A stretch of 64,000 bases of DNA from Candidatus Buchananbacteria bacterium (GTDB lineage: Bacteria; Patescibacteriota; Patescibacteriia; 2-01-FULL-39-33; JBAYJR01): positions 1,423-65,422 of the forward strand of contig JBAYJR010000008.1 in NCBI GenBank assembly GCA_041665005.1, given 5' to 3'. Under the pieces are notes generated by a model. That model was given only the letters and a program-made list of their open reading frames with translations, was not told the DNA's origin and searched no databases. How positions within the stretch are numbered: position 1 is the stretch's first letter; each line of letters opens with the position of its first letter. Below, one piece after another: positions 1 through 64,000 of this stretch. The position numbers were made by a program, and so were the translations under genes.

Positions 1-295
1 AAGCGGCTACTTTTAACCGTTGGCCGAGGTCCGCCCCGGCTAATTTATGAGATTTTAAAGCATGATCTAATAATTTATCGGCTTCCACCACCGCCGCGCG
101 ATAAATTAATTCATTGTCGGTTTCCAACATTTGTTCCACCTGTTGCCATTTTTGTTGGAAATTTTTTTGTTCGTCAGATAACGAACGTCGAAATAAAAAA
201 TTTTGGACTAAAGACGATTTAATAATTACCACTAAAACTAAAACAACCACCACACAACCGGCCACAAAAAAAATTGGAAAAAGCTGTAAATTCAT
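1..295 (-). CDS. Hypothetical membrane-anchored protein, 3' end truncated by the window start. This ORF is not in the supplied track.
   Basis: I translated the minus strand by hand. ATG at 295-293 opens a frame that stays open to position 1 and reads MNLQLFPIFFVAGCVVVVLVLVVIIKSS... (N-terminal TM helix) followed by a soluble region. It lies directly downstream of gatA on the same strand. The plus-strand track ORF 114..314 is probably spurious. Confidence 0.4.
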   Translation of the reverse strand, partial: MNLQLFPIFFVAGCVVVVLVLVVIIKSSLVQNFLFRRSLSDEQKNFQQKWQQVEQMLETDNELIYRAAVVEADKLLDHALKSHKLAGADLGQRLKVAA

Positions 296-369
296 CTTGA
301 TTTTTTTACTTTGATTACTTTAACAAATATTCCACTTTGATAAACCAACAACTTAGCTAATAATTTAAA

Positions 370-1830
370 TTAAAGTTGCGGTTTTTGTTTATGCCAATTA
401 GTGGCTTGCTGATACTGATGACCCACTCGCAGGACCATTTCTTCCTTAAAACGATCCCCTAATAACTGAATACCCACCGGCAAACCGTCGGCCAAACCAG
501 CCGGCACTACTAGGCCGCAAATACCGGCCAAACTGGCGGGAATGGTAAAGACATCTGATAAATACATTTTAATTGGATCATCAATATTTTCACCAATCTT
601 AAAAGCAGGAGTTGGCGCGACTGGGGTTAAAATAAAATCCACTTTAGTAAACGCTTGGGTAAAATCTTGTTTAACCAAAGTGCGCACTTTTTGCGCCTGT
701 AAATAATAAGCGTCATAATAACCAGCCGACAAAGCATAAGTACCAACCATCACCCGACGTTTGGCTTCGGCTCCCAAACCTTCGGCGCGACTTTTTAAAT
801 AAACTTCCAACAAATCATTAGCCAAAGCCGTGCTGTGACCATATTTAATACCATCATAACGCGCTAAATTTGAACTAACTTCTGAGGGACAAATAATATA
901 ATAAGCCGCCACGCCGTAAGCGGTGTGAGGCAAAGAAATTTCTTGGACTTTAACTCCCAGGCTTTCAAATTTTTTAATTGACTCTTCAACTACCGCCTTA
1001 ACTTTAGGGTCCAGACCTTCAATAAAATATTCCTTAGGTACTCCCATTACTAAACCTTTTAAATCTTTAATAATTTCCGCCGAATAATCCGGCACTGGTA
1101 AATTTGGTGTAGTAGAATCTTTATCATCGTGTCCGGCTAAATATTTCATAATCAAAGCCACGTCTTCCGCAGTTTTGCCAAATGGGCCAACCGTATCCAA
1201 AGAAGAAGTCATAGCTAAAACGCCAAAGCGCGAAACCCGACCGTAAGAAACTTTTAAACCTGTCGTGCCACAAAACGAGGCCGGTTCGCGAATAGAGCCA
1301 CCCGTATCCGTGCCTAAGGCGTAAATACATTCATCAGCCGCCATAGCGGCCGCAGAACCACCGGACGAACCACCTGGCACGCGAGCCAAATCCCAGGGAT
1401 TATGCGTCGGAAAATAAGCCGAATTTTCCGTAGAACCACCCATAGCAAATTCGTCCAAATTAGTTTTACCTAAAAAAACTCCACCCGCTGACCGTAAAGT
1501 TTTAACCACCGTTGCATCATAGGGCGGAACATATTGCTCTAAAATTTTAGACGCCGCCGTAGTACGCACTCCTTGAGTACAAAATAGATCTTTAATCGCC
1601 ACGGGAATACCGGCTAACGGCGACAAACTTTCGCCACGACCAATTTTTTGATCCACCGCTTGCGCCTGAGAAATTGCTAATTCTGGCGTTACTGTTAAAT
1701 AAGCCTTAACTTGCTCATCAACTTTTTCAATCCGGGCTAAACAATCGCGGGTTAATTCCTCCGCCGAAAAATCTTTATTGCGTAACCCTTGAAAAGTATC
1801 CACTAAGGTTAGTTCGTTTAGTTTGCTCAT
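370..1830 (-). CDS. gatA: Glutamyl-tRNA(Gln) amidotransferase subunit A
   Basis: 486 aa with the amidase signature region (GGSSGGSAAAMAA, GTDTGGSIREPA). It sits directly downstream of a GatC-like ORF with a 2-nt gap. Confidence 0.93.
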   Translation of the reverse strand: MSKLNELTLVDTFQGLRNKDFSAEELTRDCLARIEKVDEQVKAYLTVTPELAISQAQAVDQKIGRGESLSPLAGIPVAIKDLFCTQGVRTTAASKILEQYVPPYDATVVKTLRSAGGVFLGKTNLDEFAMGGSTENSAYFPTHNPWDLARVPGGSSGGSAAAMAADECIYALGTDTGGSIREPASFCGTTGLKVSYGRVSRFGVLAMTSSLDTVGPFGKTAEDVALIMKYLAGHDDKDSTTPNLPVPDYSAEIIKDLKGLVMGVPKEYFIEGLDPKVKAVVEESIKKFESLGVKVQEISLPHTAYGVAAYYIICPSEVSSNLARYDGIKYGHSTALANDLLEVYLKSRAEGLGAEAKRRVMVGTYALSAGYYDAYYLQAQKVRTLVKQDFTQAFTKVDFILTPVAPTPAFKIGENIDDPIKMYLSDVFTIPASLAGICGLVVPAGLADGLPVGIQLLGDRFKEEMVLRVGHQYQQATNWHKQKPQL

Positions 1831-1832
1831 AT

Positions 1833-2120
1833 TTATTCTTTAAAAACTGCTTTAACTTTAATTTGACCGGCTTCTGTGTCCGGCGCTTGGGCCAATAGCT
1901 CAGCCTGATGATTTAGTTCTACAACTTGATCGGCTTGCGTGATGTTTTCTAGGCCCGTCACCTGACTAGTGGGCAAAACCTGACTAGTATCCACCTGGGA
2001 TAACTGTGAAACATATTCTAAAATAGAAGAAAGTTGCTGCTGATATTTTTGTTCATCAGCGGCACTTAATTGTAACCGCGCTAACTGAGCGATGTGTTGG
2101 ACTTCTTGAATAGTAAGCAT
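1833..2120 (-). CDS. gatC: Asp/Glu-tRNA amidotransferase subunit C
   Basis: 95 aa. The N-terminus reads IAQLARLQLSAADEQKY, typical of GatC, and the gene is immediately upstream of gatA. Confidence 0.85.
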   Translation of the reverse strand: MLTIQEVQHIAQLARLQLSAADEQKYQQQLSSILEYVSQLSQVDTSQVLPTSQVTGLENITQADQVVELNHQAELLAQAPDTEAGQIKVKAVFKE

Positions 2121-2172
2121 AGTAATAAAAAATTTATTAAATACCCAAATATTTTAGCACTAAATCACTCTC

Positions 2173-2201
2173 TTGACAACTACTTAAAAAAGAGCTATAA
2201 A
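2173..2201 (+). promoter_or_regulatory. Sigma70-like promoter: TTGACA, 17-nt spacer, TATAAA
   Basis: Read directly from sequence. TTGACA is at 2173-2178 and TATAAA at 2196-2201, 22 nt upstream of the start codon of ORF 2224..2484. AGGAGG RBS at 2213-2218. Confidence 0.4.
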
Positions 2202-2223
2202 AACTGAAAGATAGGAGGAATCT

Positions 2224-2484
2224 ATGGCCAAAGAATTCTACGAAGACAGTTTTTATTTACTAAAGGCCAAAAATGACCGGGCCTACGCTGAACAAAAAAA
2301 ATTACTTAAACTCAATAAACTTTATATTTTTATTGAGCAAAAGAATAGGTGGCAATTTGCCGTCAGATGCAATGGCTTTACTCCACCCCAGGCGGTGGGG
2401 TGTACCAGGGAATTAATTGATACTAAGGCTAAACAACTTAGCCCTAGCCAACAGAAACTCTGGAAAAAATTAAAAAAGAAATAA
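2224..2484 (+). CDS. Small Lys-rich hypothetical protein (86 aa), apparently a monocistronic unit
   Basis: Perfect AGGAGG RBS 5-6 nt upstream, a consensus promoter upstream and a hairpin terminator downstream. No recognisable domain. Confidence 0.5.
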   Translation: MAKEFYEDSFYLLKAKNDRAYAEQKKLLKLNKLYIFIEQKNRWQFAVRCNGFTPPQAVGCTRELIDTKAKQLSPSQQKLWKKLKKK

Positions 2485-2488
2485 AACC

Positions 2489-2527
2489 AAAACCTCCAAA
2501 CAAAAGTTTGGAGGTTTTCTTATTTTT
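2489..2527. terminator. Bidirectional rho-independent terminator (small ORF on plus, ligA on minus)
   Basis: Hairpin aacctccaaac-aaaa-gtttggaggtt followed by a T-run on plus and preceded by an A-run (T-run on minus). It lies between two convergent genes. Confidence 0.6.
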
Positions 2528-2535
2528 TCTAACTA

Positions 2536-4596
<2,061 letters not shown>

Positions 4597-4721
4597 CTAG
4601 TTATTGCGAGCACAGCGAAACAATCCAAATTACTTCGCCGTCCCCCGCCGTTGCGGGGTCCTCCTCGCAATGACAAAAAGTGATTTATTATACCAAAATT
4701 ATAGCAAAAAAATCTCAAAAA

Positions 4722-4757
4722 CTCAATAAAAAAACCACCGATTAATTACGGTGGTTA
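4722..4757 (-). terminator. Rho-independent terminator downstream of the cupin gene
   Basis: Hairpin aaccaccg-attaattac-ggtggtt with a T8 run on the minus strand. Confidence 0.5.
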
Positions 4758-4790
4758 TAATAATTAACTACTAAATTCTAACTAACTTTC

Positions 4791-5225
4791 CTACCAATCC
4801 AACGACATTGGTTCAATAACATCATCCTTAGGGTTCGGAGCTGGAGTTAGAATACAAAAATAAACTAACTGCTCCATCATTCCTCCGGCCTTACGAAAAG
4901 CGTGAACTACACCCGGTGGAATTATTACACAATCACCTAGCGCCACCTTAGTTATCTTACCAGCCAAAAATACTTCCCCCGCACCCCTTATAATCACACA
5001 AATTTCTTCCGATTTCTGGTGGCGGTGTAAAGGACCTTTGGTCTCAATAGCCACCTCAGTTAAACTTAAATTTTTAGCACCATTTTTTGGACTGACCAAT
5101 TGGTGCACTACTCCGATTCTCTCTCGGAGTAAGCCTGGAGTTTGCGGATTTTGCTCAATTAATACCCAATTATGCTGGGCATTCAATTTTTCTGCTAATA
5201 AAACAATTCCTGTTTTTTTGCTCAT
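4791..5225 (-). CDS. Cupin-fold protein (cupin_2 / sugar-isomerase-like small barrel)
   Basis: 144 aa with a cupin-like motif (GDCVIIPPGVVHAF). Strong RBS AGGAGG upstream. It is the last gene of the pilus operon. Confidence 0.55.
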   Translation of the reverse strand: MSKKTGIVLLAEKLNAQHNWVLIEQNPQTPGLLRERIGVVHQLVSPKNGAKNLSLTEVAIETKGPLHRHQKSEEICVIIRGAGEVFLAGKITKVALGDCVIIPPGVVHAFRKAGGMMEQLVYFCILTPAPNPKDDVIEPMSLDW

Positions 5226-5307
5226 TGTAGCCTCCTATTTTTTCAAATTTAAAACCACCTTAACATAGTCAGGTGGTTTTGTAAAGACTAAAAACTAAAG
5301 GTAAAAC

Positions 5308-6057
5308 CTAAAAAACCAAACTAAAATACCAAGTTAAAATCGGCTGACCCCACAATAGCATCACCCAAGTAGCCATTACCAAAAAGGGGCCAAAAGCAAT
5401 TTGATCTTTGAGGGTTTTATCACGCATGGCCATTAACAGCAAAGAAACCACCGCCCCTACAATATAAGCAATCATTAAAGCTAACCATAAATAATGTAAC
5501 CCCAGCAACAAACCCATCAAGGCCCCTAAACGTAAATCACCATCACCAATCCACCGGCCGCGCGAAAAAAAGTATTGAACTCCAAAAAATAAAAAACCAA
5601 TTACTCCACCCAATAATAAATTCAACCAATTTTGCCCTTGCCATAAACCCAACAACATTGCCAAAATAATTGCTGGCAACGAAATTACGTCCGGAATTAT
5701 GCCATAACGCCAATCAAACACTAACAATAAATAAAGCACGCTAACAATAATTAAATACCACAAATAATTAGTTGTTAGACCATAAACCGCATAACCGGTT
5801 AAAAAATAAACTACCGTACCTAGTTCAACCAAAGGATAATAGGCCGAAATCTTTTGGTGGCAATGCCGACATTTGCCCCCTAAAAAAACGTAACTTAAAA
5901 CGGGCACTAAATCAGTAACCGACAAAACATGTTGACAGTTAGGGCACTTGGACCGGCCCTTAACCATACTTTCTTGTTTATACAAACGATAAACTAAGGC
6001 CGTAAAAAAACTGCCAAAAATTAAAGCAAAAATAATTATCAAAAAAACAATTGCCAT
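5308..6057 (-). CDS. pilD: Prepilin peptidase (A24 family leader peptidase / N-methyltransferase)
   Basis: 249 aa polytopic membrane protein. N-terminal CxxC...CxxC zinc motif (CPNCQH...CRHCHQ) followed by multiple TM helices. It is adjacent to the pilin gene. Confidence 0.85.
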   Translation of the reverse strand: MAIVFLIIIFALIFGSFFTALVYRLYKQESMVKGRSKCPNCQHVLSVTDLVPVLSYVFLGGKCRHCHQKISAYYPLVELGTVVYFLTGYAVYGLTTNYLWYLIIVSVLYLLLVFDWRYGIIPDVISLPAIILAMLLGLWQGQNWLNLLLGGVIGFLFFGVQYFFSRGRWIGDGDLRLGALMGLLLGLHYLWLALMIAYIVGAVVSLLLMAMRDKTLKDQIAFGPFLVMATWVMLLWGQPILTWYFSLVF

Positions 6058-6061
6058 AAAA

Positions 6062-8293
6062 TTATTTAATATTTAAATTTTTTGCTAACAATAAATATTG
6101 CTGGGCTAACACTGGCTTACCCATTTCATTATACAACAAACCAGCCCATTGATACCACTGGACTTGTTCTGGCTGTAATTTAATTAGATGCAAAACAATA
6201 CTTAAAGCTTCAGTTTTAGGGCCTATTTGATGGGTAATTTCTACTAAAATTTTAAGTATCTGCGGATCTAAGGATAAGTGATAAGCCTGCCAAAAACTAC
6301 TTTTAGCCAACGCTATTTTTTTTTGTTGAAAATAGACCTGCCCCAAATCCTGATAAGCCAAAGCTTGTTCCTGAGCAATTAACCGCCGATGCTCTTCATT
6401 AACTCGCCAATCAATTAATGGCGGATAAAGCGCCAAGGCTTGTTTAATTTGCTGTTCCGCTAAATCATATTTTTGCCAAAATAAATACAACTTGCCCCAT
6501 TCGGCCGGCAACCGTGCCATTTGTGGGCTAAGTTTTACCAAAGCCTTAAAGGTTTGTTCGGCAGCCAAAAAATAATCAGGTTTTAAATAATAACCCGCCA
6601 AGACTTGCCACTGAGCTAATTTTAATAAGGCTTCTGGCTCTAACCACAAATAATCAATTTGCTGTAAATTATTAAAACCTAAGTCAATCACCTGTTGTTT
6701 TTGCTCGGAAGTTAAATTAGGATTTAAAAAATTCTGCAACGACTGCGCTAATTGCCAACGATAATACCCTTCGCCACTATTTAAAGCAAAAACTCTCTCA
6801 TATGCCTTGATCATTTTTTGATAACCACCAACTCTTTCCCAAAATTTAGCTTGAGCGAAGTTTTGTTCCGCAGCTAATCTTTGATAATTAAAAAGCGTAA
6901 ACCAAACAAGCATTAAAGCTAAAACTACCACTAAAAAAATCTTAAACCAAACTGACAATTTTATTTGATAAATTTTTATTTGGGCTACTGGCGCAGCTAA
7001 TAAGGCGATAAACAACCAAAAATATAAACCACTAACCACAGTAGTAAAATTAAATTGATTAGCCAATAAATAACCGGCCAAAGCTAAAAATAAAAATTGA
7101 TTTAGCGGATCGATTGTAGTCTTTAAATTTAACCAAGCTAAAAAAACAATCAGGCCTAACACTGCTAGCCAAGCCAATAAACCCAAATAACCGCTGGTCA
7201 ACAATACATCCAAAGTTTCATTATGCGTTCGATCGGGAATAGTATTAATTTTTTCATGCAAAGCAATTTGCGGAATATAGGTGTCGGCCAAAACCAAACT
7301 TTGAGTTTCTTGACCATAACCCCAGGCCGGCAACTTTGGCAATTTACTAGCCGCCGCTTGCCAAAAAAGCCAACGCGAAGCCAAAGAACCATACTGCCAA
7401 TTAAATAAAGTTTGCCAACGAGTTTGTAAATTTTCTGTAAAACCCGGACGGGCCACGGTTTGTATTACTTGACCGCTATACTGCCAAACTAAAAAGCCAT
7501 AACCTAAACTTAACAAGATTAAACCGCTAACCAAAACCAACAACCAACGATAAAACTTTTTTTGGCTCAGCCAATAACCAACTAAGATAATAATTTGACC
7601 CAACAACCCCAGCCAAATAGTTCGCGAAAAAGTAAAAAATAATGCACTAAATTGCCCCACTAACAACAATCGCAACAACCAACGACTTGGCTTTAAACTT
7701 TGCCGCGTCTGATACCAAACTAAGGGCCAAGTTAGCAATAAAAATAAACCTAAAAAATTTGGTTGGCCAAAGGTGGAAAATACTCGCCAAGTAATACTGG
7801 GAGCTTCTGACCAAGCCACTACATCCAAGCCGGCTAACTGACACCAAGCGTAAATAATCACTAAAGCCACTGAACCAATAATGGCTTTAAGCCAATAACG
7901 TTTTTTATCAATCAAAAAAATTTGTAAAGCTAACCAAAAAAATAATAAATAATGCATTATTAGCCACAAACCCTGCTCCCGCCAATAAGAACCCCAAAAA
8001 CTTAAATGTGGACTAATCGAAAATATTGCAGCTAATACTTGAGTAAATAAAAAAATCGCTATTACTAACATCGCTTGCCCTTGCCAAACTAAATTTACTG
8101 AATCTAACCACAGGTTTTTTATCAACCAAACAATTAACAACAATTCAATCAACCAACAACCAATTACCGCTTTATCTAGTTCAAAAATATTCCAACCTCG
8201 CCAATTAAAATAAACTGGCACAATAAAAATAGTAACTGCTAAAATTGCCACTAAAACCGAGTTTAAAATCTTTACTAAATATTGCTTAGACAT
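6062..8293 (-). CDS. O-antigen-ligase (Wzy_C) family polytopic membrane protein with C-terminal TPR repeats. Putative pilin O-oligosaccharyltransferase (TfpO/PglL-like).
   Basis: 743 aa. About 12 TM helices in the N-terminal 450 aa with a Wzy_C-like core, then a C-terminal TPR-like repeat region (e.g. ...YLLLAKNLNIK). It lies immediately downstream of the pilin gene. Confidence 0.6.
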   Translation of the reverse strand: MSKQYLVKILNSVLVAILAVTIFIVPVYFNWRGWNIFELDKAVIGCWLIELLLIVWLIKNLWLDSVNLVWQGQAMLVIAIFLFTQVLAAIFSISPHLSFWGSYWREQGLWLIMHYLLFFWLALQIFLIDKKRYWLKAIIGSVALVIIYAWCQLAGLDVVAWSEAPSITWRVFSTFGQPNFLGLFLLLTWPLVWYQTRQSLKPSRWLLRLLLVGQFSALFFTFSRTIWLGLLGQIIILVGYWLSQKKFYRWLLVLVSGLILLSLGYGFLVWQYSGQVIQTVARPGFTENLQTRWQTLFNWQYGSLASRWLFWQAAASKLPKLPAWGYGQETQSLVLADTYIPQIALHEKINTIPDRTHNETLDVLLTSGYLGLLAWLAVLGLIVFLAWLNLKTTIDPLNQFLFLALAGYLLANQFNFTTVVSGLYFWLFIALLAAPVAQIKIYQIKLSVWFKIFLVVVLALMLVWFTLFNYQRLAAEQNFAQAKFWERVGGYQKMIKAYERVFALNSGEGYYRWQLAQSLQNFLNPNLTSEQKQQVIDLGFNNLQQIDYLWLEPEALLKLAQWQVLAGYYLKPDYFLAAEQTFKALVKLSPQMARLPAEWGKLYLFWQKYDLAEQQIKQALALYPPLIDWRVNEEHRRLIAQEQALAYQDLGQVYFQQKKIALAKSSFWQAYHLSLDPQILKILVEITHQIGPKTEALSIVLHLIKLQPEQVQWYQWAGLLYNEMGKPVLAQQYLLLAKNLNIK

Positions 8294-8331
8294 GTTCTTA
8301 TTATAACAAAAAATTAAAGAAAAAAAACAAA

Positions 8332-8379
8332 CCCCCCATCTTTTAAACGACTAGAGCTAATCGGCTAAAAGATGGGGGG
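8332..8379 (-). terminator. Strong rho-independent terminator after the pilin gene
   Basis: A perfect 14-bp inverted repeat (ccccccatctttta / taaaagatgggggg) separated by 20 nt, followed on the minus strand by a T-run. Confidence 0.65.
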
Positions 8380-8411
8380 TAAGCTTTTAAAGGATCCCCA
8401 AAAAACTTAAC

Positions 8412-8804
8412 TTATGGATTTGATAAACCCGATGGGGTAGCAGTATGGGTGCCGGCTGTAATATCACCAACCGCACTTTCTATCGAATAACCAATAGTAT
8501 AACTAGCGCCACTATCTCGTTGCGTATAAGTATACGTTGCGCCACCCGGACCGGGGTTAGTTGGTACTAAAGTCATATAAGTACCGATCGTACCACCAGA
8601 AGTCACCGTAGCTGGATAGCTGTTATTATCTGTATAATACAACTCTAAGGCAGTCTGAACTTGTTTAATATCAGACAAACGTCGAGCGTCCCGGGATTTT
8701 TGTCTAGCTGAATTTAAAGAAATTACCGCCAAAGTTGATAATAAACCAATAATAGCGATAACCACTAACAATTCAATCAAGGTAAAACCTTTTCGTTTAA
8801 TCAT
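8412..8804 (-). CDS. Type IV (major) pilin with a class III prepilin signal
   Basis: 130 aa. N-terminus MIKRKGFTLIELLVVIAIIGLLSTLAV shows the G|FTLIE cleavage/methylation motif and conserved E5. GGAGGTG RBS upstream, and a dedicated strong terminator. Confidence 0.85.
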   Translation of the reverse strand: MIKRKGFTLIELLVVIAIIGLLSTLAVISLNSARQKSRDARRLSDIKQVQTALELYYTDNNSYPATVTSGGTIGTYMTLVPTNPGPGGATYTYTQRDSGASYTIGYSIESAVGDITAGTHTATPSGLSNP

Positions 8805-8858
8805 GTCTTCACCTCCCCTCTCTTATATAGAATTAAATATTAAGTAAAAATACAAGCC

Positions 8859-9251
8859 CTATTTTAAACCAATAATCTTTTTAATCTTGGCAACCACTTC
8901 GGATGGCATAAAATGGGCTTTTATTAAATAATCTTTGGCCCCCATCGCTAAGCCCCGATCAACATCTCCTTTTTGCGAAAGATTAGTTAATAAGATAACC
9001 GGAATATCTTTAGTATCCTGACCTTTTTTTAAAGTTTCTAAAACCACAAAACCATTTATTTTTGGTAGAATTAAATCTAACAAAATAATATCTGGCACCT
9101 TTTTTTGCACCAATTCTAAGGCTTTTTCGCCATCCATAGCCAAGATTACTTCAAAATTCTCTAACTTAAACTTAGTGGCATACAGTTCTGCTAAAAAAGC
9201 ATCATCCTCAACCAATAAAATTTTAATTTTTTTGTCACTTTTGACTGTCAT
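8859..9251 (-). CDS. Single-domain CheY-like response regulator (PilH/PilG-like)
   Basis: 130 aa receiver domain (KILLVEDD...DIILLDLILPKINGF...K). It is embedded between pilB and the pilin gene. Confidence 0.8.
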   Translation of the reverse strand: MTVKSDKKIKILLVEDDAFLAELYATKFKLENFEVILAMDGEKALELVQKKVPDIILLDLILPKINGFVVLETLKKGQDTKDIPVILLTNLSQKGDVDRGLAMGAKDYLIKAHFMPSEVVAKIKKIIGLK

Positions 9252-9257
9252 AAATAA

Positions 9258-10502
9258 TTAACTAATATTTTTGATCACTTCTTCCAAGGTAGTTAGCCCC
9301 TGACTGGCTTTTATTATACCATCAACTGCTAAAAAGATAAACTCCGGATCTAATTTAGTCAAGCTCTCGGCCGTCAATTCGCCACCTTCAATGAGATAAT
9401 TTTTCAAGGGCTCATTTAATTCAAAAATTTCCGCCAAAACCATTCTACCCTTATAGCCTGTTTGGCTACAATGTGGGCAACCAGCGCCCCGATAAAAAAC
9501 CAAATTTTCGGGATCTATCAAACCTGTAGGAGTCGACTTAACTAACGCTTTGGCAATTTTAAGTAACCCAGGAGCCGGCGTGGTTTCTACTCGGCAATCG
9601 GGACAAATTTTACGCACTAACCTCTGACTAATAATTAAACCCAAAGCTTCGGTTAGCAAAAAAGTTGGTAAGCCCATTTCTAATAACCGCTTGACCGTGC
9701 TTAAAACATCTGAGGTGGCCAAAGAAGAAAAAACTTTTTTATTAAAGGTGGCTACCCAACCGGCTAATTCTACCGCCGTAACGCTATCCAAGGTATCTAA
9801 CAACAAAATATCAGGCTCTTGTTTTAAGGCAACCTGCAAGGCCTCATTTAAATTTGAATCGTGCAAAGAGCCTAAAGAAATTTGATTAACTCCCGACAAA
9901 TAGCGTTCAATCGGCTCTTCTAAAGTGGTAATATTTACCGCTTCACTGTTTAAAATATTTAACAACGTGTACAGGGTGGTGGTTTTGCCTGAATTAACTT
10001 TGCCCGTTACTAAAAACAGGCCACCGCGGGTTAATTTTTTTTCAATCTGACTAAGATGATAATCAGCAAAGCCCAGCTCCACTAAAGTTTGCGGTTGATC
10101 GTAAGCGCTAACTAAATGTAAAACTACTTTTTCGCCTTCAATCATCGGCAAAAAATAAACTAAAACGTTATAAATTTTTCCTTCATATTCAAGTTTATAA
10201 CTGGCTGCCTGGGGTTGCAAATCTTTGGCCGGCGGCAAACCGACTAATTGACGTAAAGCTTGTAGCAAAGAAACTAATACCGTCGCACTTAAAGTTAGCG
10301 AAGAATGCAAAATTCCATCCACGCGATAACGTATTCTTACCTCACCCGCGCTAGGTTCAATATGAATATCCGTCGCCCGACCGTCTAAAGCGTTTTTGAT
10401 AATCACCTCTAAAATCTTTTGTCCGGAAACCAAAGCTTCGATCGATTGATCAGCTTTAGTCAAAGCGGGAGTAACTGCTGTGAAATTATTTTTAACTGAC
10501 AT
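9258..10502 (-). CDS. pilB: Type IV pilus assembly ATPase (PilB/GspE family, short form lacking the N-terminal domain)
   Basis: 414 aa. Walker A GKVNSGKTTTL, Asp/His boxes, and a C-terminal tetracysteine motif (CPDC...CPHC) characteristic of GspE/PilB rather than PilT. Confidence 0.8.
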   Translation of the reverse strand: MSVKNNFTAVTPALTKADQSIEALVSGQKILEVIIKNALDGRATDIHIEPSAGEVRIRYRVDGILHSSLTLSATVLVSLLQALRQLVGLPPAKDLQPQAASYKLEYEGKIYNVLVYFLPMIEGEKVVLHLVSAYDQPQTLVELGFADYHLSQIEKKLTRGGLFLVTGKVNSGKTTTLYTLLNILNSEAVNITTLEEPIERYLSGVNQISLGSLHDSNLNEALQVALKQEPDILLLDTLDSVTAVELAGWVATFNKKVFSSLATSDVLSTVKRLLEMGLPTFLLTEALGLIISQRLVRKICPDCRVETTPAPGLLKIAKALVKSTPTGLIDPENLVFYRGAGCPHCSQTGYKGRMVLAEIFELNEPLKNYLIEGGELTAESLTKLDPEFIFLAVDGIIKASQGLTTLEEVIKNIS

Positions 10503-10504
10503 AA

Positions 10505-11584
10505 TTAAGGCACTAGATTACTTGACTGCCACACAAAATTAGCGGTAAAACTTTCTTGCTCAGTAACCGGGGTATTTAAGGTAAAAATTAAACCACTTAA
10601 ATTATCAATTTTTTGCCAAACCATTTCTTGACGCTTAACCACTGCCGCCGTAGTCGCTAAACCACTAACAGCAATCTGATTACCACTAACTTTTACTTCA
10701 CTAATTTTTACTCCAGGTAATAAGCCACTCCGCAAAGCTTGATAAACTTCTAACTGAACTAGGCTTTGTCGATTAGCTTGACCTGAAATATTATCTAAAA
10801 AATTTTGTTGCGCTGAATCATAGTTATTAATTACGCCTTCTAGACCACTCACCCGTTTTTCTAGGCCGCTAATTTTTTGTTCCAAAAGATTGTTACGCTG
10901 CAATAAATAATTATCAGTCGTACGTAAAATTAAATAAAAAGATAACACAATAATAATAATTAACAAATAAACCAGAGCGGGAAAAAACGACGCCCAGTCA
11001 AAAAAATCATTTGGCGCTGTCTTAGCTTTAATTTTTTCTGCCCCGGCTGTTAAACCAAGTTTAGGGGTAGGAGTAGAAATTAATTTCTCAGAATTCAGGC
11101 GATTAAAATATTGCCAAAAACCTGGCCGAACTACCGGCTTGTTTAAAGGTTTAATCACTGGTTTAGTGATATTGGCCGGCACCGAATTTTTAGCAACTGC
11201 TTTATAAGTAGCTGGCGGTGGCAAATTAGGTAATTTAACCGTGCTCGCCATTTTAGGCTTAAAACTAAACCACCGGCGCCAAAAACTTCGCCTAACCACA
11301 ACTACTGGCTTTTTAAACGGCGCTTTAGGCTGAGGCTTAACCGCCACTCGGATCTGTCTGATTTCCGGCAATGGCGGACGACTAATTGGTCGACTGGTTT
11401 TAACCACGGGGGGCTGAAAAAATAATCTCTGCCATAAAGACAGACTGGGCTGTTTAACGATAGAATTCTTGGCTTGAGGTGAAACGTACTTAATGTCTGC
11501 CGAGGGCTTTTGTTTTTGCAATTTTTTTTGCAACTTTTCCTCAGACCAACGCAGCTCGGGTGGCAATAAATTAACGTTGGGCAT
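10505..11584 (-). CDS. PilN/PilO-like inner-membrane pilus alignment protein with atypical architecture
   Basis: 359 aa. N-terminal PilN-like NLLPPELRW motif, then about 170 aa of Pro/Lys-rich linker, one TM helix (FFPALVYLLIIIIVLSFYLIL), a coiled coil and a periplasmic domain. Located between pilM and pilB. Confidence 0.45.
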   Translation of the reverse strand: MPNVNLLPPELRWSEEKLQKKLQKQKPSADIKYVSPQAKNSIVKQPSLSLWQRLFFQPPVVKTSRPISRPPLPEIRQIRVAVKPQPKAPFKKPVVVVRRSFWRRWFSFKPKMASTVKLPNLPPPATYKAVAKNSVPANITKPVIKPLNKPVVRPGFWQYFNRLNSEKLISTPTPKLGLTAGAEKIKAKTAPNDFFDWASFFPALVYLLIIIIVLSFYLILRTTDNYLLQRNNLLEQKISGLEKRVSGLEGVINNYDSAQQNFLDNISGQANRQSLVQLEVYQALRSGLLPGVKISEVKVSGNQIAVSGLATTAAVVKRQEMVWQKIDNLSGLIFTLNTPVTEQESFTANFVWQSSNLVP

Positions 11585-11615
11585 AATGTTTTATTTTGTT
11601 TTATTTTTTAATTTT

Positions 11616-12710
11616 TTAAATAATTTCTCGCATTGCTAAGCCAACGGCGATAGACATCCGTGAACCAACTACATCCAAAACCGGTTTTAATTCTTCCGGA
11701 TACATCACTCTCGCCCAAGGATCCCCCAAATATACCTTAGTGCCTAAAATATTTGCTAAAAATTGTGGTAATTCTGGCAATAGCGCCCCGCCACCAGTTA
11801 AAATTACTTTTTCTATTTTTTGACCGGGTTGCTGTTGAAACAAATTATACGTGTATTTGATTTCATTAATAATCGGATTGAGAGCGGTTTGAAAAATTTC
11901 CAATAAATATTGTTGCCCTTTAATTTGCGTTAAGTCTCTTTTGACTTGCTCCGCCTGCCAAACCGATAATTTTAATTTTTCGGCAATTATTTTAGTCGCT
12001 GCCCAACTGCCATGTTGCAAACTCCGATGCAACAAGGGTAAACCATTTTGTACTAAAATAATTGTAGAAGTAGAAGCACCTAAATCCACTAACATGATAG
12101 AGGCCTGATCGTTGCCAATTAAAGAACGAGTCAAAGCAAAATCTTCAGTTTCCAAACTTAATAAATTTAAATCTGCGGCCTTAAAAATATTAATAAAATT
12201 TTCTACCAACCTTTTAGCGGTACCGGTCAACAAAACTTTCAAGTAAGGTTGTTGTTTAGTTAAAATTTGTTTTACCGCACCGTTGCCGTTTTCAAAAAAT
12301 TTACTACTCTTGGCCGCTAAGGGTTCGGGCCTAGCTTCGGCCACCACCTTCCAATCAATAATTACTTGATCCAAAGGTAACGGAATTAATTTTTTAGCTT
12401 CACTAAAAACTGCCTCCTTTAATTCTTTCTTTTCTAACTTAGGCAAAGTAATAATTGAAGTATAAACATCAAAACTCGGCAAAGACGCCACTACTTGACG
12501 CGAAGTAGTTTTGGCTTGCACGCAAATCTCTTTTAAAACTTTAGCCACTTCTAGGGTAGCTGGCGTAAAACCAATTTGCGATAAATTAACCAAGTTTTCA
12601 GAAAAACCGTAGGTAATTAGCTTAGGGCGTTTTTTGTCATTAGCTAGCTCCACCACCTTTAAGCCGGCACTGCCCAAATCAACCCCCAAAAAACTTGAAT
12701 TTCTAGCCAT
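11616..12710 (-). CDS. pilM: Type IV pilus assembly protein PilM (actin-like ATPase)
   Basis: 364 aa. N-terminus FLGVDLGSAGLKVVEL matches the PilM/FtsA-like sugar-kinase fold. It is the first gene of the operon. Confidence 0.8.
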   Translation of the reverse strand: MARNSSFLGVDLGSAGLKVVELANDKKRPKLITYGFSENLVNLSQIGFTPATLEVAKVLKEICVQAKTTSRQVVASLPSFDVYTSIITLPKLEKKELKEAVFSEAKKLIPLPLDQVIIDWKVVAEARPEPLAAKSSKFFENGNGAVKQILTKQQPYLKVLLTGTAKRLVENFINIFKAADLNLLSLETEDFALTRSLIGNDQASIMLVDLGASTSTIILVQNGLPLLHRSLQHGSWAATKIIAEKLKLSVWQAEQVKRDLTQIKGQQYLLEIFQTALNPIINEIKYTYNLFQQQPGQKIEKVILTGGGALLPELPQFLANILGTKVYLGDPWARVMYPEELKPVLDVVGSRMSIAVGLAMREII

Positions 12711-12794
12711 AATTAATAATTGATAATTTTTGATTTTTATTTATAAACCCAATCTAACCAACTAAACGCTCCAAAAAACAACTCAACAACAACA

Positions 12795-12823
12795 TTGACC
12801 GCTCTTGGTTATTATTATATAAT
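12795..12823 (+). promoter_or_regulatory. Sigma70-like promoter: TTGACC, 17-nt spacer, TATAAT
   Basis: Read from sequence: TTGACC at 12795-12800 and TATAAT at 12818-12823, in the divergent intergenic region upstream of lemA. Confidence 0.4.
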
Positions 12824-12936
12824 AAAAAAGAGTTTTTGGCACTTTTGACTGCTAAAAATATTTCAAACCTTTATTATTATAACATATTTTAATAATCTAA
12901 TTCAACCCCTTTGGGGAATCTAAAATAAAAAACTTT

Positions 12937-13491
12937 ATGGCAATGTTTTATTGGTTTCTGTTTGTTGTAATCGGTTTAATCGCAATCTGGCTAATTGCCG
13001 TTTATAACGGTTTAATTAGAGCTAAAAATCAAACCCAAGAAGCCTTTTCCGATATTGACGTGCAGCTTAAACGTCGTTACGACTTAATTCCTAATTTAGT
13101 AAACACCGTCAAGGGTTACGCCACTCACGAACAGCAATTATTTACTAAAGTTACCGAGGCTCGCGCTCAAGCAATGTCCGCTAAAGGTTTAGCCGAAAAA
13201 ACTCAAGCGGAAAATACTTTGTCGCAAACTTTAAAATCTTTATTTGCCGTCAGTGAAAATTATCCTGATCTAAAAGCTAGCCAAAATTTTTTACAACTCC
13301 AAGATGAATTAACTGACACCGAAAACAAAATTCAAGCCTCCCGTCGCTTTTACAATGGCAATGTCCGAGACTTTAATATTAAACTTCAAGTTTTTCCGAC
13401 CAATCTAATTGCCTCCTCTCTTAACTTTAAGCCCTTTGAATTTTTTGGCGCGGCCGAAACTGAAAAAGAACCGGTCAAAGTACAATTCTAA
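12937..13491 (+). CDS. lemA: LemA family membrane protein
   Basis: 184 aa. N-terminal TM helix, then a LemA-like region (IAVYNGLIRAKNQ...). The classic pairing with a downstream HtpX-like protease is present. Confidence 0.8.
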   Translation: MAMFYWFLFVVIGLIAIWLIAVYNGLIRAKNQTQEAFSDIDVQLKRRYDLIPNLVNTVKGYATHEQQLFTKVTEARAQAMSAKGLAEKTQAENTLSQTLKSLFAVSENYPDLKASQNFLQLQDELTDTENKIQASRRFYNGNVRDFNIKLQVFPTNLIASSLNFKPFEFFGAAETEKEPVKVQF

Positions 13492-13599
13492 CTAAAAAAT
13501 TCACAATTTTTTCTTTTCAATTTTTATAGCCCTACTCTAGTAGTGATGACTTGAAACTGCCTTAAATTGAAAAATAAAAAAATTAAAAATACAATTTTT

Positions 13600-14493
13600 A
13601 TGTACAACCAAATCGCCGCTAACAAACGTCGTACGATTATTTTAATCAGCGTTTTTGTAATTTTAATTATGGCGATTGGTTATTTTTTTAGCCAATACTT
13701 TCAAGCAGGCTCTGGCTTTTTAGTTTTAGCGGTAGTTATTTCAATTGCGATGTCTTTAATTAGTTACTATTCTGGAGATAAAATTGCTTTGTGGACCGCT
13801 CATGCCAAACCAATAACCAAGGCGGATAATCCTTATGTCTATCGCCTGGTAGAAAATCTTTGCCTGACCGCTGGTTTACCGTTACCGAAAATTTATCTCA
13901 TCGCTGACCCCGCCATCAACGCTTTTGCCACCGGTCGTGACCCCCAGCATGCTTCCTTGGCTTTAACTCTAGGCGCCGTAGAAAAATTACAAAATGAAGA
14001 ACTAGAAGGAGTGATCGCCCACGAATTATCACACATTAAAAATTATGACATCAGATTAATGATGGTAGTCTTGGTTTTAGTGGGAATTATCGCCTTATTG
14101 TCTGATTGGTTTATTCGCGGTAGCCTGTTCAGCCGTGGTCAACGAAGCGACGAAAATAAACTAAATCCCATCATTGCTTTAATCGGGATTATTTTAATTA
14201 TACTTTCACCAATTATTGCTCAATTAATCAAATTAGCAATTTCTCGGCGCCGGGAATTCTTAGCGGACGCCGACGGAGTACTATTAACCCGCTACCCAGA
14301 AGGTTTAGCCGGAGCCCTAACTAAAATTGCTCAGGATAATTTACCCTTACAACAAGCCAACAATGCCACCGCTCATTTATATTTAGCCAATCCTTTTGGT
14401 GGCACTAAAAAATTATTTAGCCGACTCTTTGCCACTCACCCCCCGATTGAAGAAAGAATTAAAGCCTTAAAAAATATGGGGCAAGCCAAATAA
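13600..14493 (+). CDS. htpX: HtpX-like M48 zinc metalloprotease
   Basis: HExxH motif (HELSHIKNYD) with multiple TM helices. The track ORF starts at TTG 13567, but the ATG at 13600 (MYNQIAAN...) is the more likely start. Confidence 0.85.
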   Translation: MYNQIAANKRRTIILISVFVILIMAIGYFFSQYFQAGSGFLVLAVVISIAMSLISYYSGDKIALWTAHAKPITKADNPYVYRLVENLCLTAGLPLPKIYLIADPAINAFATGRDPQHASLALTLGAVEKLQNEELEGVIAHELSHIKNYDIRLMMVVLVLVGIIALLSDWFIRGSLFSRGQRSDENKLNPIIALIGIILIILSPIIAQLIKLAISRRREFLADADGVLLTRYPEGLAGALTKIAQDNLPLQQANNATAHLYLANPFGGTKKLFSRLFATHPPIEERIKALKNMGQAK

Positions 14494-14543
14494 ACTAAAT
14501 TTTATTCTCCGGTTAATCAACAATCTAACCTTTTAACATCTTT

Positions 14544-17030
14544 ATGTCTCATCATATTTTGCAACGTTTTACTAATAATTTTAAAAAAGCTTTAACCGAA
14601 GCAAAAATTTTAGCGACTGAATTAAGACAGCCAGAAATTAATCCCGAACATTTACTTTACGGCCTATTAATCCAGCGCGGTTCTTTAGGCGCCGAAATAT
14701 TAATCAAAGCTAAAGCGGATAAAGAAGAATTAAAAAAATTAATCAGCGAACTAGCCGGACCAAAAATTATTGAACCAGCCACCAAACTATCTGCCGACAG
14801 TCGCCAGGTGATAAAAAAAGCAGTATTGACTGCTTATGCCAGTCTTCATCCTTACGTTGGCAGTGAACATTTATTAGCCGGCTTAATCCAAAGCCGATCA
14901 GCCAACTTAATAACCGTTTTAAGACAATCAAAAATTGATTTGGATTTTTTGTCACAACAAGTTTTTGCTACTTTAAAAAGCACTTCCAAATTTCCCGATT
15001 TAACCGAATCTTTTACCGAAAACTTAGACGCTGAAAATTTAACTAAAGAAAAAGAAAACAAGGCTTTAGAATTTTTTGGCACTAATTTAACCAGCGAAAA
15101 AGCCCAACAAAAAATTGACCCGGTAATTGGTCGCGAAGAAGAAATTACCCGCCTGATTCAAATCTTATGCCGTCGCCACAAAAATAACCCCCTCCTCTTG
15201 GGCGACCCCGGAGTGGGTAAAACTGCCATCATTGAAGGCTTAGCAAAAAAAATTTTAAACCACGAAGTGCCCGACATTTTATTAAATAAAAAAATTTATA
15301 CTTTAGATTTGGGCTCCACCGTCGCCGGCACGATGTATCGTGGTGAATTTGAAAATCGGCTAAAACAAATTATTGCCGAGGCCAAAGCTGACCCTAATAT
15401 TATTATTTTTATCGACGAGATTCATACCCTAGTCGGCGCCGGTTCGGCTTCGGGTTCTTTAGACGCCGCCAACTTATTTAAACCCGCCTTGGCCCGCGGT
15501 GAAATTAGAGTAATCGGCGCTACCACCCTAGAAGAATCACGTAAATACATTGAGAATGACGCCGCCTTAGAACGTCGCTTTCAAACAATTATTGTTAACG
15601 AGCCTTCGGCGGCTAAAACCAAAGAAATTTTACAGGGTATTAAAAAATTTTATGAACAATTTCATCAAGTACAAATTATGCCTTCGGCGATTGAGGCAGC
15701 GGTTAAGTTGTCTGAACGCTATTTACCAGAAAAATTTTTACCCGATAAGGCAATTGATTTAATTGATGAAGCGGCGGCCAGTTTAAAATTAAAACAACCC
15801 AATAATCCAGCCCAAAAAGAATTACGCCGACTAGCCAAAAATTTAACTGAGCTAAAAATTAAAATTTCTAAAGCTTTATTAGCTGACGATTTTACTTTAG
15901 CTAAAACTTTAAAAACTGAACAAGCCGTTTTAGTCCACCAGCAAGTCACGCTTAGCAAAAACTCCGGCCGAGATTTAACTAAAAACCTAGGCCAAATAAC
16001 TGATCAAGATATTGCTATTTTAGTAGCCAAAATCACCAACATTCCTTTAACTAATTTACTAATTTCCACCAAAAAGAAATTTACTAACCTAGCGAAAGAA
16101 TTAAGTACGGAAATTATCGGTCAAACCGAAGCGATTACCGCGGTGGCTGAATTTATGCGCCGAGCGGAAGCCGGCCTAGCCTCCCACAACCGCCCCATTG
16201 CCTCTTTTCTATTTTTGGGGCCTTCGGGGGTCGGCAAAACCGAACTGGCCAAAGTAATGGCCAAAAAACTATTTGCCACCGCTGGCGGAAATTTATCTGA
16301 CCGCGAAGCTTTTGTGCGTATTGATATGTCGGAATATCACGAAAGTTTTAATATATCCAAATTAATCGGCGCCCCAGCCGGTTATGTTGGTTACAAAGAA
16401 AGCGGCAAACTAACCGAAAGCGTCAAACGCCGACCTTATTCCTTAGTTTTGTTTGATGAGATAGAAAAAGCCCATCCGGATGTCTTTAATTTGCTTTTAC
16501 AAATTTTAGAGGACGGTCATTTAACCGACGCCACGGGCAAAAAAATAAATTTTAAAAACACCATCATCGTGTTAACTTCCAACCTTGGCACGGCTCAGTT
16601 GCGCCAAAAAGATATTGGTTTTAATAGCAAAAAATCCAGTCTACTTAAAGAAGATTTTATGCAAGCCAAGGAACAAATTATAACAGAGCTAGAAAACACC
16701 TTGCGCCCAGAATTTTTAAATCGTTTAGACAAAATTATTGTCTTTAATCCTCTCTCTAATCTTGATTTGATTAAAATTGCCCAATTACAACTAGCCGAAC
16801 TAGCCCACAAACTAAATGAGCAAAAAATTAAACTAAAATATTCTCCAGAAATAGCTAAATTTATTGCCAAAAAATCTTTTTTAACCAACCAAGGCGCTCG
16901 GGCAATCCGTCAAAAAATTTCTGACCTAATTGCCAACCCTTTGGCTGAACGCTTATTAAACAACAAATATCCGGCTGGCCAAACCTTACAATTAACCCTA
17001 AAAAGTGGTAAAATACATTTAGCAAACTAA
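14544..17030 (+). CDS. clpC: ClpB/ClpC-family AAA+ chaperone ATPase
   Basis: 828 aa. Double Clp_N repeat, two AAA+ modules (GDPGVGKTA and [12 protein letters not shown] Walker A) and a short middle domain, which favours ClpC over ClpB. Confidence 0.85.
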
Positions 17031-17037
17031 CCACTTT

Positions 17038-17961
17038 ATGGCCTTATCTTTAGCCGAGGAACTGAAAAACAAACGCCAACTAACTAACGCTAAGTTTATT
17101 AAACAATTTAGCCAAGTTTTGAGCAACCAGCCGACTGGTTTAGTTAAATCACAAATACCAAAAACTTTTATCCCTACCACTAATTCTAACCTAAGCGAAA
17201 GTAAGGCCACACCAAGAACTAACCTAAAAAGTTTTAACCAAACAAATGCCAATCCTGATTATGTTTCTCGCCCTGCCATTCAATCGACCGCTAATTATCC
17301 TGCGGACTCCGGCGATAGTTTAGAAGCTGAAATACCAGAAAAAGAACCCGGCGCCATTAGACAAGCTGCCGATCGGGGCTTAGAACAACTTAAAGAAGAA
17401 GCCAAAAATAGATTAAAGCAAAAAGCCAAAAAAGAATTAGAAAAAAGATTTCCCGAACAATACCAAAAATATCAAGAATTTGCTAGAAATTTAAATAGTT
17501 TAAGAGGCACGGCCCAAGCTGGTCAAAATCTTAGCACTGCTACCGCCGAAGGTGTTACTGGCGGGGCGGCAGCGGGAACCGTAGCCGAAGGTGCGGTTGG
17601 TGGCGCCGCCGGAACAGTGGCTAGCGGTGGAGCTGCAGCTGGAGGAGCCGCAGCCGGTGGAACTGCAACCGCGGCGGCTGGTGGCACGGCTACTGCCGCT
17701 GGTGGCACGGCGGCCGCGGCTGGTAGCGTCTCAATTGGTTGGATTATCCTAATTATTGTAGTTGTTATTTTGGTTATAATTTTTATCTTTATGCTAATTA
17801 ATATCGCCGCTGACCAAACCAACAGCAAAGATAATAACATACAACTTATCCAACAAGGAGCGGCAGCACGCCAACAACTGCTTATTGAACAACAAGAGGC
17901 CTCGCAGGCAGCAATTGATGAAAAAAATTCGCGAGCTGGCGGCAGTGTAGACCAACAATAA
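17038..17961 (+). CDS. Hypothetical protein with a Gly/Ala-rich low-complexity tract and a C-terminal TM anchor
   Basis: 307 aa. A charged coiled-coil-like N-terminal half, about 70 aa of GGAAAGT-type repeats, then a TM helix (IGWIILIIVVVILVIIFIFMLI). The antisense track ORF 17523..17978 is a mirror artefact of the GC-rich repeat. Confidence 0.5.
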   Translation: MALSLAEELKNKRQLTNAKFIKQFSQVLSNQPTGLVKSQIPKTFIPTTNSNLSESKATPRTNLKSFNQTNANPDYVSRPAIQSTANYPADSGDSLEAEIPEKEPGAIRQAADRGLEQLKEEAKNRLKQKAKKELEKRFPEQYQKYQEFARNLNSLRGTAQAGQNLSTATAEGVTGGAAAGTVAEGAVGGAAGTVASGGAAAGGAAAGGTATAAAGGTATAAGGTAAAAGSVSIGWIILIIVVVILVIIFIFMLINIAADQTNSKDNNIQLIQQGAAARQQLLIEQQEASQAAIDEKNSRAGGSVDQQ

Positions 17962-17983
17962 ACCAATAATTTAACCAAATAAT

Positions 17984-19228
17984 ATGATAATTAGCTCTTG
18001 GCCTTGGAAAAAAATTTTAATGATCGCCGGTTTTTTAATTTTGGCGGTATTTTTAGCGGTCTTACTTTATTTAGTTTTTTTTCAACCCGCCACTACCCCT
18101 AACGAACCCCTTAACAACAATCTTAATCAAGATGAGTTGCCTAATACTAATTTAAATTTAAATGCCCAATCAAATACCAATAGTAGTGGCTTAACCCCAT
18201 CAGGAGAAATAACTCAACCACAAACCAATACTAATACCGCCCCCGCCCTGGTGGCTAATGGTGGCTTAACCGAAGTTAACCAATTAACCGAAAATTCCGT
18301 GATTAGTTTAACCAGCGAAAGTGCCAAGGTTATCTACTACCAAGCCACTGACGGCAAATTTTATACCTTAAACGCCAACGGTCAACCGCAGGCCCTAAGC
18401 GATAAAATTTTTTACTCCGTGCAAAAAGCCACTTGGTCACCGGACCGCAGTCAAGCTATTTTAGAATATCCCGATGGCAGCAAAATTGTTTATAATTTTC
18501 AAACTAAAAAACAAGTCACCCTACCTAAACATTGGCAAGATTTTTCTTGGTCACCTAGCGGGGGGCAAATTGCCGCCAAAAGCTTAGGCCTAGATTCGGA
18601 CAATCGCTACATTATTGTCAGTAATGCTGATGGTAGCCAAGCAAAAATTATTGAAAGCATTGGCAACAACGCCGATAATTTTATTATTAATTGGTCACCC
18701 AACCAACAAATTATTGCCTCTTACAGCAACGGCTTAGATTTTGATCGGCAAAAAATTTATTTCGTTGGTTTAAATCAAGAAAATTTTAAAGGTATGACCG
18801 TGCCGGGTCGTGGCTTGCAAACTAAGTGGTCTACGGCCGGCGATTTATTGCTTTATAGTGTTTACACTAGCACCAACGGTTACCGCCCGGAATTATGGGT
18901 GGCTTCTGGCTTACCCAACACTATGGGCGAGGCCAGGCGCAGTCTCAAAGTTAATACCTTTGCCGATAAATGCGCTTTTGCTGATAACCAAACTTTATAT
19001 TGTGCCGTGCCAACTGACCCCGTAGAAAATAGCGGTCTACTACCGGATTTACTTAAAAATATTCCCGATAAATTACAAAAAATTAATCTTGGTACCGGAC
19101 TAGTCACAGAAATAGCCACCCTACCAACCAATTACACCATCAACAAATTAATTGCCGCCTCAGATAATTCGGCTATCTATTTTACCGCCAGCAATCAAAT
19201 GGGTTTATTTTCAATAAAACTTAAATAA
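17984..19228 (+). CDS. Membrane-anchored or secreted beta-propeller (TolB/PD40-like) protein
   Basis: 414 aa. N-terminal TM/signal anchor, an S/T/N/P-rich linker, then repeats of WSPDxxxIA / WSPSGGQIA resembling PD40 blades. Confidence 0.5.
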   Translation: MIISSWPWKKILMIAGFLILAVFLAVLLYLVFFQPATTPNEPLNNNLNQDELPNTNLNLNAQSNTNSSGLTPSGEITQPQTNTNTAPALVANGGLTEVNQLTENSVISLTSESAKVIYYQATDGKFYTLNANGQPQALSDKIFYSVQKATWSPDRSQAILEYPDGSKIVYNFQTKKQVTLPKHWQDFSWSPSGGQIAAKSLGLDSDNRYIIVSNADGSQAKIIESIGNNADNFIINWSPNQQIIASYSNGLDFDRQKIYFVGLNQENFKGMTVPGRGLQTKWSTAGDLLLYSVYTSTNGYRPELWVASGLPNTMGEARRSLKVNTFADKCAFADNQTLYCAVPTDPVENSGLLPDLLKNIPDKLQKINLGTGLVTEIATLPTNYTINKLIAASDNSAIYFTASNQMGLFSIKLK

Positions 19229-19233
19229 AAAAT

Positions 19234-19989
19234 ATGCCATTCATTAAAAAAAATGCTTCCAAAAAATTTGACCGCCAATTTGTTCTGGCTTCCTTATTAA
19301 TTTTGGCCTTACTGGTCGCCACTTTAGTTTTTTTAAGAATTAGTCTAGGCGGCCTATTGACCGCTTTAAAAACTAACAGCACCGACATTACTTTGGGCGC
19401 TTTAGAAAAATTCCAAACTGGCGATTTATTAATCACCAAAGCCGACCCCTTTAGCCCCGAGGCTTCAGGTGAACCAATTATTAAAGACACTGACCAAACT
19501 CAAGGCCCGCGCAACGCCCCAATTACTTTAGTAGAATACACCGATTTTTTATGTCCTTATTGCGCCCAAATCCAACCGCTAATTAAACAAGCACAAGCAG
19601 CCTATCCCGGAAAAATTCGCTTAATTTTTAAAGACGCCCCCAACGAAAATTTACACCCCGGCAGTTGGCTAGCTCATCAAGCGGCCTGGTGCGCCCAGAA
19701 TCAAAACAAATTCTGGCCCTTTGCGGAGTTATTATGGGCACAAGTAAACTTTCAACCCACCGCTACGCAATTAACCGCTTTAGCAAAAATTTTAAAACTA
19801 AATCTGGCACAATTTAACACTTGTTTAAGCGAACAGGAAACTCTAAAATGGATTTGGCTTAATAATAAAGAAGCAGAAGCTTTAAATATTAGCAACACTC
19901 CCTTTTTTTATCTTAACCAAAAACCTTTAGGTAGTACCCTAACCTGGGAAAGTCTGAAACAAACCATTGATCAAGAATTAGCCAAATAA
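19234..19989 (+). CDS. DsbA-family thiol:disulfide oxidoreductase (thioredoxin fold)
   Basis: 251 aa. N-terminal TM anchor and a CxxC active site (FLCPYCAQI). Confidence 0.7.
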   Translation: MPFIKKNASKKFDRQFVLASLLILALLVATLVFLRISLGGLLTALKTNSTDITLGALEKFQTGDLLITKADPFSPEASGEPIIKDTDQTQGPRNAPITLVEYTDFLCPYCAQIQPLIKQAQAAYPGKIRLIFKDAPNENLHPGSWLAHQAAWCAQNQNKFWPFAELLWAQVNFQPTATQLTALAKILKLNLAQFNTCLSEQETLKWIWLNNKEAEALNISNTPFFYLNQKPLGSTLTWESLKQTIDQELAK

Positions 19990-19994
19990 TTTTT

Positions 19995-20993
19995 ATGCCG
20001 AAACTAAAAAACATCTACCTAGCCCTAATTGTTTTAGGCTTGATGTTTTTACCCCTAGCGCCGATGCTTGCCGAAACCACTGTTAAACTACAGGTGCCGC
20101 TATATGGTACTAACGAAATTAGTGGCGAAGCTAGTACCATTTTGCCCACCTACATCGGCTTGTGGTTTAATTTAGTAGTTGGCACCGCTGGAGTGCTGGC
20201 CGCCATTTATATTATGTGGGGCGCTTTTAAGTGGCTAACTGCCGCCGGTAATGCCGCTACCATTAAAGACGCTCAAGAAACTATTTACAGTGCGGTGGCC
20301 GGCTTAATTATCGCCTTATTGGCTTATTCTATTTTATATATTATTAATCCCAACTTAATCAAACTACAATTGCCCGGCTTGTCATCCACAACTTATTCTA
20401 CCGAACCAGCTACTCCCCCAACCACTCAATGCAAGCAAACTCTGCCAACTTCCAACCCCTGTTCCGAGCAATATATTAATTCTGTACTCAATAGCCATCC
20501 TGAAATAAAAAAGTTATGCTCTAACATGGATTCCGGTTATATGTCGCAAATTTGCAGAATAGAAAGTTCTGGTGGCGTACCTACCCTGGTTTCTGGTACT
20601 GATAAATGTAAAGATGGCACCAGTTTTTCTTATGGACTATTTCAAATAAACATTGCGGCTCAAGGTCAAAACATTCAAGCTATAACCAACTCAAGCGCTT
20701 GCACCAATCTAATTATTAATGACAGCACTGGCCAAAATGGCAAACCACTTCAATACTCCAATGGTCGCCAAACCTATGACAGCTATACTGCCTGTAAAGA
20801 CGCCAATCCTGGTAAATTTTGCTACGTTAGTAAATGGGATTGTCGCGCCTCATCTTCCACCTCGGTAGCAGAATGCAAAAAATTACTTTTTGACCCCGAA
20901 ACCAGCATTTTACTTGCTTGCAAAATTTATGGCCGAGAAGGTTATAATGCCTGGCCGGTTAGTAATAAAAAATTACAAGCTTGCACTAATTAA
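19995..20993 (+). CDS. T4SS-pilin-like (VirB2/TrbC-like) membrane protein fused to a C-terminal lysozyme-like (VirB1/SLT-like) Cys-containing domain
   Basis: 332 aa. Signal peptide plus two hydrophobic segments (IYIMWGAFKWLTAAGN...LIIALLAYSILYIINP). C-terminal ...ICRIESSGG...SFSYGLFQIN...GYNAWP resembles the ES...GLMQIN...YNAG transglycosylase motifs. Confidence 0.5.
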   Translation: MPKLKNIYLALIVLGLMFLPLAPMLAETTVKLQVPLYGTNEISGEASTILPTYIGLWFNLVVGTAGVLAAIYIMWGAFKWLTAAGNAATIKDAQETIYSAVAGLIIALLAYSILYIINPNLIKLQLPGLSSTTYSTEPATPPTTQCKQTLPTSNPCSEQYINSVLNSHPEIKKLCSNMDSGYMSQICRIESSGGVPTLVSGTDKCKDGTSFSYGLFQINIAAQGQNIQAITNSSACTNLIINDSTGQNGKPLQYSNGRQTYDSYTACKDANPGKFCYVSKWDCRASSSTSVAECKKLLFDPETSILLACKIYGREGYNAWPVSNKKLQACTN

Positions 20994-21001
20994 TTATCTT
21001 T

Positions 21002-21442
21002 ATGAAAAAAATCAAATTTATTCTTAGTCTAATACTTGTTCTACTGGTGGCCGGGCTACTACTTTGGCGCTTTATGCTGGAACCGAAAATTCCTAAATTA
21101 GTCATTAATACTAACCAAGGGGCAATAGAAATAAATTTGCCAAAGTCAGTTGGCCAAAAAATTAGCACCGAACCACAACGCGAAGATTATTCTCTCAAGC
21201 AAACTGACACTTACGAAATATTTGCTTACGCCTTTGGTGGTGATCAAAGTTTTTTAATTTCTCTGAAACAATATTCAGCTGTCGTCAGAACCGAAGCCGA
21301 AACTAGCTTTTTAAACTCTTTAGGAATTACTAAAAGCGCCGCTTGCAAATTGGCGGTCCTAGAGTCATTTACTGGTCTACCAGAACTAGCGGGCATTAAT
21401 TACGGCTTGAGTTTTTGTCCTGATTCCTTACCGTTAAATTAA
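21002..21442 (+). CDS. Small membrane-anchored hypothetical protein
   Basis: 146 aa with an N-terminal TM helix. It sits between the two pilin-like paralogs. Confidence 0.4.
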   Translation: MKKIKFILSLILVLLVAGLLLWRFMLEPKIPKLVINTNQGAIEINLPKSVGQKISTEPQREDYSLKQTDTYEIFAYAFGGDQSFLISLKQYSAVVRTEAETSFLNSLGITKSAACKLAVLESFTGLPELAGINYGLSFCPDSLPLN

Positions 21443-21455
21443 TTTTAAAATATTT

Positions 21456-22394
21456 ATGTCAAAAAAAATCTTCTTCGGTCTAACCCTACTACTCTTAACT
21501 TTTACTATTGCTACTCCCCTATTGGCCGTGGATAAAAGTGCCGCTTTACAAGTAGACCTTGGCTACGGCACCGTAGTGGCAAATTTAGAAACTTATATCG
21601 GCTGGTGGTATAAGTTAATTATGGGCACAGTGGGCGTGTTGGCCACGATTTATATTATGTGGGGTGGTTTTAAATGGCTAACCGCGGCGGGTAGTTCTTC
21701 ACAAATTTCCGACGCCCAAGAAACCATCAAAGCCGCCATCGCCGGGTTGTTGATCGCTTTATTTTCTTTTTCCATACTTTATATTATTAATCCTAATTTA
21801 CTTAATCTAAATACTGAAGGAATAGGAAGTAATGATACTACAACAAGTACCGCCGACAATACTCCCGGTTGTTGCATTAATGAATATGAATCTTTAAAAC
21901 ATTCCTGTTCATATATCATCAAAAGCAACTGTACCACCAGTGATACAGTTAAATTTTACTCTAATACAACCTGCGATAAAGCAAGCAATTATTGTGCATC
22001 TACAAATTCATCAGTATATTGTAGAAGTGACTTGGCTGGTTATAGTTTAATAAAAAAAGGAGACCAGGCGACAATAAATGCCGTAAACAGAAAAACTAAT
22101 TGCAGTTATCTAGAACGTCCAATGTATTCGTCTTATGACGGAAGTGAGGCAACCACTGCTGAATTTATAGCACTTGGTTACACCAGTTACCCACAAAAAT
22201 GTTTATACGAAAGCTGTACAAACACTATATCCTGCTCTGATAAAACCGACGGGACAGCCTGTGATTATCCTAATCAAGCCGGAACACAAAAATGTTTCCG
22301 AGGAGTCTGCAAAACTTGTGTCAATTCTGGAATTAGCTGCAGTAGCGCTTCTTGTTGTAATAGTTTAACCTGTACAAACAACCTCTGCAAATAA
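21456..22394 (+). CDS. T4SS-pilin-like paralog with a Cys-rich (knottin-like) C-terminal domain
   Basis: 312 aa. The N-terminal 120 aa are paralogous to the ORF at 19995, at both protein and DNA level (IYIMWGGFKWLTAAGS...DAQETI...SILYIINPNL). The C-terminal 190 aa contain more than 30 Cys. Confidence 0.5.
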   Translation: MSKKIFFGLTLLLLTFTIATPLLAVDKSAALQVDLGYGTVVANLETYIGWWYKLIMGTVGVLATIYIMWGGFKWLTAAGSSSQISDAQETIKAAIAGLLIALFSFSILYIINPNLLNLNTEGIGSNDTTTSTADNTPGCCINEYESLKHSCSYIIKSNCTTSDTVKFYSNTTCDKASNYCASTNSSVYCRSDLAGYSLIKKGDQATINAVNRKTNCSYLERPMYSSYDGSEATTAEFIALGYTSYPQKCLYESCTNTISCSDKTDGTACDYPNQAGTQKCFRGVCKTCVNSGISCSSASCCNSLTCTNNLCK

Positions 22395-22407
22395 TAAAAA
22401 AATATTT

Positions 22408-23772
22408 ATGCCCAAACCGCAAACAATTTACAGTTGCGAAAAATGCGACGCCCAATTTCCTAGATGGTTAGGGCGTTGTTCAGAGTGCGGCGCCTGGGGC
22501 ACACTTAAACAGCAATTGACGACTAAACGACCAACTACTTCCACCCAAAATTTGCCCACTGGGCAAATTTTGAATTTAGCCCAAGTTGACCAAACCCAAC
22601 TCGCTCGCCTAACTTCGGGCTTAGCGGAATTTGATAATTTAGTCGGCCCAACCGAACATCCCGGTTTGGTGCCCGGCTCTTTAATCTTACTATCCGGCGA
22701 CCCGGGTATTGGCAAATCTACTTTAGTTTTACAACTAACGGCGCACTTTGCCAGTCGGGGTCAAAATATTTTATATGTTTCAGGTGAAGAATCAGCCCAA
22801 CAAATTAAAACTCGCGCTAAACGGTTAAATTTAAAATTGGAACAACTAAATTTTCTAGGCGAAAGCGACATTGAAACTATTTGTGCTACCCTAAAACAAG
22901 TTAAACCGGTTTTGGCCATTATTGATTCTATCCAAACCATGTTTAGCGCCACCCTGCCTTCCGCGGCCGGCAGTCTTAATCAAGTCCGGGCTGTGGTTAG
23001 TCAATTATTAGAAACCAGCAAACTAAATAACACCGCCATTATTTTAATCGGTCATATTACCAAAGAGGGCCAAATTGCCGGACCCAAAACTTTGGAACAT
23101 TTAGTGGATGTAGTTTTATCTTTTGAAGGTGATCCAAATTTTCATTATCGTTTGCTACGAGTTAACAAAAATCGCTTTGGCCCAACCGGCGAATTGGCTG
23201 TTTGGGAAATGCAGGCCAATGGTTTAAAGCCCGTCGCCAATCCTTCAGAAATTTTTTTAACCAAACGAACCGAACCGTTAAGCGGTTCCATTATTACCGC
23301 CACTCAAGAAGGCGGCCGGGTGTTTATGTTAGAAATTCAAGCTTTGGTTACTAAAACCGCTTTTGGCTATCCGCAACGCAAAGTCGCCGGTTATGATCTA
23401 AATCGTTTGAACATGCTGGTGGCCGTTTTAATCAAACGCGCCGAAATTTGGTTGACTAACCGCGACTTACATTTAAACCTAGCCGGGGGCTTTAAAACCA
23501 AAGAGCCGGCTTTAGACCTAGCGGCCGCCTTGGCCATTGCCTCGGCCTACTACAATCATCCCATAAGCCCAGATTTGGTCGTTTTAGGCGAGGTTGGCTT
23601 GGGAGGTGAAATTAGACCAGTCCCCCATTTAGCCAGTCGCCTAAAGGAAATTAAACGGTTGGGTTTTAAGGCAGTAGTTTTACCCGATAATTCCGAAATC
23701 CCCGCTAATTATTCCTTAGATTTAATTTTAGTTAAAACTCTCAAAGAGGCCATTCAAAAAGTAATTCAATAA
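22408..23772 (+). CDS. radA: DNA repair protein RadA/Sms
   Basis: 454 aa. N-terminal C4 zinc ribbon (CEKCDAQ...CSECGAWG), Walker A GDPGIGKSTL, the KNRFG motif, and a C-terminal Lon-protease-like domain. Confidence 0.92.
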   Translation: MPKPQTIYSCEKCDAQFPRWLGRCSECGAWGTLKQQLTTKRPTTSTQNLPTGQILNLAQVDQTQLARLTSGLAEFDNLVGPTEHPGLVPGSLILLSGDPGIGKSTLVLQLTAHFASRGQNILYVSGEESAQQIKTRAKRLNLKLEQLNFLGESDIETICATLKQVKPVLAIIDSIQTMFSATLPSAAGSLNQVRAVVSQLLETSKLNNTAIILIGHITKEGQIAGPKTLEHLVDVVLSFEGDPNFHYRLLRVNKNRFGPTGELAVWEMQANGLKPVANPSEIFLTKRTEPLSGSIITATQEGGRVFMLEIQALVTKTAFGYPQRKVAGYDLNRLNMLVAVLIKRAEIWLTNRDLHLNLAGGFKTKEPALDLAAALAIASAYYNHPISPDLVVLGEVGLGGEIRPVPHLASRLKEIKRLGFKAVVLPDNSEIPANYSLDLILVKTLKEAIQKVIQ

Positions 23773-23849
23773 AAACAATTTAATATTTTCTTGCCATCTC
23801 AAACCTTGTCTACCAGCTTACTTGCTGATGTGCTTGCCCACTTATTAAA

Positions 23850-23892
23850 ATAAAAGACGCCTTAGATTTTACTCTAAGGCGTTTGTTGTTAT
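23850..23892. terminator. Bidirectional rho-independent terminator (radA on plus, DksA-like gene on minus)
   Basis: Hairpin gacgccttaga-tttta-ctctaaggcgt flanked by an A-run and a T-run. Confidence 0.6.
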
Positions 23893-23905
23893 GCATAATA
23901 ACAAT

Positions 23906-24370
23906 TTAACGACCTGCCGCGCGTTCTACCATTTCCTGATGACGAGCACACAAACGTGCGGTTGGCAAAGACTCCAATCGCTCTAAAGGTATTTCCACCT
24001 TTAACAAAGCCTTGGTGTCTAATTTATTAATGTTCAGGCCGTGCTGTCTGACACAACCGGAACAAATTCCGTAGGTGCGAGAGTTAAATCTCTCTAACGC
24101 ACCGACGATCGCGTTATAGTCTTTAGATGCGATATTCGCGATCATCACACTGTCCTCTTTGATCCTAGAAAGTGCGGCGTGGTCAGTAAAGTCTGCCCGT
24201 TCCTCGCTTTCATGGATGGGAGGCCTGGTTGAGTCTGCTTTACGTATAGCAGCTTGCTCCAGAGCATCTTTTAAATTTAAATATGCCGCTAATCTTTTTT
24301 TAGAGCTAGCTCGAATAATCAGATCCGGCACCAAATTCCTTTTTTCTTTACTACTTGTTGCTACTGCCAT
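23906..24370 (-). CDS. DksA/TraR-family C4-type zinc-finger protein (variant finger)
   Basis: C-terminal CSGC...IPLERLESLPTARLCARH resembles the DksA CxxC...RLEA.P.A.LC..C region. Start assigned to ATG 24370 (MAVATSS), which is preceded by an AGGGGG SD. The gene is visibly GC-richer than its neighbours. Confidence 0.55.
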   Translation of the reverse strand: MAVATSSKEKRNLVPDLIIRASSKKRLAAYLNLKDALEQAAIRKADSTRPPIHESEERADFTDHAALSRIKEDSVMIANIASKDYNAIVGALERFNSRTYGICSGCVRQHGLNINKLDTKALLKVEIPLERLESLPTARLCARHQEMVERAAGR

Positions 24371-24529
24371 TAAAACACCCCCTAACAACCTAATTTAATT
24401 TTAACTGCAAACTGCAAAAATCTGGCTATCTTTCCTCCTTTCTAACTTAGCCAGTCAAGTCAGGTTAAATTTTTAAAAAATCAAAACTGATTATCTTATT
24501 CTAATTAAAAACAAAAAATTTGTCAAGGC

Positions 24530-26605
24530 CTATTCCCAGTGGACAACTGCAGACTGTTTTAATTTAGCTAAAATTTCCGGATAACTATCCAAAGTCGGAT
24601 CTTGCTTAATTAGTTTAGCCGCCTGCTCACGCGCTAATTTAATTAATTCACCATCGGCCAAGGTGGCTAGTTTTAATTGCCAAAAACCCGATTGTTCAAT
24701 TCCGTAAATTTCTCCCGGACCCCGCAAAGCTAAATCTTTTTGTGCTAAGGCAAAACCGTCATTGCTTTCTACTACTGCTTGTAAGCGGGTTAAAGTTTCT
24801 CGGGCCGCCTCTTCGGTAAACAGCAGACAATAAGCCTGTTCCTCACCCCGACCCACCCTGCCTCGTAACTGATGCAGTTGCGCTAAACCAAACCGCTCGG
24901 CTCCTTCAATTACTATGACTGTGGCATTGGGTACATTAATTCCTACCTCAATTACCGAAGTAGCTACTAAAATATCTAACTGGCGATCGGCAAATTCTTG
25001 CATAACTTTGTTTTTTTGCTCAGCCTTCAACCGACCATGTACCAAACCCACTTTAAATTCCGCAAAAACTTCTTTTGTCAGTCGCTGATATTCCGTGGTG
25101 ACTGATTTTACCCCCAAAACATCCGATGGATCAATAATTGGGCAAATAACGTAAACTTGCCGTCCCGCCTGAATTTGTTGTTTGATAAAATCATAAGCCT
25201 GGACCCGTTTCGCTTCCGAAACTATTTTAGTAATAACCTTTTTTCTTTCTTGGGGTAATTGTTTAATTAACGAAATTTCTAAATCGGCATAAATTGCTAA
25301 AGCCAAACTACGCGGAATGGGCGTAGCTGATAACGACAAAAAATGCGGAATTTTGGCCGTTGATTTTTTAGCTTTTAAAATTTGTCGCTGGGCCACCCCA
25401 AAACGATGTTGCTCATCAACTATTGCTAAAGCCAATTGCTTAAACTTAACTTTAGTAGCCAACAAAGCTTGCGTGCCAATAACTAAATCTACCTGGCCTT
25501 TTTTAATCAAAGTTAACAAAGCGGCGCGAGTAATGGCGGGCACTTGATTAAATTTAACTGACTTGCTGGTCAATAAAGCAATCCTGACTGGTAACAATTT
25601 GGTCTGATCTTGATATAATTTACAAAATTCTAAAAAATGCTGATTAGCCAGAATTTCCGTCGGCGCCATAATCGCCGCTTGATAACCCGCGGCAAAACAA
25701 TTTAGCGCCGCCACCGCGGCCACTACGGTTTTGCCCGAACCCACTTCCCCCAACAACAAGCGACTGGTCGCTTGCGCGGTCTCTAAGTCCTGAATAATTT
25801 GCCAGGCCGCTTTTTTTTGATCGTCCGTCAAAGTAAACGGTAAATTATTAATAAAAGTCTGGACTAATTTTAAATTAAACGGCACCACTGCGGCTGAAAT
25901 TTTTTTTAATTGCTCCTTGCTGTATTGACCCTGTAGTTGCCAATAAAATAATTCGTCAAATTTTAATCGGCGGCGCGCGGCTTGCAAGTTAGCCCAGTTA
26001 TCTGGAAAATGAATTTGCGCCAAGGCCCAAGTCCGGGCCGCCAATTTTAATTCTTGTTTTATCGCTAATGGCAAAAAATCCGGCACCATTTTAGCTAATG
26101 GCCAAACTTGCCGTAATAAATAACGCAACTGTTTAACGGTCAAACTCTCAGTCACTGAATAGACCGGCACAATTCTGGCGGTGTGCGTTTGCTCGGTAGC
26201 TAATTTTTCATAAACCGGATTAACTAACTGCAAACTAAATAAATCGCCGGTTAATTTTCCGGACAAATAGACCATTTCTCCAGCTTGCAAATTTTTTGCA
26301 ATCCAGGGCTGGTTAAACCAAATTACTTTTAGCGAACCAGTTTCATCCGTGACCAAGCCTTCAATAATTATTTTATGTTGACGAAAACTCCGCCGAGATT
26401 GAATCAATTCCACTTTTGCTTTAATCGTAACCGTTTGGCCAACCGTTAAATTTTTGACTGTGGTAATTTGTGAAAAATCATCATAGCGAAAAGGAAAATA
26501 AAAAATAAGATCCTGCACGGTGCGGATCCCTAATTTATTTAATTTAGCCGTTAAGGCCTGGCCGATTCGGGGCAATTCGGCCATAGCGGAATCAAGTTTT
26601 AACAT
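24530..26605 (-). CDS. recG: ATP-dependent DNA helicase RecG
   Basis: 691 aa. N-terminal wedge domain (FPFRYDD), helicase motif I GEVGSGKT, and DEQHRFG. Confidence 0.92.
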   Translation of the reverse strand: MLKLDSAMAELPRIGQALTAKLNKLGIRTVQDLIFYFPFRYDDFSQITTVKNLTVGQTVTIKAKVELIQSRRSFRQHKIIIEGLVTDETGSLKVIWFNQPWIAKNLQAGEMVYLSGKLTGDLFSLQLVNPVYEKLATEQTHTARIVPVYSVTESLTVKQLRYLLRQVWPLAKMVPDFLPLAIKQELKLAARTWALAQIHFPDNWANLQAARRRLKFDELFYWQLQGQYSKEQLKKISAAVVPFNLKLVQTFINNLPFTLTDDQKKAAWQIIQDLETAQATSRLLLGEVGSGKTVVAAVAALNCFAAGYQAAIMAPTEILANQHFLEFCKLYQDQTKLLPVRIALLTSKSVKFNQVPAITRAALLTLIKKGQVDLVIGTQALLATKVKFKQLALAIVDEQHRFGVAQRQILKAKKSTAKIPHFLSLSATPIPRSLALAIYADLEISLIKQLPQERKKVITKIVSEAKRVQAYDFIKQQIQAGRQVYVICPIIDPSDVLGVKSVTTEYQRLTKEVFAEFKVGLVHGRLKAEQKNKVMQEFADRQLDILVATSVIEVGINVPNATVIVIEGAERFGLAQLHQLRGRVGRGEEQAYCLLFTEEAARETLTRLQAVVESNDGFALAQKDLALRGPGEIYGIEQSGFWQLKLATLADGELIKLAREQAAKLIKQDPTLDSYPEILAKLKQSAVVHWE

Positions 26606-26649
26606 AAAGCTTTTATCCTTTAATTATAATGACTAAATAGATTTTTTTC

Positions 26650-26680
26650 AAGAAAAAAAACAAACCCCCAAGGGTTTATT
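26650..26680 (-). terminator. Rho-independent terminator downstream of the tRNA
   Basis: Hairpin aaaccc-cc-aagggttt followed by T8 on the minus strand. Confidence 0.5.
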
Positions 26681-26683
26681 TTC

Positions 26684-26758
26684 TGGTGCGCTCGACAGGA
26701 ATCGAACCTGTATTGCAAGCTCCGCAAGCTTGTGTCCTATCCGTTGAACGACGAGCGC
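26684..26758 (-). tRNA. tRNA, probably tRNA-Arg. I read the anticodon loop as UUGCGGA, i.e. anticodon GCG. CCA is encoded.
   Basis: Hand-folded cloverleaf of 75 nt. Acceptor stem GCGCUCG/CGAGCGC, T-arm ACAGG-UUCGAUU-CCUGU, D-loop with GG, G37 and A73. The isotype call is uncertain. Confidence 0.75.
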
Positions 26759-26819
26759 CAATTGCTACTTAGGGCTCTATTATAGCCTAACTAAGCCCCA
26801 ATTGTCAATTGAGCTCTGT

Positions 26820-27332
26820 TTATAATTTCCACTTACGGGCTAAATAATCAGATAAAGGCTCATCCTGACGGCTTAAATTTTCTGGCAACTGTCGCAATAA
26901 TACCGCCCGCACTTCCACCGGATCATTATCCTGCAAGGGAATGGCCAAACGTGGGCGCAGGTAACTATCAAATTCAAAATGCAAATCTTTAACGGCTGGC
27001 GGTTCGTAAATAATAAAAAAATCTTTAATTTCTTTATACTCAAAAAACTTGTCAGCTAATTTAATTCCGTCTTCGTTAATTTCAAAATTTACAGTCAAGG
27101 GATCACGATTTTCATGTAAAGCAACAATCAAAGCAATTATAATTAGGCCCAAAGCAAACAAAAAATTAGCGGTCCAGACTGACCAGATAATTAATGCTAA
27201 GCTAATTAAACCAGCGGTTAAATACCAACCGCGGCCGCGATCGTATTGCACAAATTCCGGAAATTGCCAGCTAAAAAATACTTCACCGTGATCAGTGGCT
27301 TTTATTTTTTCTTCAACCATTGGCGTAGACAT
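26820..27332 (-). CDS. Hypothetical membrane protein (two TM helices)
   Basis: 170 aa with TM segments at about aa 35-75. No recognisable domain. Confidence 0.45.
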   Translation of the reverse strand: MSTPMVEEKIKATDHGEVFFSWQFPEFVQYDRGRGWYLTAGLISLALIIWSVWTANFLFALGLIIIALIVALHENRDPLTVNFEINEDGIKLADKFFEYKEIKDFFIIYEPPAVKDLHFEFDSYLRPRLAIPLQDNDPVEVRAVLLRQLPENLSRQDEPLSDYLARKWKL

Positions 27333-27442
27333 ATATTTAAGTTAAAGGTTATAAAATAACCATCTTTATTAGGTTAATTTTACTACTAGACATTATATCA
27401 CTTTTTTAAAGTTCTAAACAGAGCCCAAACTAAGGCCGACCA

Positions 27443-27482
27443 ACCAAAAACCGCCAGTATTTATTTTAGTTTACTGCGGTTT
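27443..27482 (-). terminator. Rho-independent terminator downstream of the LysE-like gene
   Basis: Imperfect hairpin aaccgc(c)agta...tactgcggtt with T5 on the minus strand. Confidence 0.4.
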
Positions 27483-27489
27483 ATCTAAG

Positions 27490-28107
27490 TTATTTTACAA
27501 AAAACCAAAAACTGGTAGCAATTGCCTTAACAGCAAAAAATATCAAAATTAAAGCAAAAATTTTAAAAACTATGGCTACTAAATCCCTTCTTAACAACCA
27601 CGGGCGTAATCTGGAAAAAATAAACGCTAATGATGCCGTGGCGACTAACCAACCAAATTCAAAAGTGGCTAAAAAAATAAATTGTCCACCCATTATATCG
27701 GCTCGCAAAGCAAAAGCCTTGGGAACACAAACTGTAATCCAAAATATCCAAAAAGCCCCACTTAAAATCGTTAAAATAAAAATTTTAAAAAAGGTAAATA
27801 TTTCTCGGTTCTCCCCCTCTACTCTATCTATTTTCCAAAGCTTGGTTGCCAACCAAATCAAAAAAATCGCTCCGGCAATTGAAACTATTTGAAAGTAAGC
27901 CGACGGAATATTTAAAGCAAAAACTAACAGTAAGATTAAAATAGCTACACTGGATTCAGCCAACAAGGCTCTAAAAATAACTCTAAAACTTTTTTTAAAT
28001 CCCCCCTTAAGCACTTCCGTAAAGACAGCAGTCAACATCGGTCCAGGCACCGCCCCGCCAATTAAACCCAAGAGAAATATTTCTACTATCTGACTAAATA
28101 TTTTCAT
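27490..28107 (-). CDS. LysE/RhtB-family amino-acid exporter
   Basis: 205 aa with six TM helices and an N-terminal LGLIGGAVPGPML motif typical of the LysE translocator family. Confidence 0.6.
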   Translation of the reverse strand: MKIFSQIVEIFLLGLIGGAVPGPMLTAVFTEVLKGGFKKSFRVIFRALLAESSVAILILLLVFALNIPSAYFQIVSIAGAIFLIWLATKLWKIDRVEGENREIFTFFKIFILTILSGAFWIFWITVCVPKAFALRADIMGGQFIFLATFEFGWLVATASLAFIFSRLRPWLLRRDLVAIVFKIFALILIFFAVKAIATSFWFFVK

Positions 28108-28129
28108 AGTTTAACCTCAACTAACAAGG

Positions 28130-28218
28130 CGGAGAGTACAGGATTCGAACCTGTGCGGCGTTTTTGAGACGCCCGCGGTTTAGCAAACCGCTGCCTTAAG
28201 CCGCTCGGCCAACTCTCC
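28130..28218 (-). tRNA. tRNA-Ser (anticodon GCU), type II with a long variable arm
   Basis: Hand-folded. Acceptor GGAGAGU, 3-bp D-stem GCC/GGC, anticodon stem GCGGU/ACCGC, loop UUGCUAA, a long variable arm, T-arm ACAGG-UUCGAAU-CCUGU and G73. Confidence 0.85.
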
Positions 28219-28226
28219 ATAAAATA

Positions 28227-28469
28227 TTAATTACCCAGTAACCACTTTAGACGCTCCCTGCCCTTGCCGCTTTTTAAAAACTTTTCCTCTTTTTGAGCGA
28301 AGTTTTTAGAAATAAAAGCTGCATAATAAACAAGCTGCCATGGTCCATTTTGCTTAGTGAACACGGAATTACCAGTCTTATGCTCAGAAATTCTTCTTTT
28401 TAAATCATTAGTAAAACCCTTATATAATTTACCGTTCTTTAAACTCTTTAATATATATACGTAATACAT
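28227..28469 (-). CDS. Small stand-alone GIY-YIG nuclease domain protein (copy 1)
   Basis: 80 aa. MYYVYILKS...GKLYKGFTNDLKRRISEH...GKGRERLKWLL shows the GIY...YIG motifs and the conserved Arg and Glu. Confidence 0.75.
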   Translation of the reverse strand: MYYVYILKSLKNGKLYKGFTNDLKRRISEHKTGNSVFTKQNGPWQLVYYAAFISKNFAQKEEKFLKSGKGRERLKWLLGN

Positions 28470-28483
28470 ATTAATTCACTCCC

Positions 28484-28535
28484 AGCCCGAGGCTGGTCGG
28501 CCTTGGGCCGAGGCCAACTCTCCCTAAAATTTTCA
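28484..28535. repeat. GC-rich hairpin element (copy 1) fused to a duplicated 5' end of tRNA-Ser(GCU)
   Basis: cccagcccgaggctggtcggccttgggc forms a 9-bp stem. It is followed by ggccaactctcc(c)taaaat, which duplicates the 5' end and upstream flank of the tRNA at 28203-28226. Confidence 0.55.
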
Positions 28536-28575
28536 CTATCTTATTCCTCTCTCTTCCGCTCATTACTACCCACTG

Positions 28576-28662
28576 CGGAGAGAGTGGGATTCGAACCCAC
28601 GGAACCAATTAAGGTTCGGCAGTTTAGTAAACTGCTGATTTAAACCGCTCATCCATCTCTCC
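28576..28662 (-). tRNA. Type II Ser-like tRNA whose anticodon loop I read as UUACUAA, i.e. anticodon ACU (unusual A34)
   Basis: Hand-folded, 87 nt. Acceptor GGAGAGA/UCUCUCC, G73, 3-bp D-stem GAU/AUC, anticodon stem GCAGU/ACUGC, a 5-bp-stem variable arm and T-arm GUGGG-UUCGAAU-CCCAC. Confidence 0.7.
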
Positions 28663-28769
28663 TGGTTATTCTTCAAACTTATCAAAACAACTAATGTAAT
28701 AACCACTATTGCATTTTAAACTACAAACATAGTGCCTAATTTTATCTTCCCGCCTTCGCTCGTTTTCTG

Positions 28770-28857
28770 CGGAGAGGGCGAGATTCGAACTCGCGAGACT
28801 CTTTTGAAGCCTAACGGTTTTCAAGACCGTCCCATTCAACCACTCTGGCACCTCTCC
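28770..28857 (-). tRNA. tRNA-Ser (anticodon UGA), type II
   Basis: Hand-folded. Acceptor GGAGAGG, D-stem CCA/UGG, anticodon stem ACGGU/ACCGU, loop CUUGAAA, a long variable arm, T-arm GCGAG-UUCGAAU-CUCGC and G73. Track ORF 28666..28851 overlaps it and is spurious. Confidence 0.85.
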
Positions 28858-28863
28858 AAATAA

Positions 28864-29115
28864 TTACTTCAAAGTATCAACTAACAAAAACTTAATTCTT
28901 TCTTTTCCTTTCCCACTTTTTAAAAATAATTCTTCAACTAAAGCATCTTTTTTACTAATAAACGTTTCATAATAAATAAGAACCCAAGGACTAAATGCTT
29001 TAGTCGACTTTACTTTTCCCCTATTATGATCAATTAGTCTTTGTTTTAAATCAGCAGTACTACCTTTATAGAGCTTATTTATTTTTTTACTTTTCAATAT
29101 ATAAACGTAATACAT
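28864..29115 (-). CDS. Small stand-alone GIY-YIG nuclease domain protein (copy 2)
   Basis: Paralog of 28227..28469 (MYYVYILKSKKINKLYKGSTADLKQRLIDH...GKGKERIKFLL). Start set at the internal ATG 29115, because the upstream part of the track ORF runs through the hairpin repeat. Confidence 0.7.
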   Translation of the reverse strand: MYYVYILKSKKINKLYKGSTADLKQRLIDHNRGKVKSTKAFSPWVLIYYETFISKKDALVEELFLKSGKGKERIKFLLVDTLK

Positions 29116-29137
29116 ATTATTATCTATGAGGTTTTTC

Positions 29138-29215
29138 GGCCCGAGGCCGACCAGCCTTGGGCTGGCAAGACCGTCCCATTCAACCACCCTGGCACCTCTC
29201 CAAATAATTACTTTT
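29138..29215. repeat. GC-rich hairpin element (copy 2) plus a duplicated 5' half of tRNA-Ser(UGA) with its upstream flank
   Basis: 29166-29201 matches the 5' end of the tRNA at 28822-28857 (36 nt, one mismatch), ending inside the anticodon loop. The following aaataattactt also matches the tRNA's upstream flank. The hairpin ggcccgaggccgaccagccttgggc precedes it. Confidence 0.7.
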
Positions 29216-29317
29216 AAATAACACCTAATGCCCTTATGAAGTTTTTCGGACCGAGGCTGACCAGCCTAAAAAAGACCTTAATACTATAATAAAAAACTTA
29301 ACCTTTGTCAATATTTT

Positions 29318-30016
29318 TTAACCCTTAGCCAAAACTAAACCAAACACTTTACCCACTCCCGCTTGTTTTAAAACTTTAGCGCATTCTTGCATAGTTGAAC
29401 CTGTCGTATAAACATCGTCAATTAACAAAATATCCCGACCAACCAGATCAACTGCCTTTACCAGAACAAAGGCCTTTGTGATATTACCAAAACGTGATCG
29501 ATGTTTTAATTGGGCTTGTGGTTTGGTATAACGTTGACGCTGTAAAACTTTTTGCACTTGTGATGGCTCAAAAAAATTAATGGCTAAATTATAGGCTTGG
29601 TTAAAGGTCCGCCATAAATAACGTTTAGGGTGCAGTGGCACCGGCACCACGATAAAATTTTTAAAACTAAAATCGTTGGCTAGTAATAACGGTTTAAACT
29701 TTTGACCTAACAAATCCGCTACTTCTTGAATAAAATTATACTTAAAACTGGCAATAATATTTTGCCAGATCGGTTGAGAATAATTGCCCAAAAACCACAA
29801 ACCATCTAAATAATTTATTGGCTTAGCCAAACACTGGTGATTAACTTTTTGCAACTGCTGGCAAGCCGGGCAATAAAATTTTAAAATTTGGGATAACAAA
29901 TTAAAACATTTGGCACACAGCCACTTCCCCTCTTGACCGCAGTTAACACAACTGGCCGGGAATAATATTTCCAGACACTCCTGCTTGATCTTAGCTAACC
30001 ATGATTTTACTGCCAT
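29318..30016 (-). CDS. comFC: ComF-family phosphoribosyltransferase (competence protein ComFC-like)
   Basis: 232 aa. N-terminal double zinc ribbon (CVNCGQ...CAKC...CPAC) and a PRTase motif ILLIDDVYTTGSTM. Confidence 0.8.
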   Translation of the reverse strand: MAVKSWLAKIKQECLEILFPASCVNCGQEGKWLCAKCFNLLSQILKFYCPACQQLQKVNHQCLAKPINYLDGLWFLGNYSQPIWQNIIASFKYNFIQEVADLLGQKFKPLLLANDFSFKNFIVVPVPLHPKRYLWRTFNQAYNLAINFFEPSQVQKVLQRQRYTKPQAQLKHRSRFGNITKAFVLVKAVDLVGRDILLIDDVYTTGSTMQECAKVLKQAGVGKVFGLVLAKG

Positions 30017-30579
30017 TTGGCTTCATCCACCAACCATTGTGAACCAACTTTTAGTAACCTAACCACAATAGCTTGATAATAAATTTTATCTGGACCATTA
30101 GCACTTGCTTGCTGACGCTGAGTATTAACCAAAACACTGGCGCTATCACTGGTGATATTTTTAACTTGACTACTTAAGGCCTTGGTAGTAACTCCGCTAT
30201 AAATTTGTGCACTAGTCTTAGCCAAAGTTTTAATTTGAGTATTCAAATAATCTTGCCAACTTTTAGTTGCCACCAACTTTAATTCTTGTAGATTACTAAA
30301 ATTATTTTGATTAGAATAACTACCAAACCGTTCCGCGAAATCACTGGCCAACCTAGTCACCGAAACAGTCGCTAATTCGGTTTCGGACATTTTTTTAGCT
30401 GGCCCTGGCGAGGCCTGATTGTTGCTATTAGTTGCTGAGTTTAAATTAGTTTGATTAGTATTAGCATAAAATTGCGGTCGGGTAATAAAATAGTAAACCA
30501 ACCACAAAACCGCTAGACCAATTAAGGCTACCACTAAAACAATTATTCCTTGCTGACGTTTAGTAAGATTTAATTCCAT
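30007..30579 (-). CDS. Membrane-anchored hypothetical protein
   Basis: 190 aa with an N-terminal TM helix and a Ser/Thr/Asn-rich periplasmic domain. It overlaps the comFC start by 10 nt. Confidence 0.4.
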   Translation of the reverse strand: MELNLTKRQQGIIVLVVALIGLAVLWLVYYFITRPQFYANTNQTNLNSATNSNNQASPGPAKKMSETELATVSVTRLASDFAERFGSYSNQNNFSNLQELKLVATKSWQDYLNTQIKTLAKTSAQIYSGVTTKALSSQVKNITSDSASVLVNTQRQQASANGPDKIYYQAIVVRLLKVGSQWLVDEAKWQ

Positions 30580-30600
30580 AAAATAATTTTAAGCTAAAAA

Positions 30601-32502
30601 TTAAAGATTTTTGGCTTCAGCCTGATTAATAGTTGCTTCGGCAAACTCTCTCTTGGCCGCTTCAATTTCTAATATTTGTCGCGGATCCGAGGTAATTAAC
30701 TGATCTTCGGTATAAGAGGCCACTACTTTAATCGCCGCGTGTTTATCACCGGCAAAAAATATTCCTTCACCCGGTGCACTTTCTAATAATAACAACTTTT
30801 CTCCCTGCGTTAGTAAAAAAGTTTTTTGCACCAAATCAATGGCCGCAGTAGATTGTCTAAGCAATAGCCGCAAAGAAGAATTAGTAATTACGGCCTGCCC
30901 CTCAGGTGATAATAAAAAATCATTAACATCCTGTGAAATAGTAGTCACCCCCAAATAGTAATGACGCGCCCGCTTAACTAAAGCATACAAAAATTTTGCA
31001 GAATCTTCATACATCATCAGCCACCAAGCCTCATCAATAATTAAAATACGTTTTTTTAATTCCGAACGAATCACATTCCAAATATAATAAATAATGGTAT
31101 AAATGGCCATGGGCCGTAATTCATCTTCTAAATCACGAATCGAAAAAACTACCAATTGACTACGCATTTCAACATTTGTTGGATGGTTTAATAAGCCAGA
31201 AAAAGTTCCTTCGGTATATTTTTTTAAACGTAAAGCCAAATCGGCTCCACCTTCCATCCCTTCTAAAATTTCTTGCAAATCCTGTAAAATTGGCATTTCC
31301 GGTTTAGTCTGCAAATCTGTTCCGGGGGTGATGTCTTTTTTGGCATAAGCTTCTAAAATCGCCCGATCCATAATTGAGTCTTCTTGGTGCGTAAATTGTC
31401 CCAACATTATTCGCAACAAACCTTTAATAGCAATGGAAGCGCTCAAAATAATATTAGCCGTTGTGCTTTCTTTTTCAACCGACAAGGGCAAATCAAACGG
31501 ATTAATTTTACTTTCCGAATTTAAGGAAACATTAATATAAGTACCGCCCACCGCCTCGCATAAATGCCGATATTCTCTTTCCGGATCAATAATGATTACA
31601 TCAGTGCCTAGCATTAGGCTACGCAAAACTTCTAGTTTAACTGCGTAAGATTTGCCCGCGCCCGAGGTAGCAAACACTACCATATTGGCATTGGGCAAAG
31701 AAAAACGATCAAATAAAATTAAACTATTATTGTGACGATTAATACCATACAAAACCCCATTATCAGAGGTCAGGTCAGCCGAAGCAAACGGAAAAAAAGA
31801 AGCGGCCGGCGAAGTATTCATATTAGCGGTAATTTGCAATTCATCATTTAACAACGGCAAAGTAGAATTAAAACCTTGTTCAGCTTGAAATAAAACTTTC
31901 TTAGAATAAACTTGGCGTGAACCAAAAATCGCTTCCACTCGATCAGTAATTTCCTCTAATTCTTCTTTACTAAAAGCATACAAGGTAACATAAATTGCCA
32001 CTTGAAAAAATCTTTCCACACCTTGAGTTAAATCATCCCGCAATTTTTCCATATCACGCAAGGCCGTTTCTCGCAACGGATCGCGAGGCGCACCTTTTTC
32101 GGCATCCGCTGATAACTGGGCCTCTAAATTACCTACTTTATTACGTAATTGTTTTAAAATAATCGCAGACTCCACTGGATAAAAATACATGGCAATATCC
32201 AAAGTAGAATCTAAGTTGATAATCGCATTAAACCAACCCATGCTAATATAACGCGGGTAAGTAATAACAAAAATTGTCCGTACAAAACGATCGTTTAGCC
32301 GTAAAAAATTAGCCGATACCTCAAATGCGGCCGGCGCAATTAAGTCCCGAATAGAAACTAAACCTTGTCGATAAATCTGTTCCTCTTCTAAGGTTACCTT
32401 GGCTTCTTCTAAGCTTTTGGGCGCTACCGCTTTAGCGCGGTCTAAAAAAGTACCGGCCTGATTATCCGCAATCTGATCTTTTATTTGTTTGGGGTCAAAC
32501 AT
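30601..32502 (-). CDS. VirB4/TrbE/CagE-family T4SS ATPase, C-terminal ATPase part
   Basis: 633 aa. Walker A FATSGAGKSYA and Walker B IIDEAWWLM (the DEAW motif typical of VirB4). Confidence 0.8.
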   Translation of the reverse strand: MFDPKQIKDQIADNQAGTFLDRAKAVAPKSLEEAKVTLEEEQIYRQGLVSIRDLIAPAAFEVSANFLRLNDRFVRTIFVITYPRYISMGWFNAIINLDSTLDIAMYFYPVESAIILKQLRNKVGNLEAQLSADAEKGAPRDPLRETALRDMEKLRDDLTQGVERFFQVAIYVTLYAFSKEELEEITDRVEAIFGSRQVYSKKVLFQAEQGFNSTLPLLNDELQITANMNTSPAASFFPFASADLTSDNGVLYGINRHNNSLILFDRFSLPNANMVVFATSGAGKSYAVKLEVLRSLMLGTDVIIIDPEREYRHLCEAVGGTYINVSLNSESKINPFDLPLSVEKESTTANIILSASIAIKGLLRIMLGQFTHQEDSIMDRAILEAYAKKDITPGTDLQTKPEMPILQDLQEILEGMEGGADLALRLKKYTEGTFSGLLNHPTNVEMRSQLVVFSIRDLEDELRPMAIYTIIYYIWNVIRSELKKRILIIDEAWWLMMYEDSAKFLYALVKRARHYYLGVTTISQDVNDFLLSPEGQAVITNSSLRLLLRQSTAAIDLVQKTFLLTQGEKLLLLESAPGEGIFFAGDKHAAIKVVASYTEDQLITSDPRQILEIEAAKREFAEATINQAEAKNL

Positions 32503-32511
32503 AAAAAATAA

Positions 32512-33216
32512 TTAGTCTACTCGCAATTCTTCGGGATTAGTCATTTTTTGTTTTTCGGCTAAATCCAAATTATAAGTATTATAAAATAATTCAATCAAAC
32601 TAACGGTGTCTAGTTGCGCCGCCCGCAAACCAATACCGGACAGCCCAGCCAAAACTTTTTCAATCCGCCGATCTAATTCGTGATAATAAGTGCGGAAACG
32701 TTGTTCTTCTAGGCGCAAAGCGGCGGTAGTAAAAAACAAAGAAGCAATCCTTTCCCAGAAACCGCGCCGTTTAAGCGCCTTAGAACTATAAGGCACGACC
32801 ACATAAAATCTTTTGGTCATAATTTGCCCCAATTTAATCAATTCCTTAATCGCTTGGCTATAATCAGCAATTTGCAATCTTAACAATTCATTGCTCTGTT
32901 GCCTTTCTTTTTTATTTAAATCAAGCAAATAGGCATCAATATTTAGTTGGCGCGACTGAATAACAATTTCCAAAGGAAAATCCAACATGTTTAAAAAACC
33001 AACATAATTGCCAATAATCGCCTGCTGTTCTTCTTCGGATTTTAAATCAAAATTAAGACTAGAAACCAACAACACGGCCCGCAAAGAGCCGTCCTTTAAA
33101 ATAACCGTATTTTCTTTAATTTCGGCAATTTCAACAAACCGTTGCGTCGTGGGCGTGGCCGCAGTGGCTTTATGAAATTTTAACGGCCGAGGGCCGGTAT
33201 TAATACTTTGCGCCAT
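32512..33216 (-). CDS. VirB4 N-terminal domain encoded as a separate ORF (split gene, or a frameshifted virB4)
   Basis: 234 aa. ...ENTVILKDGSLRAVLLVSSLNFDLKSEEEQQ... matches the conserved LKDGSL...D...EE block of the VirB4/TrbE N-domain. The stop lies 9 nt before the ATPase ORF's ATG, in a different frame. Confidence 0.55.
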   Translation of the reverse strand: MAQSINTGPRPLKFHKATAATPTTQRFVEIAEIKENTVILKDGSLRAVLLVSSLNFDLKSEEEQQAIIGNYVGFLNMLDFPLEIVIQSRQLNIDAYLLDLNKKERQQSNELLRLQIADYSQAIKELIKLGQIMTKRFYVVVPYSSKALKRRGFWERIASLFFTTAALRLEEQRFRTYYHELDRRIEKVLAGLSGIGLRAAQLDTVSLIELFYNTYNLDLAEKQKMTNPEELRVD

Positions 33217-33276
33217 AGTTATTCAATTATAGCAAATTTTACCTAATTTTTAAATTTTTACCAACCTAAAACTGAT

Positions 33277-33723
33277 TTATTTTTTAAGTTCCGAATTTTC
33301 CCCCGCATAATAGCCACCGGTATCTACAATTAAAGCCAATTCGGACAAACGAGAAACGCCAATCGCCTTTTTAAACATTGGCTGACTAGGGATTACTGGC
33401 ATTAAAGGTTGTTTTAGATAACTTTTTAGTTCCGCGGTGCTGTATTTTTTTCGCCAAATCCGTAATCGTGGTTTTTTAGAAGTTTCTACAAAATTGATTA
33501 AAAAATAATGAAAGGGTTGACCGTTGATTTTTAAAAACCCTAAAACCAAAACCAACAACCCTAAAACAATCGTCAAAAAAATAAAAAGGCCAATATCAGA
33601 AACTTTATATGCAATAAATTCTAAACCGCCGCCCACCACCAAAATAACAAACTGTCGGGTAGTAATCGGCCCAATAATTTTATCTTCTACTTCTAAAAAT
33701 TGTGGTACGGTAAATGCTTCCAT
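33277..33723 (-). CDS. VirB3/PrgI-like small membrane protein
   Basis: 148 aa. The N-terminus reads TVPQFLEVEDKIIGPITTRQFV and is followed by two TM helices. It lies immediately upstream of virB4, as PrgI/VirB3 do. Confidence 0.45.
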   Translation of the reverse strand: MEAFTVPQFLEVEDKIIGPITTRQFVILVVGGGLEFIAYKVSDIGLFIFLTIVLGLLVLVLGFLKINGQPFHYFLINFVETSKKPRLRIWRKKYSTAELKSYLKQPLMPVIPSQPMFKKAIGVSRLSELALIVDTGGYYAGENSELKK

Positions 33724-33766
33724 GTTTTTTACTAAATTATTTTACTAATCTGCTAACTCGCTTATC

Positions 33767-35098
33767 CTAATATTTTAGCTGCTTATTTAATTCCGCCAAA
33801 GCCTGAAATTCGGCTAAAGTTAAGGTCGGCTGATTGTTTTGCTGACGAAGGCTAATTGCCTCGCTTAATGCCTGACTAGCTAATAAGGCTTGCTGAATAA
33901 TTTGTAAATATAATTGATTTACCGGACTACTTTGCCAAGCCTTAATCCCTGCCACTTTTTTCGCAATCCCTTCGGTGGATAACAGTTCGATCTTACCACG
34001 AATTTTTTGGCGCGCTTGTTCCGGATCAGGGTTTAACCGCCGAAAATCAATCAAATCAAAGCCGGCTAATTCTTCCACTGGACCTACTAACTTTTTAGCA
34101 TATTTAATATCTTCAATCACCGGTTTTTGTGGCAATAAATCTGCGGACTTTTTAAAACCCGATGGCGCCTGTGGTTGGCCTGGTCTAGGATTAGCGTTAA
34201 CCGTTGCCATTCTTTTGGCCTGCATTAATTGATCGGTTTCGGCTACTTGATCGCTAGTCGCCAAAGTTTCCGAAGACTGCCGTAAACTTTCTAGGCTCCG
34301 ACGTTGACGATCAACAATAGTCAAAAGATTTTCGGCTTGTTCTTTGGTTAAACTTACCCCCCCGGCCGAAGCTTCATGCATTAAAAAGCCTCTAGTTTCT
34401 ACCCAATCACGAACACCGCGTAAATAAGTCATTAAAATATTAACCAACTTTTTTGTTAACTCCGGTGAAGTCAAGGTTAAACCGGCTAACTGAATTAACC
34501 GCTTGGCCTCTTGTTCTAAAATATTTGGTAAATTATCCCGTTGGCGAGCGCTATTCTGATTAGCTAATTTTTTTATTTCTTCCTCATCTTCCGGAAACAA
34601 ATGCCAATTAGAAACCGGCCGATCTAAATTTTCGGCGGATCTAACTATCCCCTGAGGCCGTGTAGGAAAAATTGTCGCCGGTAACTTGACTGGCTTAATT
34701 TCGGTTTTAGCTTCAACGCTAGTTGGCTGAACTATTATTTTGGATGTAATCAAAGGCGCCATTATCGGCTTAGTCGGTGTGGCCGGCGCTTTAACTTCAA
34801 TTTTAGATGCTGTTTTAATATAATTTAAATGCCCCAAAACCGGTTGAAAAATTTTATTTATTAAAATCGTTTTAATCTCTTTGGCTTGCTCAACGGTTAA
34901 GGTAAAATTGGCGGTTAAATAAGTTTCCAATTCTGCTAAAGCCACTTCCTGTTTGGCAATTTTTAAAACCAAATTAAAAGCATTGAGCTGATACTTATCT
35001 TTCAACTCTCTTAAAACCCGTTGGGCCGAAACATTAGCAATGGCTTGCCGCAAATTTGGCGCCAAACTATTAAATTTTGCCAAAACTTCTTCGGACAT
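33767..35098 (-). CDS. Hypothetical soluble protein (443 aa)
   Basis: Long ORF with no TM helices and no recognisable motif. Part of the T4SS-like operon. Confidence 0.4.
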   Translation of the reverse strand: MSEEVLAKFNSLAPNLRQAIANVSAQRVLRELKDKYQLNAFNLVLKIAKQEVALAELETYLTANFTLTVEQAKEIKTILINKIFQPVLGHLNYIKTASKIEVKAPATPTKPIMAPLITSKIIVQPTSVEAKTEIKPVKLPATIFPTRPQGIVRSAENLDRPVSNWHLFPEDEEEIKKLANQNSARQRDNLPNILEQEAKRLIQLAGLTLTSPELTKKLVNILMTYLRGVRDWVETRGFLMHEASAGGVSLTKEQAENLLTIVDRQRRSLESLRQSSETLATSDQVAETDQLMQAKRMATVNANPRPGQPQAPSGFKKSADLLPQKPVIEDIKYAKKLVGPVEELAGFDLIDFRRLNPDPEQARQKIRGKIELLSTEGIAKKVAGIKAWQSSPVNQLYLQIIQQALLASQALSEAISLRQQNNQPTLTLAEFQALAELNKQLKY

Positions 35099-35103
35099 AA
35101 TAA

Positions 35104-35598
35104 TTATTTTTTATCTTCTTCTTCCAAGGTCGCCTGCGCTAAAAAAGCCTTTTCTTCAGCCGAAATATCCGCCGGTAAATTATCTAAATTAAGGTTAGCC
35201 GAGGGTTTAGTTGAGGTTTGAACCGGTTTTACTGCGACTGGCTGATTAATTACGCTTGGCTGATTTGCTACCGCCGGTTTATTTGTTGTCTCTAAAACTG
35301 GTTCTGCTAAATATTCCTGGCGATTGGCCGTAATTTCCGGTAAAATTTCATACCAAACCTTATCATATAGCTCATCTTCAATTTCCAAGGCTGCTTCTTC
35401 CCCTGCTCCCAATTGTTCCACCAAAAAATCCACTACATCTTCCAGGGCTAGTTCCCCGCCTACCACCAACCAATATAAAGCCGACAGTTGTTTGGGTTCA
35501 GCTTTAAAAATTTCATACTTAGCCGGCAAAGAATTCAAAACTTCCTGCACCGCCGGACTTTGATAATAAGTTACTAATTTTTGTTCTTGATCTGCCAT
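35104..35598 (-). CDS. Hypothetical acidic protein (164 aa)
   Basis: ORF tightly packed between the VirB6-like gene and the 443-aa gene. Glu/Asp-rich. Confidence 0.4.
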   Translation of the reverse strand: MADQEQKLVTYYQSPAVQEVLNSLPAKYEIFKAEPKQLSALYWLVVGGELALEDVVDFLVEQLGAGEEAALEIEDELYDKVWYEILPEITANRQEYLAEPVLETTNKPAVANQPSVINQPVAVKPVQTSTKPSANLNLDNLPADISAEEKAFLAQATLEEEDKK

Positions 35599-35602
35599 AA
35601 AA

Positions 35603-38600
35603 TTACTTATAATATTTAATCAAACCCGAGAGTTCGTTCACGATGTCATCAATTTCTTCCTGACTACCAAACATCTTTTTCTGTTCAACTCCGGCCATAA
35701 AATTCTTCAATTCACTGCTAGCTCGGTCAAGTTTTTGTTTTTGACCAACATCTCCACTCTTTTTACTTACTTTATTTAAAGCTTTAATTCTGTTCTGTAG
35801 ACTATGCACAGTTTTATTTAAAACTTTGACATCTTTATCAAAATTTTTCATATTTAATGGCAAGCTAGACAAGCGACGAATACCCTCGGAAAAGGAAATT
35901 ATACTACGATCCAATTTAGGCAGAAAAGCTTGATTAATTTTGTCCTGCAGAATCGGATGCACCATTTGCCCCGCTACAGCCGCCGCCGTTTTAATCAACT
36001 TGGAATCACGATCTGTAACAGTTTCTCTTCTTTTTTGCTCTTCTTTGCCGGAATAATATTCATCAATCTTTTTTCTAAGGTCACCAAACAACATATAGGC
36101 GGCCCGATCATATTTTAAAACACTCGCCCCCGTATTGGCAATTTTCCTCACACCGCTCTTTTTATTTTCTTCTTCATAACGAATTCGTTCTAATGGCCGA
36201 TTAACCACGGTAAAACTATCGTCTATCGCCTTCTGATTATTTTTAGCTTCTTTAATGGCTTTTTCTTTAGTGTCTTTATTGTCTGAAAGAGTATCCCCTA
36301 AAGCGCTCGCTTGTTTATCAGTGGCCTTGCTAATATTTTCCAAATCCTTATAAACAACACTCTTCTCTTTTAAATAATCAGCAAAAGAATATTTTTCCTT
36401 TCGATCCGGCCTTAAAATATCTGTTTTAGCATCACCCTTAGAACTAGCCACCGACTCCATACTTACTCTTAATTCCTCAGCTAAATTTTTAATTTTTTCG
36501 TTTATCCCATAGGCCTGAATTTCCTCGCCTGGTTTTAATTTATCATAATTAAACTTAGCGGCCTGTTCTTTTAATACTTGCAATTCTTGCAAACGATCAT
36601 CCCAATTAGCCACTTTTAACTCTTTAACAAACATTTCTTCATTTTTTACTACCTCCGCATCCGCCGCAACATAATATTTTTCTTTATTGGCTCTAGTTTT
36701 TAAATCAGTGGACTCAATTTCTTCTCTACGCTTAACAACTTCATCACTCAACTTATTACCCGCTAAATCCTCAGCAGTTGAAATAAATTTAATACCAGTA
36801 TTTGGATCAAATCCCTCGATGTATTTTCTATCGGGGCTATCTAGCAAACCCTTAACATCACCTTTTGGAAGATTCATTGCTTCATAATCTATATTACTAC
36901 CACTATAGGCAACGGTAGCCATGTTAATTACCTTGTTCAAATCATCAATGGTATTTTTATTATTCAAATCAAAGCCTTCCTTGGCGAATAACTCCGGTTT
37001 AGCCAGCATATTTTTGACTGCCTCCATAATTTGCCGGCGACCAGCCGCACCTGCAAAACCCAAATTACCACCAGCTTTAATATAATCCGCAATACCCATA
37101 ATCTGTTGCGAAACATTAGCCCCCTTCATGCCCAAACTACTATTAGTAATCACAATATTAGACAAATCTTTTTCGGACATATTAGCCACTGTATTACGAA
37201 CAGAGTTTGCTCCAACTTCAGTGCCTACCAATTGTCCGTCCTCATTTTTGTAACCAGATACTCCCACTAAACCAGCATTTTTCCTGGTCGCCAATCTTTC
37301 CATATCATAAGCAAAGGTTTTAAAATCCGCTTCTGGAATATTAAATTGCTTTTGATATTTTTGTAAGCTTTCTCCTAATTCAGAGTCCCCTGCTTCGGCT
37401 AAAGAGGTAATTAAAGCCCGAGCCGTGCCAACATCTTTATTCTTTTTCAAAATTTCATGAGCGGCATTGGTGTTGGTAAAATCAAAACCGGATTTTTGTA
37501 AGCTATCGCGAGCCGCCATCTGTTCCTCTTGTCTAAATTTCTCAATGGCATCCGCTTTACCACCAAACTTTTGATTCATCTGAGCTTGAATTAACCGATT
37601 ATCGCGTTCAGTTTTCTTTTCATTAAAGCCCAACACCCCGCCAATTCGCGAATTAGCAAAACGATTATAAGAAGCCCGCGCCGCCGCCGGCACCCGAGTT
37701 TTTTCACCAAAATTTTTGGCAATTTTGGTACCTTTCTTTTGAATTTCCCCCATAGCTTTATTAGCTAATTGAGAACCAACTGTGCCAGCCTTACCAGCAG
37801 CAATTAAGGCGGCAATTAATAAACCAATAGTTAAAATTGAGACAAATATTTGCTCGGTTGAGGTGTTCAAAAAATCCCCCACACCTTCTCCTGTGCCCGA
37901 AACTATACCACCTACCACCTTAAACTTACTACTAATCTCGTCTTTTAAACTACCGGCCGTCACTGATCCCGTACTATCGGTTCCTGATGGACCAATCATA
38001 GCATTCAAAAAATTCATAGAGATAAACAAAAACAGGGCGATGGCTGGGCCAACCACTAAATATTTTGTGAAAGTTGACCACCACTGCCCTGAATAAGTTT
38101 GCAACGCCGGAAAAGCCGAGGCAAAATAAGCAAAAGGTGATAAAACAATTAAAAACCAAAAAGCGATTATTCTGGCTAAAAGTATAATAAAGAATATTAA
38201 GATAACTACACAAGCAATAACCGAGAATATGGCGGCAGTGGCGGCCTTAATAAAATCCTCAACACCATTGCCTAAAGCCACATTAGCTATGGCCATATAT
38301 CCTACATTAAAAAAAGCAAGAACGCCCACCTTTATTGCAATCGTATTGGTTAGTTGTTGTGCGTTACCAAGCAAAGTTAACATCACTACTTGTGAAGCAT
38401 CAATTAATAACCCCGTGAACATCTTAGAAAAATTTATCAAGATAGCCATTAACAAAACTTTGCCTAGCAACCTTTTGTAATTATAAGTTTCTACCCTTAA
38501 AATGGTGGCCACCGCAATCACTAATAAAAACACAATAAAAAAATTATTACACAAATCTCTAATAAAAACCCAACTTTGAACCACACCATCGGCATTAATA

Positions 38601-38896
38601 AAATTACTATATTCAGCCACAATGCGTAATAAAAATAAGAAAAAAGTCATCAATGTAGCAAACAGAACTCCTGTAGCTGCTAATATCTCCGTATAAGGAA
38701 ATAATACAGCCCCAAGTGCAACCTTTGTTATTCCAGCGGCAATCTGGCTACCTGTACCGGCTTCCTGTGTAGCTGGTGTTGTCCCAGCAGTCTGTGCCGA
38801 CGCTCCGGCCATTGGCAAAACTAGACAACTTAAAACCACCGCTCCCGCCACAAACGTTAAAACTTTCTTTTGATTATTTTTTAACCAGTGCTTCAT
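35603..38896 (-). CDS. VirB6/TrbL-like polytopic membrane protein with a large hydrophilic C-terminal domain
   Basis: 1097 aa. Signal peptide, then 6-8 TM helices in the first about 380 aa with conserved Trp residues, followed by about 700 aa that are charged and coiled-coil-rich. Confidence 0.55.
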   Translation of the reverse strand: MKHWLKNNQKKVLTFVAGAVVLSCLVLPMAGASAQTAGTTPATQEAGTGSQIAAGITKVALGAVLFPYTEILAATGVLFATLMTFFLFLLRIVAEYSNFINADGVVQSWVFIRDLCNNFFIVFLLVIAVATILRVETYNYKRLLGKVLLMAILINFSKMFTGLLIDASQVVMLTLLGNAQQLTNTIAIKVGVLAFFNVGYMAIANVALGNGVEDFIKAATAAIFSVIACVVILIFFIILLARIIAFWFLIVLSPFAYFASAFPALQTYSGQWWSTFTKYLVVGPAIALFLFISMNFLNAMIGPSGTDSTGSVTAGSLKDEISSKFKVVGGIVSGTGEGVGDFLNTSTEQIFVSILTIGLLIAALIAAGKAGTVGSQLANKAMGEIQKKGTKIAKNFGEKTRVPAAARASYNRFANSRIGGVLGFNEKKTERDNRLIQAQMNQKFGGKADAIEKFRQEEQMAARDSLQKSGFDFTNTNAAHEILKKNKDVGTARALITSLAEAGDSELGESLQKYQKQFNIPEADFKTFAYDMERLATRKNAGLVGVSGYKNEDGQLVGTEVGANSVRNTVANMSEKDLSNIVITNSSLGMKGANVSQQIMGIADYIKAGGNLGFAGAAGRRQIMEAVKNMLAKPELFAKEGFDLNNKNTIDDLNKVINMATVAYSGSNIDYEAMNLPKGDVKGLLDSPDRKYIEGFDPNTGIKFISTAEDLAGNKLSDEVVKRREEIESTDLKTRANKEKYYVAADAEVVKNEEMFVKELKVANWDDRLQELQVLKEQAAKFNYDKLKPGEEIQAYGINEKIKNLAEELRVSMESVASSKGDAKTDILRPDRKEKYSFADYLKEKSVVYKDLENISKATDKQASALGDTLSDNKDTKEKAIKEAKNNQKAIDDSFTVVNRPLERIRYEEENKKSGVRKIANTGASVLKYDRAAYMLFGDLRKKIDEYYSGKEEQKRRETVTDRDSKLIKTAAAVAGQMVHPILQDKINQAFLPKLDRSIISFSEGIRRLSSLPLNMKNFDKDVKVLNKTVHSLQNRIKALNKVSKKSGDVGQKQKLDRASSELKNFMAGVEQKKMFGSQEEIDDIVNELSGLIKYYK

Positions 38897-38906
38897 AAAA
38901 ATTTAA

Positions 38907-41900
38907 TTATTGACTAACCTTAACCGTGGGCCCTTTTTGCCAGGCATTAGTATCAGTACTGCAAGCATTTTGATAATAACCCCAAGCCGAGGTGCCAAAA
39001 GGAGCCAAAACTGCCGAACCAAGATTTAAATTACCGTTGCACCAGCCCCAATTATCTTTTACCTGAATAGCAATTGGCGCTGAACAAGTAGTACCGGAAC
39101 AAACGCCCGTGCCCAGGCTAACATTCTTTTTCATAGAATAATAATCATAGGTGTGATACAACACCACCGGCGTAGAGGAGCTAGAAGAATCGCGTAACGA
39201 CACACCGGAAACTGCTGTTTCGGTGCCATCGCCCCAATTAACTTTATAAGCAGTTAACGGCCATTGGTTGGCATCAATTGTAATATTAAATTCCAAACCC
39301 GCCGTTTGGGTGCCAACCCCCAAACTAACCACATCAGAAGTCTGCACGCCATTAACTTTTATCTTAGTCACCCGCGGCGCTAAGGCACAGTAATCGGCAT
39401 CTGGATCAGTCGCATCATAAGGTGGCCGAGTTAAATTTCGTTGATGAGTATCGGCACAAAGATTACCTTCATCAGGAACACTCCATAATTTTTTGTTGCT
39501 AATTTCATACTTTTTATCAGTCCAATTCCAACTCCATTCCGCATAAGCTTGGGCAAATAATCTTTTTAAAGAAATGGTAGCCGAATCAATAGTGGCGTAA
39601 GAGCCTTCAACAAAATTACTGGGATCAACGTTATATCCATTAATTGACCAATTACCCGCACGGTCAAAACCAACATTACCACAACCGCCATACTCGTTAT
39701 CGCAAGAATAAAATTCCCCCGCATGAGCCTTGCCACTATAAGTACTACTAGGATCGCCAGCGATATCTACCGGCAATAAAGACCAATCAGTCGGATTATA
39801 ATCCGGGCTAGGCGCTAAAATGCTGGCAAAAGGCGCATAATCATCGTTTTGCGAAAAATTCTGCACCGCGGTTTTATAACCACTGCCACTCGACACCCGT
39901 CCCAACCAGGCCTTGTTTTGACCATTAGGAGTTACCGTTTGAATAATATCCGTACAAAAACTAGCGGCCGTAACTGGCGGATCAGAAATAGTTTTGCTAT
40001 TAGTCTGACAACAATTATAACCAGACGCTTCCGTGCATTTTAGAGCTCTAACACATTCTCCGGAACCAGCCACAGTTAATAACTGTGAGCGATAAAATAA
40101 AATTTTACCAGTTAAGACCACCTCCGTCCCAGCTGCACAAGTAGCTGAAGTAAGATCAACATTATAAACATGGTTAGCATCTCCATCGCACAGAACATGT
40201 TGACCAGAACGGAAAGGTAAAGAACCGCTAGTTGCATCCTTGCTGATTACCGAATACCCATAATATTTCTGACCATTATTATCTGTATAAACTTCATCTT
40301 GATTATTATAAACAAAAGCCAAGCAAACATCAGAATCAGTGCTAATCTTTTGCACATCGGAGGCGTAACCAAAATAAGGCTCATAACCATCAACTGACAA
40401 ATAATAATATTTTGTAGCATCACTATTATCATAAGCTTGATACCAAGCAGTGGTGCCATATTTACTAGCCACTCCACTACAATTATTAGGATTATCGCCA
40501 CCTTCGTTCCAAGAAGCGGTAGCAATTATTCCTTCAAAACGTTTTTGCAAAAGTGTACCGGCCGCGCAGTAATACAACGGCGAACGACCGGAGTAACCAC
40601 CGTAGCTACCAGTTAACTCCCCTTTAGGCAAGTCAATTGGCCACCACTGTAAACAAATTTTGGTATTTTTACTGTCATATTGCAAGCAATAACCTTTTTG
40701 TCCGCGATAAGTAACATTAGTAGCAGTATTGGTATAATCACAACTTAAAGCTGAATCTTCAGGGTATAACCGACAATCGGTGGCCAAGATAGATTTACCA
40801 TTTATCTTTAAGGCGGGCTTCAAACGTAAATTAGCAAAATAACTTGAACCAGAACCCTCAGCAACCACCCCGGTGCTAACCGCGGGGTTAAAATTAGAAA
40901 GTTCTAGTCTTAATTGAGTGGTATTAGCAGAAGTTTTAATTCTAACGGTAAATGGCGTCCAGTCTTTTCTGGCCATCAAATAATAAACACTGTAAGCGCC
41001 ACGACTATTCATTCCAAAAGTATTAGTCGCACCATCATTAAATGTTTGGTCCAACAACCAAACCTGTTCACTGCTTGGTGAAATCCGCGGATTAGTGGTG
41101 GCGTCTTGATTTAAATAAACCTTAGTACCATTATTCTTTAATTCCCACACCTGAACCACCGCTTGAGCTGTGGCGGGATTTAAATTTAAAGTATTAATAT
41201 AACCAGACACCACGTATTCGCTGTCAGGAAACACGTCAATTAATTCTGACTCTACAATTACCGCTTCACCCTTTTCATAATCACCATAATTAACCTTTAG
41301 TACCGGCTTATTATTGGGTGAGGTAATGCCTTCGGTAATTAAATCTGAAGGATTGGTGATGGCCTTAAAATATTTAGTATTCCAAGAACCCAGCGTGCTG
41401 GCATTACACCAATTTTGTTTATACTCTTTGGGGGCTATATGATCATCGCAAACCCAAGAGTCGTAACAAATCTGACTAGCTTTATTAGAACAAGTATCAG
41501 AACTTAACGGCAACCAACCACGAGGCTGACCGTCGTCTTGCAGGTCCGTAAAATCACCATTTGGCACTTCGGTACTTTCACCTACTTGAGTCATTTGCGC
41601 AAACGGGAAATCGCCCGTAAATTTAGATTGATAACCAACCTTGGTATAGCCACTTAGATTGGCCACTAAACCCGGCTGGGTAGGATTATAATTTAATTCA
41701 GCCACTTCTTGATTTAAAACTTGCGAACAATTACCTTTTTCGTCCACCGCTTTGCATAAGCCCAAATCTAAACAAACATCTTTGTTGCGATTGGCCGTGC
41801 CAATATTACTGGTGCCATCGTTACTGGCAATGGAAGTTTTACAATATAACCAAGTATTACACACCCGATCCGGTGTAACTTTTAAAATAGTATTGCTATC

Positions 41901-44900
41901 GCAACGATTCCAAATATCCACTTGGCAGTTAGTGCCGGCCGTGCCATTACCATTGTTATCGGGATTAACCGGACTGACGTCGGAATCATAACCATTTTTT
42001 AAATAATCACTACTATGACTGATGGCGTAGCTATCGCGATTATTAAACAGCACGCAACCTAGGCCCGGATTAACCACACCGTTACAAGACTTAGCATCTA
42101 AATTATCCGCCAGAGTGTAGTAAGGATTATTTTCTACCAACCTTATTTCGGCTATCGCAAAACTGCTTTGTGTTGCTTTAATACCCAAAGTTAGTGCTGT
42201 TGCCTGACCAGTATAAACTCGACCACTAAAACTAACAAAATCACTCGGGTTAACCTGATCATTACCTACTACTAAATTGTAAGAATTATAAGCCGGAACC
42301 GCAACTAAAGAACCATCGGGAGAAGATAATTGATTAGCAACCGAACTGGTCACAAAAGTTTCAAATCTACCGCCTTCCCCAGCCAAAACCAATTTTACTT
42401 TAGCGGACAAAGTATATAAAGTATTAGCTTTAACTTTTAAACCACTGCCAGTAATCACATAAGTATTGCCAGAATTTAAAGCTAATTTACCAGCGCTATC
42501 ACTATAAGAAATTTCCGCCCCCGCTGCGGTTTTCCAACCACTAATATAATCTTGCCCCGCGGCCGTATATTTTTGACTAAAATCAGCGTTAAATACTAAA
42601 TTGGAACCATTAATTCCCGCTGGCTCAATTAATTCAGTGCAAGAATTTTGACTGGCCGGACATAACCCCGCGTAGCCGCCGGGTGAGGCAATAGTCGTTA
42701 AATCCACTGGTTGAGTCACTGGCGATTCAGAATAACCAACCGTATAAAGTGGCGAGGCGGAATAATTTGGACAGGGAATTAACACTTCACTACCCGCCGA
42801 ATTTTTACTGCGCACATACCAAGCCGGAGTAGTTAAACCGGCCTTAGTGATATATTCACAAGCCCGACCATTCACCGGGCCAGTGGTGGTGGCGGTATTT
42901 AACGGATTGCGGAAAAAGTAAGTATTATCATTGGCGGTAAATTTATCGCAACGGAAATAAGGATCTGAACAAAATACTTGCGTAGGACTATTCAAATCTA
43001 AAATTTTATAAGTGGTGCTATAAGTATTGACAACTGGGGCCGTCCAATCGGTTTGGTAATCTTTTTGCCCCACCGCCTGGCAACCCACCGCTTCGGCCGT
43101 GCAATATTTTTTACTGTCATTAACCCAATAAGAGATTGTATCCGCCGGCGCATGATAAATATAGGCCGAATCATTCCCGTTAGACAAATTTAAAGTTTGC
43201 GCTTCGGGCGAATTGGTGTTGGCGGTATCAATCAAGGCTTCACAACCCGCGGCATCAGCCGGACATAATTCACTAAACTGCCGGAAATACCAATTAACCT
43301 TATCAACATCTTGATATTGTTGACACCCCGCCATATAACCGGTAACGCAACGGGAAGGCGTACCTTCTGTTCCCCCGCAAGCGGCGCCCACCTGATCATC
43401 CAAAATATTATCGCAAGCCACCGGCACGTTCCAAGAATTTTTTATTAAATAAGTATTGCTACGAATCAACTTGATTAAAATATTATCTAAATACCAACCA
43501 GCGCTGGTAATTTTTAAAGCGGTGGTTAAATCACCAGTCACCGTCGCTGGCAAGGTGAAATTATTTTTATAAACTCCCCACTGCGTAGTTGATAAAGTAC
43601 TGCCAGTACCACTGATAGGATAAATTTGATAATCAATACCGGATAATTGCAAAGTCGGCTTAACATTGGCGTTGTAGGCTTTGGCAATAAAACTGATTTC
43701 ATATTCTTGACCGGATTGTAATACAAAATTACCCGAAGTAACATTACTAGCAATTATTTTTAAACTATGTCCACCAGCATAACTGGCTTCGGAGCTAACA
43801 TTAAAGCTACCAGTTGCTCCCGACCAAACCGGATTATTTTCAAAAGTATCTAAAAATATTTGTTTAGTATTATTGCCACTATTGCCTAAATATTGACGGC
43901 AACCGGCTAAATTAGCAGCACACTGATTACCTTCATTAGGCACCGCATAATACAAACACTCACTGCCATTCCACCAACCGGCCACACCTACCCAAGTACC
44001 GGCGGCATTTACACCACTACAATCTTGCTCGGCCGTGTTACCATTTTGCGGGTTTTGATTGTAATTATTGGTAGTGCGGCGATAAGGATGACAGTTTTCT
44101 GAAGAAGTAACCGTTAATGATAATTTACGTTTGTAATTAGCTCCACGCGTATCAAAAAATTCTCGGCAATCGCTGTCGGTAGCCGGGTCACAACTGTCCG
44201 TTGAATAAGTGGCTATTTCGTTACAAGCCGTCACGCTGGGTGAGCTGTAAGTTAAATGTGTGCACGGCGGATAACTGGTAATACCACTAGCCTTATCAGC
44301 CACGGCGGTATCGCTTTTTCTTAATTGATAAGTTTTTAATTGATAACCAGTAGTATCCGAACCTTCCCAAGTATAATAAGTACCCTCTGTAGCGGCGTTA
44401 GGTTGTTGACATAATTTTAACTTAGAATAATATTCTTTGCCTTCGCCGCCCCTAGCTTGTTCATCAACATTAGTAAATTCTTCACAACCAGCCGCTTCGG
44501 CCGTACAAGTTTTACCGTTATTAATTAAATATTGATTGCTTGGCGCGCTAAAAGTTGTCCCTTGTTCCACATAGTTAGCATAGCCCACACAACTTGCCGG
44601 GCATTGATCAGTACTATGCGTAATAGCCGAAACATCTGGATCACCATTAACCGGCTTATATAATTGACAGCCAATATCTTGCTCGGTGCAGGCGGTGGCA
44701 TAATTTACGCATTGCGCATTATCGTTGCTCTTTTTTAAACTGCCATCAGTATTATAATCATCACAATAATAATAAGCAGGCGGTTTGGTTAAATATAATA
44801 AATTTTTAGTGCCATAATCGGTAACCGCGCTAACCGCTGTTTCGTTACTATTTACTTCTTCCAAAAATATTTGATCTAAATAAATTTTGGCCGTGGCGCT

Positions 44901-47495
44901 GCCGTTGCAATTACTAAAATTAAAATTAATTGTACCTGGATCCGCCCAAGAATTTATTTTAATAGTTTCAGTAGTAAATTTTTGCCAATCAGTAGTAATA
45001 TTTAAAGTCGCTTCGTTATTATATTCTTTAAAAGTCTGGTGGGTTTTATTTTGACCTACTTCATTGTTATATAAAGGAGAAGCACTATCGCCAAAAGATA
45101 AATTTGCATACCAATGACTAGTAGCGTCTTCCGCCTTACCCCAAAAAGACAAACGATAATAATGATTAGGTTTTAAATAAGGCTTAACCAGTTGACTGGT
45201 TAATTGCTGACAACTAGCATCGCCGGTAGGTACCGAACGATTAACCAACGCTAAAACTTTACTGCCAAAAATACCAGTATCTCCTTGGGGTATATCAGCT
45301 GTATTGATTACATCGGCAAAAACCGAACCATTAAAAATTTCCCAAGCCTTGGGGTTATTAATATTTACCGTTGAGCCTTCGGTTTGTGCCCAAACGACCG
45401 AATTAACCCCCTCTTCAAAACTATTGTTAGCAATTAAATTAGTGCCTAAACTAGGTTTTAAACGAATAAATTTAGAACAACCCGCTTGGGCACTGGTACA
45501 AGCTTGCGCATCATTATCTAAATAATAAATTGCATTATAACTTTGACCACCAGACACGGAAATATTGGCTTGCCACAGGCCATTAGCTTGCCACACGCTA
45601 TAAGGTCGGCAACCGGCTACGCCATTAGTACCATAACCGTCACCAACCGCACAAGACCAAGACACAGAATTTTTTAAATAAGAAACTGTTTGGCCATTTG
45701 AATTTTGAAAAGTTTGACAACTGTTATAGACCGGGCTACAACTACTATTTTTACCAAAATCATAAGTCCGACGTTCTTCGGTGCAATAACCATAAAATTT
45801 ACAAGAGCCATCTTCATTTTCCACAATGCAACTCTGCTCATCCGCGCAATAATCTTCGCGCGATAAAGATAAAGAAGAGGGCGTGTCGCCGTTATCATCA
45901 TAATCGCCATCGGCGTTAGCATCCGTGCCACTGTTGACCGAGCTACTAGAAACTTTTGGCCCCGGACCTTCTTTACGGCAATAGGCTTCTGGCGCTTTTA
46001 ACACCCAATTGGGGTCCACCAAGCCTTTGAGTGGCAATAAATCCGCATTACCATAATATTTACTGGCCGGATCATTAACTCCTACTACTTGTTCTAAACT
46101 AAAATTTTGGCCGGCAAAATCCCGAATGTATTGGGCCGCTACTTCCCAGCCCACCGGTAAAATTCGATATTTACGTAAAATTAAAAAACTACGATAAGGA
46201 TAACCATTTTTATAATCTGGCTCTTTGCCGGCGGTGCCCTGCGTGGCTTCAAAACCAAAGGCCTTTTTACCGTCCAGCCAACCTTCAGCCATGGCCTGCT
46301 TAACCGTCAAACCCTTTTCAATACCAAACCGGAATTTTTCATCAATGACGCAATCAGTTGGCCCGGGATTAGAAGAATCCGGACAAGCCGTTAATTTATT
46401 CAAAATGTCATAAGGCCCGCCAACAATCGGCGAGACATCACGCAGACTAGCAAAGCGAGTTTTGGCGGCTGCTTGACCACTGCTAGCAGAACCAGATTCG
46501 TAATTATAAACTGTAGACGAAGAATCGCTGTCGTCATTATTCCAATATAAACCGTTAATTAAATTTTGTAAGACCTGACCAATCAAAGTATTGGTAAAAA
46601 CCGCAATCGCATCGGCCACCGGTTCCCCCACCCAACTTTTTTCTCGCACCGTAGCATCAGTAATCATCCCCTTAAAAAAGAATTCCGCCACCGCTGCCCC
46701 AGGAGTTTTAATTTTGTCATCTTTAGTTTTAATATCCTTAAAACCTAAATTTTGTATTTTTTCTAAAATTGCCAACTGTTCAATCTTATCCTGAGTTTTA
46801 AACATTACTTCTTTTAAATCCAAATACAAACTCAGGTCATTTTCTGATTTTAAAACCGTGGCTAATTTTGGTAAATATTGTTCGTCTTTAATCGCATCAT
46901 CCCAATTACTAATCATTTTTGATATTTTGCAACGACTGGAATAAGTAGTCGGCTTGGTCAAACCTAAGCCCACCATAATATTTATTTGAGTTTTTAAACT
47001 AGGGGCGCAAATATCCAAACTAAACAAGGTGGTGCCATTTTGTTTAATGGTAAATTTACCGGCCGTAAATTCACCGCCGCCGCTATTCCAGGCCACGCTT
47101 AATTTGTCTAAAAAAGTTCCCGCTAAATTATCCGCCGCATCCGTTAAATAACTAGTCCAACCCTTGGTCACAAATAATGGCTCTTGACCTTCCCCACCCG
47201 AAGCAATCCAAGTGGCGGTGTCGTAAGCAATTTGATTTAAAAAATTACCCAAAGCAGTCTTAAAAGCAATCTTAGCCGCTTTGGTTAAACTGTCTTTGAG
47301 AGTTTGTTTCGTGGCGGCGGTAGTTCTTGGTATATCCGAAACAACTTTAATTGGAACACCAGGCACCACGTTAGTCGCAGATTCAGGAACTAGCCCTGCC
47401 CCTTGCGCCAAAACTAACAACGGTGAAACTAACAAAACTAGACTAAAAAAGATTAAGGCTGATTTTTGAAAAATATTTTTAGTTTTTACCGGCAT
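38907..47495 (-). CDS. Giant secreted Cys-rich surface protein (2862 aa) with several CBM4_9-like beta-sandwich modules and a C-terminal PKD-like domain. Putative adhesin.
   Basis: N-terminal signal/anchor (ALIFFSLVLLVSPLLVLA). Repeated N.SFE...W...G...Y.LSFW.KA CBM-like blocks. C-terminal VNWGDGTE...VLYHTY PKD signature. Very high Cys, Trp, Tyr, Asn, Ser, Thr and Gly content. Confidence 0.75.
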   Translation of the reverse strand: MPVKTKNIFQKSALIFFSLVLLVSPLLVLAQGAGLVPESATNVVPGVPIKVVSDIPRTTAATKQTLKDSLTKAAKIAFKTALGNFLNQIAYDTATWIASGGEGQEPLFVTKGWTSYLTDAADNLAGTFLDKLSVAWNSGGGEFTAGKFTIKQNGTTLFSLDICAPSLKTQINIMVGLGLTKPTTYSSRCKISKMISNWDDAIKDEQYLPKLATVLKSENDLSLYLDLKEVMFKTQDKIEQLAILEKIQNLGFKDIKTKDDKIKTPGAAVAEFFFKGMITDATVREKSWVGEPVADAIAVFTNTLIGQVLQNLINGLYWNNDDSDSSSTVYNYESGSASSGQAAAKTRFASLRDVSPIVGGPYDILNKLTACPDSSNPGPTDCVIDEKFRFGIEKGLTVKQAMAEGWLDGKKAFGFEATQGTAGKEPDYKNGYPYRSFLILRKYRILPVGWEVAAQYIRDFAGQNFSLEQVVGVNDPASKYYGNADLLPLKGLVDPNWVLKAPEAYCRKEGPGPKVSSSSVNSGTDANADGDYDDNGDTPSSLSLSREDYCADEQSCIVENEDGSCKFYGYCTEERRTYDFGKNSSCSPVYNSCQTFQNSNGQTVSYLKNSVSWSCAVGDGYGTNGVAGCRPYSVWQANGLWQANISVSGGQSYNAIYYLDNDAQACTSAQAGCSKFIRLKPSLGTNLIANNSFEEGVNSVVWAQTEGSTVNINNPKAWEIFNGSVFADVINTADIPQGDTGIFGSKVLALVNRSVPTGDASCQQLTSQLVKPYLKPNHYYRLSFWGKAEDATSHWYANLSFGDSASPLYNNEVGQNKTHQTFKEYNNEATLNITTDWQKFTTETIKINSWADPGTINFNFSNCNGSATAKIYLDQIFLEEVNSNETAVSAVTDYGTKNLLYLTKPPAYYYCDDYNTDGSLKKSNDNAQCVNYATACTEQDIGCQLYKPVNGDPDVSAITHSTDQCPASCVGYANYVEQGTTFSAPSNQYLINNGKTCTAEAAGCEEFTNVDEQARGGEGKEYYSKLKLCQQPNAATEGTYYTWEGSDTTGYQLKTYQLRKSDTAVADKASGITSYPPCTHLTYSSPSVTACNEIATYSTDSCDPATDSDCREFFDTRGANYKRKLSLTVTSSENCHPYRRTTNNYNQNPQNGNTAEQDCSGVNAAGTWVGVAGWWNGSECLYYAVPNEGNQCAANLAGCRQYLGNSGNNTKQIFLDTFENNPVWSGATGSFNVSSEASYAGGHSLKIIASNVTSGNFVLQSGQEYEISFIAKAYNANVKPTLQLSGIDYQIYPISGTGSTLSTTQWGVYKNNFTLPATVTGDLTTALKITSAGWYLDNILIKLIRSNTYLIKNSWNVPVACDNILDDQVGAACGGTEGTPSRCVTGYMAGCQQYQDVDKVNWYFRQFSELCPADAAGCEALIDTANTNSPEAQTLNLSNGNDSAYIYHAPADTISYWVNDSKKYCTAEAVGCQAVGQKDYQTDWTAPVVNTYSTTYKILDLNSPTQVFCSDPYFRCDKFTANDNTYFFRNPLNTATTTGPVNGRACEYITKAGLTTPAWYVRSKNSAGSEVLIPCPNYSASPLYTVGYSESPVTQPVDLTTIASPGGYAGLCPASQNSCTELIEPAGINGSNLVFNADFSQKYTAAGQDYISGWKTAAGAEISYSDSAGKLALNSGNTYVITGSGLKVKANTLYTLSAKVKLVLAGEGGRFETFVTSSVANQLSSPDGSLVAVPAYNSYNLVVGNDQVNPSDFVSFSGRVYTGQATALTLGIKATQSSFAIAEIRLVENNPYYTLADNLDAKSCNGVVNPGLGCVLFNNRDSYAISHSSDYLKNGYDSDVSPVNPDNNGNGTAGTNCQVDIWNRCDSNTILKVTPDRVCNTWLYCKTSIASNDGTSNIGTANRNKDVCLDLGLCKAVDEKGNCSQVLNQEVAELNYNPTQPGLVANLSGYTKVGYQSKFTGDFPFAQMTQVGESTEVPNGDFTDLQDDGQPRGWLPLSSDTCSNKASQICYDSWVCDDHIAPKEYKQNWCNASTLGSWNTKYFKAITNPSDLITEGITSPNNKPVLKVNYGDYEKGEAVIVESELIDVFPDSEYVVSGYINTLNLNPATAQAVVQVWELKNNGTKVYLNQDATTNPRISPSSEQVWLLDQTFNDGATNTFGMNSRGAYSVYYLMARKDWTPFTVRIKTSANTTQLRLELSNFNPAVSTGVVAEGSGSSYFANLRLKPALKINGKSILATDCRLYPEDSALSCDYTNTATNVTYRGQKGYCLQYDSKNTKICLQWWPIDLPKGELTGSYGGYSGRSPLYYCAAGTLLQKRFEGIIATASWNEGGDNPNNCSGVASKYGTTAWYQAYDNSDATKYYYLSVDGYEPYFGYASDVQKISTDSDVCLAFVYNNQDEVYTDNNGQKYYGYSVISKDATSGSLPFRSGQHVLCDGDANHVYNVDLTSATCAAGTEVVLTGKILFYRSQLLTVAGSGECVRALKCTEASGYNCCQTNSKTISDPPVTAASFCTDIIQTVTPNGQNKAWLGRVSSGSGYKTAVQNFSQNDDYAPFASILAPSPDYNPTDWSLLPVDIAGDPSSTYSGKAHAGEFYSCDNEYGGCGNVGFDRAGNWSINGYNVDPSNFVEGSYATIDSATISLKRLFAQAYAEWSWNWTDKKYEISNKKLWSVPDEGNLCADTHQRNLTRPPYDATDPDADYCALAPRVTKIKVNGVQTSDVVSLGVGTQTAGLEFNITIDANQWPLTAYKVNWGDGTETAVSGVSLRDSSSSSTPVVLYHTYDYYSMKKNVSLGTGVCSGTTCSAPIAIQVKDNWGWCNGNLNLGSAVLAPFGTSAWGYYQNACSTDTNAWQKGPTVKVSQ

Positions 47496-47509
47496 GTTAA
47501 TAAAATAAA

Positions 47510-48328
47510 TTATTTGACCGTATTAGTATTCGTTTGTTGCTCCGTTAATTTCTGTATAAATACCTGTTTTAACTGCTCGTCCGTATATTTACTTAATAAA
47601 TCCGCACTCGCTCCTTTTTCAATCAACAAGGCCCTAATTTGCGAACCCGTTAAGCTTTGTAGTTGGCTAACACTATTGATATTCAAACCGCTATTGGTAT
47701 TAGCGACTGGAACAGTACTGGTATTATTATCTACTTCCCCTAAATTGCTAGGCACTTGCCCCGTGGCAATAGCGCTGGCCATTTGCTGATAAATAGCCAA
47801 AATTTCTGTATCACTTAAAGCATCAACCTGATCTTGCGACACCCCATTTTGTACTAAAAACTGACGAATAGCTTGCGGGTCACTGGCCGAAGGCAAACTG
47901 ACGTTAGACTGACTAGCTGAACCGGTAGCCGCCGTTGCCTCGCCGTTACTAACTTGTGGAATACAGGTTTGACCTTCAGGACAATTTGGATTATGACCGG
48001 ACAAAATCTCTTGTTTATCATTAAAGCCGTCGGAATCCGAATCAGCTAAATAGGGGCTAGTACTATAAACCCTTAATTCTTCATAATCAGTCAAACCATC
48101 GTTATCGGTGTCCTGCTTTTTTAATTGTTCATCAGAAATTGCCGCCACTTGATTTAAATTTTCGGTGGCAGAATTTTTATTAACCGTAGAGCCAACACTG
48201 CTGGCCGTTAAGTTAGCCTTGGTTTGCCAAAAACCAAACACCAAAGTAAAAACACCAAGCACCAAAATGCTATAGGTGATTCTTTTTTCCATCTTTGGGT
48301 TAGCGGGCATAATTAGCCAAATCGTCAA
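47510..48328 (-). CDS. Membrane-anchored protein with TSP3-type (DxDxDG) calcium-binding repeats
   Basis: 272 aa. TM anchor, then DTDNDGLTDYEE and DSDSDGFNDKQE motifs. It is the first gene of the operon. Confidence 0.55.
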   Translation of the reverse strand: MTIWLIMPANPKMEKRITYSILVLGVFTLVFGFWQTKANLTASSVGSTVNKNSATENLNQVAAISDEQLKKQDTDNDGLTDYEELRVYSTSPYLADSDSDGFNDKQEILSGHNPNCPEGQTCIPQVSNGEATAATGSASQSNVSLPSASDPQAIRQFLVQNGVSQDQVDALSDTEILAIYQQMASAIATGQVPSNLGEVDNNTSTVPVANTNSGLNINSVSQLQSLTGSQIRALLIEKGASADLLSKYTDEQLKQVFIQKLTEQQTNTNTVK

Positions 48329-48388
48329 ACTTTAAGACTTTATCCACTATTTTAATTATACTACTTTTTTAATTTTTTTTCCAAGTCG

Positions 48389-48417
48389 AATTGCTTATAT
48401 TATAACACAAATTAGCT
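48389..48417 (-). promoter_or_regulatory. Candidate extended -10 promoter (TGTGTTATAAT) for the TSP3/giant-protein/T4SS operon
   Basis: Minus-strand tgtgttataat sits about 60 nt upstream of the TSP3 gene start. The -35 is weak. Confidence 0.3.
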
Positions 48418-48481
48418 TTAGCAAACAAGTTAATTAATGATTATCAAGCCAAGAATCTATACTCCTCCTCGCAATAACAAA

Positions 48482-49393
48482 TTAATTTGTCTGTTTAAAC
48501 AATTCCAACCAATCCGCCACCGCCAGATCTTGGGGTCGAACCGTTGGCGCTAAACCGGCGGCTGTCAACCAGGCTTTAGTTTGAGTTGAGTCTATTTTCC
48601 AACCCGCCGCTAAGTTGTTATGCAATTGCTTGCGCCTAGCCGAAAAACCAACCTTAACTAAATGAAAAAATTTTTTTTCATCAACCTGCGGACTAGCCCT
48701 TTTTACTTTTAATCTAACAATTGCACTATCTACTTTTGGTTCCGGCCAAAAGCAACTAGCCTTGACATAATCAATTATTTCCGGCTCCGCGTAAAATTGC
48801 GTCGCTACTGATAAAATACTCATCCCCTCGCCGGCACTACTACGCGGTTTGGCACACAACCGTTGCGCCACTTCTTTTTGCACTAACAACACCATTAGTT
48901 GAGGCTTGGGCTGATAGGCTAAAAATTTTTCAATCACCGCCGAAGTAATATGATAAGGTAAATTAGCCACAATTTTATAGGGTTGCCCCAAGGGCAATTC
49001 TAGCTTTTGCGTAATTTCTTCATTTTTCAAACGTAAAATATCTTGCGAACAAATAAGTAATCGCTCCTTATTGCTAAGTTCGGCTGATTGCTGCAAATAT
49101 TTTGCCAACCGAACATCGGCTTCGACCGCTAAAACTTTTTTCGTTCCCGCCAGCAAATGACCGGTCAGAAAACCCCAACCCGAACCAATTTCTAAAACAT
49201 AATCTTCGGCCGTCAGCTCCGCCGCTGTAATAATCTTTTCATAAATATTTTCGGCAATCAAAAAATTTTGCGACAAACCCTTGTTGGGTCGCGCCTGATA
49301 AATTTTACTAAGATATTTAGCTTGAGCAATTAAAGACACAAATTTTTTATTTATAACAAAGAATAAAGTAAGGCCATAACCGCCGCCAGACAA
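48482..49393 (-). CDS. rsmA: 16S rRNA (adenine1518/1519-N6)-dimethyltransferase
   Basis: 303 aa. KsgA motifs: GQNFLIAENI... and a SAM-binding EIGSGWGFLT. Confidence 0.9.
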   Translation of the reverse strand: MSGGGYGLTLFFVINKKFVSLIAQAKYLSKIYQARPNKGLSQNFLIAENIYEKIITAAELTAEDYVLEIGSGWGFLTGHLLAGTKKVLAVEADVRLAKYLQQSAELSNKERLLICSQDILRLKNEEITQKLELPLGQPYKIVANLPYHITSAVIEKFLAYQPKPQLMVLLVQKEVAQRLCAKPRSSAGEGMSILSVATQFYAEPEIIDYVKASCFWPEPKVDSAIVRLKVKRASPQVDEKKFFHLVKVGFSARRKQLHNNLAAGWKIDSTQTKAWLTAAGLAPTVRPQDLAVADWLELFKQTN

Positions 49394-50511
49394 AAAATCA
49401 TACTAAAGCCCCCATCAAAAATTGAAATTAAAGCAATGGCTAAAACTGCCACCATAATTTTGCCTAAGACCAAGGAAGCTTCATAAAAAACCACCCCGTG
49501 CATTACACTACCCTGCCGGGAACGTTCATAAATAACTGACACTAACGGAATTGACAAAGAAGCTTTAGAAATTCTAGATAACGCATCCACCAAGAATACC
49601 CCAATGGAAGTGTTGACCGCAATCCGCAACAGCCAGGAAGCCGAACAAAACATCGTGCTAAGTCGCAACACCGAATATTTATCTTTTTTATCTGTGGCCC
49701 GACCAACATAAAAAACCAATAAGGTGGCCACTAAAGTAGATAAGGCTGCTAAGCTACCCACTGACAAATAATCTTTAAAAATAATCACAATAAATACCGG
49801 CCAAATAATCAAGGCGATTAATTCTTCACCATAACCCAAACAAGCTATTAGTTGTCGCCGATTGGCTGGCTTAAACATGGCTTTGTAAGTATCTAAGTAG
49901 GGAAATTTACGAGGAATAAATTTTTCCGGCGTCATTAAGGTTGGAATGTTGGATAAAATAATTAAAAATGACACCACTACAAACAACACTTTAAAACCAG
50001 CCATTTTAATAATCAAACCGCCCATCAAGGGGCCTAAAATATAAACCAACGAATCTAATACCATTAAATTAGAAATTTCGCGACCCTGTTCGTCTTGCAC
50101 GCTATGGTGTGCAAAATTAGCATGATAAGCCGGCCAAAACAAAAATTTTTGGACGACTAGTGCCGGCACCGCTAGAAATAACAAACAAGGATATTGCCCG
50201 GCCCCAAATAAACACAGATAATATAATACTAAAAAAACTGAACCATAAAACATAGTGTGCTCAAAGCCCCGCTGTTGCGCGATATGTGCACCAACCGGTA
50301 CCGTAAAAAAATACAACACATAAACCGCCAACCAAAAAAATAAAATCTGCCTTAAGGAATACCCTAAAGAATAAAGATAGATGGGTTCAAAAATCATAAC
50401 CGCCGAGATGGCAAAATCTAAAATAGCCACCATGGCATACATTTCTCGCACCTCGGAAGTTAGTTTACTGGCTAAATAAGGACGAAACATCCCCGTAAAC
50501 GAATTTTGCAT
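49351..50511 (-). CDS. MFS-type transporter
   Basis: 386 aa with about 12 TM helices. It overlaps the rsmA start by 43 nt. Confidence 0.65.
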   Translation of the reverse strand: MQNSFTGMFRPYLASKLTSEVREMYAMVAILDFAISAVMIFEPIYLYSLGYSLRQILFFWLAVYVLYFFTVPVGAHIAQQRGFEHTMFYGSVFLVLYYLCLFGAGQYPCLLFLAVPALVVQKFLFWPAYHANFAHHSVQDEQGREISNLMVLDSLVYILGPLMGGLIIKMAGFKVLFVVVSFLIILSNIPTLMTPEKFIPRKFPYLDTYKAMFKPANRRQLIACLGYGEELIALIIWPVFIVIIFKDYLSVGSLAALSTLVATLLVFYVGRATDKKDKYSVLRLSTMFCSASWLLRIAVNTSIGVFLVDALSRISKASLSIPLVSVIYERSRQGSVMHGVVFYEASLVLGKIMVAVLAIALISIFDGGFSMIFCLAAVMALLYSLL

Positions 50512-50578
50512 AATAAATAATTTAAAATTGAAAAGTCAAAAAAATTAAAGTAAAATTAAAAATTATTAATTTTAATAT

Positions 50579-51193
50579 TTAAATTTTAATTTTAACTACT
50601 CCCTGTCTTAAAATAATAATTAGACTTTTTTTAATTTCCGCTACCGTCGAAGGTTGGTTCCGCCGAGACAGTTTACCGCCATCAATAATTAAATCTGGCT
50701 GGTGGGGCTGATTTTTAAATTGCCCTAAAACCTCTTTGGTATTATAGCATGGTACTTGACCCGAGAGATTGGCCGAGGTTGAAACCAAAGGCTTTTTTAG
50801 AATCCAAGCAAGGCGCTGAGGCAGGCCAAAATTGGGCACCCTAAGCCCTACCTTACCCCGTCTGGCTGTAGCTAATTTCAACCCGGTCTGTTTTACCGGT
50901 AGTACTAAATTAAGCGCCCCGGGCCAGTATTTTTGCGCTAAGCGCAATGCTAGCGGGCTAAATTTAGCATACCGTTTAGCCATCGCTAAATTAGCACAAA
51001 TATTGGGTAACGGCTTAGTTTCTCGTCGTTGCTTAATTAAAAATATTTTTTTAATCCCTTTAGCGTTAGTCGCGTCGCAACCCAAACCATAAACTGTGTC
51101 CGTAGGATAAACAATCGTGCCACCACTATGCAACAAATCAATTATTTTTTTAAGTTGCACCTTAGTAATCTTGTTCTCTTTAATTATCTCCAT
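50579..51193 (-). CDS. tsaC: L-threonylcarbamoyladenylate synthase (YrdC/Sua5 family)
   Basis: 204 aa. GGTIVYPTDTVYGLGCDA is the YrdC signature. Confidence 0.85.
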   Translation of the reverse strand: MEIIKENKITKVQLKKIIDLLHSGGTIVYPTDTVYGLGCDATNAKGIKKIFLIKQRRETKPLPNICANLAMAKRYAKFSPLALRLAQKYWPGALNLVLPVKQTGLKLATARRGKVGLRVPNFGLPQRLAWILKKPLVSTSANLSGQVPCYNTKEVLGQFKNQPHQPDLIIDGGKLSRRNQPSTVAEIKKSLIIILRQGVVKIKI

Positions 51194-51265
51194 TTTGCCT
51201 CTTGCTTTTTAAATTTTAAATTGACTCGTGTCACCGGTTTGGCTAAAAATTATTTTTTAAAAAAA

Positions 51266-51775
51266 TTAAGCTTCAATCTTGCTAATAATCTCCCGATATT
51301 CTTTTAGAGTTGCCTTGCCTAAATAGGCCACTCCCATCGCTTCGTAGCGAGGTTGTTTGTAGGCGGAGGTGGAATAAATAGTAATCCCCTTACCCTGTAA
51401 AGCTTCCGCAATCTCAAATCCCTCATCACCGCTGTCGCCGGAAAGATTATGATCTAAAAACAAAACTTTGGGCAGATGTTTATCAACCGCCGCTAAAGCT
51501 TCCTCTACATTATGACATTCGGCAAATACCACTCCTGATTCGTCCCGAAAAGCTCGGGCCAGAGAAGCTAAATAATCGCCCTTATCATCAATAAACAAAG
51601 CCTTGCTTAATTTATTGCGATAATCGGTAGACGTCCGTTCTTCAATGGTGCCCGGCTCTTTTTCAGAAGGAGCTATCCCTGATCCACGCCAATCATCCTC
51701 CTCCTTTTTTTGGTCTATGGTAATTTGTTCTGGTGTTTTTTCAAAAAATTTTTTGCCAAACATATTTCCAAACAT
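51266..51775 (-). CDS. Orphan receiver (REC-like) domain protein with an N-terminal extension
   Basis: 169 aa. ALFIDDKGD...VLFLDHNLSGDSGDEGFEI fits the receiver-domain acidic pocket and phospho-Asp pattern. Confidence 0.45.
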   Translation of the reverse strand: MFGNMFGKKFFEKTPEQITIDQKKEEDDWRGSGIAPSEKEPGTIEERTSTDYRNKLSKALFIDDKGDYLASLARAFRDESGVVFAECHNVEEALAAVDKHLPKVLFLDHNLSGDSGDEGFEIAEALQGKGITIYSTSAYKQPRYEAMGVAYLGKATLKEYREIISKIEA

Positions 51776-51818
51776 ATTTTTTTAGTTACCCCGTTAGGGA
51801 TTAATAATTAATTAACTT

Positions 51819-52823
51819 TTAATTTTTTTTTAACCACTGATAAGCCAAATACCAAAATCTGTTAACCACTGAATCATAACAACCAGGATAAGTGCTAAAT
51901 TTTTGACCGGGAGCAAAACCTTGTTTAAAACGGGTAATCCCCGCCCAAGATTTTTTAGTTTCCGAAACTCCCCAAAAATCATAAAATTTCTGGCCGGCTG
52001 CTTGCGCCTCTAAAATGGCTTGCCACTGCAATAAATAAGGTGCCATTAAATTTTTATCAGCATCCGCCGAAGCCCCATGCAAATAATAAGCCCAATTGCC
52101 ACTTTGCACGACTAAATTAACTGCAATAATTCTACCCTGAAAATCAGCTAAATACAACTTGACTTGGCCCCGTGAAGCAAACTGCTTAATCATGGCTTGA
52201 TAATATTTTTGCGAATGCGAAGAAATTTGTTGTCTAGTTGAAGTTTGTTTTATCAATTCCCAAAAGGCGGTAAAATCTAATTCCGTAATCTGGCTGGCTA
52301 CTCTAACTTGCACACCATGCTTTGACGCTACCGAAATATTGTAGCGCGTTTTACTTTTCATTTGCGCTAATAATTCGCTGGCCGGCTTAGTCAAATCTAA
52401 AATTAAAGTTTGTTTAGGTTGCACTTGACCGGAAGCGACTAGTTGTCGATCAACCGCGGGTAACTGATAAGTCGGTTCTAACCGAACAAAAACCGCTTGA
52501 TTATTTTTAGCTAGTTTTGTAACTTCAACCAAAAAAAAGTTTAGTACTGCAGTTTGTTGTGACTGGTTTAAATTATTTTTTAGTACTGGCCCGCGCGGAC
52601 AGTAAAGATAACTAAAACCCGCCGGCAAGCTTTCTTTAATTATTTGAGCCACTAATAAAATTGCTTCGCCGTCCATTACGGCCAGGCGCCAAACGGTTTG
52701 TTTTAGGGACTGTTTAAATTCACCCCATGGCCAAGCCTGCAACAAGCCACCATCTAAGGCTTGCTGACTAACAAACTTGTCCCAAAGATTGCCCTCTTGA
52801 TTAGTAAAATATTTGACTAACAT
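51819..52823 (-). CDS. FemAB-family peptidoglycan peptide-bridge aminoacyltransferase
   Basis: 334 aa with a FemAB-like double GNAT-fold sequence pattern (WPWGEFKQ...FDFWG). Confidence 0.65.
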   Translation of the reverse strand: MLVKYFTNQEGNLWDKFVSQQALDGGLLQAWPWGEFKQSLKQTVWRLAVMDGEAILLVAQIIKESLPAGFSYLYCPRGPVLKNNLNQSQQTAVLNFFLVEVTKLAKNNQAVFVRLEPTYQLPAVDRQLVASGQVQPKQTLILDLTKPASELLAQMKSKTRYNISVASKHGVQVRVASQITELDFTAFWELIKQTSTRQQISSHSQKYYQAMIKQFASRGQVKLYLADFQGRIIAVNLVVQSGNWAYYLHGASADADKNLMAPYLLQWQAILEAQAAGQKFYDFWGVSETKKSWAGITRFKQGFAPGQKFSTYPGCYDSVVNRFWYLAYQWLKKN

Positions 52824-52900
52824 AGTTTCATTATAAAGAAATAAACTATAAAATAAAAGGCCATCAAGCTAGCGCCTAGTTTATTTTAAAAATTAAAAGA

Positions 52901-52933
52901 CCCGAGCAAAATAAATTTGCTCGGGGGGTTTTT
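52901..52933. terminator. Intrinsic terminator/attenuator hairpin about 80 nt upstream of femAB
   Basis: Hairpin cccgagcaaa-ataaa-tttgctcggg flanked by T-runs on both strands. Confidence 0.5.
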
Positions 52934-53180
52934 GTAGGGGATGCATCTCATCCCCCAGTCGCGGCTATTTGGCCGCGAATTTCGCCTTCCTTAGAAGGCG
53001 ATAATTGCTGGATAACAATGTTGGAAATGTGGACTAGGCCGGCGACCTTTCCTTCATTGCATATCCTCCTTGTTTTTGAAGGTATTTAAAGATTACAGCA
53101 AAACTTTAAAATAGTCAATGGGGGTTATCCACAGGATTGATAAATAAAGCAAGCAATTAAACAGGTGCAGAAATAACAAC
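52934..53180 (-). other. Candidate structured leader or small RNA between two terminators. It contains a 7-codon uORF with a perfect SD and a DnaA-box-like TTATCCACA.
   Basis: The minus strand reads aaggagg-N7-ATGAAGGAAAGGTCGCCGGCCTAG, then three GC hairpins and a terminator. The 9-mer ttatccaca is at 53126-53134. Confidence 0.3.
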
Positions 53181-53210
53181 AAAAAATTCGCCCCGTAGCA
53201 ACGAGGCGAA
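53181..53210 (-). terminator. Rho-independent terminator of gene 53229..53783
   Basis: Hairpin ttcgcc-ccgtagcaacga-ggcgaa followed by T6 on the minus strand. Confidence 0.6.
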
Positions 53211-53228
53211 TTTTAACAACTTATTAAA

Positions 53229-53783
53229 TTATATTTTTTTCTTTTCTAATTTTGATTTTGTGCAGACTTCCCCTTTCACATTTAAATAAGATTTTTTATT
53301 GCCAAAATTGGCAATTTCCACTTCTTGCGATATTTTCCCAGTATTGTCTACTTCCATATTTACTTCCTTACCCAAAGCCAGGGCTACCAACTTTAACTTA
53401 TCAAAATTACTCATACCCATAATACCATCTTCCCAATTTTTTAATTTGAAAACGACCTTACCTTCCTCTGCAGACAATAGTTCTCTTAAATTATCTTCTG
53501 AGGCTAATTCCAGCAACACCTCTTTAGTTATATCATCAATTTTAAAAACATCATACGTCTGTTTTGCTTTTAAAGCGCCTAAGGCTTTAGTAGCGCCATC
53601 TTCATTGCCGGCTAATTTTAGTAACCGATATCTTTCGTAATCTACTTTTAATCTTGGATCACTATTAATAATCTCCGCTACATCCTTTGAGCGGTCAATA
53701 TATTCTTGCTGTTCCTCTTTAGGTAAAGCCGAAAAGTTTTTTTGGGCCTCTTCGGTAGAAAAATCGCGTTCACCTTTCATCAT
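53229..53783 (-). CDS. Hypothetical protein (184 aa)
   Basis: ORF with its own terminator. Charged and soluble, with no recognisable motif. Confidence 0.45.
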   Translation of the reverse strand: MMKGERDFSTEEAQKNFSALPKEEQQEYIDRSKDVAEIINSDPRLKVDYERYRLLKLAGNEDGATKALGALKAKQTYDVFKIDDITKEVLLELASEDNLRELLSAEEGKVVFKLKNWEDGIMGMSNFDKLKLVALALGKEVNMEVDNTGKISQEVEIANFGNKKSYLNVKGEVCTKSKLEKKKI

Positions 53784-53860
53784 AATTTTAAAATTAAATT
53801 ATTTAAAAGTTTAGTTTATCAGTCTAAAATTAGTATAGCACAAATTAAACAAAAAGTCAA

Positions 53861-56800
53861 CTAAATTACGATATTTACTAATCTATTTTTGATATAAATA
53901 AACTTTTTGATTGGTTGATTATCTAACCATTTTTGTATTTTATCCGAGGCCAACACTTTAGCCTTAACCTCTTCCTCAGAACTTTCGGCTGGTAAGGTAA
54001 TTTTATCGCGCACCTTGCCGTTAATTTGTATTACTACTTCAATTTCAGTCTCTAAAATTAATTTTGGATCAAACTTGGGCCAGGGTTCTAGACTAATGGA
54101 TTTTTTATGACCAAGTTTTTCCCATAACTCTTCCGCTAAATGCGGGGCAAATGGCGATAGGATGATTAAAAACTTTTCCCAAACTTCTTGATCGAGGTCA
54201 TCTGCCTGATTTTGCAAAGCATTAACTAAAATCATCATTTGTGAAATGGCCGTATTAAATCTAAAATTTTCAATGTCTTCGCCAACCTTTTTAATAGTTT
54301 GATGTAAAATTTTTTCTAGATCTGGATTGCTCTCCTTACCAATCCTATCTGACAAATTATAAATTTTTTCCAAAAACCGGCGCACGCCAATAATACTTTT
54401 AGTATTCCAGGGTTTAGCATCTTCAAACGGCCCCATAAACATTTCATACAACCGAAAAGTGTCGGCGCCGTATTCTTTTAACACTTCATCAGGATTAACC
54501 ACGTTGCCCCGCGACTTAGACATCTTTTCATTGTTTTCTCCCAAAATCATGCCTTGATTTTTTAACTTCATAAACGGCTCGGGCGTAGAAACAAAACCCG
54601 CATCAAACAAAACCTTATGCCAAAAACGCGCATAAAGTAAGTGCAACACGGCATGTTCCGCCCCACCGACATAAACATCTACCGGATTCCAATAATTTAT
54701 TTTTGCTAAATCCCATTCGTATTTTTTACTTTGAACTTTGAACTTTAAACTTTGAACTATTGCGTATGCGAGGTAATACCAACACGAACCCGCCCACTGC
54801 GGCATTGTATTAGTTTCGCGTTTAGCCTTGCCGCCACAACGCGGACATTTAGTATTCACCCACTCCGGCACATTAACTAGCGGCGACTCCCCGGTACCCG
54901 AAGGTTCATATTTTTCCACTGCCGGCAACTTAATGGGTAATTCTTCTTCCGGAACTGGTACCCAACCCAAATTTAAGGCTGACACAGAGGGAAATTCTTC
55001 TAAAATTTCTGGCAACTCTGTCGTTCCCCAACGCGAACTAAAATGTTTTTTGTCTTTAAAAACTACTACTTTGCCGTGTAATTCTAAAAAATCCTGTTGC
55101 ATCGTCACTGGTATATAAGGATCATCTTGAGAAAAATATAAGGTTGTTTTGGCCACCAAGTTATTTAATTGCGCGAAATCAACCTTAGCCCCGCCAAAAA
55201 GCTTAATGGTATTAATTTCATTATCCGTAAAATCATATTGCTTCACGTGTTGCCAATCGGAACTGTGGCCAACTGGTGCCACTAAAATTAATTTTTTAAC
55301 TGGTAATTTATTCTTTAAAATAAATTGCATGGCGGCCGGAGCGCCCAAAGAATGACCCACCACGAATAATTCATCGTCAGTAGTCAAACCTAATTTGCTC
55401 AACGGCTTTAGCCAATCATTTAATGCTAATTTTTCAGCTTTAGGTAAATCAGGAATAAGCACCTCGTATCCCCGATTTTCCATTTCTCGTTTAAAATAGG
55501 GAAACCAATTTTCTTGGGTATTGCCACCAAGGCCATGAATTAATAAAATTTTTGGCTTGCGCTTAGCACAAGTCTCGCAATAAACTAACGGAATCGGTTC
55601 GCCCCAATAACGTTGCCGCGAAAAAATCCAATCGCGGAGTTTATAGTTCACTTGTCGCTTGCCAATTAATTCTTGTTCCAACCAATCCGCCATTTTTTCG
55701 CGTGCCTCGGCCGAAGTCAAGCCAGTAAATTTTTCAGAATTAGTCAACACGCCGTCTTCCGTATAAGCTTCTTTAATATTATTAGTCATCTCTTCTAAAA
55801 ATATTGCTCTTTTTAAATCATTTTTACCTTGACGGCGTTCTTTAACTGCCGTTATCCGATAACAATCAGCTAACCATTGTGCCTGAGGCACCGGATATTT
55901 TATATTATTTATTTCTACCACTTGATCGCCTAGGTCATGATCAAAGGTACCTATTTCTAAAATAATTTTGCCTTTTTGATAAATAGAAACCTTAAACTTC
56001 TCATTTTCTTTATCTTCAATCTTTTGATAGCCATTATTTTCCACTACTTCTTTAGCGGCCAAAAAATCTTTAACCAAAACCCCACAATCAACATCAGCTG
56101 GTAAATCAAAAAACTTACCATAATAGCCAGCCACCCCAAAAGTACCGTTAAACCAAACTTTAATGTTTTTTGCCTGCAATAATTGGTTGACTTCTTGAAC
56201 CACCTCTAACATTTCGGATATTTGTTGACTTTGATTCACCTCACCCAAAACTGGCACGATAGTTGGCGTAATTCCAATCTTATGTTTTTTTGCAAATTCA
56301 AAATCCCGTTCATCATGCGCTGGCACGGCCATCACGGCGCCGGTGCCATAATGCCCTAGTACAAAATCACCAACGTAAATGGGAATTTCTTGTTTAGTAA
56401 ACGGATTAATCGCTTTAACGCCTTGTAATTCTACACCGGTTTTTTCTTTATTTAATTCGGTGCGCTCTAAATCCGACTTACTTTGCGAATCCTGAATATA
56501 TTTTTGTACCTCTTCAATATTTTTGATTTTTAAATTTTGCTCTTTGATTTCGAGGAGCGAAGCGACGAGCGGATGTTCCGGCGCGATGACACAAAAAGTC
56601 ATCCCAAATACCGTATCAATTCTGGTGGTATAAACGGATAATTTTTGATTAGTAATAGTTAGTGGTAAATCAAACTGTACGCCTTCCGAACGACCAATCC
56701 AATTGCGTTGTAAAATTTTAATTGACTCTGGCCAATCTAATAACGCCAAATCTTTTTCTAACCTGTCAGCATAATCCGTAATTTTTAAAATCCATTGCCG

Positions 56801-57379
56801 AATTGATTTTTTAACCACCGCCGTGCCACACCGATCACACTTGCCATCCTTGACCTCTTCATTGGCTAAACCCGTTTTGCATGATGGGCAAAAATTAATC
56901 GGCGCCTGACTTTCGTAAGCTAAACCACGGTTAAACAATTGTAAAAAAATCCATTGGGTCCATTTATAATACGCCGGGTCCGTAGTATTCACTTCGCGCG
57001 ACCAATCATAAGAAAAACCCAAGGCTTTAATTTGGCGCCGAATGTTATCAATATTTTTTTGCGTAGTCACCGCCGGATGCGTGCCAGTTTTAATGGCATA
57101 ATTTTCGGCTGGCAAACCAAAGGCATCCCAACCCATGGGGTGCAGTACTAATTTGCCTTGGGCACGTTGGTAACGAGAGTAAATATCCGTAGCGGTATAA
57201 CCTTCAGGATGCCCCACATGCAAACCTTCACCCGACGGATAAGGAAACATATCCAACACATAGACGCGCTGATCTTTGGGAATTTTTTTATCTTCTTTGA
57301 CCGCAAACAATTTTTCTTGCTCCCAAATTTTCTGCCACTTAGCCTCAATTTCTTGATGATTATATTTTTGTTCCGCCAT
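53861..57379 (-). CDS. leuS: Leucyl-tRNA synthetase with two large in-frame insertions, including an RBBP9/YdeN-type serine hydrolase domain
   Basis: 1172 aa. HIGH (HVGHPEGY) and KMSKS (KMSKSRGN) motifs, a CP1 editing domain, and a C-terminal anticodon-binding region. There are about 310 extra residues compared with typical bacterial LeuS. Confidence 0.93.
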   Translation of the reverse strand: MAEQKYNHQEIEAKWQKIWEQEKLFAVKEDKKIPKDQRVYVLDMFPYPSGEGLHVGHPEGYTATDIYSRYQRAQGKLVLHPMGWDAFGLPAENYAIKTGTHPAVTTQKNIDNIRRQIKALGFSYDWSREVNTTDPAYYKWTQWIFLQLFNRGLAYESQAPINFCPSCKTGLANEEVKDGKCDRCGTAVVKKSIRQWILKITDYADRLEKDLALLDWPESIKILQRNWIGRSEGVQFDLPLTITNQKLSVYTTRIDTVFGMTFCVIAPEHPLVASLLEIKEQNLKIKNIEEVQKYIQDSQSKSDLERTELNKEKTGVELQGVKAINPFTKQEIPIYVGDFVLGHYGTGAVMAVPAHDERDFEFAKKHKIGITPTIVPVLGEVNQSQQISEMLEVVQEVNQLLQAKNIKVWFNGTFGVAGYYGKFFDLPADVDCGVLVKDFLAAKEVVENNGYQKIEDKENEKFKVSIYQKGKIILEIGTFDHDLGDQVVEINNIKYPVPQAQWLADCYRITAVKERRQGKNDLKRAIFLEEMTNNIKEAYTEDGVLTNSEKFTGLTSAEAREKMADWLEQELIGKRQVNYKLRDWIFSRQRYWGEPIPLVYCETCAKRKPKILLIHGLGGNTQENWFPYFKREMENRGYEVLIPDLPKAEKLALNDWLKPLSKLGLTTDDELFVVGHSLGAPAAMQFILKNKLPVKKLILVAPVGHSSDWQHVKQYDFTDNEINTIKLFGGAKVDFAQLNNLVAKTTLYFSQDDPYIPVTMQQDFLELHGKVVVFKDKKHFSSRWGTTELPEILEEFPSVSALNLGWVPVPEEELPIKLPAVEKYEPSGTGESPLVNVPEWVNTKCPRCGGKAKRETNTMPQWAGSCWYYLAYAIVQSLKFKVQSKKYEWDLAKINYWNPVDVYVGGAEHAVLHLLYARFWHKVLFDAGFVSTPEPFMKLKNQGMILGENNEKMSKSRGNVVNPDEVLKEYGADTFRLYEMFMGPFEDAKPWNTKSIIGVRRFLEKIYNLSDRIGKESNPDLEKILHQTIKKVGEDIENFRFNTAISQMMILVNALQNQADDLDQEVWEKFLIILSPFAPHLAEELWEKLGHKKSISLEPWPKFDPKLILETEIEVVIQINGKVRDKITLPAESSEEEVKAKVLASDKIQKWLDNQPIKKFIYIKNRLVNIVI

Positions 57380-57508
57380 ACTTTATAACTTTATACTTTT
57401 TTACTTTAAACTATATAAACTAACTGACTTTGCCTTTACTTTATCATATTTCCCCCAAGAAAAAAAGGCCTTACCTTAAGACCTTTAAAAAACCCGCGAC
57501 ACTAAAAT

Positions 57509-60331
57509 TTATAAAACCTTTTTAAGATACTGAGCGGTATAGCTTTTTTTAGACTTAACTACTTGTTCCGGCGTGCCTTCGGCCACTACATAACCACCAC
57601 GTTCGCCGCCTTCCGGGCCCAAATCAATTACCCAATCACAAGATTTAATAACATCCAATTGATGCTCAATAATTAAAATTGAATTGCCTTTATCTACTAA
57701 GCGACTTAAGACCTGTAATAAACGTTTAATATCTTCAAAATGTAAACCCGTAGTGGGCTCATCCAAAATATATAAAGTGCGACCAGTAGCGCGACGTGCT
57801 AATTCCGTTGCTAATTTGACCCGCTGGGCCTCCCCACCCGAAAGCGTGGTGGCCGCTTGACCTAATTGTAGATAACCCAAACCAACTTCGGCTAAAATAT
57901 TTAATTTATCAACAATTTGTGATTGGTCTTTAAAAAAATCTTTGGCTTCGGTCACGGACATTTCTAAAACATCGGCAATATTTTTACCTTGATAATGAAT
58001 TTCTAAAGCTTGCTGATTGTACCTACGACCGTGGCATTCTTCGCAGGCGACATAAACGTCTGGCAAAAATTGCATCCCAATTCGGACCTGGCCTTCACCG
58101 GCACAAGCCTCGCAACGACCACCACCTTTAACATTAAAACTAAAATGACCTTGCGAAAAACCTCGCACTTTAGCCTCGGGCAAAGTGGTAAACAAATCAC
58201 GGATATGCGTAAAGACGCCGGTATAAGTGGCCGGATTAGACCTGGGCGTACGGCCAATCGGCGATTGATCAATAATAATTACTTTGTCTAAATTTTCTAA
58301 ACCTTTAATTTCTTGATGTTGCCCCGGCAAATCTTTAGCCCGATAAAATTTTTGCGCTAAAGCTTTGGCTAAAATTTCAATAATTAAGGTGGACTTACCA
58401 GAACCCGAAACACCGGTTACCCCCACCAACATCCCTAAAGGAATCTTAACATCAACATTTTTTAAATTAAATTCTTTGGCTCCTTTGATAAAAATTGCTT
58501 TGCCATTACCCTTATGGCGCTTAGCTGGCGAATCAATTTTTTTCGCGCCGGACAAATATTGGCCGGTTGAAGATTTTTTATTCTTTTTTACCTGGGCCGG
58601 CGTACCTTGGGCAATAATTTCTCCCCCAAACCGTCCGGCGCCGGGGCCAATATCAATTAGATAATCAGCCGCTTCCATCATGGCCTCGTCATGTTCAACC
58701 ACAATTACCGAATTACCTAAGTCTTTTAATTTTTTTAAAGTATCAATTAATTTATCATTGTCTCGTGAATGTAGACCAATTGACGGTTCATCTAAAATAT
58801 AAACCACTCCTTCTAAGCCCGAACCAATTTGGGTGGCCAGCCTGACTCGTTGTGCTTCCCCGCCCGATAAAGTGCCAGCCGTCCGATCTAAGGTTAAATA
58901 ATACAAGCCTACCCGATCCAAATAATTTAAACGTTTGATAATTTCTTTAAGTAGTTGTCGGGTAATTTTTTCGGTCGCGCCACCCGCCTTTTCCATTTGC
59001 TTAGTTAATTTGGTAAAAAATTCCAAACTCGCTTGTACAGATTGCGCTGTGAGCACCGCAATATTTAAATTTTCAACCGTTACCGCCAAGGCTAGTTTGC
59101 TTAAACGTTTGCCACCGCAACTTGGACAAGTAAAGGTGCGCATGCAAGCCTCAATTTCTTTTTGTAAATATTCGGATTTAGTTTCGGCATATTTGGTGGT
59201 GAGATTTTTAATTACGCCTTCAAAAATTAAATTTTCTCCATCTATTAAATACTTTTTATCACCTGTTCCTTGTAAAATAATCTCTAAAGACTTTTTGCCT
59301 AATTCTGTCACCGGCACTTCTAAAGAAAAATTATTTTCTTTGGCGACGGCGATTAATAATTTCCATAAGCTGGTTTGCGAAGAAAAATTTCGTGCCCAGG
59401 GCTTAATCGCACCTTCGGCTAAAGTTAAACGTTTGTTAGGGATAACTAAATCTGAATCTACTTCTAATTTAGTGCCCAAACCACTACAAACTGCACAAGC
59501 CCCCGAGGGTGAATTAAAAGAAAAAGTCCGTGGCTCAATTTCTGGTAAATCTAAATGACAGTTATCGCAATGTAAATATTGATTAAAATTATATTCCTGA
59601 TTTGGTTCAACCAATACCTTAACAAAGCCTTTGGTAAAATCCAAAGCCACATTAATTAAATTTTTTAACATTGGATCTTGCCCGGAATTTTTAGTCAAAA
59701 CATAACTTCCCAACACTACTTCCAAATTATGACTTTTTTGTTTATCAATTACATTTTCCGCAAGCTCCTCCGCTTGATAAAAAATGCCATCCAAACGTAA
59801 TTGTTGATAGCCCACCTTGGCTAGTTGTTTTATTTCGGTCAAATGTTCCCCTTTCTGATTGCGCACAATGGGCGCTAAAATTTTTAGACTACTACCTAAA
59901 GGCAGGTCGGCAATCCGCATTAAAATTTGCTCCGCGGTTTGTCGTTCTAATTTTTGGTTACACTCTGGACAATGCGCCGTGCCGATCTTGGCATAAAGCA
60001 GTCGCAAATAATCATAAATTTCGGTAATCGTGCCAACTGTTGAGCGTGGATTATGAGAAACTGAGCGTTGATCAATAGCAATGGTTGGCGACAAACCTTC
60101 AATCTGATCAACGTCTGGCTTATCTAATAAATCTAAAAACTGTCTGGCATAAGCTGACAGACTTTCGGCATAACGCCGCTGACCTTCGGCATAAATAGTA
60201 TCAAACGCTAAAGACGATTTACCGGAACCAGAAATCCCGGTAATTACCACCAGTTTATTTTTAGGAATTTCCAAACTAATATTTTTTAAATTGTGTACTC
60301 TGGCACCGTGTATTTTTATACTATCTGGCAT
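57509..60331 (-). CDS. uvrA: Excinuclease ABC subunit A
   Basis: 940 aa. Two ABC ATPase modules ([11 protein letters not shown] and [11 protein letters not shown]) and zinc-finger Cys clusters. The whole protein is collinear with UvrA. Confidence 0.95.
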
Positions 60332-60406
60332 AAATTAAAAATTGAATTCAAATTTTTTTTATTAAACCTTCAAGTTATCCACAGGGGTTAAACAATAATC
60401 TTTTCC

Positions 60407-60435
60407 AGTATACTACAACTTTGCTTAGGGGTCAA
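60407..60435 (-). promoter_or_regulatory. uvrA promoter: TTGACC, 17-nt spacer, TATACT
   Basis: On the minus strand the -35 is at plus coordinates 60430-60435 and the -10 at 60407-60412. A DnaA-box-like 9-mer ttatccaca (60378-60386) lies in the 5' UTR. Confidence 0.5.
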
Positions 60436-60455
60436 GCGCGAAGCGTGCTCTCCTA

Positions 60456-60493
60456 AAAACAAAAAGGGGTGGTTTTTTTATTAAAATCACCCC
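60456..60493 (-). terminator. Terminator of the HD-domain gene
   Basis: ggggtg / cacccc stem with a 16-nt loop, followed by TTTTTGTTTTT on the minus strand. Confidence 0.45.
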
Positions 60494-60496
60494 AAT

Positions 60497-61165
60497 TCAC
60501 GAAATAATGCCGGCGGGTGTTTTGGCAAATTCCCGCCATAAAATTTCGGCCTTATACGGATAGACCCATCCAACCCCGCTGATCAACGGCTGATAAAATT
60601 TTTGCGATTCCAAAATTTTACGCTGACGCTTGGGTTCTGGCAAAAAACACACGGTCCGCATGTTATCCAAATTATCTACCAATTTAGTAAGATGGACATA
60701 CAAACCGCCTTGAATAATTTGTTGATGATAGGCTTCCTGTCGCTTAAAGTCGCAGGGTTGACCAAATTCATCAATAAACCTTGGGTCCCCTGGTCGCGGC
60801 TTAGAAACCACCATCACAATAGTCGAAACTCTTAACCCCAAATTATCCGTAATTTCCTGATAACTGGAGGACTGACCGGTTTTCTCGCTTACCCTTTTTT
60901 CGTCCTCAGTCTCAATTACATCATGCAATAGATAGGCCTGCAATAAAAAAGCTTTTCTAAGATTCAATTCATAATGCAAGGTCTTGAGGCCACGTAATAA
61001 GTGACAGCAATAATCTTCACCAGACAACCGATACTGGCCTTCATGAGCTGCTAAGGCTTTCTGCCAAGCCCACTCTAAACCGATAATCTCTGACCGACGA
61101 TAACAACCACTGACCCGGCTAACTAACAACTGAAATTCTGACAACACCAACGGGTTGATTGCCAT
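60497..61165 (-). CDS. Small alarmone hydrolase: RelA/SpoT-type HD-domain (p)ppGpp hydrolase
   Basis: 222 aa. AAHEGQYRLSGEDY...LLHDVIETED matches the HD motifs of the SpoT hydrolase domain. Confidence 0.65.
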   Translation of the reverse strand: MAINPLVLSEFQLLVSRVSGCYRRSEIIGLEWAWQKALAAHEGQYRLSGEDYCCHLLRGLKTLHYELNLRKAFLLQAYLLHDVIETEDEKRVSEKTGQSSSYQEITDNLGLRVSTIVMVVSKPRPGDPRFIDEFGQPCDFKRQEAYHQQIIQGGLYVHLTKLVDNLDNMRTVCFLPEPKRQRKILESQKFYQPLISGVGWVYPYKAEILWREFAKTPAGIIS

Positions 61166-61279
61166 GTTTTATCCCTCCTTTTGGTTAAATTCCTAACATC
61201 ATAACAGCAAAAATTTTTGCTGTCAATTAACCAAAAAACACTGCCGATTTGCTGGCCAGTGTTTTAATTATTAACTATT

Positions 61280-61903
61280 TTATTTTCTTTTTACCGCTTT
61301 TTTAATCAGTTTAATAAGCTCGGGAAATTTGGCTATTTTAAAATGTCCGTTTTTGCTTTCGTAAAAAATAAACTTAGCCTGGCTTAGCTTATTTTGATAT
61401 TTTTTAGCCTGTACCATTGGCACTACCGGATCATCTTTAGAAAATAACAAATAAAGATTTTTAGAACTTTTTTCCAACCTTGATAAATCTGCTGATAATT
61501 TAAACCCCCCCACCAAATCGTCACTTGGCAAGGTGTTATCAAATGGCGGACAAATTAAATAGGTGGCTAAAATTTTTTTGGGAAATTTATTTTCAGACAA
61601 ATACTTAGCCAAAAAAATTCCCCCCAACGACCCCCCAATTAAAACTAAGTTATTTCGCAACAAAGGAAAATATCGTTCAAAATAAATTTTCCACTCAACA
61701 TACTTTGCATCATCAGCTTTGGGCATTCGGGGCTGAATGACTTCAAAATTTTGACCCAGTTTTTTCTTTAAATAATCATCGGACCAACGCACTTTTTCCT
61801 CAATAGATATCTTTCGGTTTTTTAAAAAACTTAAATAATCACGTTTATTTTTAAAGGTGGTACCGCCAGAGATATAAACTACCTGGGTTTTGGTTTTTGG
61901 CAT
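61280..61903 (-). CDS. Alpha/beta-hydrolase-fold serine hydrolase (GxSxG), possibly RBBP9/YdeN-like
   Basis: 207 aa. GGSLGG nucleophile elbow and a C-terminal ...SKDDPVVP...GHF block. Confidence 0.55.
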   Translation of the reverse strand: MPKTKTQVVYISGGTTFKNKRDYLSFLKNRKISIEEKVRWSDDYLKKKLGQNFEVIQPRMPKADDAKYVEWKIYFERYFPLLRNNLVLIGGSLGGIFLAKYLSENKFPKKILATYLICPPFDNTLPSDDLVGGFKLSADLSRLEKSSKNLYLLFSKDDPVVPMVQAKKYQNKLSQAKFIFYESKNGHFKIAKFPELIKLIKKAVKRK

Positions 61904-61943
61904 ACTTCACTACATTACTTAATTACTTTTTGCTGAATTTTTA

Positions 61944-62831
61944 TTATACTAAATTATACTTCTTAATATTCTCGTCAGCAATTTGCTGTAATTTAGCAAT
62001 CACCTGCTGCCCCGCTTCATCTTTAAAAAGATGAGCAAAGCGTTTTTGCGGTTTCAAATATTCCGTCACTGGCACCGGTTTAATTTTTTGGACTTTAGTA
62101 AACTGACCGTTAATAATTTCTAGCAACGGATATAAACCGGATTGCACGGCTAATTTAGACAATTCTACCGTCAAAGCTGGATCATAGCCCCAACCTGGCA
62201 CGCAAGGCGTTAAAATTTGTAAATACTTAGGGCCAACTATTTCTAAAGATTTTTTAGCTTTCGCTTGAATATCTAACGGGTAAGCTGAGGTGGCTGTGGC
62301 AATATACGGCACGCGATGAGCCAAGGCCAAACCAATCATATCTTTTTTAATTAAATTATTACCTTCTGAATTTTTACCGGGTGGCGTAGTAGTAGTAAAC
62401 GCGCCCAACGGTGTGGCTCCTGAACTTTGATAACCAGTGTTCATATAGGCCTCATTGTCATAACAAACATACAAAATATTTTCTTGCCGTTCCCATAAAG
62501 CCGAAATAAAACCCAGACCAATATCATAAGTGGCACCATCTCCACCAACAGCTACCACTTGAACCTTTGTTAAACCTTTTTGCTTAAGCGCCGCCAAAAC
62601 ACCCGAAGCCACTGGCGCCGCATTTTCAAATAAAGAATGTAGCCAAGGAATTTTGTAAGCCGACAAGGGATATTGCGTGGTAGTTACCTCCGAACAACCG
62701 GTGGCGTTAGTCATGATCGTATTAGGACCTAACGCAGTTAGTAAGTGTCTAATCGCGATGGCTTCACCGCAACCCGCGCAAGCCGAATGACCAGGATTAT
62801 ATAAATGAGGAAAAGTTGATTGGTATTTCAT
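61944..62831 (-). CDS. porB: 2-oxoacid:ferredoxin oxidoreductase beta subunit (TPP-binding)
   Basis: 295 aa. TPP-binding GDG motif (VGGDGATYDIGL) and Cys ligands near the N-terminus. Confidence 0.85.
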   Translation of the reverse strand: MKYQSTFPHLYNPGHSACAGCGEAIAIRHLLTALGPNTIMTNATGCSEVTTTQYPLSAYKIPWLHSLFENAAPVASGVLAALKQKGLTKVQVVAVGGDGATYDIGLGFISALWERQENILYVCYDNEAYMNTGYQSSGATPLGAFTTTTPPGKNSEGNNLIKKDMIGLALAHRVPYIATATSAYPLDIQAKAKKSLEIVGPKYLQILTPCVPGWGYDPALTVELSKLAVQSGLYPLLEIINGQFTKVQKIKPVPVTEYLKPQKRFAHLFKDEAGQQVIAKLQQIADENIKKYNLV

Positions 62832-62890
62832 AGATAAAATTAAAATTCAAAAATCAAAATGTAAAATAAAAATTTAAAATTATACTACCT

Positions 62891-64000
62891 TTATCCAACA
62901 AAAGTTACGGCCGTGGTTGTGGCCTTTGGTGCCAATTTAATAATTTTTTTAATGGTTTCTTTAGTCACATCACGACCACCTAAACCGACGACAAAACTAC
63001 TAATCGGCGCTTTAAGTTTTTGCCCGGCATGAGCCTTAAGGTCAGTGGCTAAAATTCCTTGACCACCCAAAGAAATATCTTTTTCCACAACGGCAATAAT
63101 TTTAGCCTTAGCTAAAGCTTTAATAATTAATTCTGTAGGAAAGGGGCGATAAGTGATAATTTTTAAAATTCCCACTTTAACTCCTTTGGCCCGTAATTCA
63201 TCCACCACCTCACGCATCGTGCCGATTACTGAACCAAAAGACACTAACACAATTTGCGCATCGGCTAATTTATAACCATCAATCAAAGTATTACCCGCGC
63301 GACCAAAAACTTTTTTAAACTCCCGGCCAACTTGTAAGGTATTTTTTTGTGACTTAATTAAATCCTCATGCAATTCCTGTCGAATCTCAAAATAATCAGC
63401 CGGGCCAACTAGCGGCCCAAAAGTCTGCGGTTTTTGGGGATTCAAAAACTCAACCGGTCGGTAGGCGGGCAAAAATCTTTTAATTTTAGCGGCCTCGGGA
63501 ATATCCACTTCTTCCGTCAAATGAGTCAGCACAAAACCATCTAAATTAACTATCACCGGCAATTGGGTGCTTTCCGCTACTTTAAAAGCTTGCACGTGCA
63601 AATCACAAGCCTCCTGATTATTTTCCGCATACCAAAATTGCCAACCGGCGTCGCGAACTGTTAAAGAATCCTGTTGATCATTCCAAATGTTAATCGGCGC
63701 CGAAACCGAACGATTAGCACAAGTCATTACCACCGGCAACCGCATCCCAGCAATATTAAACAAAACTTCGGTCATCAATAACAAGCCCTGTGAAGAAGTG
63801 GCGGTGTAAGTGCGCACTCCGGTAGCCGCTGCCCCTAAAACAATTGAGGCCGCCGAAAATTCTGACTCGGCTCTAATATATTCCGCCGTTAACTTTCCGG
63901 CGGATTTTAATTTGGCTAATTCCTCCACCACGTGAGTTTGCGGGGTAATCGGATAAGCCGAAATTACCTGGGGCTGACAATTCGCCACCGTTTGCGCCAC
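62891..64000 (-). CDS. porA: 2-oxoacid:ferredoxin oxidoreductase alpha subunit, N-terminus truncated by the window end
   Basis: 369 aa visible. Collinear with the PFOR/KOR alpha subunit. The frame runs off the 3' edge of the window. Confidence 0.85.
   Translation of the reverse strand: MAQTVANCQPQVISAYPITPQTHVVEELAKLKSAGKLTAEYIRAESEFSAASIVLGAAATGVRTYTATSSQGLLLMTEVLFNIAGMRLPVVMTCANRSVSAPINIWNDQQDSLTVRDAGWQFWYAENNQEACDLHVQAFKVAESTQLPVIVNLDGFVLTHLTEEVDIPEAAKIKRFLPAYRPVEFLNPQKPQTFGPLVGPADYFEIRQELHEDLIKSQKNTLQVGREFKKVFGRAGNTLIDGYKLADAQIVLVSFGSVIGTMREVVDELRAKGVKVGILKIITYRPFPTELIIKALAKAKIIAVVEKDISLGGQGILATDLKAHAGQKLKAPISSFVVGLGGRDVTKETIKKIIKLAPKATTTAVTFVG

Follow-up and report, generated by a model that had tools for sequence, protein, structure and literature searches.

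The 64,000-nt stretch of DNA analysed here (the window) holds a short unit, inserted at tRNA-Ser genes, which belongs to a family that is widespread in Patescibacteria. The best explanation, its mechanism included, is in our judgement probable, though short of established: these are copies of an ultra-compact (about 300–350 bp) selfish cassette specific to the class-II tRNA genes of Patescibacteria, its targets being tRNA-Ser by a wide margin, then tRNA-Tyr and rarely others. The parts of the cassette are, in order, a 30-nt twin hairpin (TH), a leader of 5–35 nt, a gene for a GIY-YIG protein of 80 aa, and the 5’ end of a complete tRNA. The integrated state reads native flank, tRNA(1..x), TH, tRNA(x+1..x+~7), leader, ORF, tRNA(1..end), where x is 8, 12, 13, 14, 20–21 or 34–36. 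By leaving a dead 5’ fragment behind and restoring a whole tRNA downstream, the cassette persists in an essential gene without splicing. No published description of such a cassette was found in the literature.

The architecture is directly observed in the window, which contains two intact cassettes and one decayed copy, each ORF lying 6–8 nt upstream of an intact tRNA-Ser. The two GIY-YIG ORFs, three tRNA-Ser genes and duplicated 5’ fragments announced by an earlier sequence-only reading are all present, but on the minus strand, as is every feature of the array. The three genes were found by both ARAGORN and Rfam, with Rfam scores of 55–58 bits against a gathering score of 29. The intact tRNA-Ser(GCU) (28128..28218, 56.9 bits) starts 8 nt past the stop codon of ORF1, and the intact tRNA-Ser(UGA) (28769..28857, 58 bits) starts 6 nt past that of ORF2. 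Between them, tRNA-Ser(ACU) (28575..28662) stands outside any cassette as a member of the native Ser-Ser-Ser array; 5 other loci have the same gene, its anticodon loop being TTACTAA. A sigma-70-like promoter, TTGACA-17-TATAGT (29283..29311, 11/12 match), is located just downstream of a comF-like gene and upstream of the entire array, and it is the sole strong minus-strand promoter match within 27400–29400. Judged from its sequence and position, this is probably the promoter native to tRNA-Ser(UGA), and it would now drive the cassettes as well as the tRNAs.

ORF1 (28227..28469) encodes 80 aa and ORF2 (28864..29115) encodes 83 aa, each followed by a stop codon, and their proteins are 60% identical. 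The GIY-YIG identity first proposed from the letters was upheld by a PF01541 HMM search, with E-values of about 1e-15 to 1e-14 (3.6e-15 for ORF1 and 1.1e-14 for ORF2); both matches cover profile positions 1–74 of 78 and score 55–56 bits against a cut-off of 22.6. The common start context of the two ORFs is indeed shared, yet it consists mostly of the conserved codons of M-Y-Y-V. In an alignment of 35 sequences, Y5, Y16, R26, H30, E61 and E62 are invariant and G18 is nearly so (at least 90%), and both window ORFs carry all of these catalytic-type residues (Y5, Y16, G18, R26, H30 and E61/E62). The AlphaFold2 model of ORF1 (pLDDT 92) displays a three-stranded sheet with helices, that is, the GIY-YIG alpha/beta fold. 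Among solved structures it comes nearest to UPF0213 BH0048 and the Slx1 nuclease domain (TM about 0.65–0.70), followed by I-TevI (1ln0) and UvrC (1yd6); the match to 1zg2 has an E-value of 3e-11 at 41% identity, and that to 1ywl an E-value of 1e-6. The protein fits the UPF0213/YhbQ type, being a single domain of ~80–100 aa closest to BH0048/EF2693, and it is a minimal UPF0213/Slx1-like nuclease domain whose nuclease activity is inferred. Pfam searches of the ORFs returned the catalytic domain only, without any DNA-binding module (NUMOD, IENR1, HTH or zinc finger). The NCBIfam search gave only TIGR01453 (group I intron endonuclease) over residues 4–39, far below cut-off, and among the PADLOC defence models there was no significant match, a weak hit to UzuA (E 0.005) being dismissed. 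Across the family the median dN/dS of the ORF is 0.30, and close pairs give 0.02–0.13, demonstrating purifying selection. In NCBI, a protein from a Candidatus Buchananbacteria MAG (P0001) matches that of ORF1 at 100% identity.

The GC-rich hairpin that the sequence-only reading had attached to each ORF is conserved, although its consensus was imprecise: each is really two adjacent hairpins with 6-bp stems and 3-nt loops, 30 nt in total. The TH of cassette 1 (28482..28511, minus strand) reads TCGGCC-caa-GGCCGA CCAGCC-tcg-GGCTGG, and that of cassette 2 (29136..29165, minus strand) reads CCAGCC-caa-GGCTGG TCGGCC-tcg-GGCCGA. They are mutual reverse complements with 2 mismatches, which amounts to an exchange of the two stems (chance expectation 0.00). 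Within the 130 nt upstream of the ATG to which the TH search was limited, with a leader of 5–35 nt from TH to ATG, a canonical 30-nt TH was found in 74/85 copies of the family and variant or nested twin hairpins in 9/85. The outer stem pairs covary almost perfectly. When the test was anchored on the inner GCC/GGC only, 280/282 pairs in the outer 3 bp of the stems were Watson-Crick, in comparison with 60% (maximum 69.5%) when partners were shuffled; double-sided changes occurred at 10/12 pairs, and none of 500 shuffles reached the observed values. The loop middles showed no covariation. The overall pairing tally was 676 Watson-Crick, 5 G-T, 1 A-C and 2 other, and the wobble strand test (G-T 5 vs A-C 1 on the sense strand) rests on counts too small to distinguish a role in RNA from one in DNA. 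A fold of the TH into one long hairpin, or global palindrome, was rejected, with 47% of outer and central bases paired against 99% as two local hairpins.

In the 460 kb of loci studied, the TH appears almost only upstream of GIY-YIG ORFs or as footprints in tRNA contexts; the window has 3 copies, all inside the array, and one doubtful remnant. Rfam (Rfam 15), searched at E<=1 over 27500–30000, returned tRNA-derived matches only and no known hairpin family. The close pair L007/L008 is identical over the roughly 67 nt of TH and leader, but this comparison lacks power as a test of selection, since the flanks themselves are only 4–6% different.

Upstream of each TH stands the copied 5’ end of a tRNA (all coordinates on the minus strand). 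Copies of 12 nt of tRNA-Ser(GCU) and 36 nt of tRNA-Ser(UGA) had been noted by the sequence-only reading, and both were confirmed. The first, GGAGAGTTGGCC (28512..28523), corresponds to nt 1–12 of tRNA-Ser(GCU) and belongs to repeat family D6 (27 nt, 85%); the 15 nt preceding this copy are similar to the spacer in front of the genuine tRNA-Ser(GCU) gene. The second (29166..29201) corresponds to nt 1–36 of tRNA-Ser(UGA), is identical to 28822–28857 at 35/36 positions, and breaks off between the second and third bases of the anticodon (canonical 35|36). The repeat around it (family D1, 90% identity) reaches 63 nt because it also spans the last ~21 nt of an ORF and the spacer. After each TH the tRNA sequence resumes for 5–6 nt, and the upstream copy is therefore a truncated tRNA split by the TH. 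In the ORF1 leader, gagtgaattaat (28470..28481), GAGTG continues the D-loop at tRNA nt 13–17 with 1 mismatch, whereas in the ORF2 leader (29116..29135) the first 6 nt, AAAACC, match tRNA nt 37–42 before the sequence diverges. Together with the end of the hairpin, the ORF1 leader forms GGGAG 9 nt ahead of the ATG, a putative Shine-Dalgarno element on sequence grounds.

The third, degenerate hairpin copy noted at the upstream end of the array proved to be real and to be part of a larger unit (29202..29267, minus strand; repeat families D1 and D5). Positions 29235–29267 share 30/33 identity with the 3’ two-thirds of the TH and the leader of cassette 2, and 29202–29228 match the ORF2 3’ end (last ~21 nt) and spacer at 22/27 positions, which identifies it as an older, internally deleted unit.

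The recurrence of the cassette was observed in 85 copies from Patescibacteria, and 80 independent loci share the ORF-tRNA linkage, the 5’ duplication and the hairpin. The cassette lies directly 5’ of a tRNA-Ser, on the same strand, in 71/85 copies, with four different anticodons; tRNA-Tyr accounts for 3 copies and tRNA-Cys, -Thr and -Glu for 1 each, while 5 copies are at contig ends and 3 have no tRNA. The gap between cassette and tRNA-Ser ranges from about -15 to +13 nt, including overlap with the end of the ORF. Positions of the TH within the tRNA are discrete (8|9, 12|13, 13|14, 14|15, 20–21 and 34–36), the tRNA continuation past the TH has a median of 7 nt, and ORF clades follow insertion position and TH type, not anticodon. 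The 5’ fragment is identical to its own downstream tRNA in 34/51 cases, and its mean identity to that tRNA is 93%, against 69% to same-anticodon tRNAs of other loci.

In four loci (L039, L050, L042 and L001) the fragment derives from a tRNA type other than that of the adjacent gene, and the L154 family keeps a resident 3’ half beyond a functional tRNA that differs from it. What is transferred is accordingly not identical in every case. Orphan 3’ halves downstream of the functional tRNA, the expectation if a whole tRNA were always imported, were seen in 0/77 elements, the L154 family being the exception.

Whether the cassette moves was judged from loci lacking it, a comparison that the sequence-only reading had proposed. 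In a sample of loci anchored on a comF-like neighbour (<=42% identical), which is unbiased for cassette presence, the ComF-Ser-Ser-Arg synteny is kept, and a GIY-YIG ORF stands upstream of only 2/60 tRNA-Ser genes (about 3%), leaving 58/60 empty. The boundaries of an insertion were defined by the pair L097 and L101, whose flanks are 97% identical and which differ by one precise 307-nt insertion at 14|15 of a tRNA-Ser gene, with the first 14 nt of the tRNA repeated at its borders. The occupied arrangement is tRNA(1-14)|TH|GTGG..ORF..tRNA(1-14)+(15-end), and the native flank remains with the fragment. A precise deletion between the 14-nt repeats, not a gain, is also possible for this pair. Decay products were observed as well: decayed or ORF-less units occur in the window (29202–29267) and at L001, L017 and L101. 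The sporadic presence and absence at a homologous site together with degenerate copies that would be expected of a homing gene are thus seen in the 2/60 occupancy, the L097/L101 pair and the decayed units. Complete tRNAs split by a TH alone were found at L024:4121 and L154:2908, and these are alternative products expected from the same tRNA repeats.

The proposal of a selfish GIY-YIG element that sits in tRNA-Ser genes and regenerates the tRNA is consequently supported by its recurrence, by the mostly empty orthologous sites and by L097/L101. Two outcomes that would have overturned it did not materialise. The module is not scattered over many sites outside tRNA genes, and the tRNA fragments without an ORF, at L001, L017 and L101, keep the hairpin and ORF remnants and are therefore decayed copies.

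This evidence has limits. A search of all loci for further occupied and empty pairs by flank similarity gave only both-occupied pairs, and none of the genomes encountered was closely related to that of the window, the best comF-like match reaching 42% identity. Copies sharing a genome are only about 60–75% identical (60% in the window), and most comparisons between loci show saturation at synonymous sites (median pS 0.82), so there is no sign of recent transposition from one tRNA gene to another within a genome; old insertions and frequent loss could explain much of the distribution. The left homology arm, 8–14 nt in most lineages, is short for RecA-type repair. The protein, a catalytic domain alone, also lacks the DNA-binding modules on which known GIY-YIG homing enzymes depend for their specificity. 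Since the restored tRNA retains an intact target, self-immunity is unexplained. Phage carriage is not supported, as phage records gave no match and IMG/VR only 3 distant hits without tRNAs.

Under the selfish-cassette explanation, the mode of transfer, whether homing or other recombination, is inferred, and the following course may be envisaged. The array would be transcribed from the promoter of the tRNA itself, and the mRNA would be freed by the RNase P cut at the tRNA 5’ end. The nuclease would then cut a tRNA gene free of the cassette, at position x or close to it; this cleavage is assumed, without biochemical evidence. Repair of the break from an occupied copy, with the tRNA sequences flanking the cassette as homology arms, would copy in the TH-ORF-tRNA(1..x) segment. 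The TH would split the target sequence in the fragment left behind, with a possible second effect of restraining nuclease translation. If the restored tRNA were invaded again, the result would be tandem arrays whose older upstream units decay, as appears to be the case in the window. A more speculative extension, which we hold to be rather unlikely without discarding it, is that this 80-aa Slx1-like domain, having no sequence-reading module, recognises DNA shape, namely the stem-loop junctions or loops of extruded tRNA-gene cruciforms and of its own TH. The TH would then be the minimal transposable unit, with the ORF co-copied via tRNA homology, in a new kind of DNA mobility.

Other explanations place the emphasis differently. 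The 30-nt TH could itself be the real mobile unit, REP/REPIN-like, with the GIY-YIG protein as its structure-specific mobilising nuclease and the ORF carried only when repair uses the longer downstream tRNA homology. THs nested in THs (L071, L030, L062, L068 and L097), the interruption of otherwise complete tRNAs by a TH alone at the two loci described above, the shift of the TH between 8|9 and 12|13 among closely related ORFs and a fold nearest to the branched-DNA nuclease Slx1 all speak for it, and near-perfect palindromy with a reverse-complement-symmetric consensus is more readily expected of a feature at the level of DNA than of RNA. Nevertheless, we regard it as unlikely: THs are not dispersed in the 460 kb, where nearly all of them fall within 130 nt upstream of an ORF or belong to decayed cassettes, the few solo THs are each derivable from a full cassette by deletion between tRNA repeats, and the many identical copies per genome that mark REPINs are missing. 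Only a slender chance is given to an immobile, host-beneficial small nuclease gene (e.g., for repair or defence), long co-transcribed with tRNA-Ser, whose tRNA fragments and hairpins would be by-products of local duplication serving as 5’ UTR or regulatory structure. Strong purifying selection, ancient divergence and a position relative to the tRNA that is fixed across all lineages are what such a gene would show; an RNA role would agree with the weak sense-strand excess of G-T over A-C mispairs (5 vs 1), and stable hairpins right upstream of nuclease ORFs are known to throttle translation (PMC2988022). However, in the unbiased sample of syntenic loci no more than about 3% of tRNA-Ser genes have it, and genomes with 97%-identical flanks (L097/L101) are polymorphic for it. 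The variety of positions and of tRNA genes occupied (Ser with four anticodons, Tyr, Cys, Thr and Glu), the decayed tandem copies and the lack of a significant match to known defence families also count against it, and the tRNA fragments are too similar to the local gene to be ancient neutral relics.

Regeneration of a tRNA by carrying part of it is a hallmark of integrase-type islands, and the cassette does the same. A site-specific recombinase of the host or of a helper could have integrated a small circle or segment, the tRNA 5’ part acting as attP-like homology and the TH (9-nt inverted arms, 6-nt centre) as the recombination site, as in tRNA-targeting genomic islands. The dyad symmetry and 6-nt central spacer of the TH consensus agree with this, but no integrase or recombinase is encoded in a cassette that is one 80-aa ORF, the 5’ end is duplicated and not the 3’ end, insertion positions vary by lineage, and the outer and central bases of the TH pair as two local hairpins (99%) and not as a global palindrome (47%), all of which makes the idea very improbable. 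An origin from group I introns with a homing-endonuclease gene, once at tRNA 35/36, which the sequence-only reading had kept as an alternative in the form of a decayed tRNA-intron-derived element, is already essentially refuted. Patescibacteria tRNA genes show an enrichment of group I introns at 35/36 (PMC13011429), one cassette lineage, cassette 2 included, has its TH at this same 35|36 site, and the sub-threshold TIGR01453 match is a weak pointer to intron endonucleases. Against this, Rfam gave no group I or II ribozyme match over 27500–30000 even at E<=1, there is no space for a ribozyme (TH to ATG 5–35 nt, 12–20 in the window; stop to tRNA 0–12 nt), most copies sit in the D-arm and not in the anticodon loop, and the downstream tRNA is complete and uninterrupted, not a 3’ exon.

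Among known systems, the Seg genes of T-even phages (SegB, in the T4 tRNA gene cluster) are, like the cassette, non-intron GIY-YIG genes among tRNA genes, and selfish markers inherited by break-and-repair, which for the cassette is inferred. Seg-type genes also use hairpins just upstream of the ORF in translational control (PMC2988022). However, Seg proteins exceed 200 aa and have DNA-binding domains, in comparison with the 80-aa catalytic domain alone of the cassette, and Seg genes are intergenic and without target duplication, whereas the cassette is bounded by the tRNA 5’ repeat and a conserved TH. By sequence and fold, its closest relatives are UPF0213/YhbQ (COG2827), of uncharacterised function, and the Slx1 domain, of the same size and with no extra domain. 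Slx1 requires Slx4 and has a RING domain; for BH0048/EF2693-type genes we know of no tRNA linkage or twin hairpin. Integrative elements that target tRNA genes (islands and prophages) also restore the tRNA by a carried copy and leave a direct tRNA repeat, but they rely on recombinases of the tyrosine or serine type, repeat the 3’ part and measure kilobases, whereas the cassette encodes no recombinase, duplicates the 5’ part and measures about 0.3 kb. In CPR bacteria, insertions in rRNA genes with GIY-YIG ORFs, unlike group I or II introns, have been described (Tsurumaki et al. 2024, PMC11270868); they share with the cassette the host group and the location of GIY-YIG ORFs inside structural RNA genes, yet tRNA association, target regeneration and a twin hairpin are not reported for them (PMC11270868). 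REP/REPIN-RAYT systems and the GC clusters of yeast mitochondria resemble the cassette as GC-rich palindromes in an AT-rich genome with one dedicated enzyme and nesting; in contrast to REP/REPIN-RAYT, the cassette has no HUH/Y1 transposase and its TH is undispersed, bound to one gene and to tRNA targets.

If the selfish-cassette explanation is right, the cassette represents a third way to inhabit an essential structural-RNA gene, beside self-splicing introns or inteins and integrase att-site duplication, in which the 5’ end of the gene is rebuilt alongside and the leftover is disabled by a conserved palindrome. It would place a minimal GIY-YIG nuclease from the UPF0213/Slx1-like branch, so far uncharacterised, in a testable biological context, 80 aa being apparently sufficient for a target-specific life style. 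If DNA structure is what the nuclease reads, its very small size would make it attractive as a tool enzyme, and the shape-recognition extension, if true, would give a role to part of the UPF0213/COG2827 family (about 20,000 clusters at 50% identity). For annotation, the cassette leads to mis-called ORFs with N-terminal extensions translated from the hairpin and pseudo-tRNA, and to pseudo-tRNAs and changes in tRNA copy number in genomes with very few tRNA genes. Several related contigs stop right at a cassette, and assembly breaks near tRNA-Ser genes may arise in this manner.

The array lies on the minus strand, which carries every feature of the finding, and is given here in its reading order. 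Behind the end of a comF-like gene (30016..29318) stands a sigma-70-like promoter match, TTGACA-17-TATAGT (11/12; 29311..29283), the sole strong minus-strand match found in the region by a promoter scan. A decayed cassette (29267..29202) is followed by a 36-nt copy of the 5' part of tRNA-Ser(UGA) (29201..29166), the 30-nt twin hairpin TH2 (29165..29136), a 20-nt leader, the 83-aa GIY-YIG ORF2 (29115..28864) and, 6 nt past ORF2, the intact tRNA-Ser(UGA) (28857..28769). Beyond tRNA-Ser(ACU) (28662..28575) come a 12-nt copy of the 5' end of tRNA-Ser(GCU) (28523..28512), TH1 (28511..28482), a 12-nt leader, the 80-aa GIY-YIG ORF1 (28469..28227), the intact tRNA-Ser(GCU) (28218..28128), 8 nt past ORF1, and a gene for a LysE-like membrane protein. 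The three tRNAs score 55–58 bits with the Rfam tRNA model.

The sequence-only reading had described a single GC-rich hairpin per cassette. The conserved hairpin is real, but it consists of two adjacent hairpins with 6-bp stems and 3-nt loops: TH1 is TCGGCC-caa-GGCCGA CCAGCC-tcg-GGCTGG, and TH2 carries its two stems in swapped order, being the reverse complement of TH1 with 2 mismatches. The reported upstream copy of the tRNA 5' end is likewise present, although tRNA sequence resumes 5–6 nt past each twin hairpin (GAGTG after nt 12 in cassette 1, AAAACC after nt 36 in cassette 2); what stands upstream is therefore a tRNA gene truncated at its 3' end, with the hairpin splitting it. A third, degenerate hairpin copy was also borne out and continues into a leader fragment and an ORF tail (30/33 and 22/27 identity), thus giving three serial units in the window, at tRNA-Ser(UGA) and tRNA-Ser(GCU), the most upstream of which has lost its ORF. 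Both repeats are far above chance: the 30-mer (0.00 matches expected in shuffles) and a larger one of 63 nt (90% identity), which takes in the final ~21 nt of an ORF. Separately, GGTTGGTCGGCCTTAG (27425-27450, minus strand), 45 nt 3' of the LysE-like ORF, resembles the twin-hairpin centre, its 12-mer having 1 mismatch (0.14 such matches expected per window); this could be chance, or what is left of a fourth, strongly degenerated hairpin.

The twin-hairpin consensus is NNNGCC-CNA-GGCNNN NNNGCC-TNG-GGCNNN. When copies were extracted by the inner GCC/GGC only, which makes the test unbiased, the outer three pairs per stem were Watson-Crick in 280/282 cases, against 60% after shuffling of partners between elements (maximum 69.5%, 1000 shuffles). 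Pairing of the 30-mer as one long palindrome was rejected, reaching only 47%. Among 57 distinct copies, a set that was itself selected for pairing, double-sided changes were seen in 10/12 pairs; the observed values were reached by 0/500 shuffles, and slid controls collapsed. As far as covariation within the sequences can tell, the structure of the twin hairpin is under selection. Mispairs are nearly absent (5 G-T, 1 A-C and 2 others among 684 pairs), and reverse complementation leaves the pattern unchanged; this is closer to a palindrome acting in DNA than to an ordinary RNA stem, the numbers being too small to decide. Across 460 kb of loci the twin hairpin was almost confined to positions upstream of these ORFs and to obvious remnants.

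Through a protein database search, ORF1 was matched at 100% identity to a protein from a Candidatus Buchananbacteria MAG, with hundreds of relatives at 65–82% identity in many Patescibacteria (CPR) lineages. When one genome per species was scanned, 80 loci were obtained and, with the two window copies, 85 copies in all. Directly 5' of a tRNA-Ser gene, on the same strand, lie 71 (GCU 26, UGA 19, GGA 15, CGA 11); three precede tRNA-Tyr, one each tRNA-Cys, Thr and Glu, five stand at contig ends and three have no tRNA. The gap from ORF to tRNA is mostly 0–13 nt, and in one clade the ORF ends within the tRNA. A canonical 30-nt twin hairpin, sought up to 130 nt upstream of the ATG, was present in 74/85 copies, variant twin hairpins or nested ones in nine (variants with 5-nt loops in a tRNA-Ser(GGA) clade) and none in two; the distance from hairpin to ATG is 5–35 nt.

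To the left of the twin hairpin stand tRNA nt 1 to x, and to its right a median of 7 more (range 3–14). At 60 well-defined junctions, x was 12 in 21, 13 in 14, 34–36 in 10, 8 in 8, 20–21 in 4, 14 in 2 and 7 in 1. The left fragment matches the local tRNA perfectly in 34/51 cases, with a mean identity of 93% to its own tRNA versus 69% to same-anticodon tRNAs elsewhere; by these identities it is a copy of the local tRNA gene. ORF clades group by insertion position and hairpin type, not by anticodon, and at loci L039, L050, L042 and L001 the tRNA type of the fragment differs from that of the adjacent gene.

Some side effects on the databases were noted. Contigs of L001, L009, L011, L014, L017, L025-L027, L058, L066 and others stop ~100–300 nt from the cassette or tRNA, which suggests that short-read assembly of Patescibacteria genomes is interrupted by the hairpins and repeated pieces of tRNA. 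Mechanical ORF calling at 28864-29187 (minus strand) reads through hairpin and pseudo-tRNA, yielding a 107-aa "protein" that starts MVEWDGLASPRLVGLGPKN. N-terminal extensions of this kind on many 100–137-aa database homologues (such as P0120), where PTSLGLG is the translated hairpin, are annotation artefacts.

A second, unbiased sample comprised 73 metagenome loci anchored on the comF-like neighbour (≤42% identical), among which the order ComF - Ser(UGA) - [Ser(ACU)] - Ser(GCU) - Arg(GCG) is widely kept. At the 60 tRNA-Ser genes with sufficient upstream sequence, the GIY-YIG ORF occurred at only two and the twin hairpin at only three (L097, L101 and L104, the last two 99.985% identical across the fetched 6.7 kb). 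The flanks of L097 and L101 are 97% identical, and the tRNA-Ser(UGA) of L101 is intact and unoccupied. The L097 site reads native flank, tRNA nt 1–14, twin hairpin, GTGG-caaaat-ATG and the remaining ORF, then tRNA nt 1–14 joined to 15–end; the two sites differ by 307 nt, delimited by a 14-nt repeat whose first base is exactly tRNA position 1, and the difference could reflect precise loss as an alternative to gain. Decayed forms are frequent: units without an ORF were found in the window, L001, L017 and L101, and in L020 and L154 a pseudo-tRNA without twin hairpin follows the ORF. Complete tRNAs broken by the hairpin alone (L024:4121, between nt 12 and 13; L154:2908, between 35 and 36) are products expected of recombination between the right-hand tRNA repeats, and L154 and L158, from one population, differ by a 58-nt unit lost through recombination between twin hairpins. 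The cassette is thus present or absent at orthologous sites and forms serial copies of which the older decay; nothing points to recent movement from one tRNA gene to another within a genome, the window copies being only 60% identical.

In one Veblenbacteria-like population (L154:2744-2990, and L155-L163), a functional tRNA-Ser(UGA) with acceptor stem GGAGGGG stands between two pieces of another, resident tRNA (acceptor stem GGAGGCG/CGCCTCC), namely its 5' part (nt 1–33) and its hairpin-split 3' half. The arrangement gives the impression that a cassette brought an entire tRNA gene with it.

Slx1 is a branched-DNA endonuclease, and its nuclease domain (TM 0.65–0.70) is, with the uncharacterised UPF0213 proteins BH0048 and EF2693, the best solved relative of the cassette protein by sequence and fold, further ones being the I-TevI catalytic domain and the UvrC N-terminal domain. 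Both ORFs match PF01541 at ~1e-15 across the entire domain, and AlphaFold2 gives a confident model (pLDDT 92). The residues that never vary are the ones an active GIY-YIG site should have, nuclease activity itself being inferred; the protein has no DNA-binding domain. Judged by dN/dS (median 0.30; 0.02–0.13 for the closest pairs), the ORFs are under purifying selection, with synonymous sites saturated between most loci. The wider stand-alone family comprises 19,963 clusters at 50% identity (E≤1e-3). A more distant GIY-YIG ORF (about 43% identical) lies in the Ser-tRNA array of locus L083 (4800-5070, minus strand), ~90 nt 5' of tRNA-Ser(UGA), without twin hairpin or tRNA fragment, and is missing from the close relative L084; it may represent another type of cassette.

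The anatomy, the linkage to class-II tRNAs, the discrete positions, the covarying twin hairpin and the selection on the ORF are established, and the following route is inferred. The tRNA's own promoter would transcribe the cassette, and an RNase P cut at the restored tRNA would free an mRNA with the twin hairpin at its 5' end. The nuclease, for which there are no cleavage data, would break a tRNA gene that has no cassette, at x or close to it, and repair from an occupied copy would bring in hairpin, leader, ORF and tRNA nt 1 to x. Both homology arms would come from the conserved tRNA, which would explain why the repeat has its start precisely at tRNA position 1 and stops at the hairpin. The few tRNA nt right of the hairpin might permit alternative copying of the hairpin alone, presumably lethal as a rule, which matches the rarity of hairpin-only tRNAs and their confinement to places with a second functional copy. 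The twin hairpin would split the target within the leftover fragment, and may throttle translation too; in cassette 1, hairpin end and D-loop form GGGAG, 9 nt before the ATG, and translation of T4 homing endonuclease genes is throttled by hairpins (PMC2988022). Insertion at stem-loop junctions or loop centres, twin hairpins nested in one another and the Slx1-like fold suggest that the target may be read by structure, not sequence. Among the weak points of this break-and-repair model are left homology arms of only 8–14 nt in most lineages and a restored tRNA that is still a target.

The closest parallel to how the cassette works is a free-standing homing endonuclease gene, and T4 SegB also sits among tRNA genes; however, the cassette protein falls outside the structural definition of homing endonucleases, having no DNA-binding modules. 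Target restoration is shared with integrase-type tRNA islands, but the cassette lacks a recombinase, and the tRNA end that it duplicates is the 5' one, not the 3' one. Group I introns occur at 35/36 of tRNA-Asn/Asp in Patescibacteria (PMC13011429), and CPR rRNA genes hold GIY-YIG ORFs within non-intron insertions (PMC11270868). An intron reading was ruled out here by an Rfam search of the region, and the cassette matched no known Rfam RNA. Neither a defence-system component (defence-model search) nor phage carriage (phage records and IMG/VR) was supported. Because of its likeness to known systems, and since no description of a tRNA-Ser cassette or twin hairpin was found in the searchable literature, the cassette is rated among homing-type selfish nuclease genes, as the sequence-only reading had proposed, in a tRNA-Ser form not found described; that it represents a new, structure-guided form of DNA mobility is given a minority chance.

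Other features of the array also recur. The order comF-like, tRNA-Ser(UGA), [tRNA-Ser(ACU)], tRNA-Ser(GCU), one gene, tRNA-Arg(GCG) is kept between window 26684-30016 and the comF-anchored loci L081-L153, spanning very divergent Patescibacteria (ComF 30–42% identical). The tRNA-Ser(ACU) has A34 in the anticodon loop TTACTAA, and an identical anticodon stem-loop was found beside a normal GCU tRNA in 5 more Patescibacteria loci (L083:5339-5427, L084:5082-5171, L102:4013-4100, L111:1478-1567 and L136:5868-5955). An unmodified-looking A34 tRNA other than tRNA-Arg(ACG) is unusual among bacteria. Finally, the 17-nt motif ACGAGCGAARGCGGGAA lies 3' of tRNA-Ser genes, a few nt away in the window (28747-28763, minus strand) and a few tens of nt away in L083 (5090-5106 and 5276-5292, minus strand), whose comF-like protein is only 40% identical to that of the window and where the motif belongs to a ~70-nt trailer repeated after two tRNAs.

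Follow-up and report, generated by a model that had tools for sequence, protein, structure and literature searches.

Patescibacteria account for much of bacterial diversity, and little is known of the ways in which they attach to their hosts and feed on them. To our knowledge, the class ABY1 has no cultured member. The type IV secretion systems (T4SSs) described from the phylum, such as that of Southlakia epibionticum (SEML1_0006-0019), are chromosomal and lack a relaxase; Southlakia cannot grow as an epibiont without the system (Wang et al. 2023, PMC10633639; Quinonero-Coronel et al. 2025, PMC12102498). In the class ABY1 the T4SS is linked with comF, recG and radA, and PrgB-like adhesins were not detected in the same survey (PMC12102498). 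The interpretation of these machines as host-contact, non-conjugative systems is already in the literature (PMC10633639, PMC12102498, PMC12857230).

The stretch of DNA analysed here (the window, 64 kb) comes from a metagenome-assembled genome (MAG) of Candidatus Buchananbacteria (Patescibacteria), where it lies on a contig of 71,476 bp. We take this lineage to belong to the GTDB class ABY1. The window carries what is probably a chromosomal, non-conjugative T4SS of a Patescibacterium, with a giant cysteine-rich protein and a TSP3 protein as its putative host-contact surface proteins. With the published systems it shares VirB4 with a separate TrsD, PrgI/VirB3, a VirB6-like protein, VirB2-like pilins, the lack of a relaxase and of a nearby coupling protein (T4CP), and ksgA in the neighbourhood; with those of ABY1 it shares comF, recG and radA in the locus and detectable VirB8 homologs. 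The T4SS core including this ABY1 context is therefore not new (Wang 2023; Quinonero-Coronel 2025), and our finding extends a published system rather than adding a new kind. What sets the window apart is the 2,862-aa protein with CBM4/9-like modules together with the TSP3 protein at the operon head, and the long Cys-rich extensions of both pilins. Nothing about a giant or otherwise large protein beside virB4 turned up in a term search of PMC12102498 and PMC10633639, and in the literature searched we could not find an earlier description of a conserved giant Cys-rich protein at the head of a T4SS.

The earlier note on this DNA had described a run of ten minus-strand genes, and a check of the open reading frames (ORFs) in the window recovered all ten between 29318 and 48328 (Table 1). 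With the gap to the preceding gene in brackets, their order is TSP3, giant (14 nt), VirB6/TrbL-like (10 nt), h164 (4 nt), h443 (5 nt), PrgI/VirB3 (43 nt), TrsD (60 nt), VirB4 (9 nt), the VirB8-like h190 (21 nt) and ComFC, which overlaps h190 by 10 nt. The overlap at the downstream end was as reported, while the gaps range from 4 to 60 nt instead of the 3-45 nt given before. The genes assigned to a locus at 30007-48328 stood, but its extent did not, as two VirB2-like pilins, DsbA and RadA at 17984-23772 had been omitted; the pilin genes lie about 8 kb from the core T4SS genes. The start of the TSP3 gene listed at a TTG is probably too far upstream, with in-frame ATGs at about 48310 and 48292. 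Co-transcription of the locus is suggested by the spacing and one weak promoter match; because KsgA is encoded upstream on the same strand, read-through into the TSP3 gene may also occur. A type IV pilus cluster is present within the same 64-kb window.

Table 1. Positions of the features of the T4SS locus and the pilin/RadA block in the window.
Feature	Position	Strand	Basis
414-aa membrane-anchored beta-propeller-like protein, head of pilin block	17984..19228	+	TM aa 14-32, repeated WSPxG
DsbA-like thiol-disulfide oxidoreductase, membrane anchored	19234..19989	+	Thioredoxin_4 2e-27, DSBA 2.7e-11
VirB2-like pilin with Cys-rich C-terminal extension (12 Cys)	19995..20993	+	PF18895 24.8 bits, just below cutoff 26.6
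Second VirB2-like pilin with Cys-rich C-terminal extension (20 Cys)	21456..22394	+	PF18895 28.1 bits, cutoff 26.6
RadA (DNA repair/recombination)	22408..23772	+	AAA_25, ChlI, Lon_C, zinc-ribbon; convergent with RecG
RecG	24530-26605	-	RecG domains
ComFC	29318..30016	-	TIGR00201 comF 3e-28; double zinc ribbon and PRTase; 10-nt overlap with virB8-like gene
VirB8-like bitopic protein, 190 aa (h190): N-terminal TM helix and NTF2-like domain	30007..30579	-	
VirB4 ATPase (CD1110 / monoderm type), without N-terminal domain	30601..32502	-	NF045971, P-loop_TraG, AAA_10
TrsD / VirB4 N-terminal-domain protein, 234 aa	32512..33216	-	NCBIfam TrsD, VirB4_plasma, CD1110
VirB3-type protein (PrgI family)	33277..33723	-	PF12666 2e-9, 38.3 bits, cutoff 27
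443-aa soluble protein (h443)	33767..35098	-	Patescibacteria-only family
164-aa acidic soluble protein (h164)	35104..35598	-	No significant match in Pfam/NCBIfam; no TM segment
Extended VirB6/TrbL-like polytopic membrane protein	35603..38896	-	TrbL PF04610 9e-4, 19.5 bits, cutoff 25.9
Giant 2,862-aa Cys-rich protein, predicted to be secreted	38907..47495	-	One N-terminal hydrophobic segment, 84 Cys
TSP3 protein (predicted calcium-binding), N-terminal anchor or signal	47510..48328	-	PF18884 TSP3_bac 30.8 bits, cutoff 25
Promoter-like site TTGGAA-18-TATAAT	48355..48384	-	Upstream of TSP3 gene; consensus scan 10/12 matches, weak

The gene order recurred in 80 independent MAG loci, and the arrangement is thus far beyond chance. 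The flanks, LeuRS-FemAB-MFS-KsgA upstream and ComFC-tRNAs-RecG downstream, had the identical order in Falkowbacteria and other MAGs. The GC content of the window was uniform (0.36-0.42) with a monotonic GC skew.

Homology or predicted fold indicates that the locus encodes a monoderm-type membrane translocon of VirB4 plus TrsD, VirB3/PrgI, an extended VirB6/TrbL-like channel protein and a VirB8-like protein. VirB4 scored 361.4 bits against NCBIfam NF045971 (CD1110 family, cutoff 325) over profile positions 169-730 of 752; the Pfam matches were P-loop_TraG at 7.7e-27 (94 bits) and AAA_10 at 4e-10 (40 bits). The N-terminal part missing from this ATPase is covered by the 234-aa protein, which matched TrsD at 3.5e-7, VirB4_plasma positions 93-235 at 4.9e-11 and CD1110 positions 3-121, so that the split VirB4 proposed before is borne out by profile matches. 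The TrsD and VirB4_plasma matches are below the equivalog cutoffs, yet they are specific to the N-terminal region of VirB4. TrsD was found in 79/80 loci, its orthologs having PF26593 TraC-like, and the PrgI-family gene likewise in 79/80. Within aa 1-370 the VirB6-like protein has some 8-9 TM segments, and these are followed by a hydrophilic C-terminal region of about 700 aa; no PDB sequence was matched in a profile search, and the operon position of the gene is conserved. TrbL was matched by 15 of 42 VirB6-like orthologs at E<=0.01 (best 5e-7), with no other family recurring. The concern that the VirB3-like and VirB6-like proteins are unrelated membrane proteins was not substantiated, as PrgI exceeded its cutoff and TrbL, below cutoff in the window copy, was found in these orthologs.

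The 190-aa protein ahead of ComFC had been left unassigned as a membrane protein. The TM helix agrees with this description, and its identity can now be given: by its predicted fold, which matches PrgL, TraM, TraH and TcpC, it is the VirB8 component. Between VirB6 and PrgI, the 443-aa protein is encoded in 75/80 loci. The alignment of its family showed the acidic motif 'F-x-PEDEEEI' and a helical GGLG module, and the C-terminal domain of about 110 aa is conserved; a Pfam domain was found in 0/37 homologs. Its N-terminal module resembled the 164-aa protein weakly (hhalign probability 5.6%).

These components resemble the MPF-FATA T4SSs of Gram-positive bacteria (the pCF10 prgQ operon, the Clostridioides difficile CTn with CD1110, pGO1 with TrsD) in that VirB4 reaches the CD1110 cutoff, the locus includes PrgI and TrsD, and the VirB8-like protein has a predicted fold that matches theirs. 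On the other hand, the window has no relaxase, T4CP or oriT context, and it has VirB2-like pilins, which the Gram-positive systems lack (PMC12102498).

The pilin block is conserved along with the core. In 23 loci two pilin paralogs are kept beside RadA and RecG; 7 of these loci have them directly downstream of virB4 and virB8. The first VirB2-like pilin (19995-20993) has a signal sequence and two TM helices. In its extension a lysozyme-like motif was not significant (E 0.28 with PDB sequences, 0.16 with Pfam); the ortholog of this pilin in locus L029, with 46% identity over the pilin domain, has a genuine SLT domain (1.7e-10 to Slt70). Eleven loci show synteny of the DsbA-like gene with the pilins. 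For the 414-aa protein, which gave only weak Pfam beta-propeller matches, synteny with DsbA and the pilins was seen in 25 loci.

The comFC start overlaps the virB8-like stop or lies within 60 nt of it in 39/50 loci. This translational coupling, together with the conserved neighbours RadA and RecG, makes nucleic-acid import the favoured option for what the T4SS may transport, although we hold it to be plausible rather than probable. Host DNA or RNA would enter through the T4SS and be passed as single strands to ComFC, RadA and RecG, with the giant providing contact only; this reading narrows the explanation we prefer and does not compete with it. The machine would then resemble Helicobacter pylori ComB and crenarchaeal Ced, T4SSs without relaxase or coupling protein that feed DNA to recombination functions. 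ComB is diderm with VirB7/9/10, unlike the window, and the similarity of VirB4 to CedB is weak (1.7e-10; 40 bits vs a cutoff of 700). The absence of relaxase and T4CP fits a lack of export-type DNA processing, the ABY1 linkage has been reported (PMC12102498), and a 2026 preprint (10.64898/2026.06.21.733656) describes a cultivated representative of the phylum as feeding on host RNA. Yet the normal partners of ComFC are ComEC and type IV pili, and a cluster for such pili lies in this window too. In Southlakia, deletion of comEC abolished competence and left viability unaffected while the T4SS was essential (PMC12857230); this argues that DNA uptake is not the sole role of the T4SS there, since competence depends on ComEC and the T4SS is essential independently of it. 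Adjacency of recG, radA and ksgA could also be conserved synteny alone.

At the head of the operon, the TSP3 protein has a hydrophobic segment at aa 17-35. The earlier note had called it calcium-binding, and the PF18884 profile was matched at gathering score; the binding itself is predicted from this match. The giant begins with a conserved N-terminal domain and ends with a 'WGDG' beta-domain; in between, Cys-rich connectors join two to four CBM4/9-like jelly-roll modules. Scanned as 500-aa pieces, the window copy gave CBM_4_9 (PF02018) scores of 25.8 bits at about aa 1214-1319, against a cutoff of 25.9, and of 15 bits at about aa 1631-1703, while the full-length scan had no match. Modules 685-883 and 1205-1344 were reciprocally related. 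The profile was passed by 15 of 19 orthologs (best 4e-15), so that the carbohydrate-binding modules claimed for this protein are clear in these orthologs and borderline, by 0.1 bit, in the window copy. The N-terminal signal or anchor, the Cys content, the CBM_4_9 matches of the orthologs and the DsbA genes nearby point to a lectin-like surface protein. The PKD domain that had also been claimed was rejected: there was no match in the protein, its pieces, 19 orthologs or 17 isolated C-terminal domains at E<=1, and a profile search against the PDB returned only a designed Ig-like protein (E 0.24). The 'WGDG' motif is a mere resemblance.

The giant family comprises 1,236 clusters at 50% identity, and among the best 150 listed most have 2,300-3,800 aa. 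Conservation extends along nearly the whole length, and the cysteines are mostly conserved and near-invariant.

The order KsgA-TSP3-giant-VirB6 was conserved in most related loci. In 28 of 39 assessable loci, an ORF that extends past the start of the locus was found upstream of virB6, within 250 nt in 23 of the 28; the majority of these stay open over more than 1,000 aa. By tblastn, homology to the giant was detected upstream of virB6 in 27 loci. When the sampling started from giant homologs instead, 5/5 showed the order KsgA-TSP3-giant-VirB6-...-VirB4. A gene of 225-329 aa was directly upstream of the giant in all six fully fetched loci, with TSP3_bac in five of them. The order persisted although the giants are only about 30% identical. 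Yet at least five ABY1-type loci (L039, L052, L054, L058, L063), each with 2-4.6 kb of upstream sequence, have a shorter complete ORF upstream of virB6 in place of a giant one, and locus L075 of Saccharibacteria has KsgA directly next to VirB6 and no giant gene. Hence the giant is not universal, and the earlier question of whether it is always linked to virB6 is answered by linkage in most loci, not in all.

These exceptions bear on the view that giant and TSP3 stand outside the T4SS and have only a conserved chromosomal neighbourhood in common with it, forming a surface-layer, adhesin or glycan-harvesting module of general use. The same neighbourhood conserves LeuRS, FemAB, MFS and KsgA, and since the synteny block includes such plain housekeeping genes, adjacency alone is weak evidence for a shared function. 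Saccharibacteria have the same T4SS core without the giant. No T4SS part was found to be linked to the giant by structure or sequence; the conserved N-terminal 575 aa gave a poor predicted model (pLDDT 52) and no fold match, and thus supply no physical link. Against a separate module, the genes share one strand and are 10-14 nt apart, no terminator-like site was found between them, and the adjacency survives at about 30% identity whether loci are sampled from the VirB4 or the giant side. We consider independence of the T4SS unlikely.

It is less likely still that the giant is a structural machine part, such as an extracellular stalk or a conduit across cell wall or S-layer replacing the missing outer channel parts, or else a T4SS substrate or effector. 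An architecture conserved over near full length with nearly invariant cysteines is unusually rigid for fast-evolving adhesins, and monoderm T4SSs have no VirB7/9/10 and poorly known extracellular parts (PMC12102498). Nevertheless, CBM4/9 modules serve to bind ligands, the giant showed no identifiable features of oligomerisation or of a channel, and export through the T4SS fits poorly with its N-terminal Sec-type signal.

Thus we favor the view that the giant is most likely a host-contact adhesin serving a non-conjugative, possibly DNA-importing T4SS. The TSP3 protein and the giant would be exported by Sec via their N-terminal signal or anchor, oxidatively folded and displayed on the cell surface; because the giant has 84 mostly conserved cysteines, the neighbouring DsbA is the likely catalyst of folding. 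The CBM4/9-type jelly-roll modules may bind glycans of the host envelope, the putatively calcium-binding TSP3 protein may stabilise or anchor the assembly, and both could keep the host surface in contact with the pilus or channel of the T4SS. A surface-attachment or translocation apparatus for host contact, as suggested in the earlier note, agrees with the published systems (PMC10633639, PMC12102498, PMC12857230), the function being deduced in our case.

In the window, genes of predicted surface proteins stand ahead of channel genes in a putative operon, much as surface-protein genes do in the operon of pCF10. There, the genes of PrgA, PrgB and PrgC precede those of the channel, and the giant may be their analogue in role. 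It has no detectable homology to PrgB and no LPXTG-type architecture. For predatory Omnitrophota, the West-Roberts et al. 2023 preprint (10.1101/2023.11.21.568195) likewise describes a very large secreted multi-domain protein encoded beside a conserved set of secretion/pilus genes, in a bacterium that is small and depends on a host. The likeness is one of layout: the phylum is another, the proteins are much larger and the neighbour is T2SS/T4P-like instead of a VirB4-based T4SS. More tentatively, and with the odds in our view against it, giant and TSP3 might be dedicated extracellular parts of ABY1-type T4SSs and form a new host-recognition organelle, an unrelated analogue of PrgA/B/C, in which pilins with muralytic or Cys-rich tips breach the host envelope and host nucleic acid is imported to ComFC, RadA and RecG.

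The T4SS is essential in the sole genetically tractable lineage of the phylum. For ABY1 the locus may provide a concrete candidate for a host-binding component, a giant lectin-like family of about 1,200 clusters, as well as a conserved genetic link between the T4SS and DNA-processing genes. The binding specificity of the jelly-roll modules could help to predict hosts.

As had been argued in the earlier note, the locus is very probably not a classical conjugative element. Neither a relaxase nor a VirD4/TcpA-type coupling protein was found in Pfam scans of the window ORFs or in the remaining 7.5 kb or so of the contig, in keeping with the reported lack of both in the window; VirB4 is the sole T4SS ATPase found on the contig. 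In many Patescibacteria, distant T4CP copies are located elsewhere in the genome (PMC12102498), and this genome may have one too. An ordinary or decayed integrative conjugative element (ICE), which the VirB4 of a conjugative-transposon ATPase family (CD1110) and the Gram-positive conjugation components PrgI and TrsD might suggest, is highly improbable: relaxase, coupling protein and integrase domain were all not found on the 71-kb contig, the housekeeping flanks keep a constant order across many genera, the composition is uniform, and VirB4 is 65-76% identical across 73 MAG loci that share the same chromosomal context.

The ten minus-strand ORFs that the earlier note had assigned to the T4SS operon were all found at their coordinates. 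The spacings from the TSP3 gene to the gene of the VirB8-like protein are 14, 10, 4, 5, 43, 60, 9 and 21 nt in this order, i.e. 4 to 60 nt instead of the 3 to 45 nt first given, and the gene of the 190-aa protein overlaps comFC by 10 nt. A promoter-like TTGGAA-18-TATAAT is located 5' of the TSP3 gene. A terminator scan yielded 26 hairpins vs. 21 ± 5 expected by chance and none in the intergenic gaps. Because the hairpin count was at chance level, the scan was uninformative on the operon ends. Co-transcription of the operon is plausible as judged from the sequence.

Coordinates of the T4SS locus, its surroundings and related features
Feature	Position	Strand	Remarks
Promoter-like element	48384-48355		
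TSP3 calcium-binding protein	47510-48328	-	
Giant protein	38907-47495	-	2,862 aa
VirB6	35603-38896	-	
h164	35104-35598	-	
h443	33767-35098	-	
PrgI/VirB3	33277-33723	-	
TrsD	32512-33216	-	
VirB4	30601-32502	-	
VirB8-like protein	30007-30579	-	
ComFC	29318-30016	-	
Pilin/DsbA/RadA block	17984-23772	+	beta-propeller-like, DsbA-like, two VirB2-like pilins, small unknown protein, RadA
Beta-propeller-like protein	17984-19228	+	414 aa, membrane-anchored; repeated WSPxG motifs
DsbA-like oxidoreductase	19234-19989	+	membrane-anchored; directly upstream of Cys-rich pilins
First VirB2-like pilin	19995-20993	+	T4SS_pilin 24.8 bits vs. cutoff 26.6; 12 Cys in extension
Second VirB2-like pilin	21456-22394	+	T4SS_pilin 28.1 bits vs. 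cutoff 26.6; 20 Cys in extension
First-pilin ortholog in related locus L029	19036-20148	-	fused to SLT domain
Second DsbA-like gene, in fetched sequence L084	15639-16388		membrane-anchored
Type IV pilus cluster	5308-12710	-	prepilin peptidase, 743-aa Wzy_C/TPR protein, N-methyl pilin, receiver protein, T2SSE ATPase, 359-aa unknown protein, PilM
LeuRS	53861-57379	-	1,172 aa; alpha/beta-hydrolase insert (Ser_hydrolase PF06821, 1e-13, aa 611-794)
LeuRS ortholog in related locus L086	1-1386		1,002 aa; NUDIX domain
Three tRNA-Ser genes	28128-29187	-	anticodons GCT, ACT, TGA; interleaved with GIY-YIG ORFs
Small GIY-YIG ORF	28227-28469		
Small GIY-YIG ORF	28864-29187		

VirB4 (633 aa) scored 361 bits against a curated cutoff of 325 for the CD1110 family of VirB4-like conjugal ATPases, with a match that spans just positions 169 to 730 of the 752-position profile. 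The preceding TrsD of 234 aa matched the N-terminal part that is absent from VirB4 (CD1110 positions 3 to 121; VirB4_plasma positions 93 to 235, 4.9e-11; TrsD, 3.5e-7). Thus the description of VirB4 as split was correct. The 148-aa PrgI/VirB3 is a PrgI family member at 38.3 bits (cutoff 27), which bears out the VirB3-like call, and ComFC was confirmed by TIGR00201 at 3e-28. The 1,097-aa protein has eight to nine hydrophobic segments within residues 1 to 370. Its own TrbL match was below threshold, yet TrbL was matched by 15 of 42 orthologs with no second family recurring. A profile search of the PDB gave no matches. We accept the protein, on sequence grounds, as an extended VirB6 with a hydrophilic tail of about 700 aa. 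For the 190-aa protein a 66-sequence profile against the PDB returned TM-region noise only; its VirB8-like identity was revealed only by the predicted fold. By homology or predicted fold, the locus encodes a monoderm-type translocon of VirB4 with TrsD, VirB3, VirB6 and VirB8, plus VirB2-like pilins.

The system belongs, as a typical representative, to a kind already described in the literature. In the saccharibacterium Southlakia, epibiotic growth requires a T4SS that has pilins but neither relaxase nor coupling protein (Wang et al. 2023, PMC10633639). A phylum survey placed VirB4 in a monophyletic clade that is related to MPF-FATA, and described TrsD, PrgI, VirB6 and VirB2-like pilins near virB4 and ksgA nearby; relaxases were nearly absent, VirB8 homologs occurred almost only in class ABY1, comF, recG and radA were frequent in the ABY1 locus, and PrgB-like adhesins were not detected (Quinonero-Coronel et al. 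2025, PMC12102498). The window agrees with this survey on every point. The reading of the earlier note is sound and its observation real, but the core finding and the interpretation as a non-conjugative system were already published. We add the assignment of the VirB8 component, a locus that now includes the pilin/DsbA/RadA block, and the finding that giant lectin-like proteins, which form a large family, head the operon together with a TSP3 protein in most of the related loci sampled.

The locus had been drawn too small, because a further block on the plus strand belongs to it. Synteny between this block and the T4SS was seen in at least 23 loci, and in seven loci the block comes straight after virB4 and virB8 on the same strand. 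The WSPxG repeats of the 414-aa protein suggest a TolB-like beta-propeller; it heads the DsbA-pilin block and is conserved with it in 25 loci. Both pilins have three times the usual pilin length and Cys-rich C-terminal extensions. The first one contains a lysozyme-like motif, ICRIESSGG...SYGLFQIN, but the score was not significant and a lysozyme/SLT domain was rejected for the copy in the window. In its L029 ortholog, on the other hand, the pilin is fused to a genuine lytic-transglycosylase (SLT) domain (1.7e-10 to Slt70). A pilin with a muralytic domain would be unusual. A second DsbA-like gene lies on the same 71-kb contig of this very small genome. Two DsbA-like proteins would suit a cell with many disulfide-bonded proteins on its surface, e.g. 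the giant with its 84 cysteines.

The acidic, soluble proteins h443 and h164, of 443 and 164 aa, are confined to Patescibacteria and gave no match to known domains. The h443 family is located between virB6 and prgI in 75 of 80 loci. In its alignment an acidic motif, F-x-P/S-E-D-E-E-E-I, is remarkably well conserved; Pro-rich low-complexity linkers of highly variable length separate it from a C-terminal domain of about 110 aa (KLVGPVEEL...DFRRL...AW..S...LY), which is conserved as well. A role in the cytoplasm is possible for h443, as an accessory of the T4SS or in recruiting its substrates. A paralogy of h164 to the N-terminal module of h443 was not established (hhalign probability 5.6%).

The giant protein has a single N-terminal hydrophobic segment and, at full length, no match in Pfam. 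When it was searched in 500-aa pieces, CBM_4_9 was found at about aa 1214-1319 with 25.8 bits, just short of the cutoff of 25.9, and at about aa 1631-1703 with 15 bits. CBM_4_9 was matched by 15 of 19 orthologs (best 4e-15) and is borderline in the window copy. The PKD domain of the earlier note was rejected after four kinds of test; the full protein, pieces, 19 orthologs, isolated C-terminal domains and a profile against the PDB gave no support. With family-derived HMMs modules 685-883 and 1205-1344 were paralogous, and modules 1629-1795 and 1972-2231 showed no more than trace similarity to these two. There are at least 669 homologs of 2,300 to 3,900 aa with about 30% identity, and 1,236 clusters at 50% identity match the N-terminal domain. 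Conservation covers nearly the whole length including most cysteines and is highest in the N-terminal 575 residues. An AlphaFold2 model of this region from 31 orthologs had a pLDDT of 52 and was confident only at about residues 350-470 of the modelled fragment; Foldseek of the model against the PDB returned nothing at E<1, and phmmer with aa 1-500 found no matches among PDB sequences. In the searchable literature, i.e. outside subscription-only papers, we found no mention of this family beside Patescibacteria T4SS.

The linkage of the giant gene to virB6 was assessable in 39 loci, in which the start of virB6 was present together with part of the sequence before it. In 28 of these the upstream ORF extends past the end of the fetched sequence, ending within 250 nt of virB6 in 23 and usually running through more than 1,000 codons without a stop. 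By tblastn, homology to the giant was confirmed for 27 loci. Five of five giant homologs, picked for long contigs and sampled from the giant side, showed the order KsgA-TSP3(-like)-giant-VirB6-...-PrgI-TrsD-VirB4. Thus the linkage holds in most related loci sampled, but not in five ABY1-type loci with shorter complete ORFs upstream of virB6, nor in a Saccharibacteria locus with KsgA directly upstream. Giant and TSP3 are candidates, open to test, for the component by which the T4SS would recognize the host. Both would be exported by Sec, receive their disulfide bonds through the neighbouring DsbA and be displayed on the surface, where the jelly-roll modules may bind host glycans and so hold the envelope of the host close to pilus or channel.

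As to the direction of transport, we tentatively favor import of nucleic acid, though at somewhat less than even confidence. Three observations speak for it: translational coupling joins comFC to virB8 in this locus and in 39 of 50 loci, the neighbourhood with RadA and RecG is conserved, and export-type DNA-processing genes are absent. On the other hand, competence of Southlakia needs ComEC while its T4SS is essential independently of ComEC, and the whole region is a conserved-synteny block that also holds plain housekeeping genes.

The giant protein is identical to a GenBank entry from a Candidatus Buchananbacteria MAG. The VirB4 genes nearest to that of the window, at 65-76% identity, come from MAGs of Buchananbacteria, Falkowbacteria, Uhrbacteria, Komeilibacteria and Magasanikbacteria. 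An integrative conjugative element was rejected on context: GC content and skew are uniform, KsgA, MFS, Sua5, a receiver protein, FemAB, LeuRS and UvrA lie upstream of the operon and tRNA genes, LysE and RecG downstream, and the other 7.5 kb of the 71,476-bp contig carry Mrr, a DsbA-like protein and pyruvate:ferredoxin oxidoreductase genes but no VirD4, relaxase or integrase, so that the absence of VirD4 and relaxase noted for the window extends to the adjoining sequence.

T4P and T4SS are surface-filament systems that matter for epibiotic growth in Saccharibacteria; with the type IV pilus cluster both are present in the window. The insert-bearing LeuRS has an ortholog with a NUDIX domain, while LeuRS of four other loci is 803-815 aa long and without insert. 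Among the tRNA-Ser genes the anticodon ACT is unusual, and homologs of the interleaved GIY-YIG ORFs occupy the equivalent position in 14 related loci.

What the first reader, a model, noticed from the sequence alone, without database searches (positions are those of the whole stretch)
30601..33216. VirB4 is encoded as two adjacent ORFs in different frames: a 234-aa N-domain and a 633-aa ATPase
ORF 32512..33216 carries the conserved VirB4/TrbE N-domain block (VILKDGSLRAVLLV...DLKSEEEQQ). ORF 30601..32502 carries Walker A and the DEAW Walker B. Together they are about 867 aa, the size of a canonical VirB4. The upstream stop TAA is followed 9 nt later by the downstream ATG in another frame. So this is either a genuine split two-subunit VirB4, or a recent frameshift/pseudogenisation of the central ATPase, or a sequencing indel.
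Basis: seen in the sequence. Interest (0 to 1): 0.6.

Follow-up and report, generated by a model that had tools for sequence, protein, structure and literature searches.

The report
Conserved TrsD-like plus VirB4 gene pair
The "split VirB4" is real but ordinary: in this Patescibacteria (CPR) genome, as in every related genome checked here, the first ~200 residues of the secretion ATPase VirB4 are made as a separate small TrsD-like protein encoded just upstream of the ATPase gene, an arrangement already published.

Summary
Both ORFs exist exactly as listed: 32512..33216(-), 234 aa, and 30601..32502(-), 633 aa.

The split is not a frameshift, pseudogene or sequencing error.
- The 120 closest relatives of the 234-aa protein are all stand-alone proteins of 218-253 aa.
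- The 120 closest relatives of the ATPase are all 610-678 aa.
- In 79 distinct Patescibacteria loci the small gene always ends at its own stop. The ATPase gene follows in relative frame 0/1/2 = 24/28/27, with a median gap of 8 nt. None is fused.

The two products map collinearly and without overlap onto single-chain VirB4s. Against an 831-aa Bacillus mycoides plasmid protein they cover residues 26-198 and 236-826. So they are complementary pieces, not duplicates.

Gene order is PrgI/VirB3-like, then TrsD-like, then VirB4, as in trsC-trsD-trsE of Staphylococcus plasmid pSK41.

Quinonero-Coronel et al. 2025 (PMC12102498) already report TrsD homologues next to virB4 across Patescibacteria. They also report that the homologue in Southlakia epibionticum is essential.

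Verdict: a genuine, ancient two-gene arrangement that is already known. Interest is low. Physical assembly of the two proteins into one VirB4 unit is inferred, not shown.

The parts
32512..33216 (-). TrsD-like gene (234 aa). It is the stand-alone equivalent of the first ~200 residues of the N-terminal domain of single-chain VirB4.
   Evidence: ORF. It matches the NCBIfam models TrsD/TraD (NF041427, E 3.5e-7), VirB4_plasma (positions 93-235/894, E 4.9e-11) and CD1110 (positions 3-121/752). The exact protein P0001 carries a precomputed Pfam PF26593 hit, named 'TraC-like'. BLASTP against the fused B. mycoides VirB4 aligns it to residues 26-198, E 3e-9. Its 120 best homologues are 218-253 aa.
32503..32511 (-). 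9-nt spacer (TTATTTTTT) between the TAA of the TrsD-like gene and the ATG of virB4. It is in frame and has no obvious Shine-Dalgarno sequence.
   Evidence: Sequence and translation. In 79 related loci the median gap is 8 nt, 54 of 79 gaps are 20 nt or less, and 8 pairs overlap.
30601..32502 (-). VirB4-type ATPase gene (633 aa). It encodes the second part of the N-terminal domain plus the P-loop C-terminal domain, and lacks the first ~170-235 positions of single-chain VirB4 models.
   Evidence: Pfam hits PF19044, PF12846 and PF01935. NF045971 CD1110-family VirB4 scores 361 bits, above the 325 cut-off, at positions 169-730/752. VirB4_plasma matches at 282-892/894 and TIGR00929 at 236-725/792. 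PDB 4AG5 (VirB4 C-terminal domain) gives E 7.6e-49. The fused B. mycoides VirB4 aligns at residues 236-826, E 2e-74.
33277..33723 (-). PrgI-family (VirB3-like) small membrane protein gene (148 aa), directly upstream of the TrsD-like gene.
   Evidence: PF12666 PrgI, E 2e-9. The same position is occupied in L001 and L002. It parallels trsC in pSK41.
35603..38896 (-). Large polytopic membrane protein gene (1097 aa), a weak VirB6/TrbL-like candidate in the same gene string.
   Evidence: PF04610 TrbL gives E 9e-4, 19.5 bits, below the 25.9 cut-off. Large ORFs of 898-950 aa occupy the same relative position in L001 and L002.
33767..35598 (-). Two tightly packed ORFs of unknown function (443 aa and 164 aa) between the VirB6-like and PrgI genes. 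They are presumed cluster members.
   Evidence: ORFs, with no Pfam hit. ORFs of 426-569 aa without Pfam hits lie in the same position in L001 and L002. Their membership in the system is inferred from position only.
30007..30579 (-). 190-aa ORF with an N-terminal membrane helix, immediately downstream of virB4. It is a syntenic neighbour of unknown role.
   Evidence: ORF. ORFs of 194-227 aa lie at the same position in L001 and L002, each followed by a ComF-like phosphoribosyltransferase gene as in the window (29318..30016).

Best explanation
This is the conserved chromosomal T4SS core of a Patescibacteria (Candidatus Buchananbacteria) genome. In it, the VirB4 ATPase is encoded as two separate genes: a TrsD-like protein of 234 aa and a 633-aa ATPase. 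The TrsD-like protein corresponds to the first ~200 residues of the N-terminal domain of single-chain VirB4. The 633-aa protein carries the rest of that domain plus the P-loop motor. The break lies in a poorly conserved linker of about 37 residues in fused homologues. It was present in the common ancestor of the genomes sampled here and falls at the same point as the TrsD/TrsE break of staphylococcal plasmid pSK41. Shown here: the two genes are independent, conserved, adjacent, collinear with single-chain VirB4 and non-overlapping. Inferred: (i) they are co-transcribed and, given the 9-nt gap, probably translationally coupled; (ii) the TrsD-like protein binds non-covalently to the ATPase subunit and completes its N-terminal domain; (iii) by analogy with R388, that domain is the part wrapped by VirB3 (here PrgI) and the part that mediates VirB4 dimerisation at the membrane, so the small protein would link the motor to the PrgI/VirB6-like membrane platform. 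The confidence figure blends two levels: about 0.97 for 'genuine conserved two-gene arrangement, TrsD-like plus VirB4' and about 0.6 for the assembly mechanism.
For: The ORFs and the single in-frame TAA are shown. Stand-alone status: 1903 homologues were found, and the best 120 are all 218-253 aa, at 51-58% identity, with 35 invariant columns extending to the C-terminal ...LRVE(E)-stop. ATPase homologues are all 610-678 aa. In 79 loci covering lineages titled Buchanan-, Uhr-, Falkow-, Magasanik-, Nomurabacteria, Parcubacteria, Gracilibacteria and Saccharimonadales, relative frames 0/1/2 are 24/28/27 (chi-square p 0.85), the median gap is 8 nt and none is fused. In L040 a 1.2-kb insert separates two intact genes. 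Collinearity: the small ORF maps to NF045975 positions 93-235 (family members reach 282), CD1110 3-121 and TIGR00929 3-183. The ATPase ORF maps to NF045975 282-892, CD1110 169-730 and TIGR00929 236-725. Against the fused 831-aa B. mycoides plasmid VirB4 they cover 26-198 and 236-826. A profile-profile comparison of the small-ORF family with the N-terminal 270 aa of the ATPase family gave probability 0.2, so they are not duplicated domains. Foldseek of the AF2 model of the small ORF returned R388 TrwK/VirB4 chains as its top 7 PDB hits, but weakly. Synteny PrgI, TrsD-like, VirB4 holds in L001 and L002 and matches trsC-trsD-trsE in pSK41, with the same break point. Literature: TrsD homologues are the most abundant T4SS component in Patescibacteria, 1664 of 2272 lie next to virB4, and the one in S. 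epibionticum ML1 is essential (PMC12102498). The Southlakia T4SS is essential (PMC10633639). In R388, VirB3 wraps the VirB4 N-terminal domain (residues 15-400) and dimerisation runs through that domain (PMC9259494).
Against: No direct evidence here that the two proteins bind each other. The AF2 model of the concatenated pair was poor (pLDDT 56, pTM 0.31), so it says nothing about docking. The structural match of the small ORF to TrwK is weak (E 0.027, TM 0.34), and the tool does not report which TrwK residues align. A profile of the small-ORF family found no PDB VirB4 by sequence. [quoted passage not shown] L023 has no virB4 within 4 kb downstream. No Shine-Dalgarno sequence is visible in the 9-nt spacer, so how translation of the ATPase gene starts is unknown.
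Confidence: 0.8

Rival explanations
1. A recent nonsense mutation (pseudogenisation) or a base-call error turned a single ~870-aa virB4 into two ORFs in this genome.
For: In this window the two ORFs happen to be in frame, with a single TAA between them. One substitution would therefore fuse them.
Against: The stop lies at the conserved C-terminus of a family whose 120 best members are all 218-253 aa. None of 79 related loci is fused. Relative frames are uniformly distributed (24/28/27), so an in-frame case is expected about one time in three. The other Buchananbacteria-titled loci, L014 and L044, are out of frame, with gaps of 5 and 2 nt. The ATPase ORF starts with MF.P, like its homologues.
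Confidence: 0.02
2. The TrsD-like protein is an independent accessory factor, such as an assembly chaperone, regulator or adaptor to other T4SS parts. It descends from a VirB4 N-terminus but does not function as part of the VirB4 fold. The 633-aa ATPase would then work as a naturally N-terminally short VirB4.
For: The literature assigns no function to TrsD. Its homologues in Gracilibacteria are usually not next to virB4. The small ORF evolves faster than the ATPase, at 51-58% versus 69-76% identity among best hits. Some loci have long spacers or no adjacent virB4. Docking could not be modelled.
Against: The two products map exactly collinearly and without overlap onto several single-chain VirB4 models, with the break at one model position (about 282 of NF045975). 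The ATPase ORF lacks precisely the segment the small ORF supplies. The small gene sits between the VirB3-like gene and virB4 in nearly all loci, mostly with gaps of 20 nt or less. The homologue is reported essential alongside the T4SS in Southlakia.
Confidence: 0.17
3. Programmed read-through of the in-frame TAA produces a fused 871-aa VirB4 isoform in this organism.
For: The arrangement is in frame with only three sense codons (L-F-F) between the stop and the ATG.
Against: Two thirds of related loci are out of frame. Some in-frame ones carry a second in-frame stop in the spacer, for example L033 (TGA-TAA) and L045 (TAA-TAG). TAA is the most efficient bacterial terminator (general knowledge). 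No conserved spacer sequence is visible across loci.
Confidence: 0.01

Closest known systems
TrsD + VirB4 pairs of the Patescibacteria T4SS (Quinonero-Coronel et al. 2025, Microb Genom, PMC12102498; essential T4SS of Ca. Southlakia epibionticum, Wang et al. 2023, PMC10633639)
   Same: The phylum, the gene pair and the adjacency are the same. That paper reports 2272 TrsD homologues, 1664 of them associated with virB4. It describes TrsD as remotely homologous to the VirB4 N-terminal portion and finds PrgI/VirB3 and VirB6 homologues nearby. The window's locus is one more instance, and the exact proteins are already in NCBI as a Buchananbacteria MAG.
   Different: Nothing substantive differs. This analysis adds three things: the explicit collinear, non-overlapping mapping of the pair onto single-chain VirB4s; the frame and gap statistics over 79 loci; and the coincidence that in this genome the two genes are in frame.
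TrsC-TrsD-TrsE of Staphylococcus plasmids pSK41/pGO1 (NCBIfam NF041427 also names TraD in this family; I did not examine pIP501)
   Same: The order and sizes match. pSK41 has a VirB3-like 135-aa gene, then TrsD (227 aa), then a DUF87 VirB4-like gene (672 aa). The window has 148, 234 and 633 aa. The break point is the same: the small ORF residues 13-217 align to TrsD 23-225, and the ATPase ORF from residue 53 aligns to TrsE from residue 36.
   Different: Sequence similarity is very low (21-23% identity; small ORF versus TrsD E 0.003). The pSK41 system is plasmid-borne, conjugative and has a relaxase and a coupling protein. The window's locus is chromosomal and syntenic with ComF-like and RecG genes in other genomes, and I found no relaxase or coupling-protein gene in the ORFs I scanned.
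Single-chain VirB4 ATPases (CD1110 family NF045971; Mycoplasma ICE VirB4 NF045975; classical VirB4/CagE TIGR00929; R388 TrwK, PDB 7O41/8RTB)
   Same: The domain content and order match when the two window proteins are read together. The C-terminal ATPase domain is clearly homologous: 4AG5 gives E 7.6e-49 and TrwK gives E 1.2e-5.
   Different: Those proteins are one polypeptide of about 750-900 aa. Here the first ~200 residues are a separate gene product.
Split and fused forms in Bacillota plasmids (Pontibacillus sp. NZ_CP062975; Bacillus mycoides NZ_CP036106)
   Same: Pontibacillus has a 274-aa stand-alone homologue overlapping by 11 nt a 621-aa CD1110-family VirB4, the same split as here. B. 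mycoides has the fused 831-aa version.
   Different: These are plasmid-borne and at most 30% identical to the small ORF.

Membership tests
TrsD/TraD family (NCBIfam NF041427; Pfam PF26593 'TraC-like') | Sequence match to the family model | tested here: met
   NF041427 gives E 3.5e-7 at 30 bits, which is significant but far below the curated 200-bit cut-off built on Bacillota members. All 25 of 25 family members hit it, best E 5.9e-10. The exact protein P0001 and all 120 best homologues carry a precomputed PF26593 hit. My local Pfam copy did not return PF26593.
TrsD/TraD family (NCBIfam NF041427; Pfam PF26593 'TraC-like') | Stand-alone protein of about 200-230 aa encoded between a VirB3-like gene and a VirB4-like ATPase gene | tested here: met
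   In the window the sizes are 148 aa (PrgI), 234 aa and 633 aa. pSK41 has 135 aa, TrsD 227 aa and 672 aa. L001 and L002 have the same order.
TrsD/TraD family (NCBIfam NF041427; Pfam PF26593 'TraC-like') | Homology to the N-terminal portion of VirB4 | tested here: met
   NF045975 positions 93-235, E 4.9e-11. TIGR00929 positions 3-183 in family members, best E 2.9e-7. Fused B. mycoides VirB4 residues 26-198, E 3e-9.
VirB4 ATPase family (the 633-aa ORF) | P-loop NTPase domain with Walker A and Walker B motifs, homologous to the VirB4 C-terminal domain | tested here: met
   SGAGKSY and IIDEAWW are visible in the sequence. PF19044 gives E 7.7e-27. NF045971 scores 361 bits, above the 325 cut-off. 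PDB 4AG5 gives E 7.6e-49.
VirB4 ATPase family (the 633-aa ORF) | Complete N-terminal domain on the same polypeptide (R388 TrwK residues 15-400) | tested here: not met
   The 633-aa ORF aligns only from position 169/752 (CD1110), 282/894 (VirB4_plasma) and 236/792 (TIGR00929). The missing part is supplied by the small ORF.
Patescibacteria T4SS (clade nested in MPF_FATA, PMC12102498) | VirB4 accompanied by TrsD, VirB3/PrgI and VirB6 homologues in a chromosomal cluster | tested here: met
   PrgI gives E 2e-9. The VirB6/TrbL-like match is only weak (E 9e-4, below cut-off). The cluster is syntenic with L001 and L002, including the ComF-like and RecG neighbours. Best homologues are all from Patescibacteria MAGs. 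I did not build a VirB4 tree.
Patescibacteria T4SS (clade nested in MPF_FATA, PMC12102498) | Function: required for epibiotic growth; substrate unknown | not testable with these tools
   Known only from Tn-seq in S. epibionticum ML1.
Frameshifted or nonsense pseudogene of virB4 | Interruption absent from orthologues; different frames or a decayed downstream part | tested here: not met
   The interruption is present in 79 of 79 loci. The two ORFs are in the same frame. Both ORFs are intact and strongly conserved.

The most novel reading that the evidence does not exclude
Splitting the first half of the VirB4 N-terminal domain into its own gene could let the cell set its stoichiometry or timing independently of the motor. 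For example, only the 'central' VirB4 subunits, the ones that bind VirB3 in R388, might receive a TrsD-like subunit. That would make TrsD a regulated assembly switch for an essential, non-conjugative T4SS. My evidence neither supports nor excludes this.
Probability: 0.08. Interest if true: 0.5.

Novelty: already known. Interest (0 to 1): 0.12.

Why it matters
For annotation, it shows that this locus should not be flagged as a virB4 pseudogene or an assembly error. The small ORF, 'hypothetical protein' in the public record, can be named a TrsD-like VirB4 N-terminal subunit. Biologically, the Patescibacteria T4SS is reported essential for the epibiotic lifestyle, and the role of TrsD is still unassigned in any system. 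The collinear mapping shown here gives a concrete, testable hypothesis: TrsD completes the VirB4 N-terminal domain and links it to VirB3/PrgI. The arrangement itself is not new.

Tried and rejected
1. AF2 of the concatenated small ORF plus ATPase ORF. MAFFT could not make a clean block alignment. In A3 the short homologues were torn in two. A5 was better but still dragged tails. The model was poor (pLDDT 56, pTM 0.31), so it gives no information on docking.

3. A profile of the small-ORF family against PDB sequences found no VirB4, only chance-level hits.

4. Idea tested and rejected: that the small ORF duplicates the ATPase ORF's own N-terminal region, because both show a similar-looking strand motif. 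hhalign gave probability 0.2, so there is no detectable relationship.

5. The local Pfam scan of the small ORF returned nothing relevant even at E 10, although the precomputed annotation lists PF26593.

6. 'TrsD' does not occur in the main text of Guglielmini et al. 2014. The statement that TrsD resembles the VirB4 N-terminus is therefore cited only through PMC12102498.

7. The promoter and terminator scan gave nothing informative for the 9-nt junction.
Full report
**Observation**

The two ORFs are present exactly as described: 32512..33216(-) of 234 aa and 30601..32502(-) of 633 aa. The junction reads ...GTA GAC TAA tta ttt ttt ATG TTT... on the minus strand. Both start coordinates are 0 mod 3, and a single-frame translation of 30601-33216 gives ...ELRVD*LFFMFDP... 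with one in-frame TAA. The alternative to test is therefore a nonsense codon or base error, not an indel.

**What the two proteins are**

The 633-aa ORF is a VirB4-type ATPase.
- Pfam gives P-loop_TraG (E 7.7e-27), AAA_10 and DUF87.
- The NCBIfam 'VirB4-like conjugal transfer ATPase, CD1110 family' model scores 361 bits, above its 325-bit cut-off.
- The crystal structure of the Thermoanaerobacter VirB4 C-terminal domain (4AG5) matches at E 7.6e-49, and R388 TrwK at 1.2e-5.
- It aligns to full-length VirB4 models only from position 169/752 (CD1110), 282/894 (Mycoplasma ICE VirB4) and 236/792 (TIGR00929). So it lacks the first ~170-235 positions of a single-chain VirB4.

The 234-aa ORF matches exactly that missing part.
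- It hits NF045975 positions 93-235 (E 4.9e-11) and CD1110 positions 3-121.
- Other members of its family reach NF045975 position 282 and TIGR00929 positions 3-183.
- It also hits the TrsD/TraD family model (E 3.5e-7).
- Of 25 family members, 25 hit VirB4_plasma, 25 hit TrsD, 22 hit CD1110 and 8 hit TIGR00929.
- The precomputed Pfam label for this protein and all its relatives is PF26593 'TraC-like'.

**Is the split real?**

A search with the 234-aa protein found 1903 homologues. The best 120 (51-58% identity) are all stand-alone proteins of 218-253 aa. Those that carry an organism name come from Patescibacteria MAGs, and the 100% match is a 'hypothetical protein' of a Candidatus Buchananbacteria MAG. 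An alignment of 25 of them has 35 invariant columns and a conserved C-terminus (...LDTQSLIELYYNTYNP...LRVEE-stop), so the stop is at the family's normal end. The best 120 homologues of the ATPase ORF (69-76% identity) are all 610-678 aa, and none is near 870 aa.

I fetched 80 loci from different species-level genomes plus two from metagenomes. In each I located the stop of the small gene and the start of the ATPase gene. Results for 79 distinct loci, including the window:
- None has the two genes fused.
- Relative frames 0/1/2 are 24/28/27 (chi-square p 0.85).
- The median gap is 8 nt, 54 of 79 gaps are 20 nt or less, 8 pairs overlap and 9 gaps exceed 100 nt.

The window's in-frame state is therefore the one-in-three coincidence expected by chance. 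The other Buchananbacteria-titled loci (L014, L044) are out of frame. In L040 a 1.2-kb GC-rich insert with a 316-aa ORF lies between two intact genes. These facts exclude a recent nonsense mutation, a frameshift and a sequencing error. They show that both genes are maintained independently.

**Complementary pieces or a paralogue?**

A tblastn search of plasmids found homologues of the small ORF in Bacillota.
- In a Pontibacillus megaplasmid the homologue is a separate 274-aa gene overlapping by 11 nt a 621-aa CD1110-family VirB4.
- In a Bacillus mycoides plasmid it is the N-terminus of a single 831-aa DUF87 protein.

Against that fused protein, small-ORF residues 23-216 align to 26-198 (E 3e-9) and ATPase-ORF residues 44-617 align to 236-826 (E 2e-74). 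The junction corresponds to a linker of about 37 residues. A profile-profile comparison of the small-ORF family with the first 270 residues of the ATPase family shows no relationship (probability 0.2). The two products are thus successive, non-overlapping segments of the VirB4 architecture.

An AF2 model of the small ORF (pLDDT 71, core 80-90) gave R388 TrwK/VirB4 chains as its top seven Foldseek hits in the PDB. The scores are weak (E 0.027, probability 0.93, TM 0.34). I treat this as consistent with the sequence evidence, not as independent proof.

**Context**

The genes lie in a tight minus-strand string:
- a 2862-aa ORF
- a 1097-aa polytopic membrane protein (weak TrbL/VirB6 hit)
- 164-aa and 443-aa ORFs of unknown function
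- PrgI/VirB3-like (148 aa)
- TrsD-like (234 aa)
- VirB4 (633 aa)
- a 190-aa membrane protein
- a ComF-like phosphoribosyltransferase

The order PrgI, TrsD-like, VirB4, a ~200-aa ORF, ComF-like, then RecG further on, recurs in L001 and L002. This indicates a chromosomal, vertically inherited locus rather than a mobile element. The same core order and the same break point occur in S. aureus plasmid pSK41: a 135-aa TrsC-position gene, TrsD (227 aa), then TrsE (672 aa, DUF87).

**What is already known**

Quinonero-Coronel et al. 2025 (PMC12102498) report the following.
- Most Patescibacteria VirB4s form one clade nested in MPF_FATA.
[quoted passage not shown] There were 2272 homologues in 2221 assemblies, 1664 of them associated with virB4, with Gracilibacteria as the exception.
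- The TrsD homologue of Ca. Southlakia epibionticum ML1 is listed as essential.

Wang et al. 2023 (PMC10633639) showed that the Southlakia T4SS is essential. It lacks a recognisable relaxase and coupling protein. The finding is therefore one more instance of a published arrangement.

**Mechanism (inferred)**

In the R388 cryo-EM structure the VirB4 N-terminal domain spans residues 15-400. VirB3 wraps around it, and it alone mediates the central/outside VirB4 dimer (PMC9259494). The small ORF corresponds to roughly the first half of that domain and is encoded between the VirB3-like gene and the ATPase gene. The most likely model is that it binds the ATPase subunit non-covalently, completes its N-terminal domain, and so couples the motor to PrgI and the membrane platform. 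The short gaps and overlaps suggest co-transcription and translational coupling.

I could not test the interaction. The concatenated-chain AF2 model was poor because a clean block alignment could not be built, and coordinates and PAE values are not exposed by the tool. The main rival is that TrsD-like proteins are accessory factors that merely descend from a VirB4 N-terminus. It stays open at about 0.17.

**Verdict**

The 'genuine split' option is supported, and the pseudogene and error options are refuted. The novelty class is 'already known' and interest is low (0.12).

Noticed in passing
window 28575-28662 (-): ARAGORN calls a tRNA-Ser with anticodon ACT. Reading the sequence confirms a 7-nt loop, T-T-A-C-T-A-A, between the stems GCAGT and ACTGC. 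An A34 Ser tRNA is unusual, and a normal tRNA-Ser(GCT) lies 360 nt away at 28128-28218.
   Followed up: partly
window 28128-29187 (-): Three tRNA-Ser genes (gct, act, tga) are interleaved with two small GIY-YIG-domain ORFs: 28227..28469 (80 aa) and 28864..29187 (107 aa), with PF01541 E values around 1e-15 and 1e-14. This could be a small mobile or duplicated tRNA/GIY-YIG module.
   Followed up: no
window 38907-47495 (-): A giant 2862-aa ORF with no Pfam hit at E 0.001 or better lies directly upstream of the VirB6/TrbL-like 1097-aa ORF, in the same gene string as the T4SS genes.
   Followed up: no
L040:4637-5846; L023 downstream of 4636; L039 and L012 spacers: In some relatives the spacer between the TrsD-like gene and virB4 is long. 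L040 has a 1.2-kb GC-rich insert with a 316-aa ORF and many overlapping ORFs. L023 has no virB4 within 4 kb. L039 and L012 have short tandem repeats (cgcataa..., ggtggttag...) right after the stop.
   Followed up: partly
loci L004-L075 (record titles): Many GTDB-representative MAG records that carry this Patescibacteria-type locus are titled 'uncultured Gammaproteobacteria bacterium'. This looks like a submitter placeholder or a mislabel rather than real taxonomy.
   Followed up: no
plasmid hits H1-H30; L083, L084: Homologues of the small ORF occur on large Bacillota plasmids, 40 of 49 of which MOB-suite types as 'non-mobilizable'. Yet the two regions I examined, Pontibacillus (non-mobilizable megaplasmid) and B. 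mycoides, carry VirB4-like, pilin-like and cell-wall-hydrolase genes nearby. Both split and fused VirB4 forms exist there.
   Followed up: partly
window 32512-33216 (-): The local Pfam-A scan returns no hit for the small ORF even at E 10. The precomputed annotation of the identical protein lists PF26593 'TraC-like'. The local library probably predates that model.
   Followed up: no
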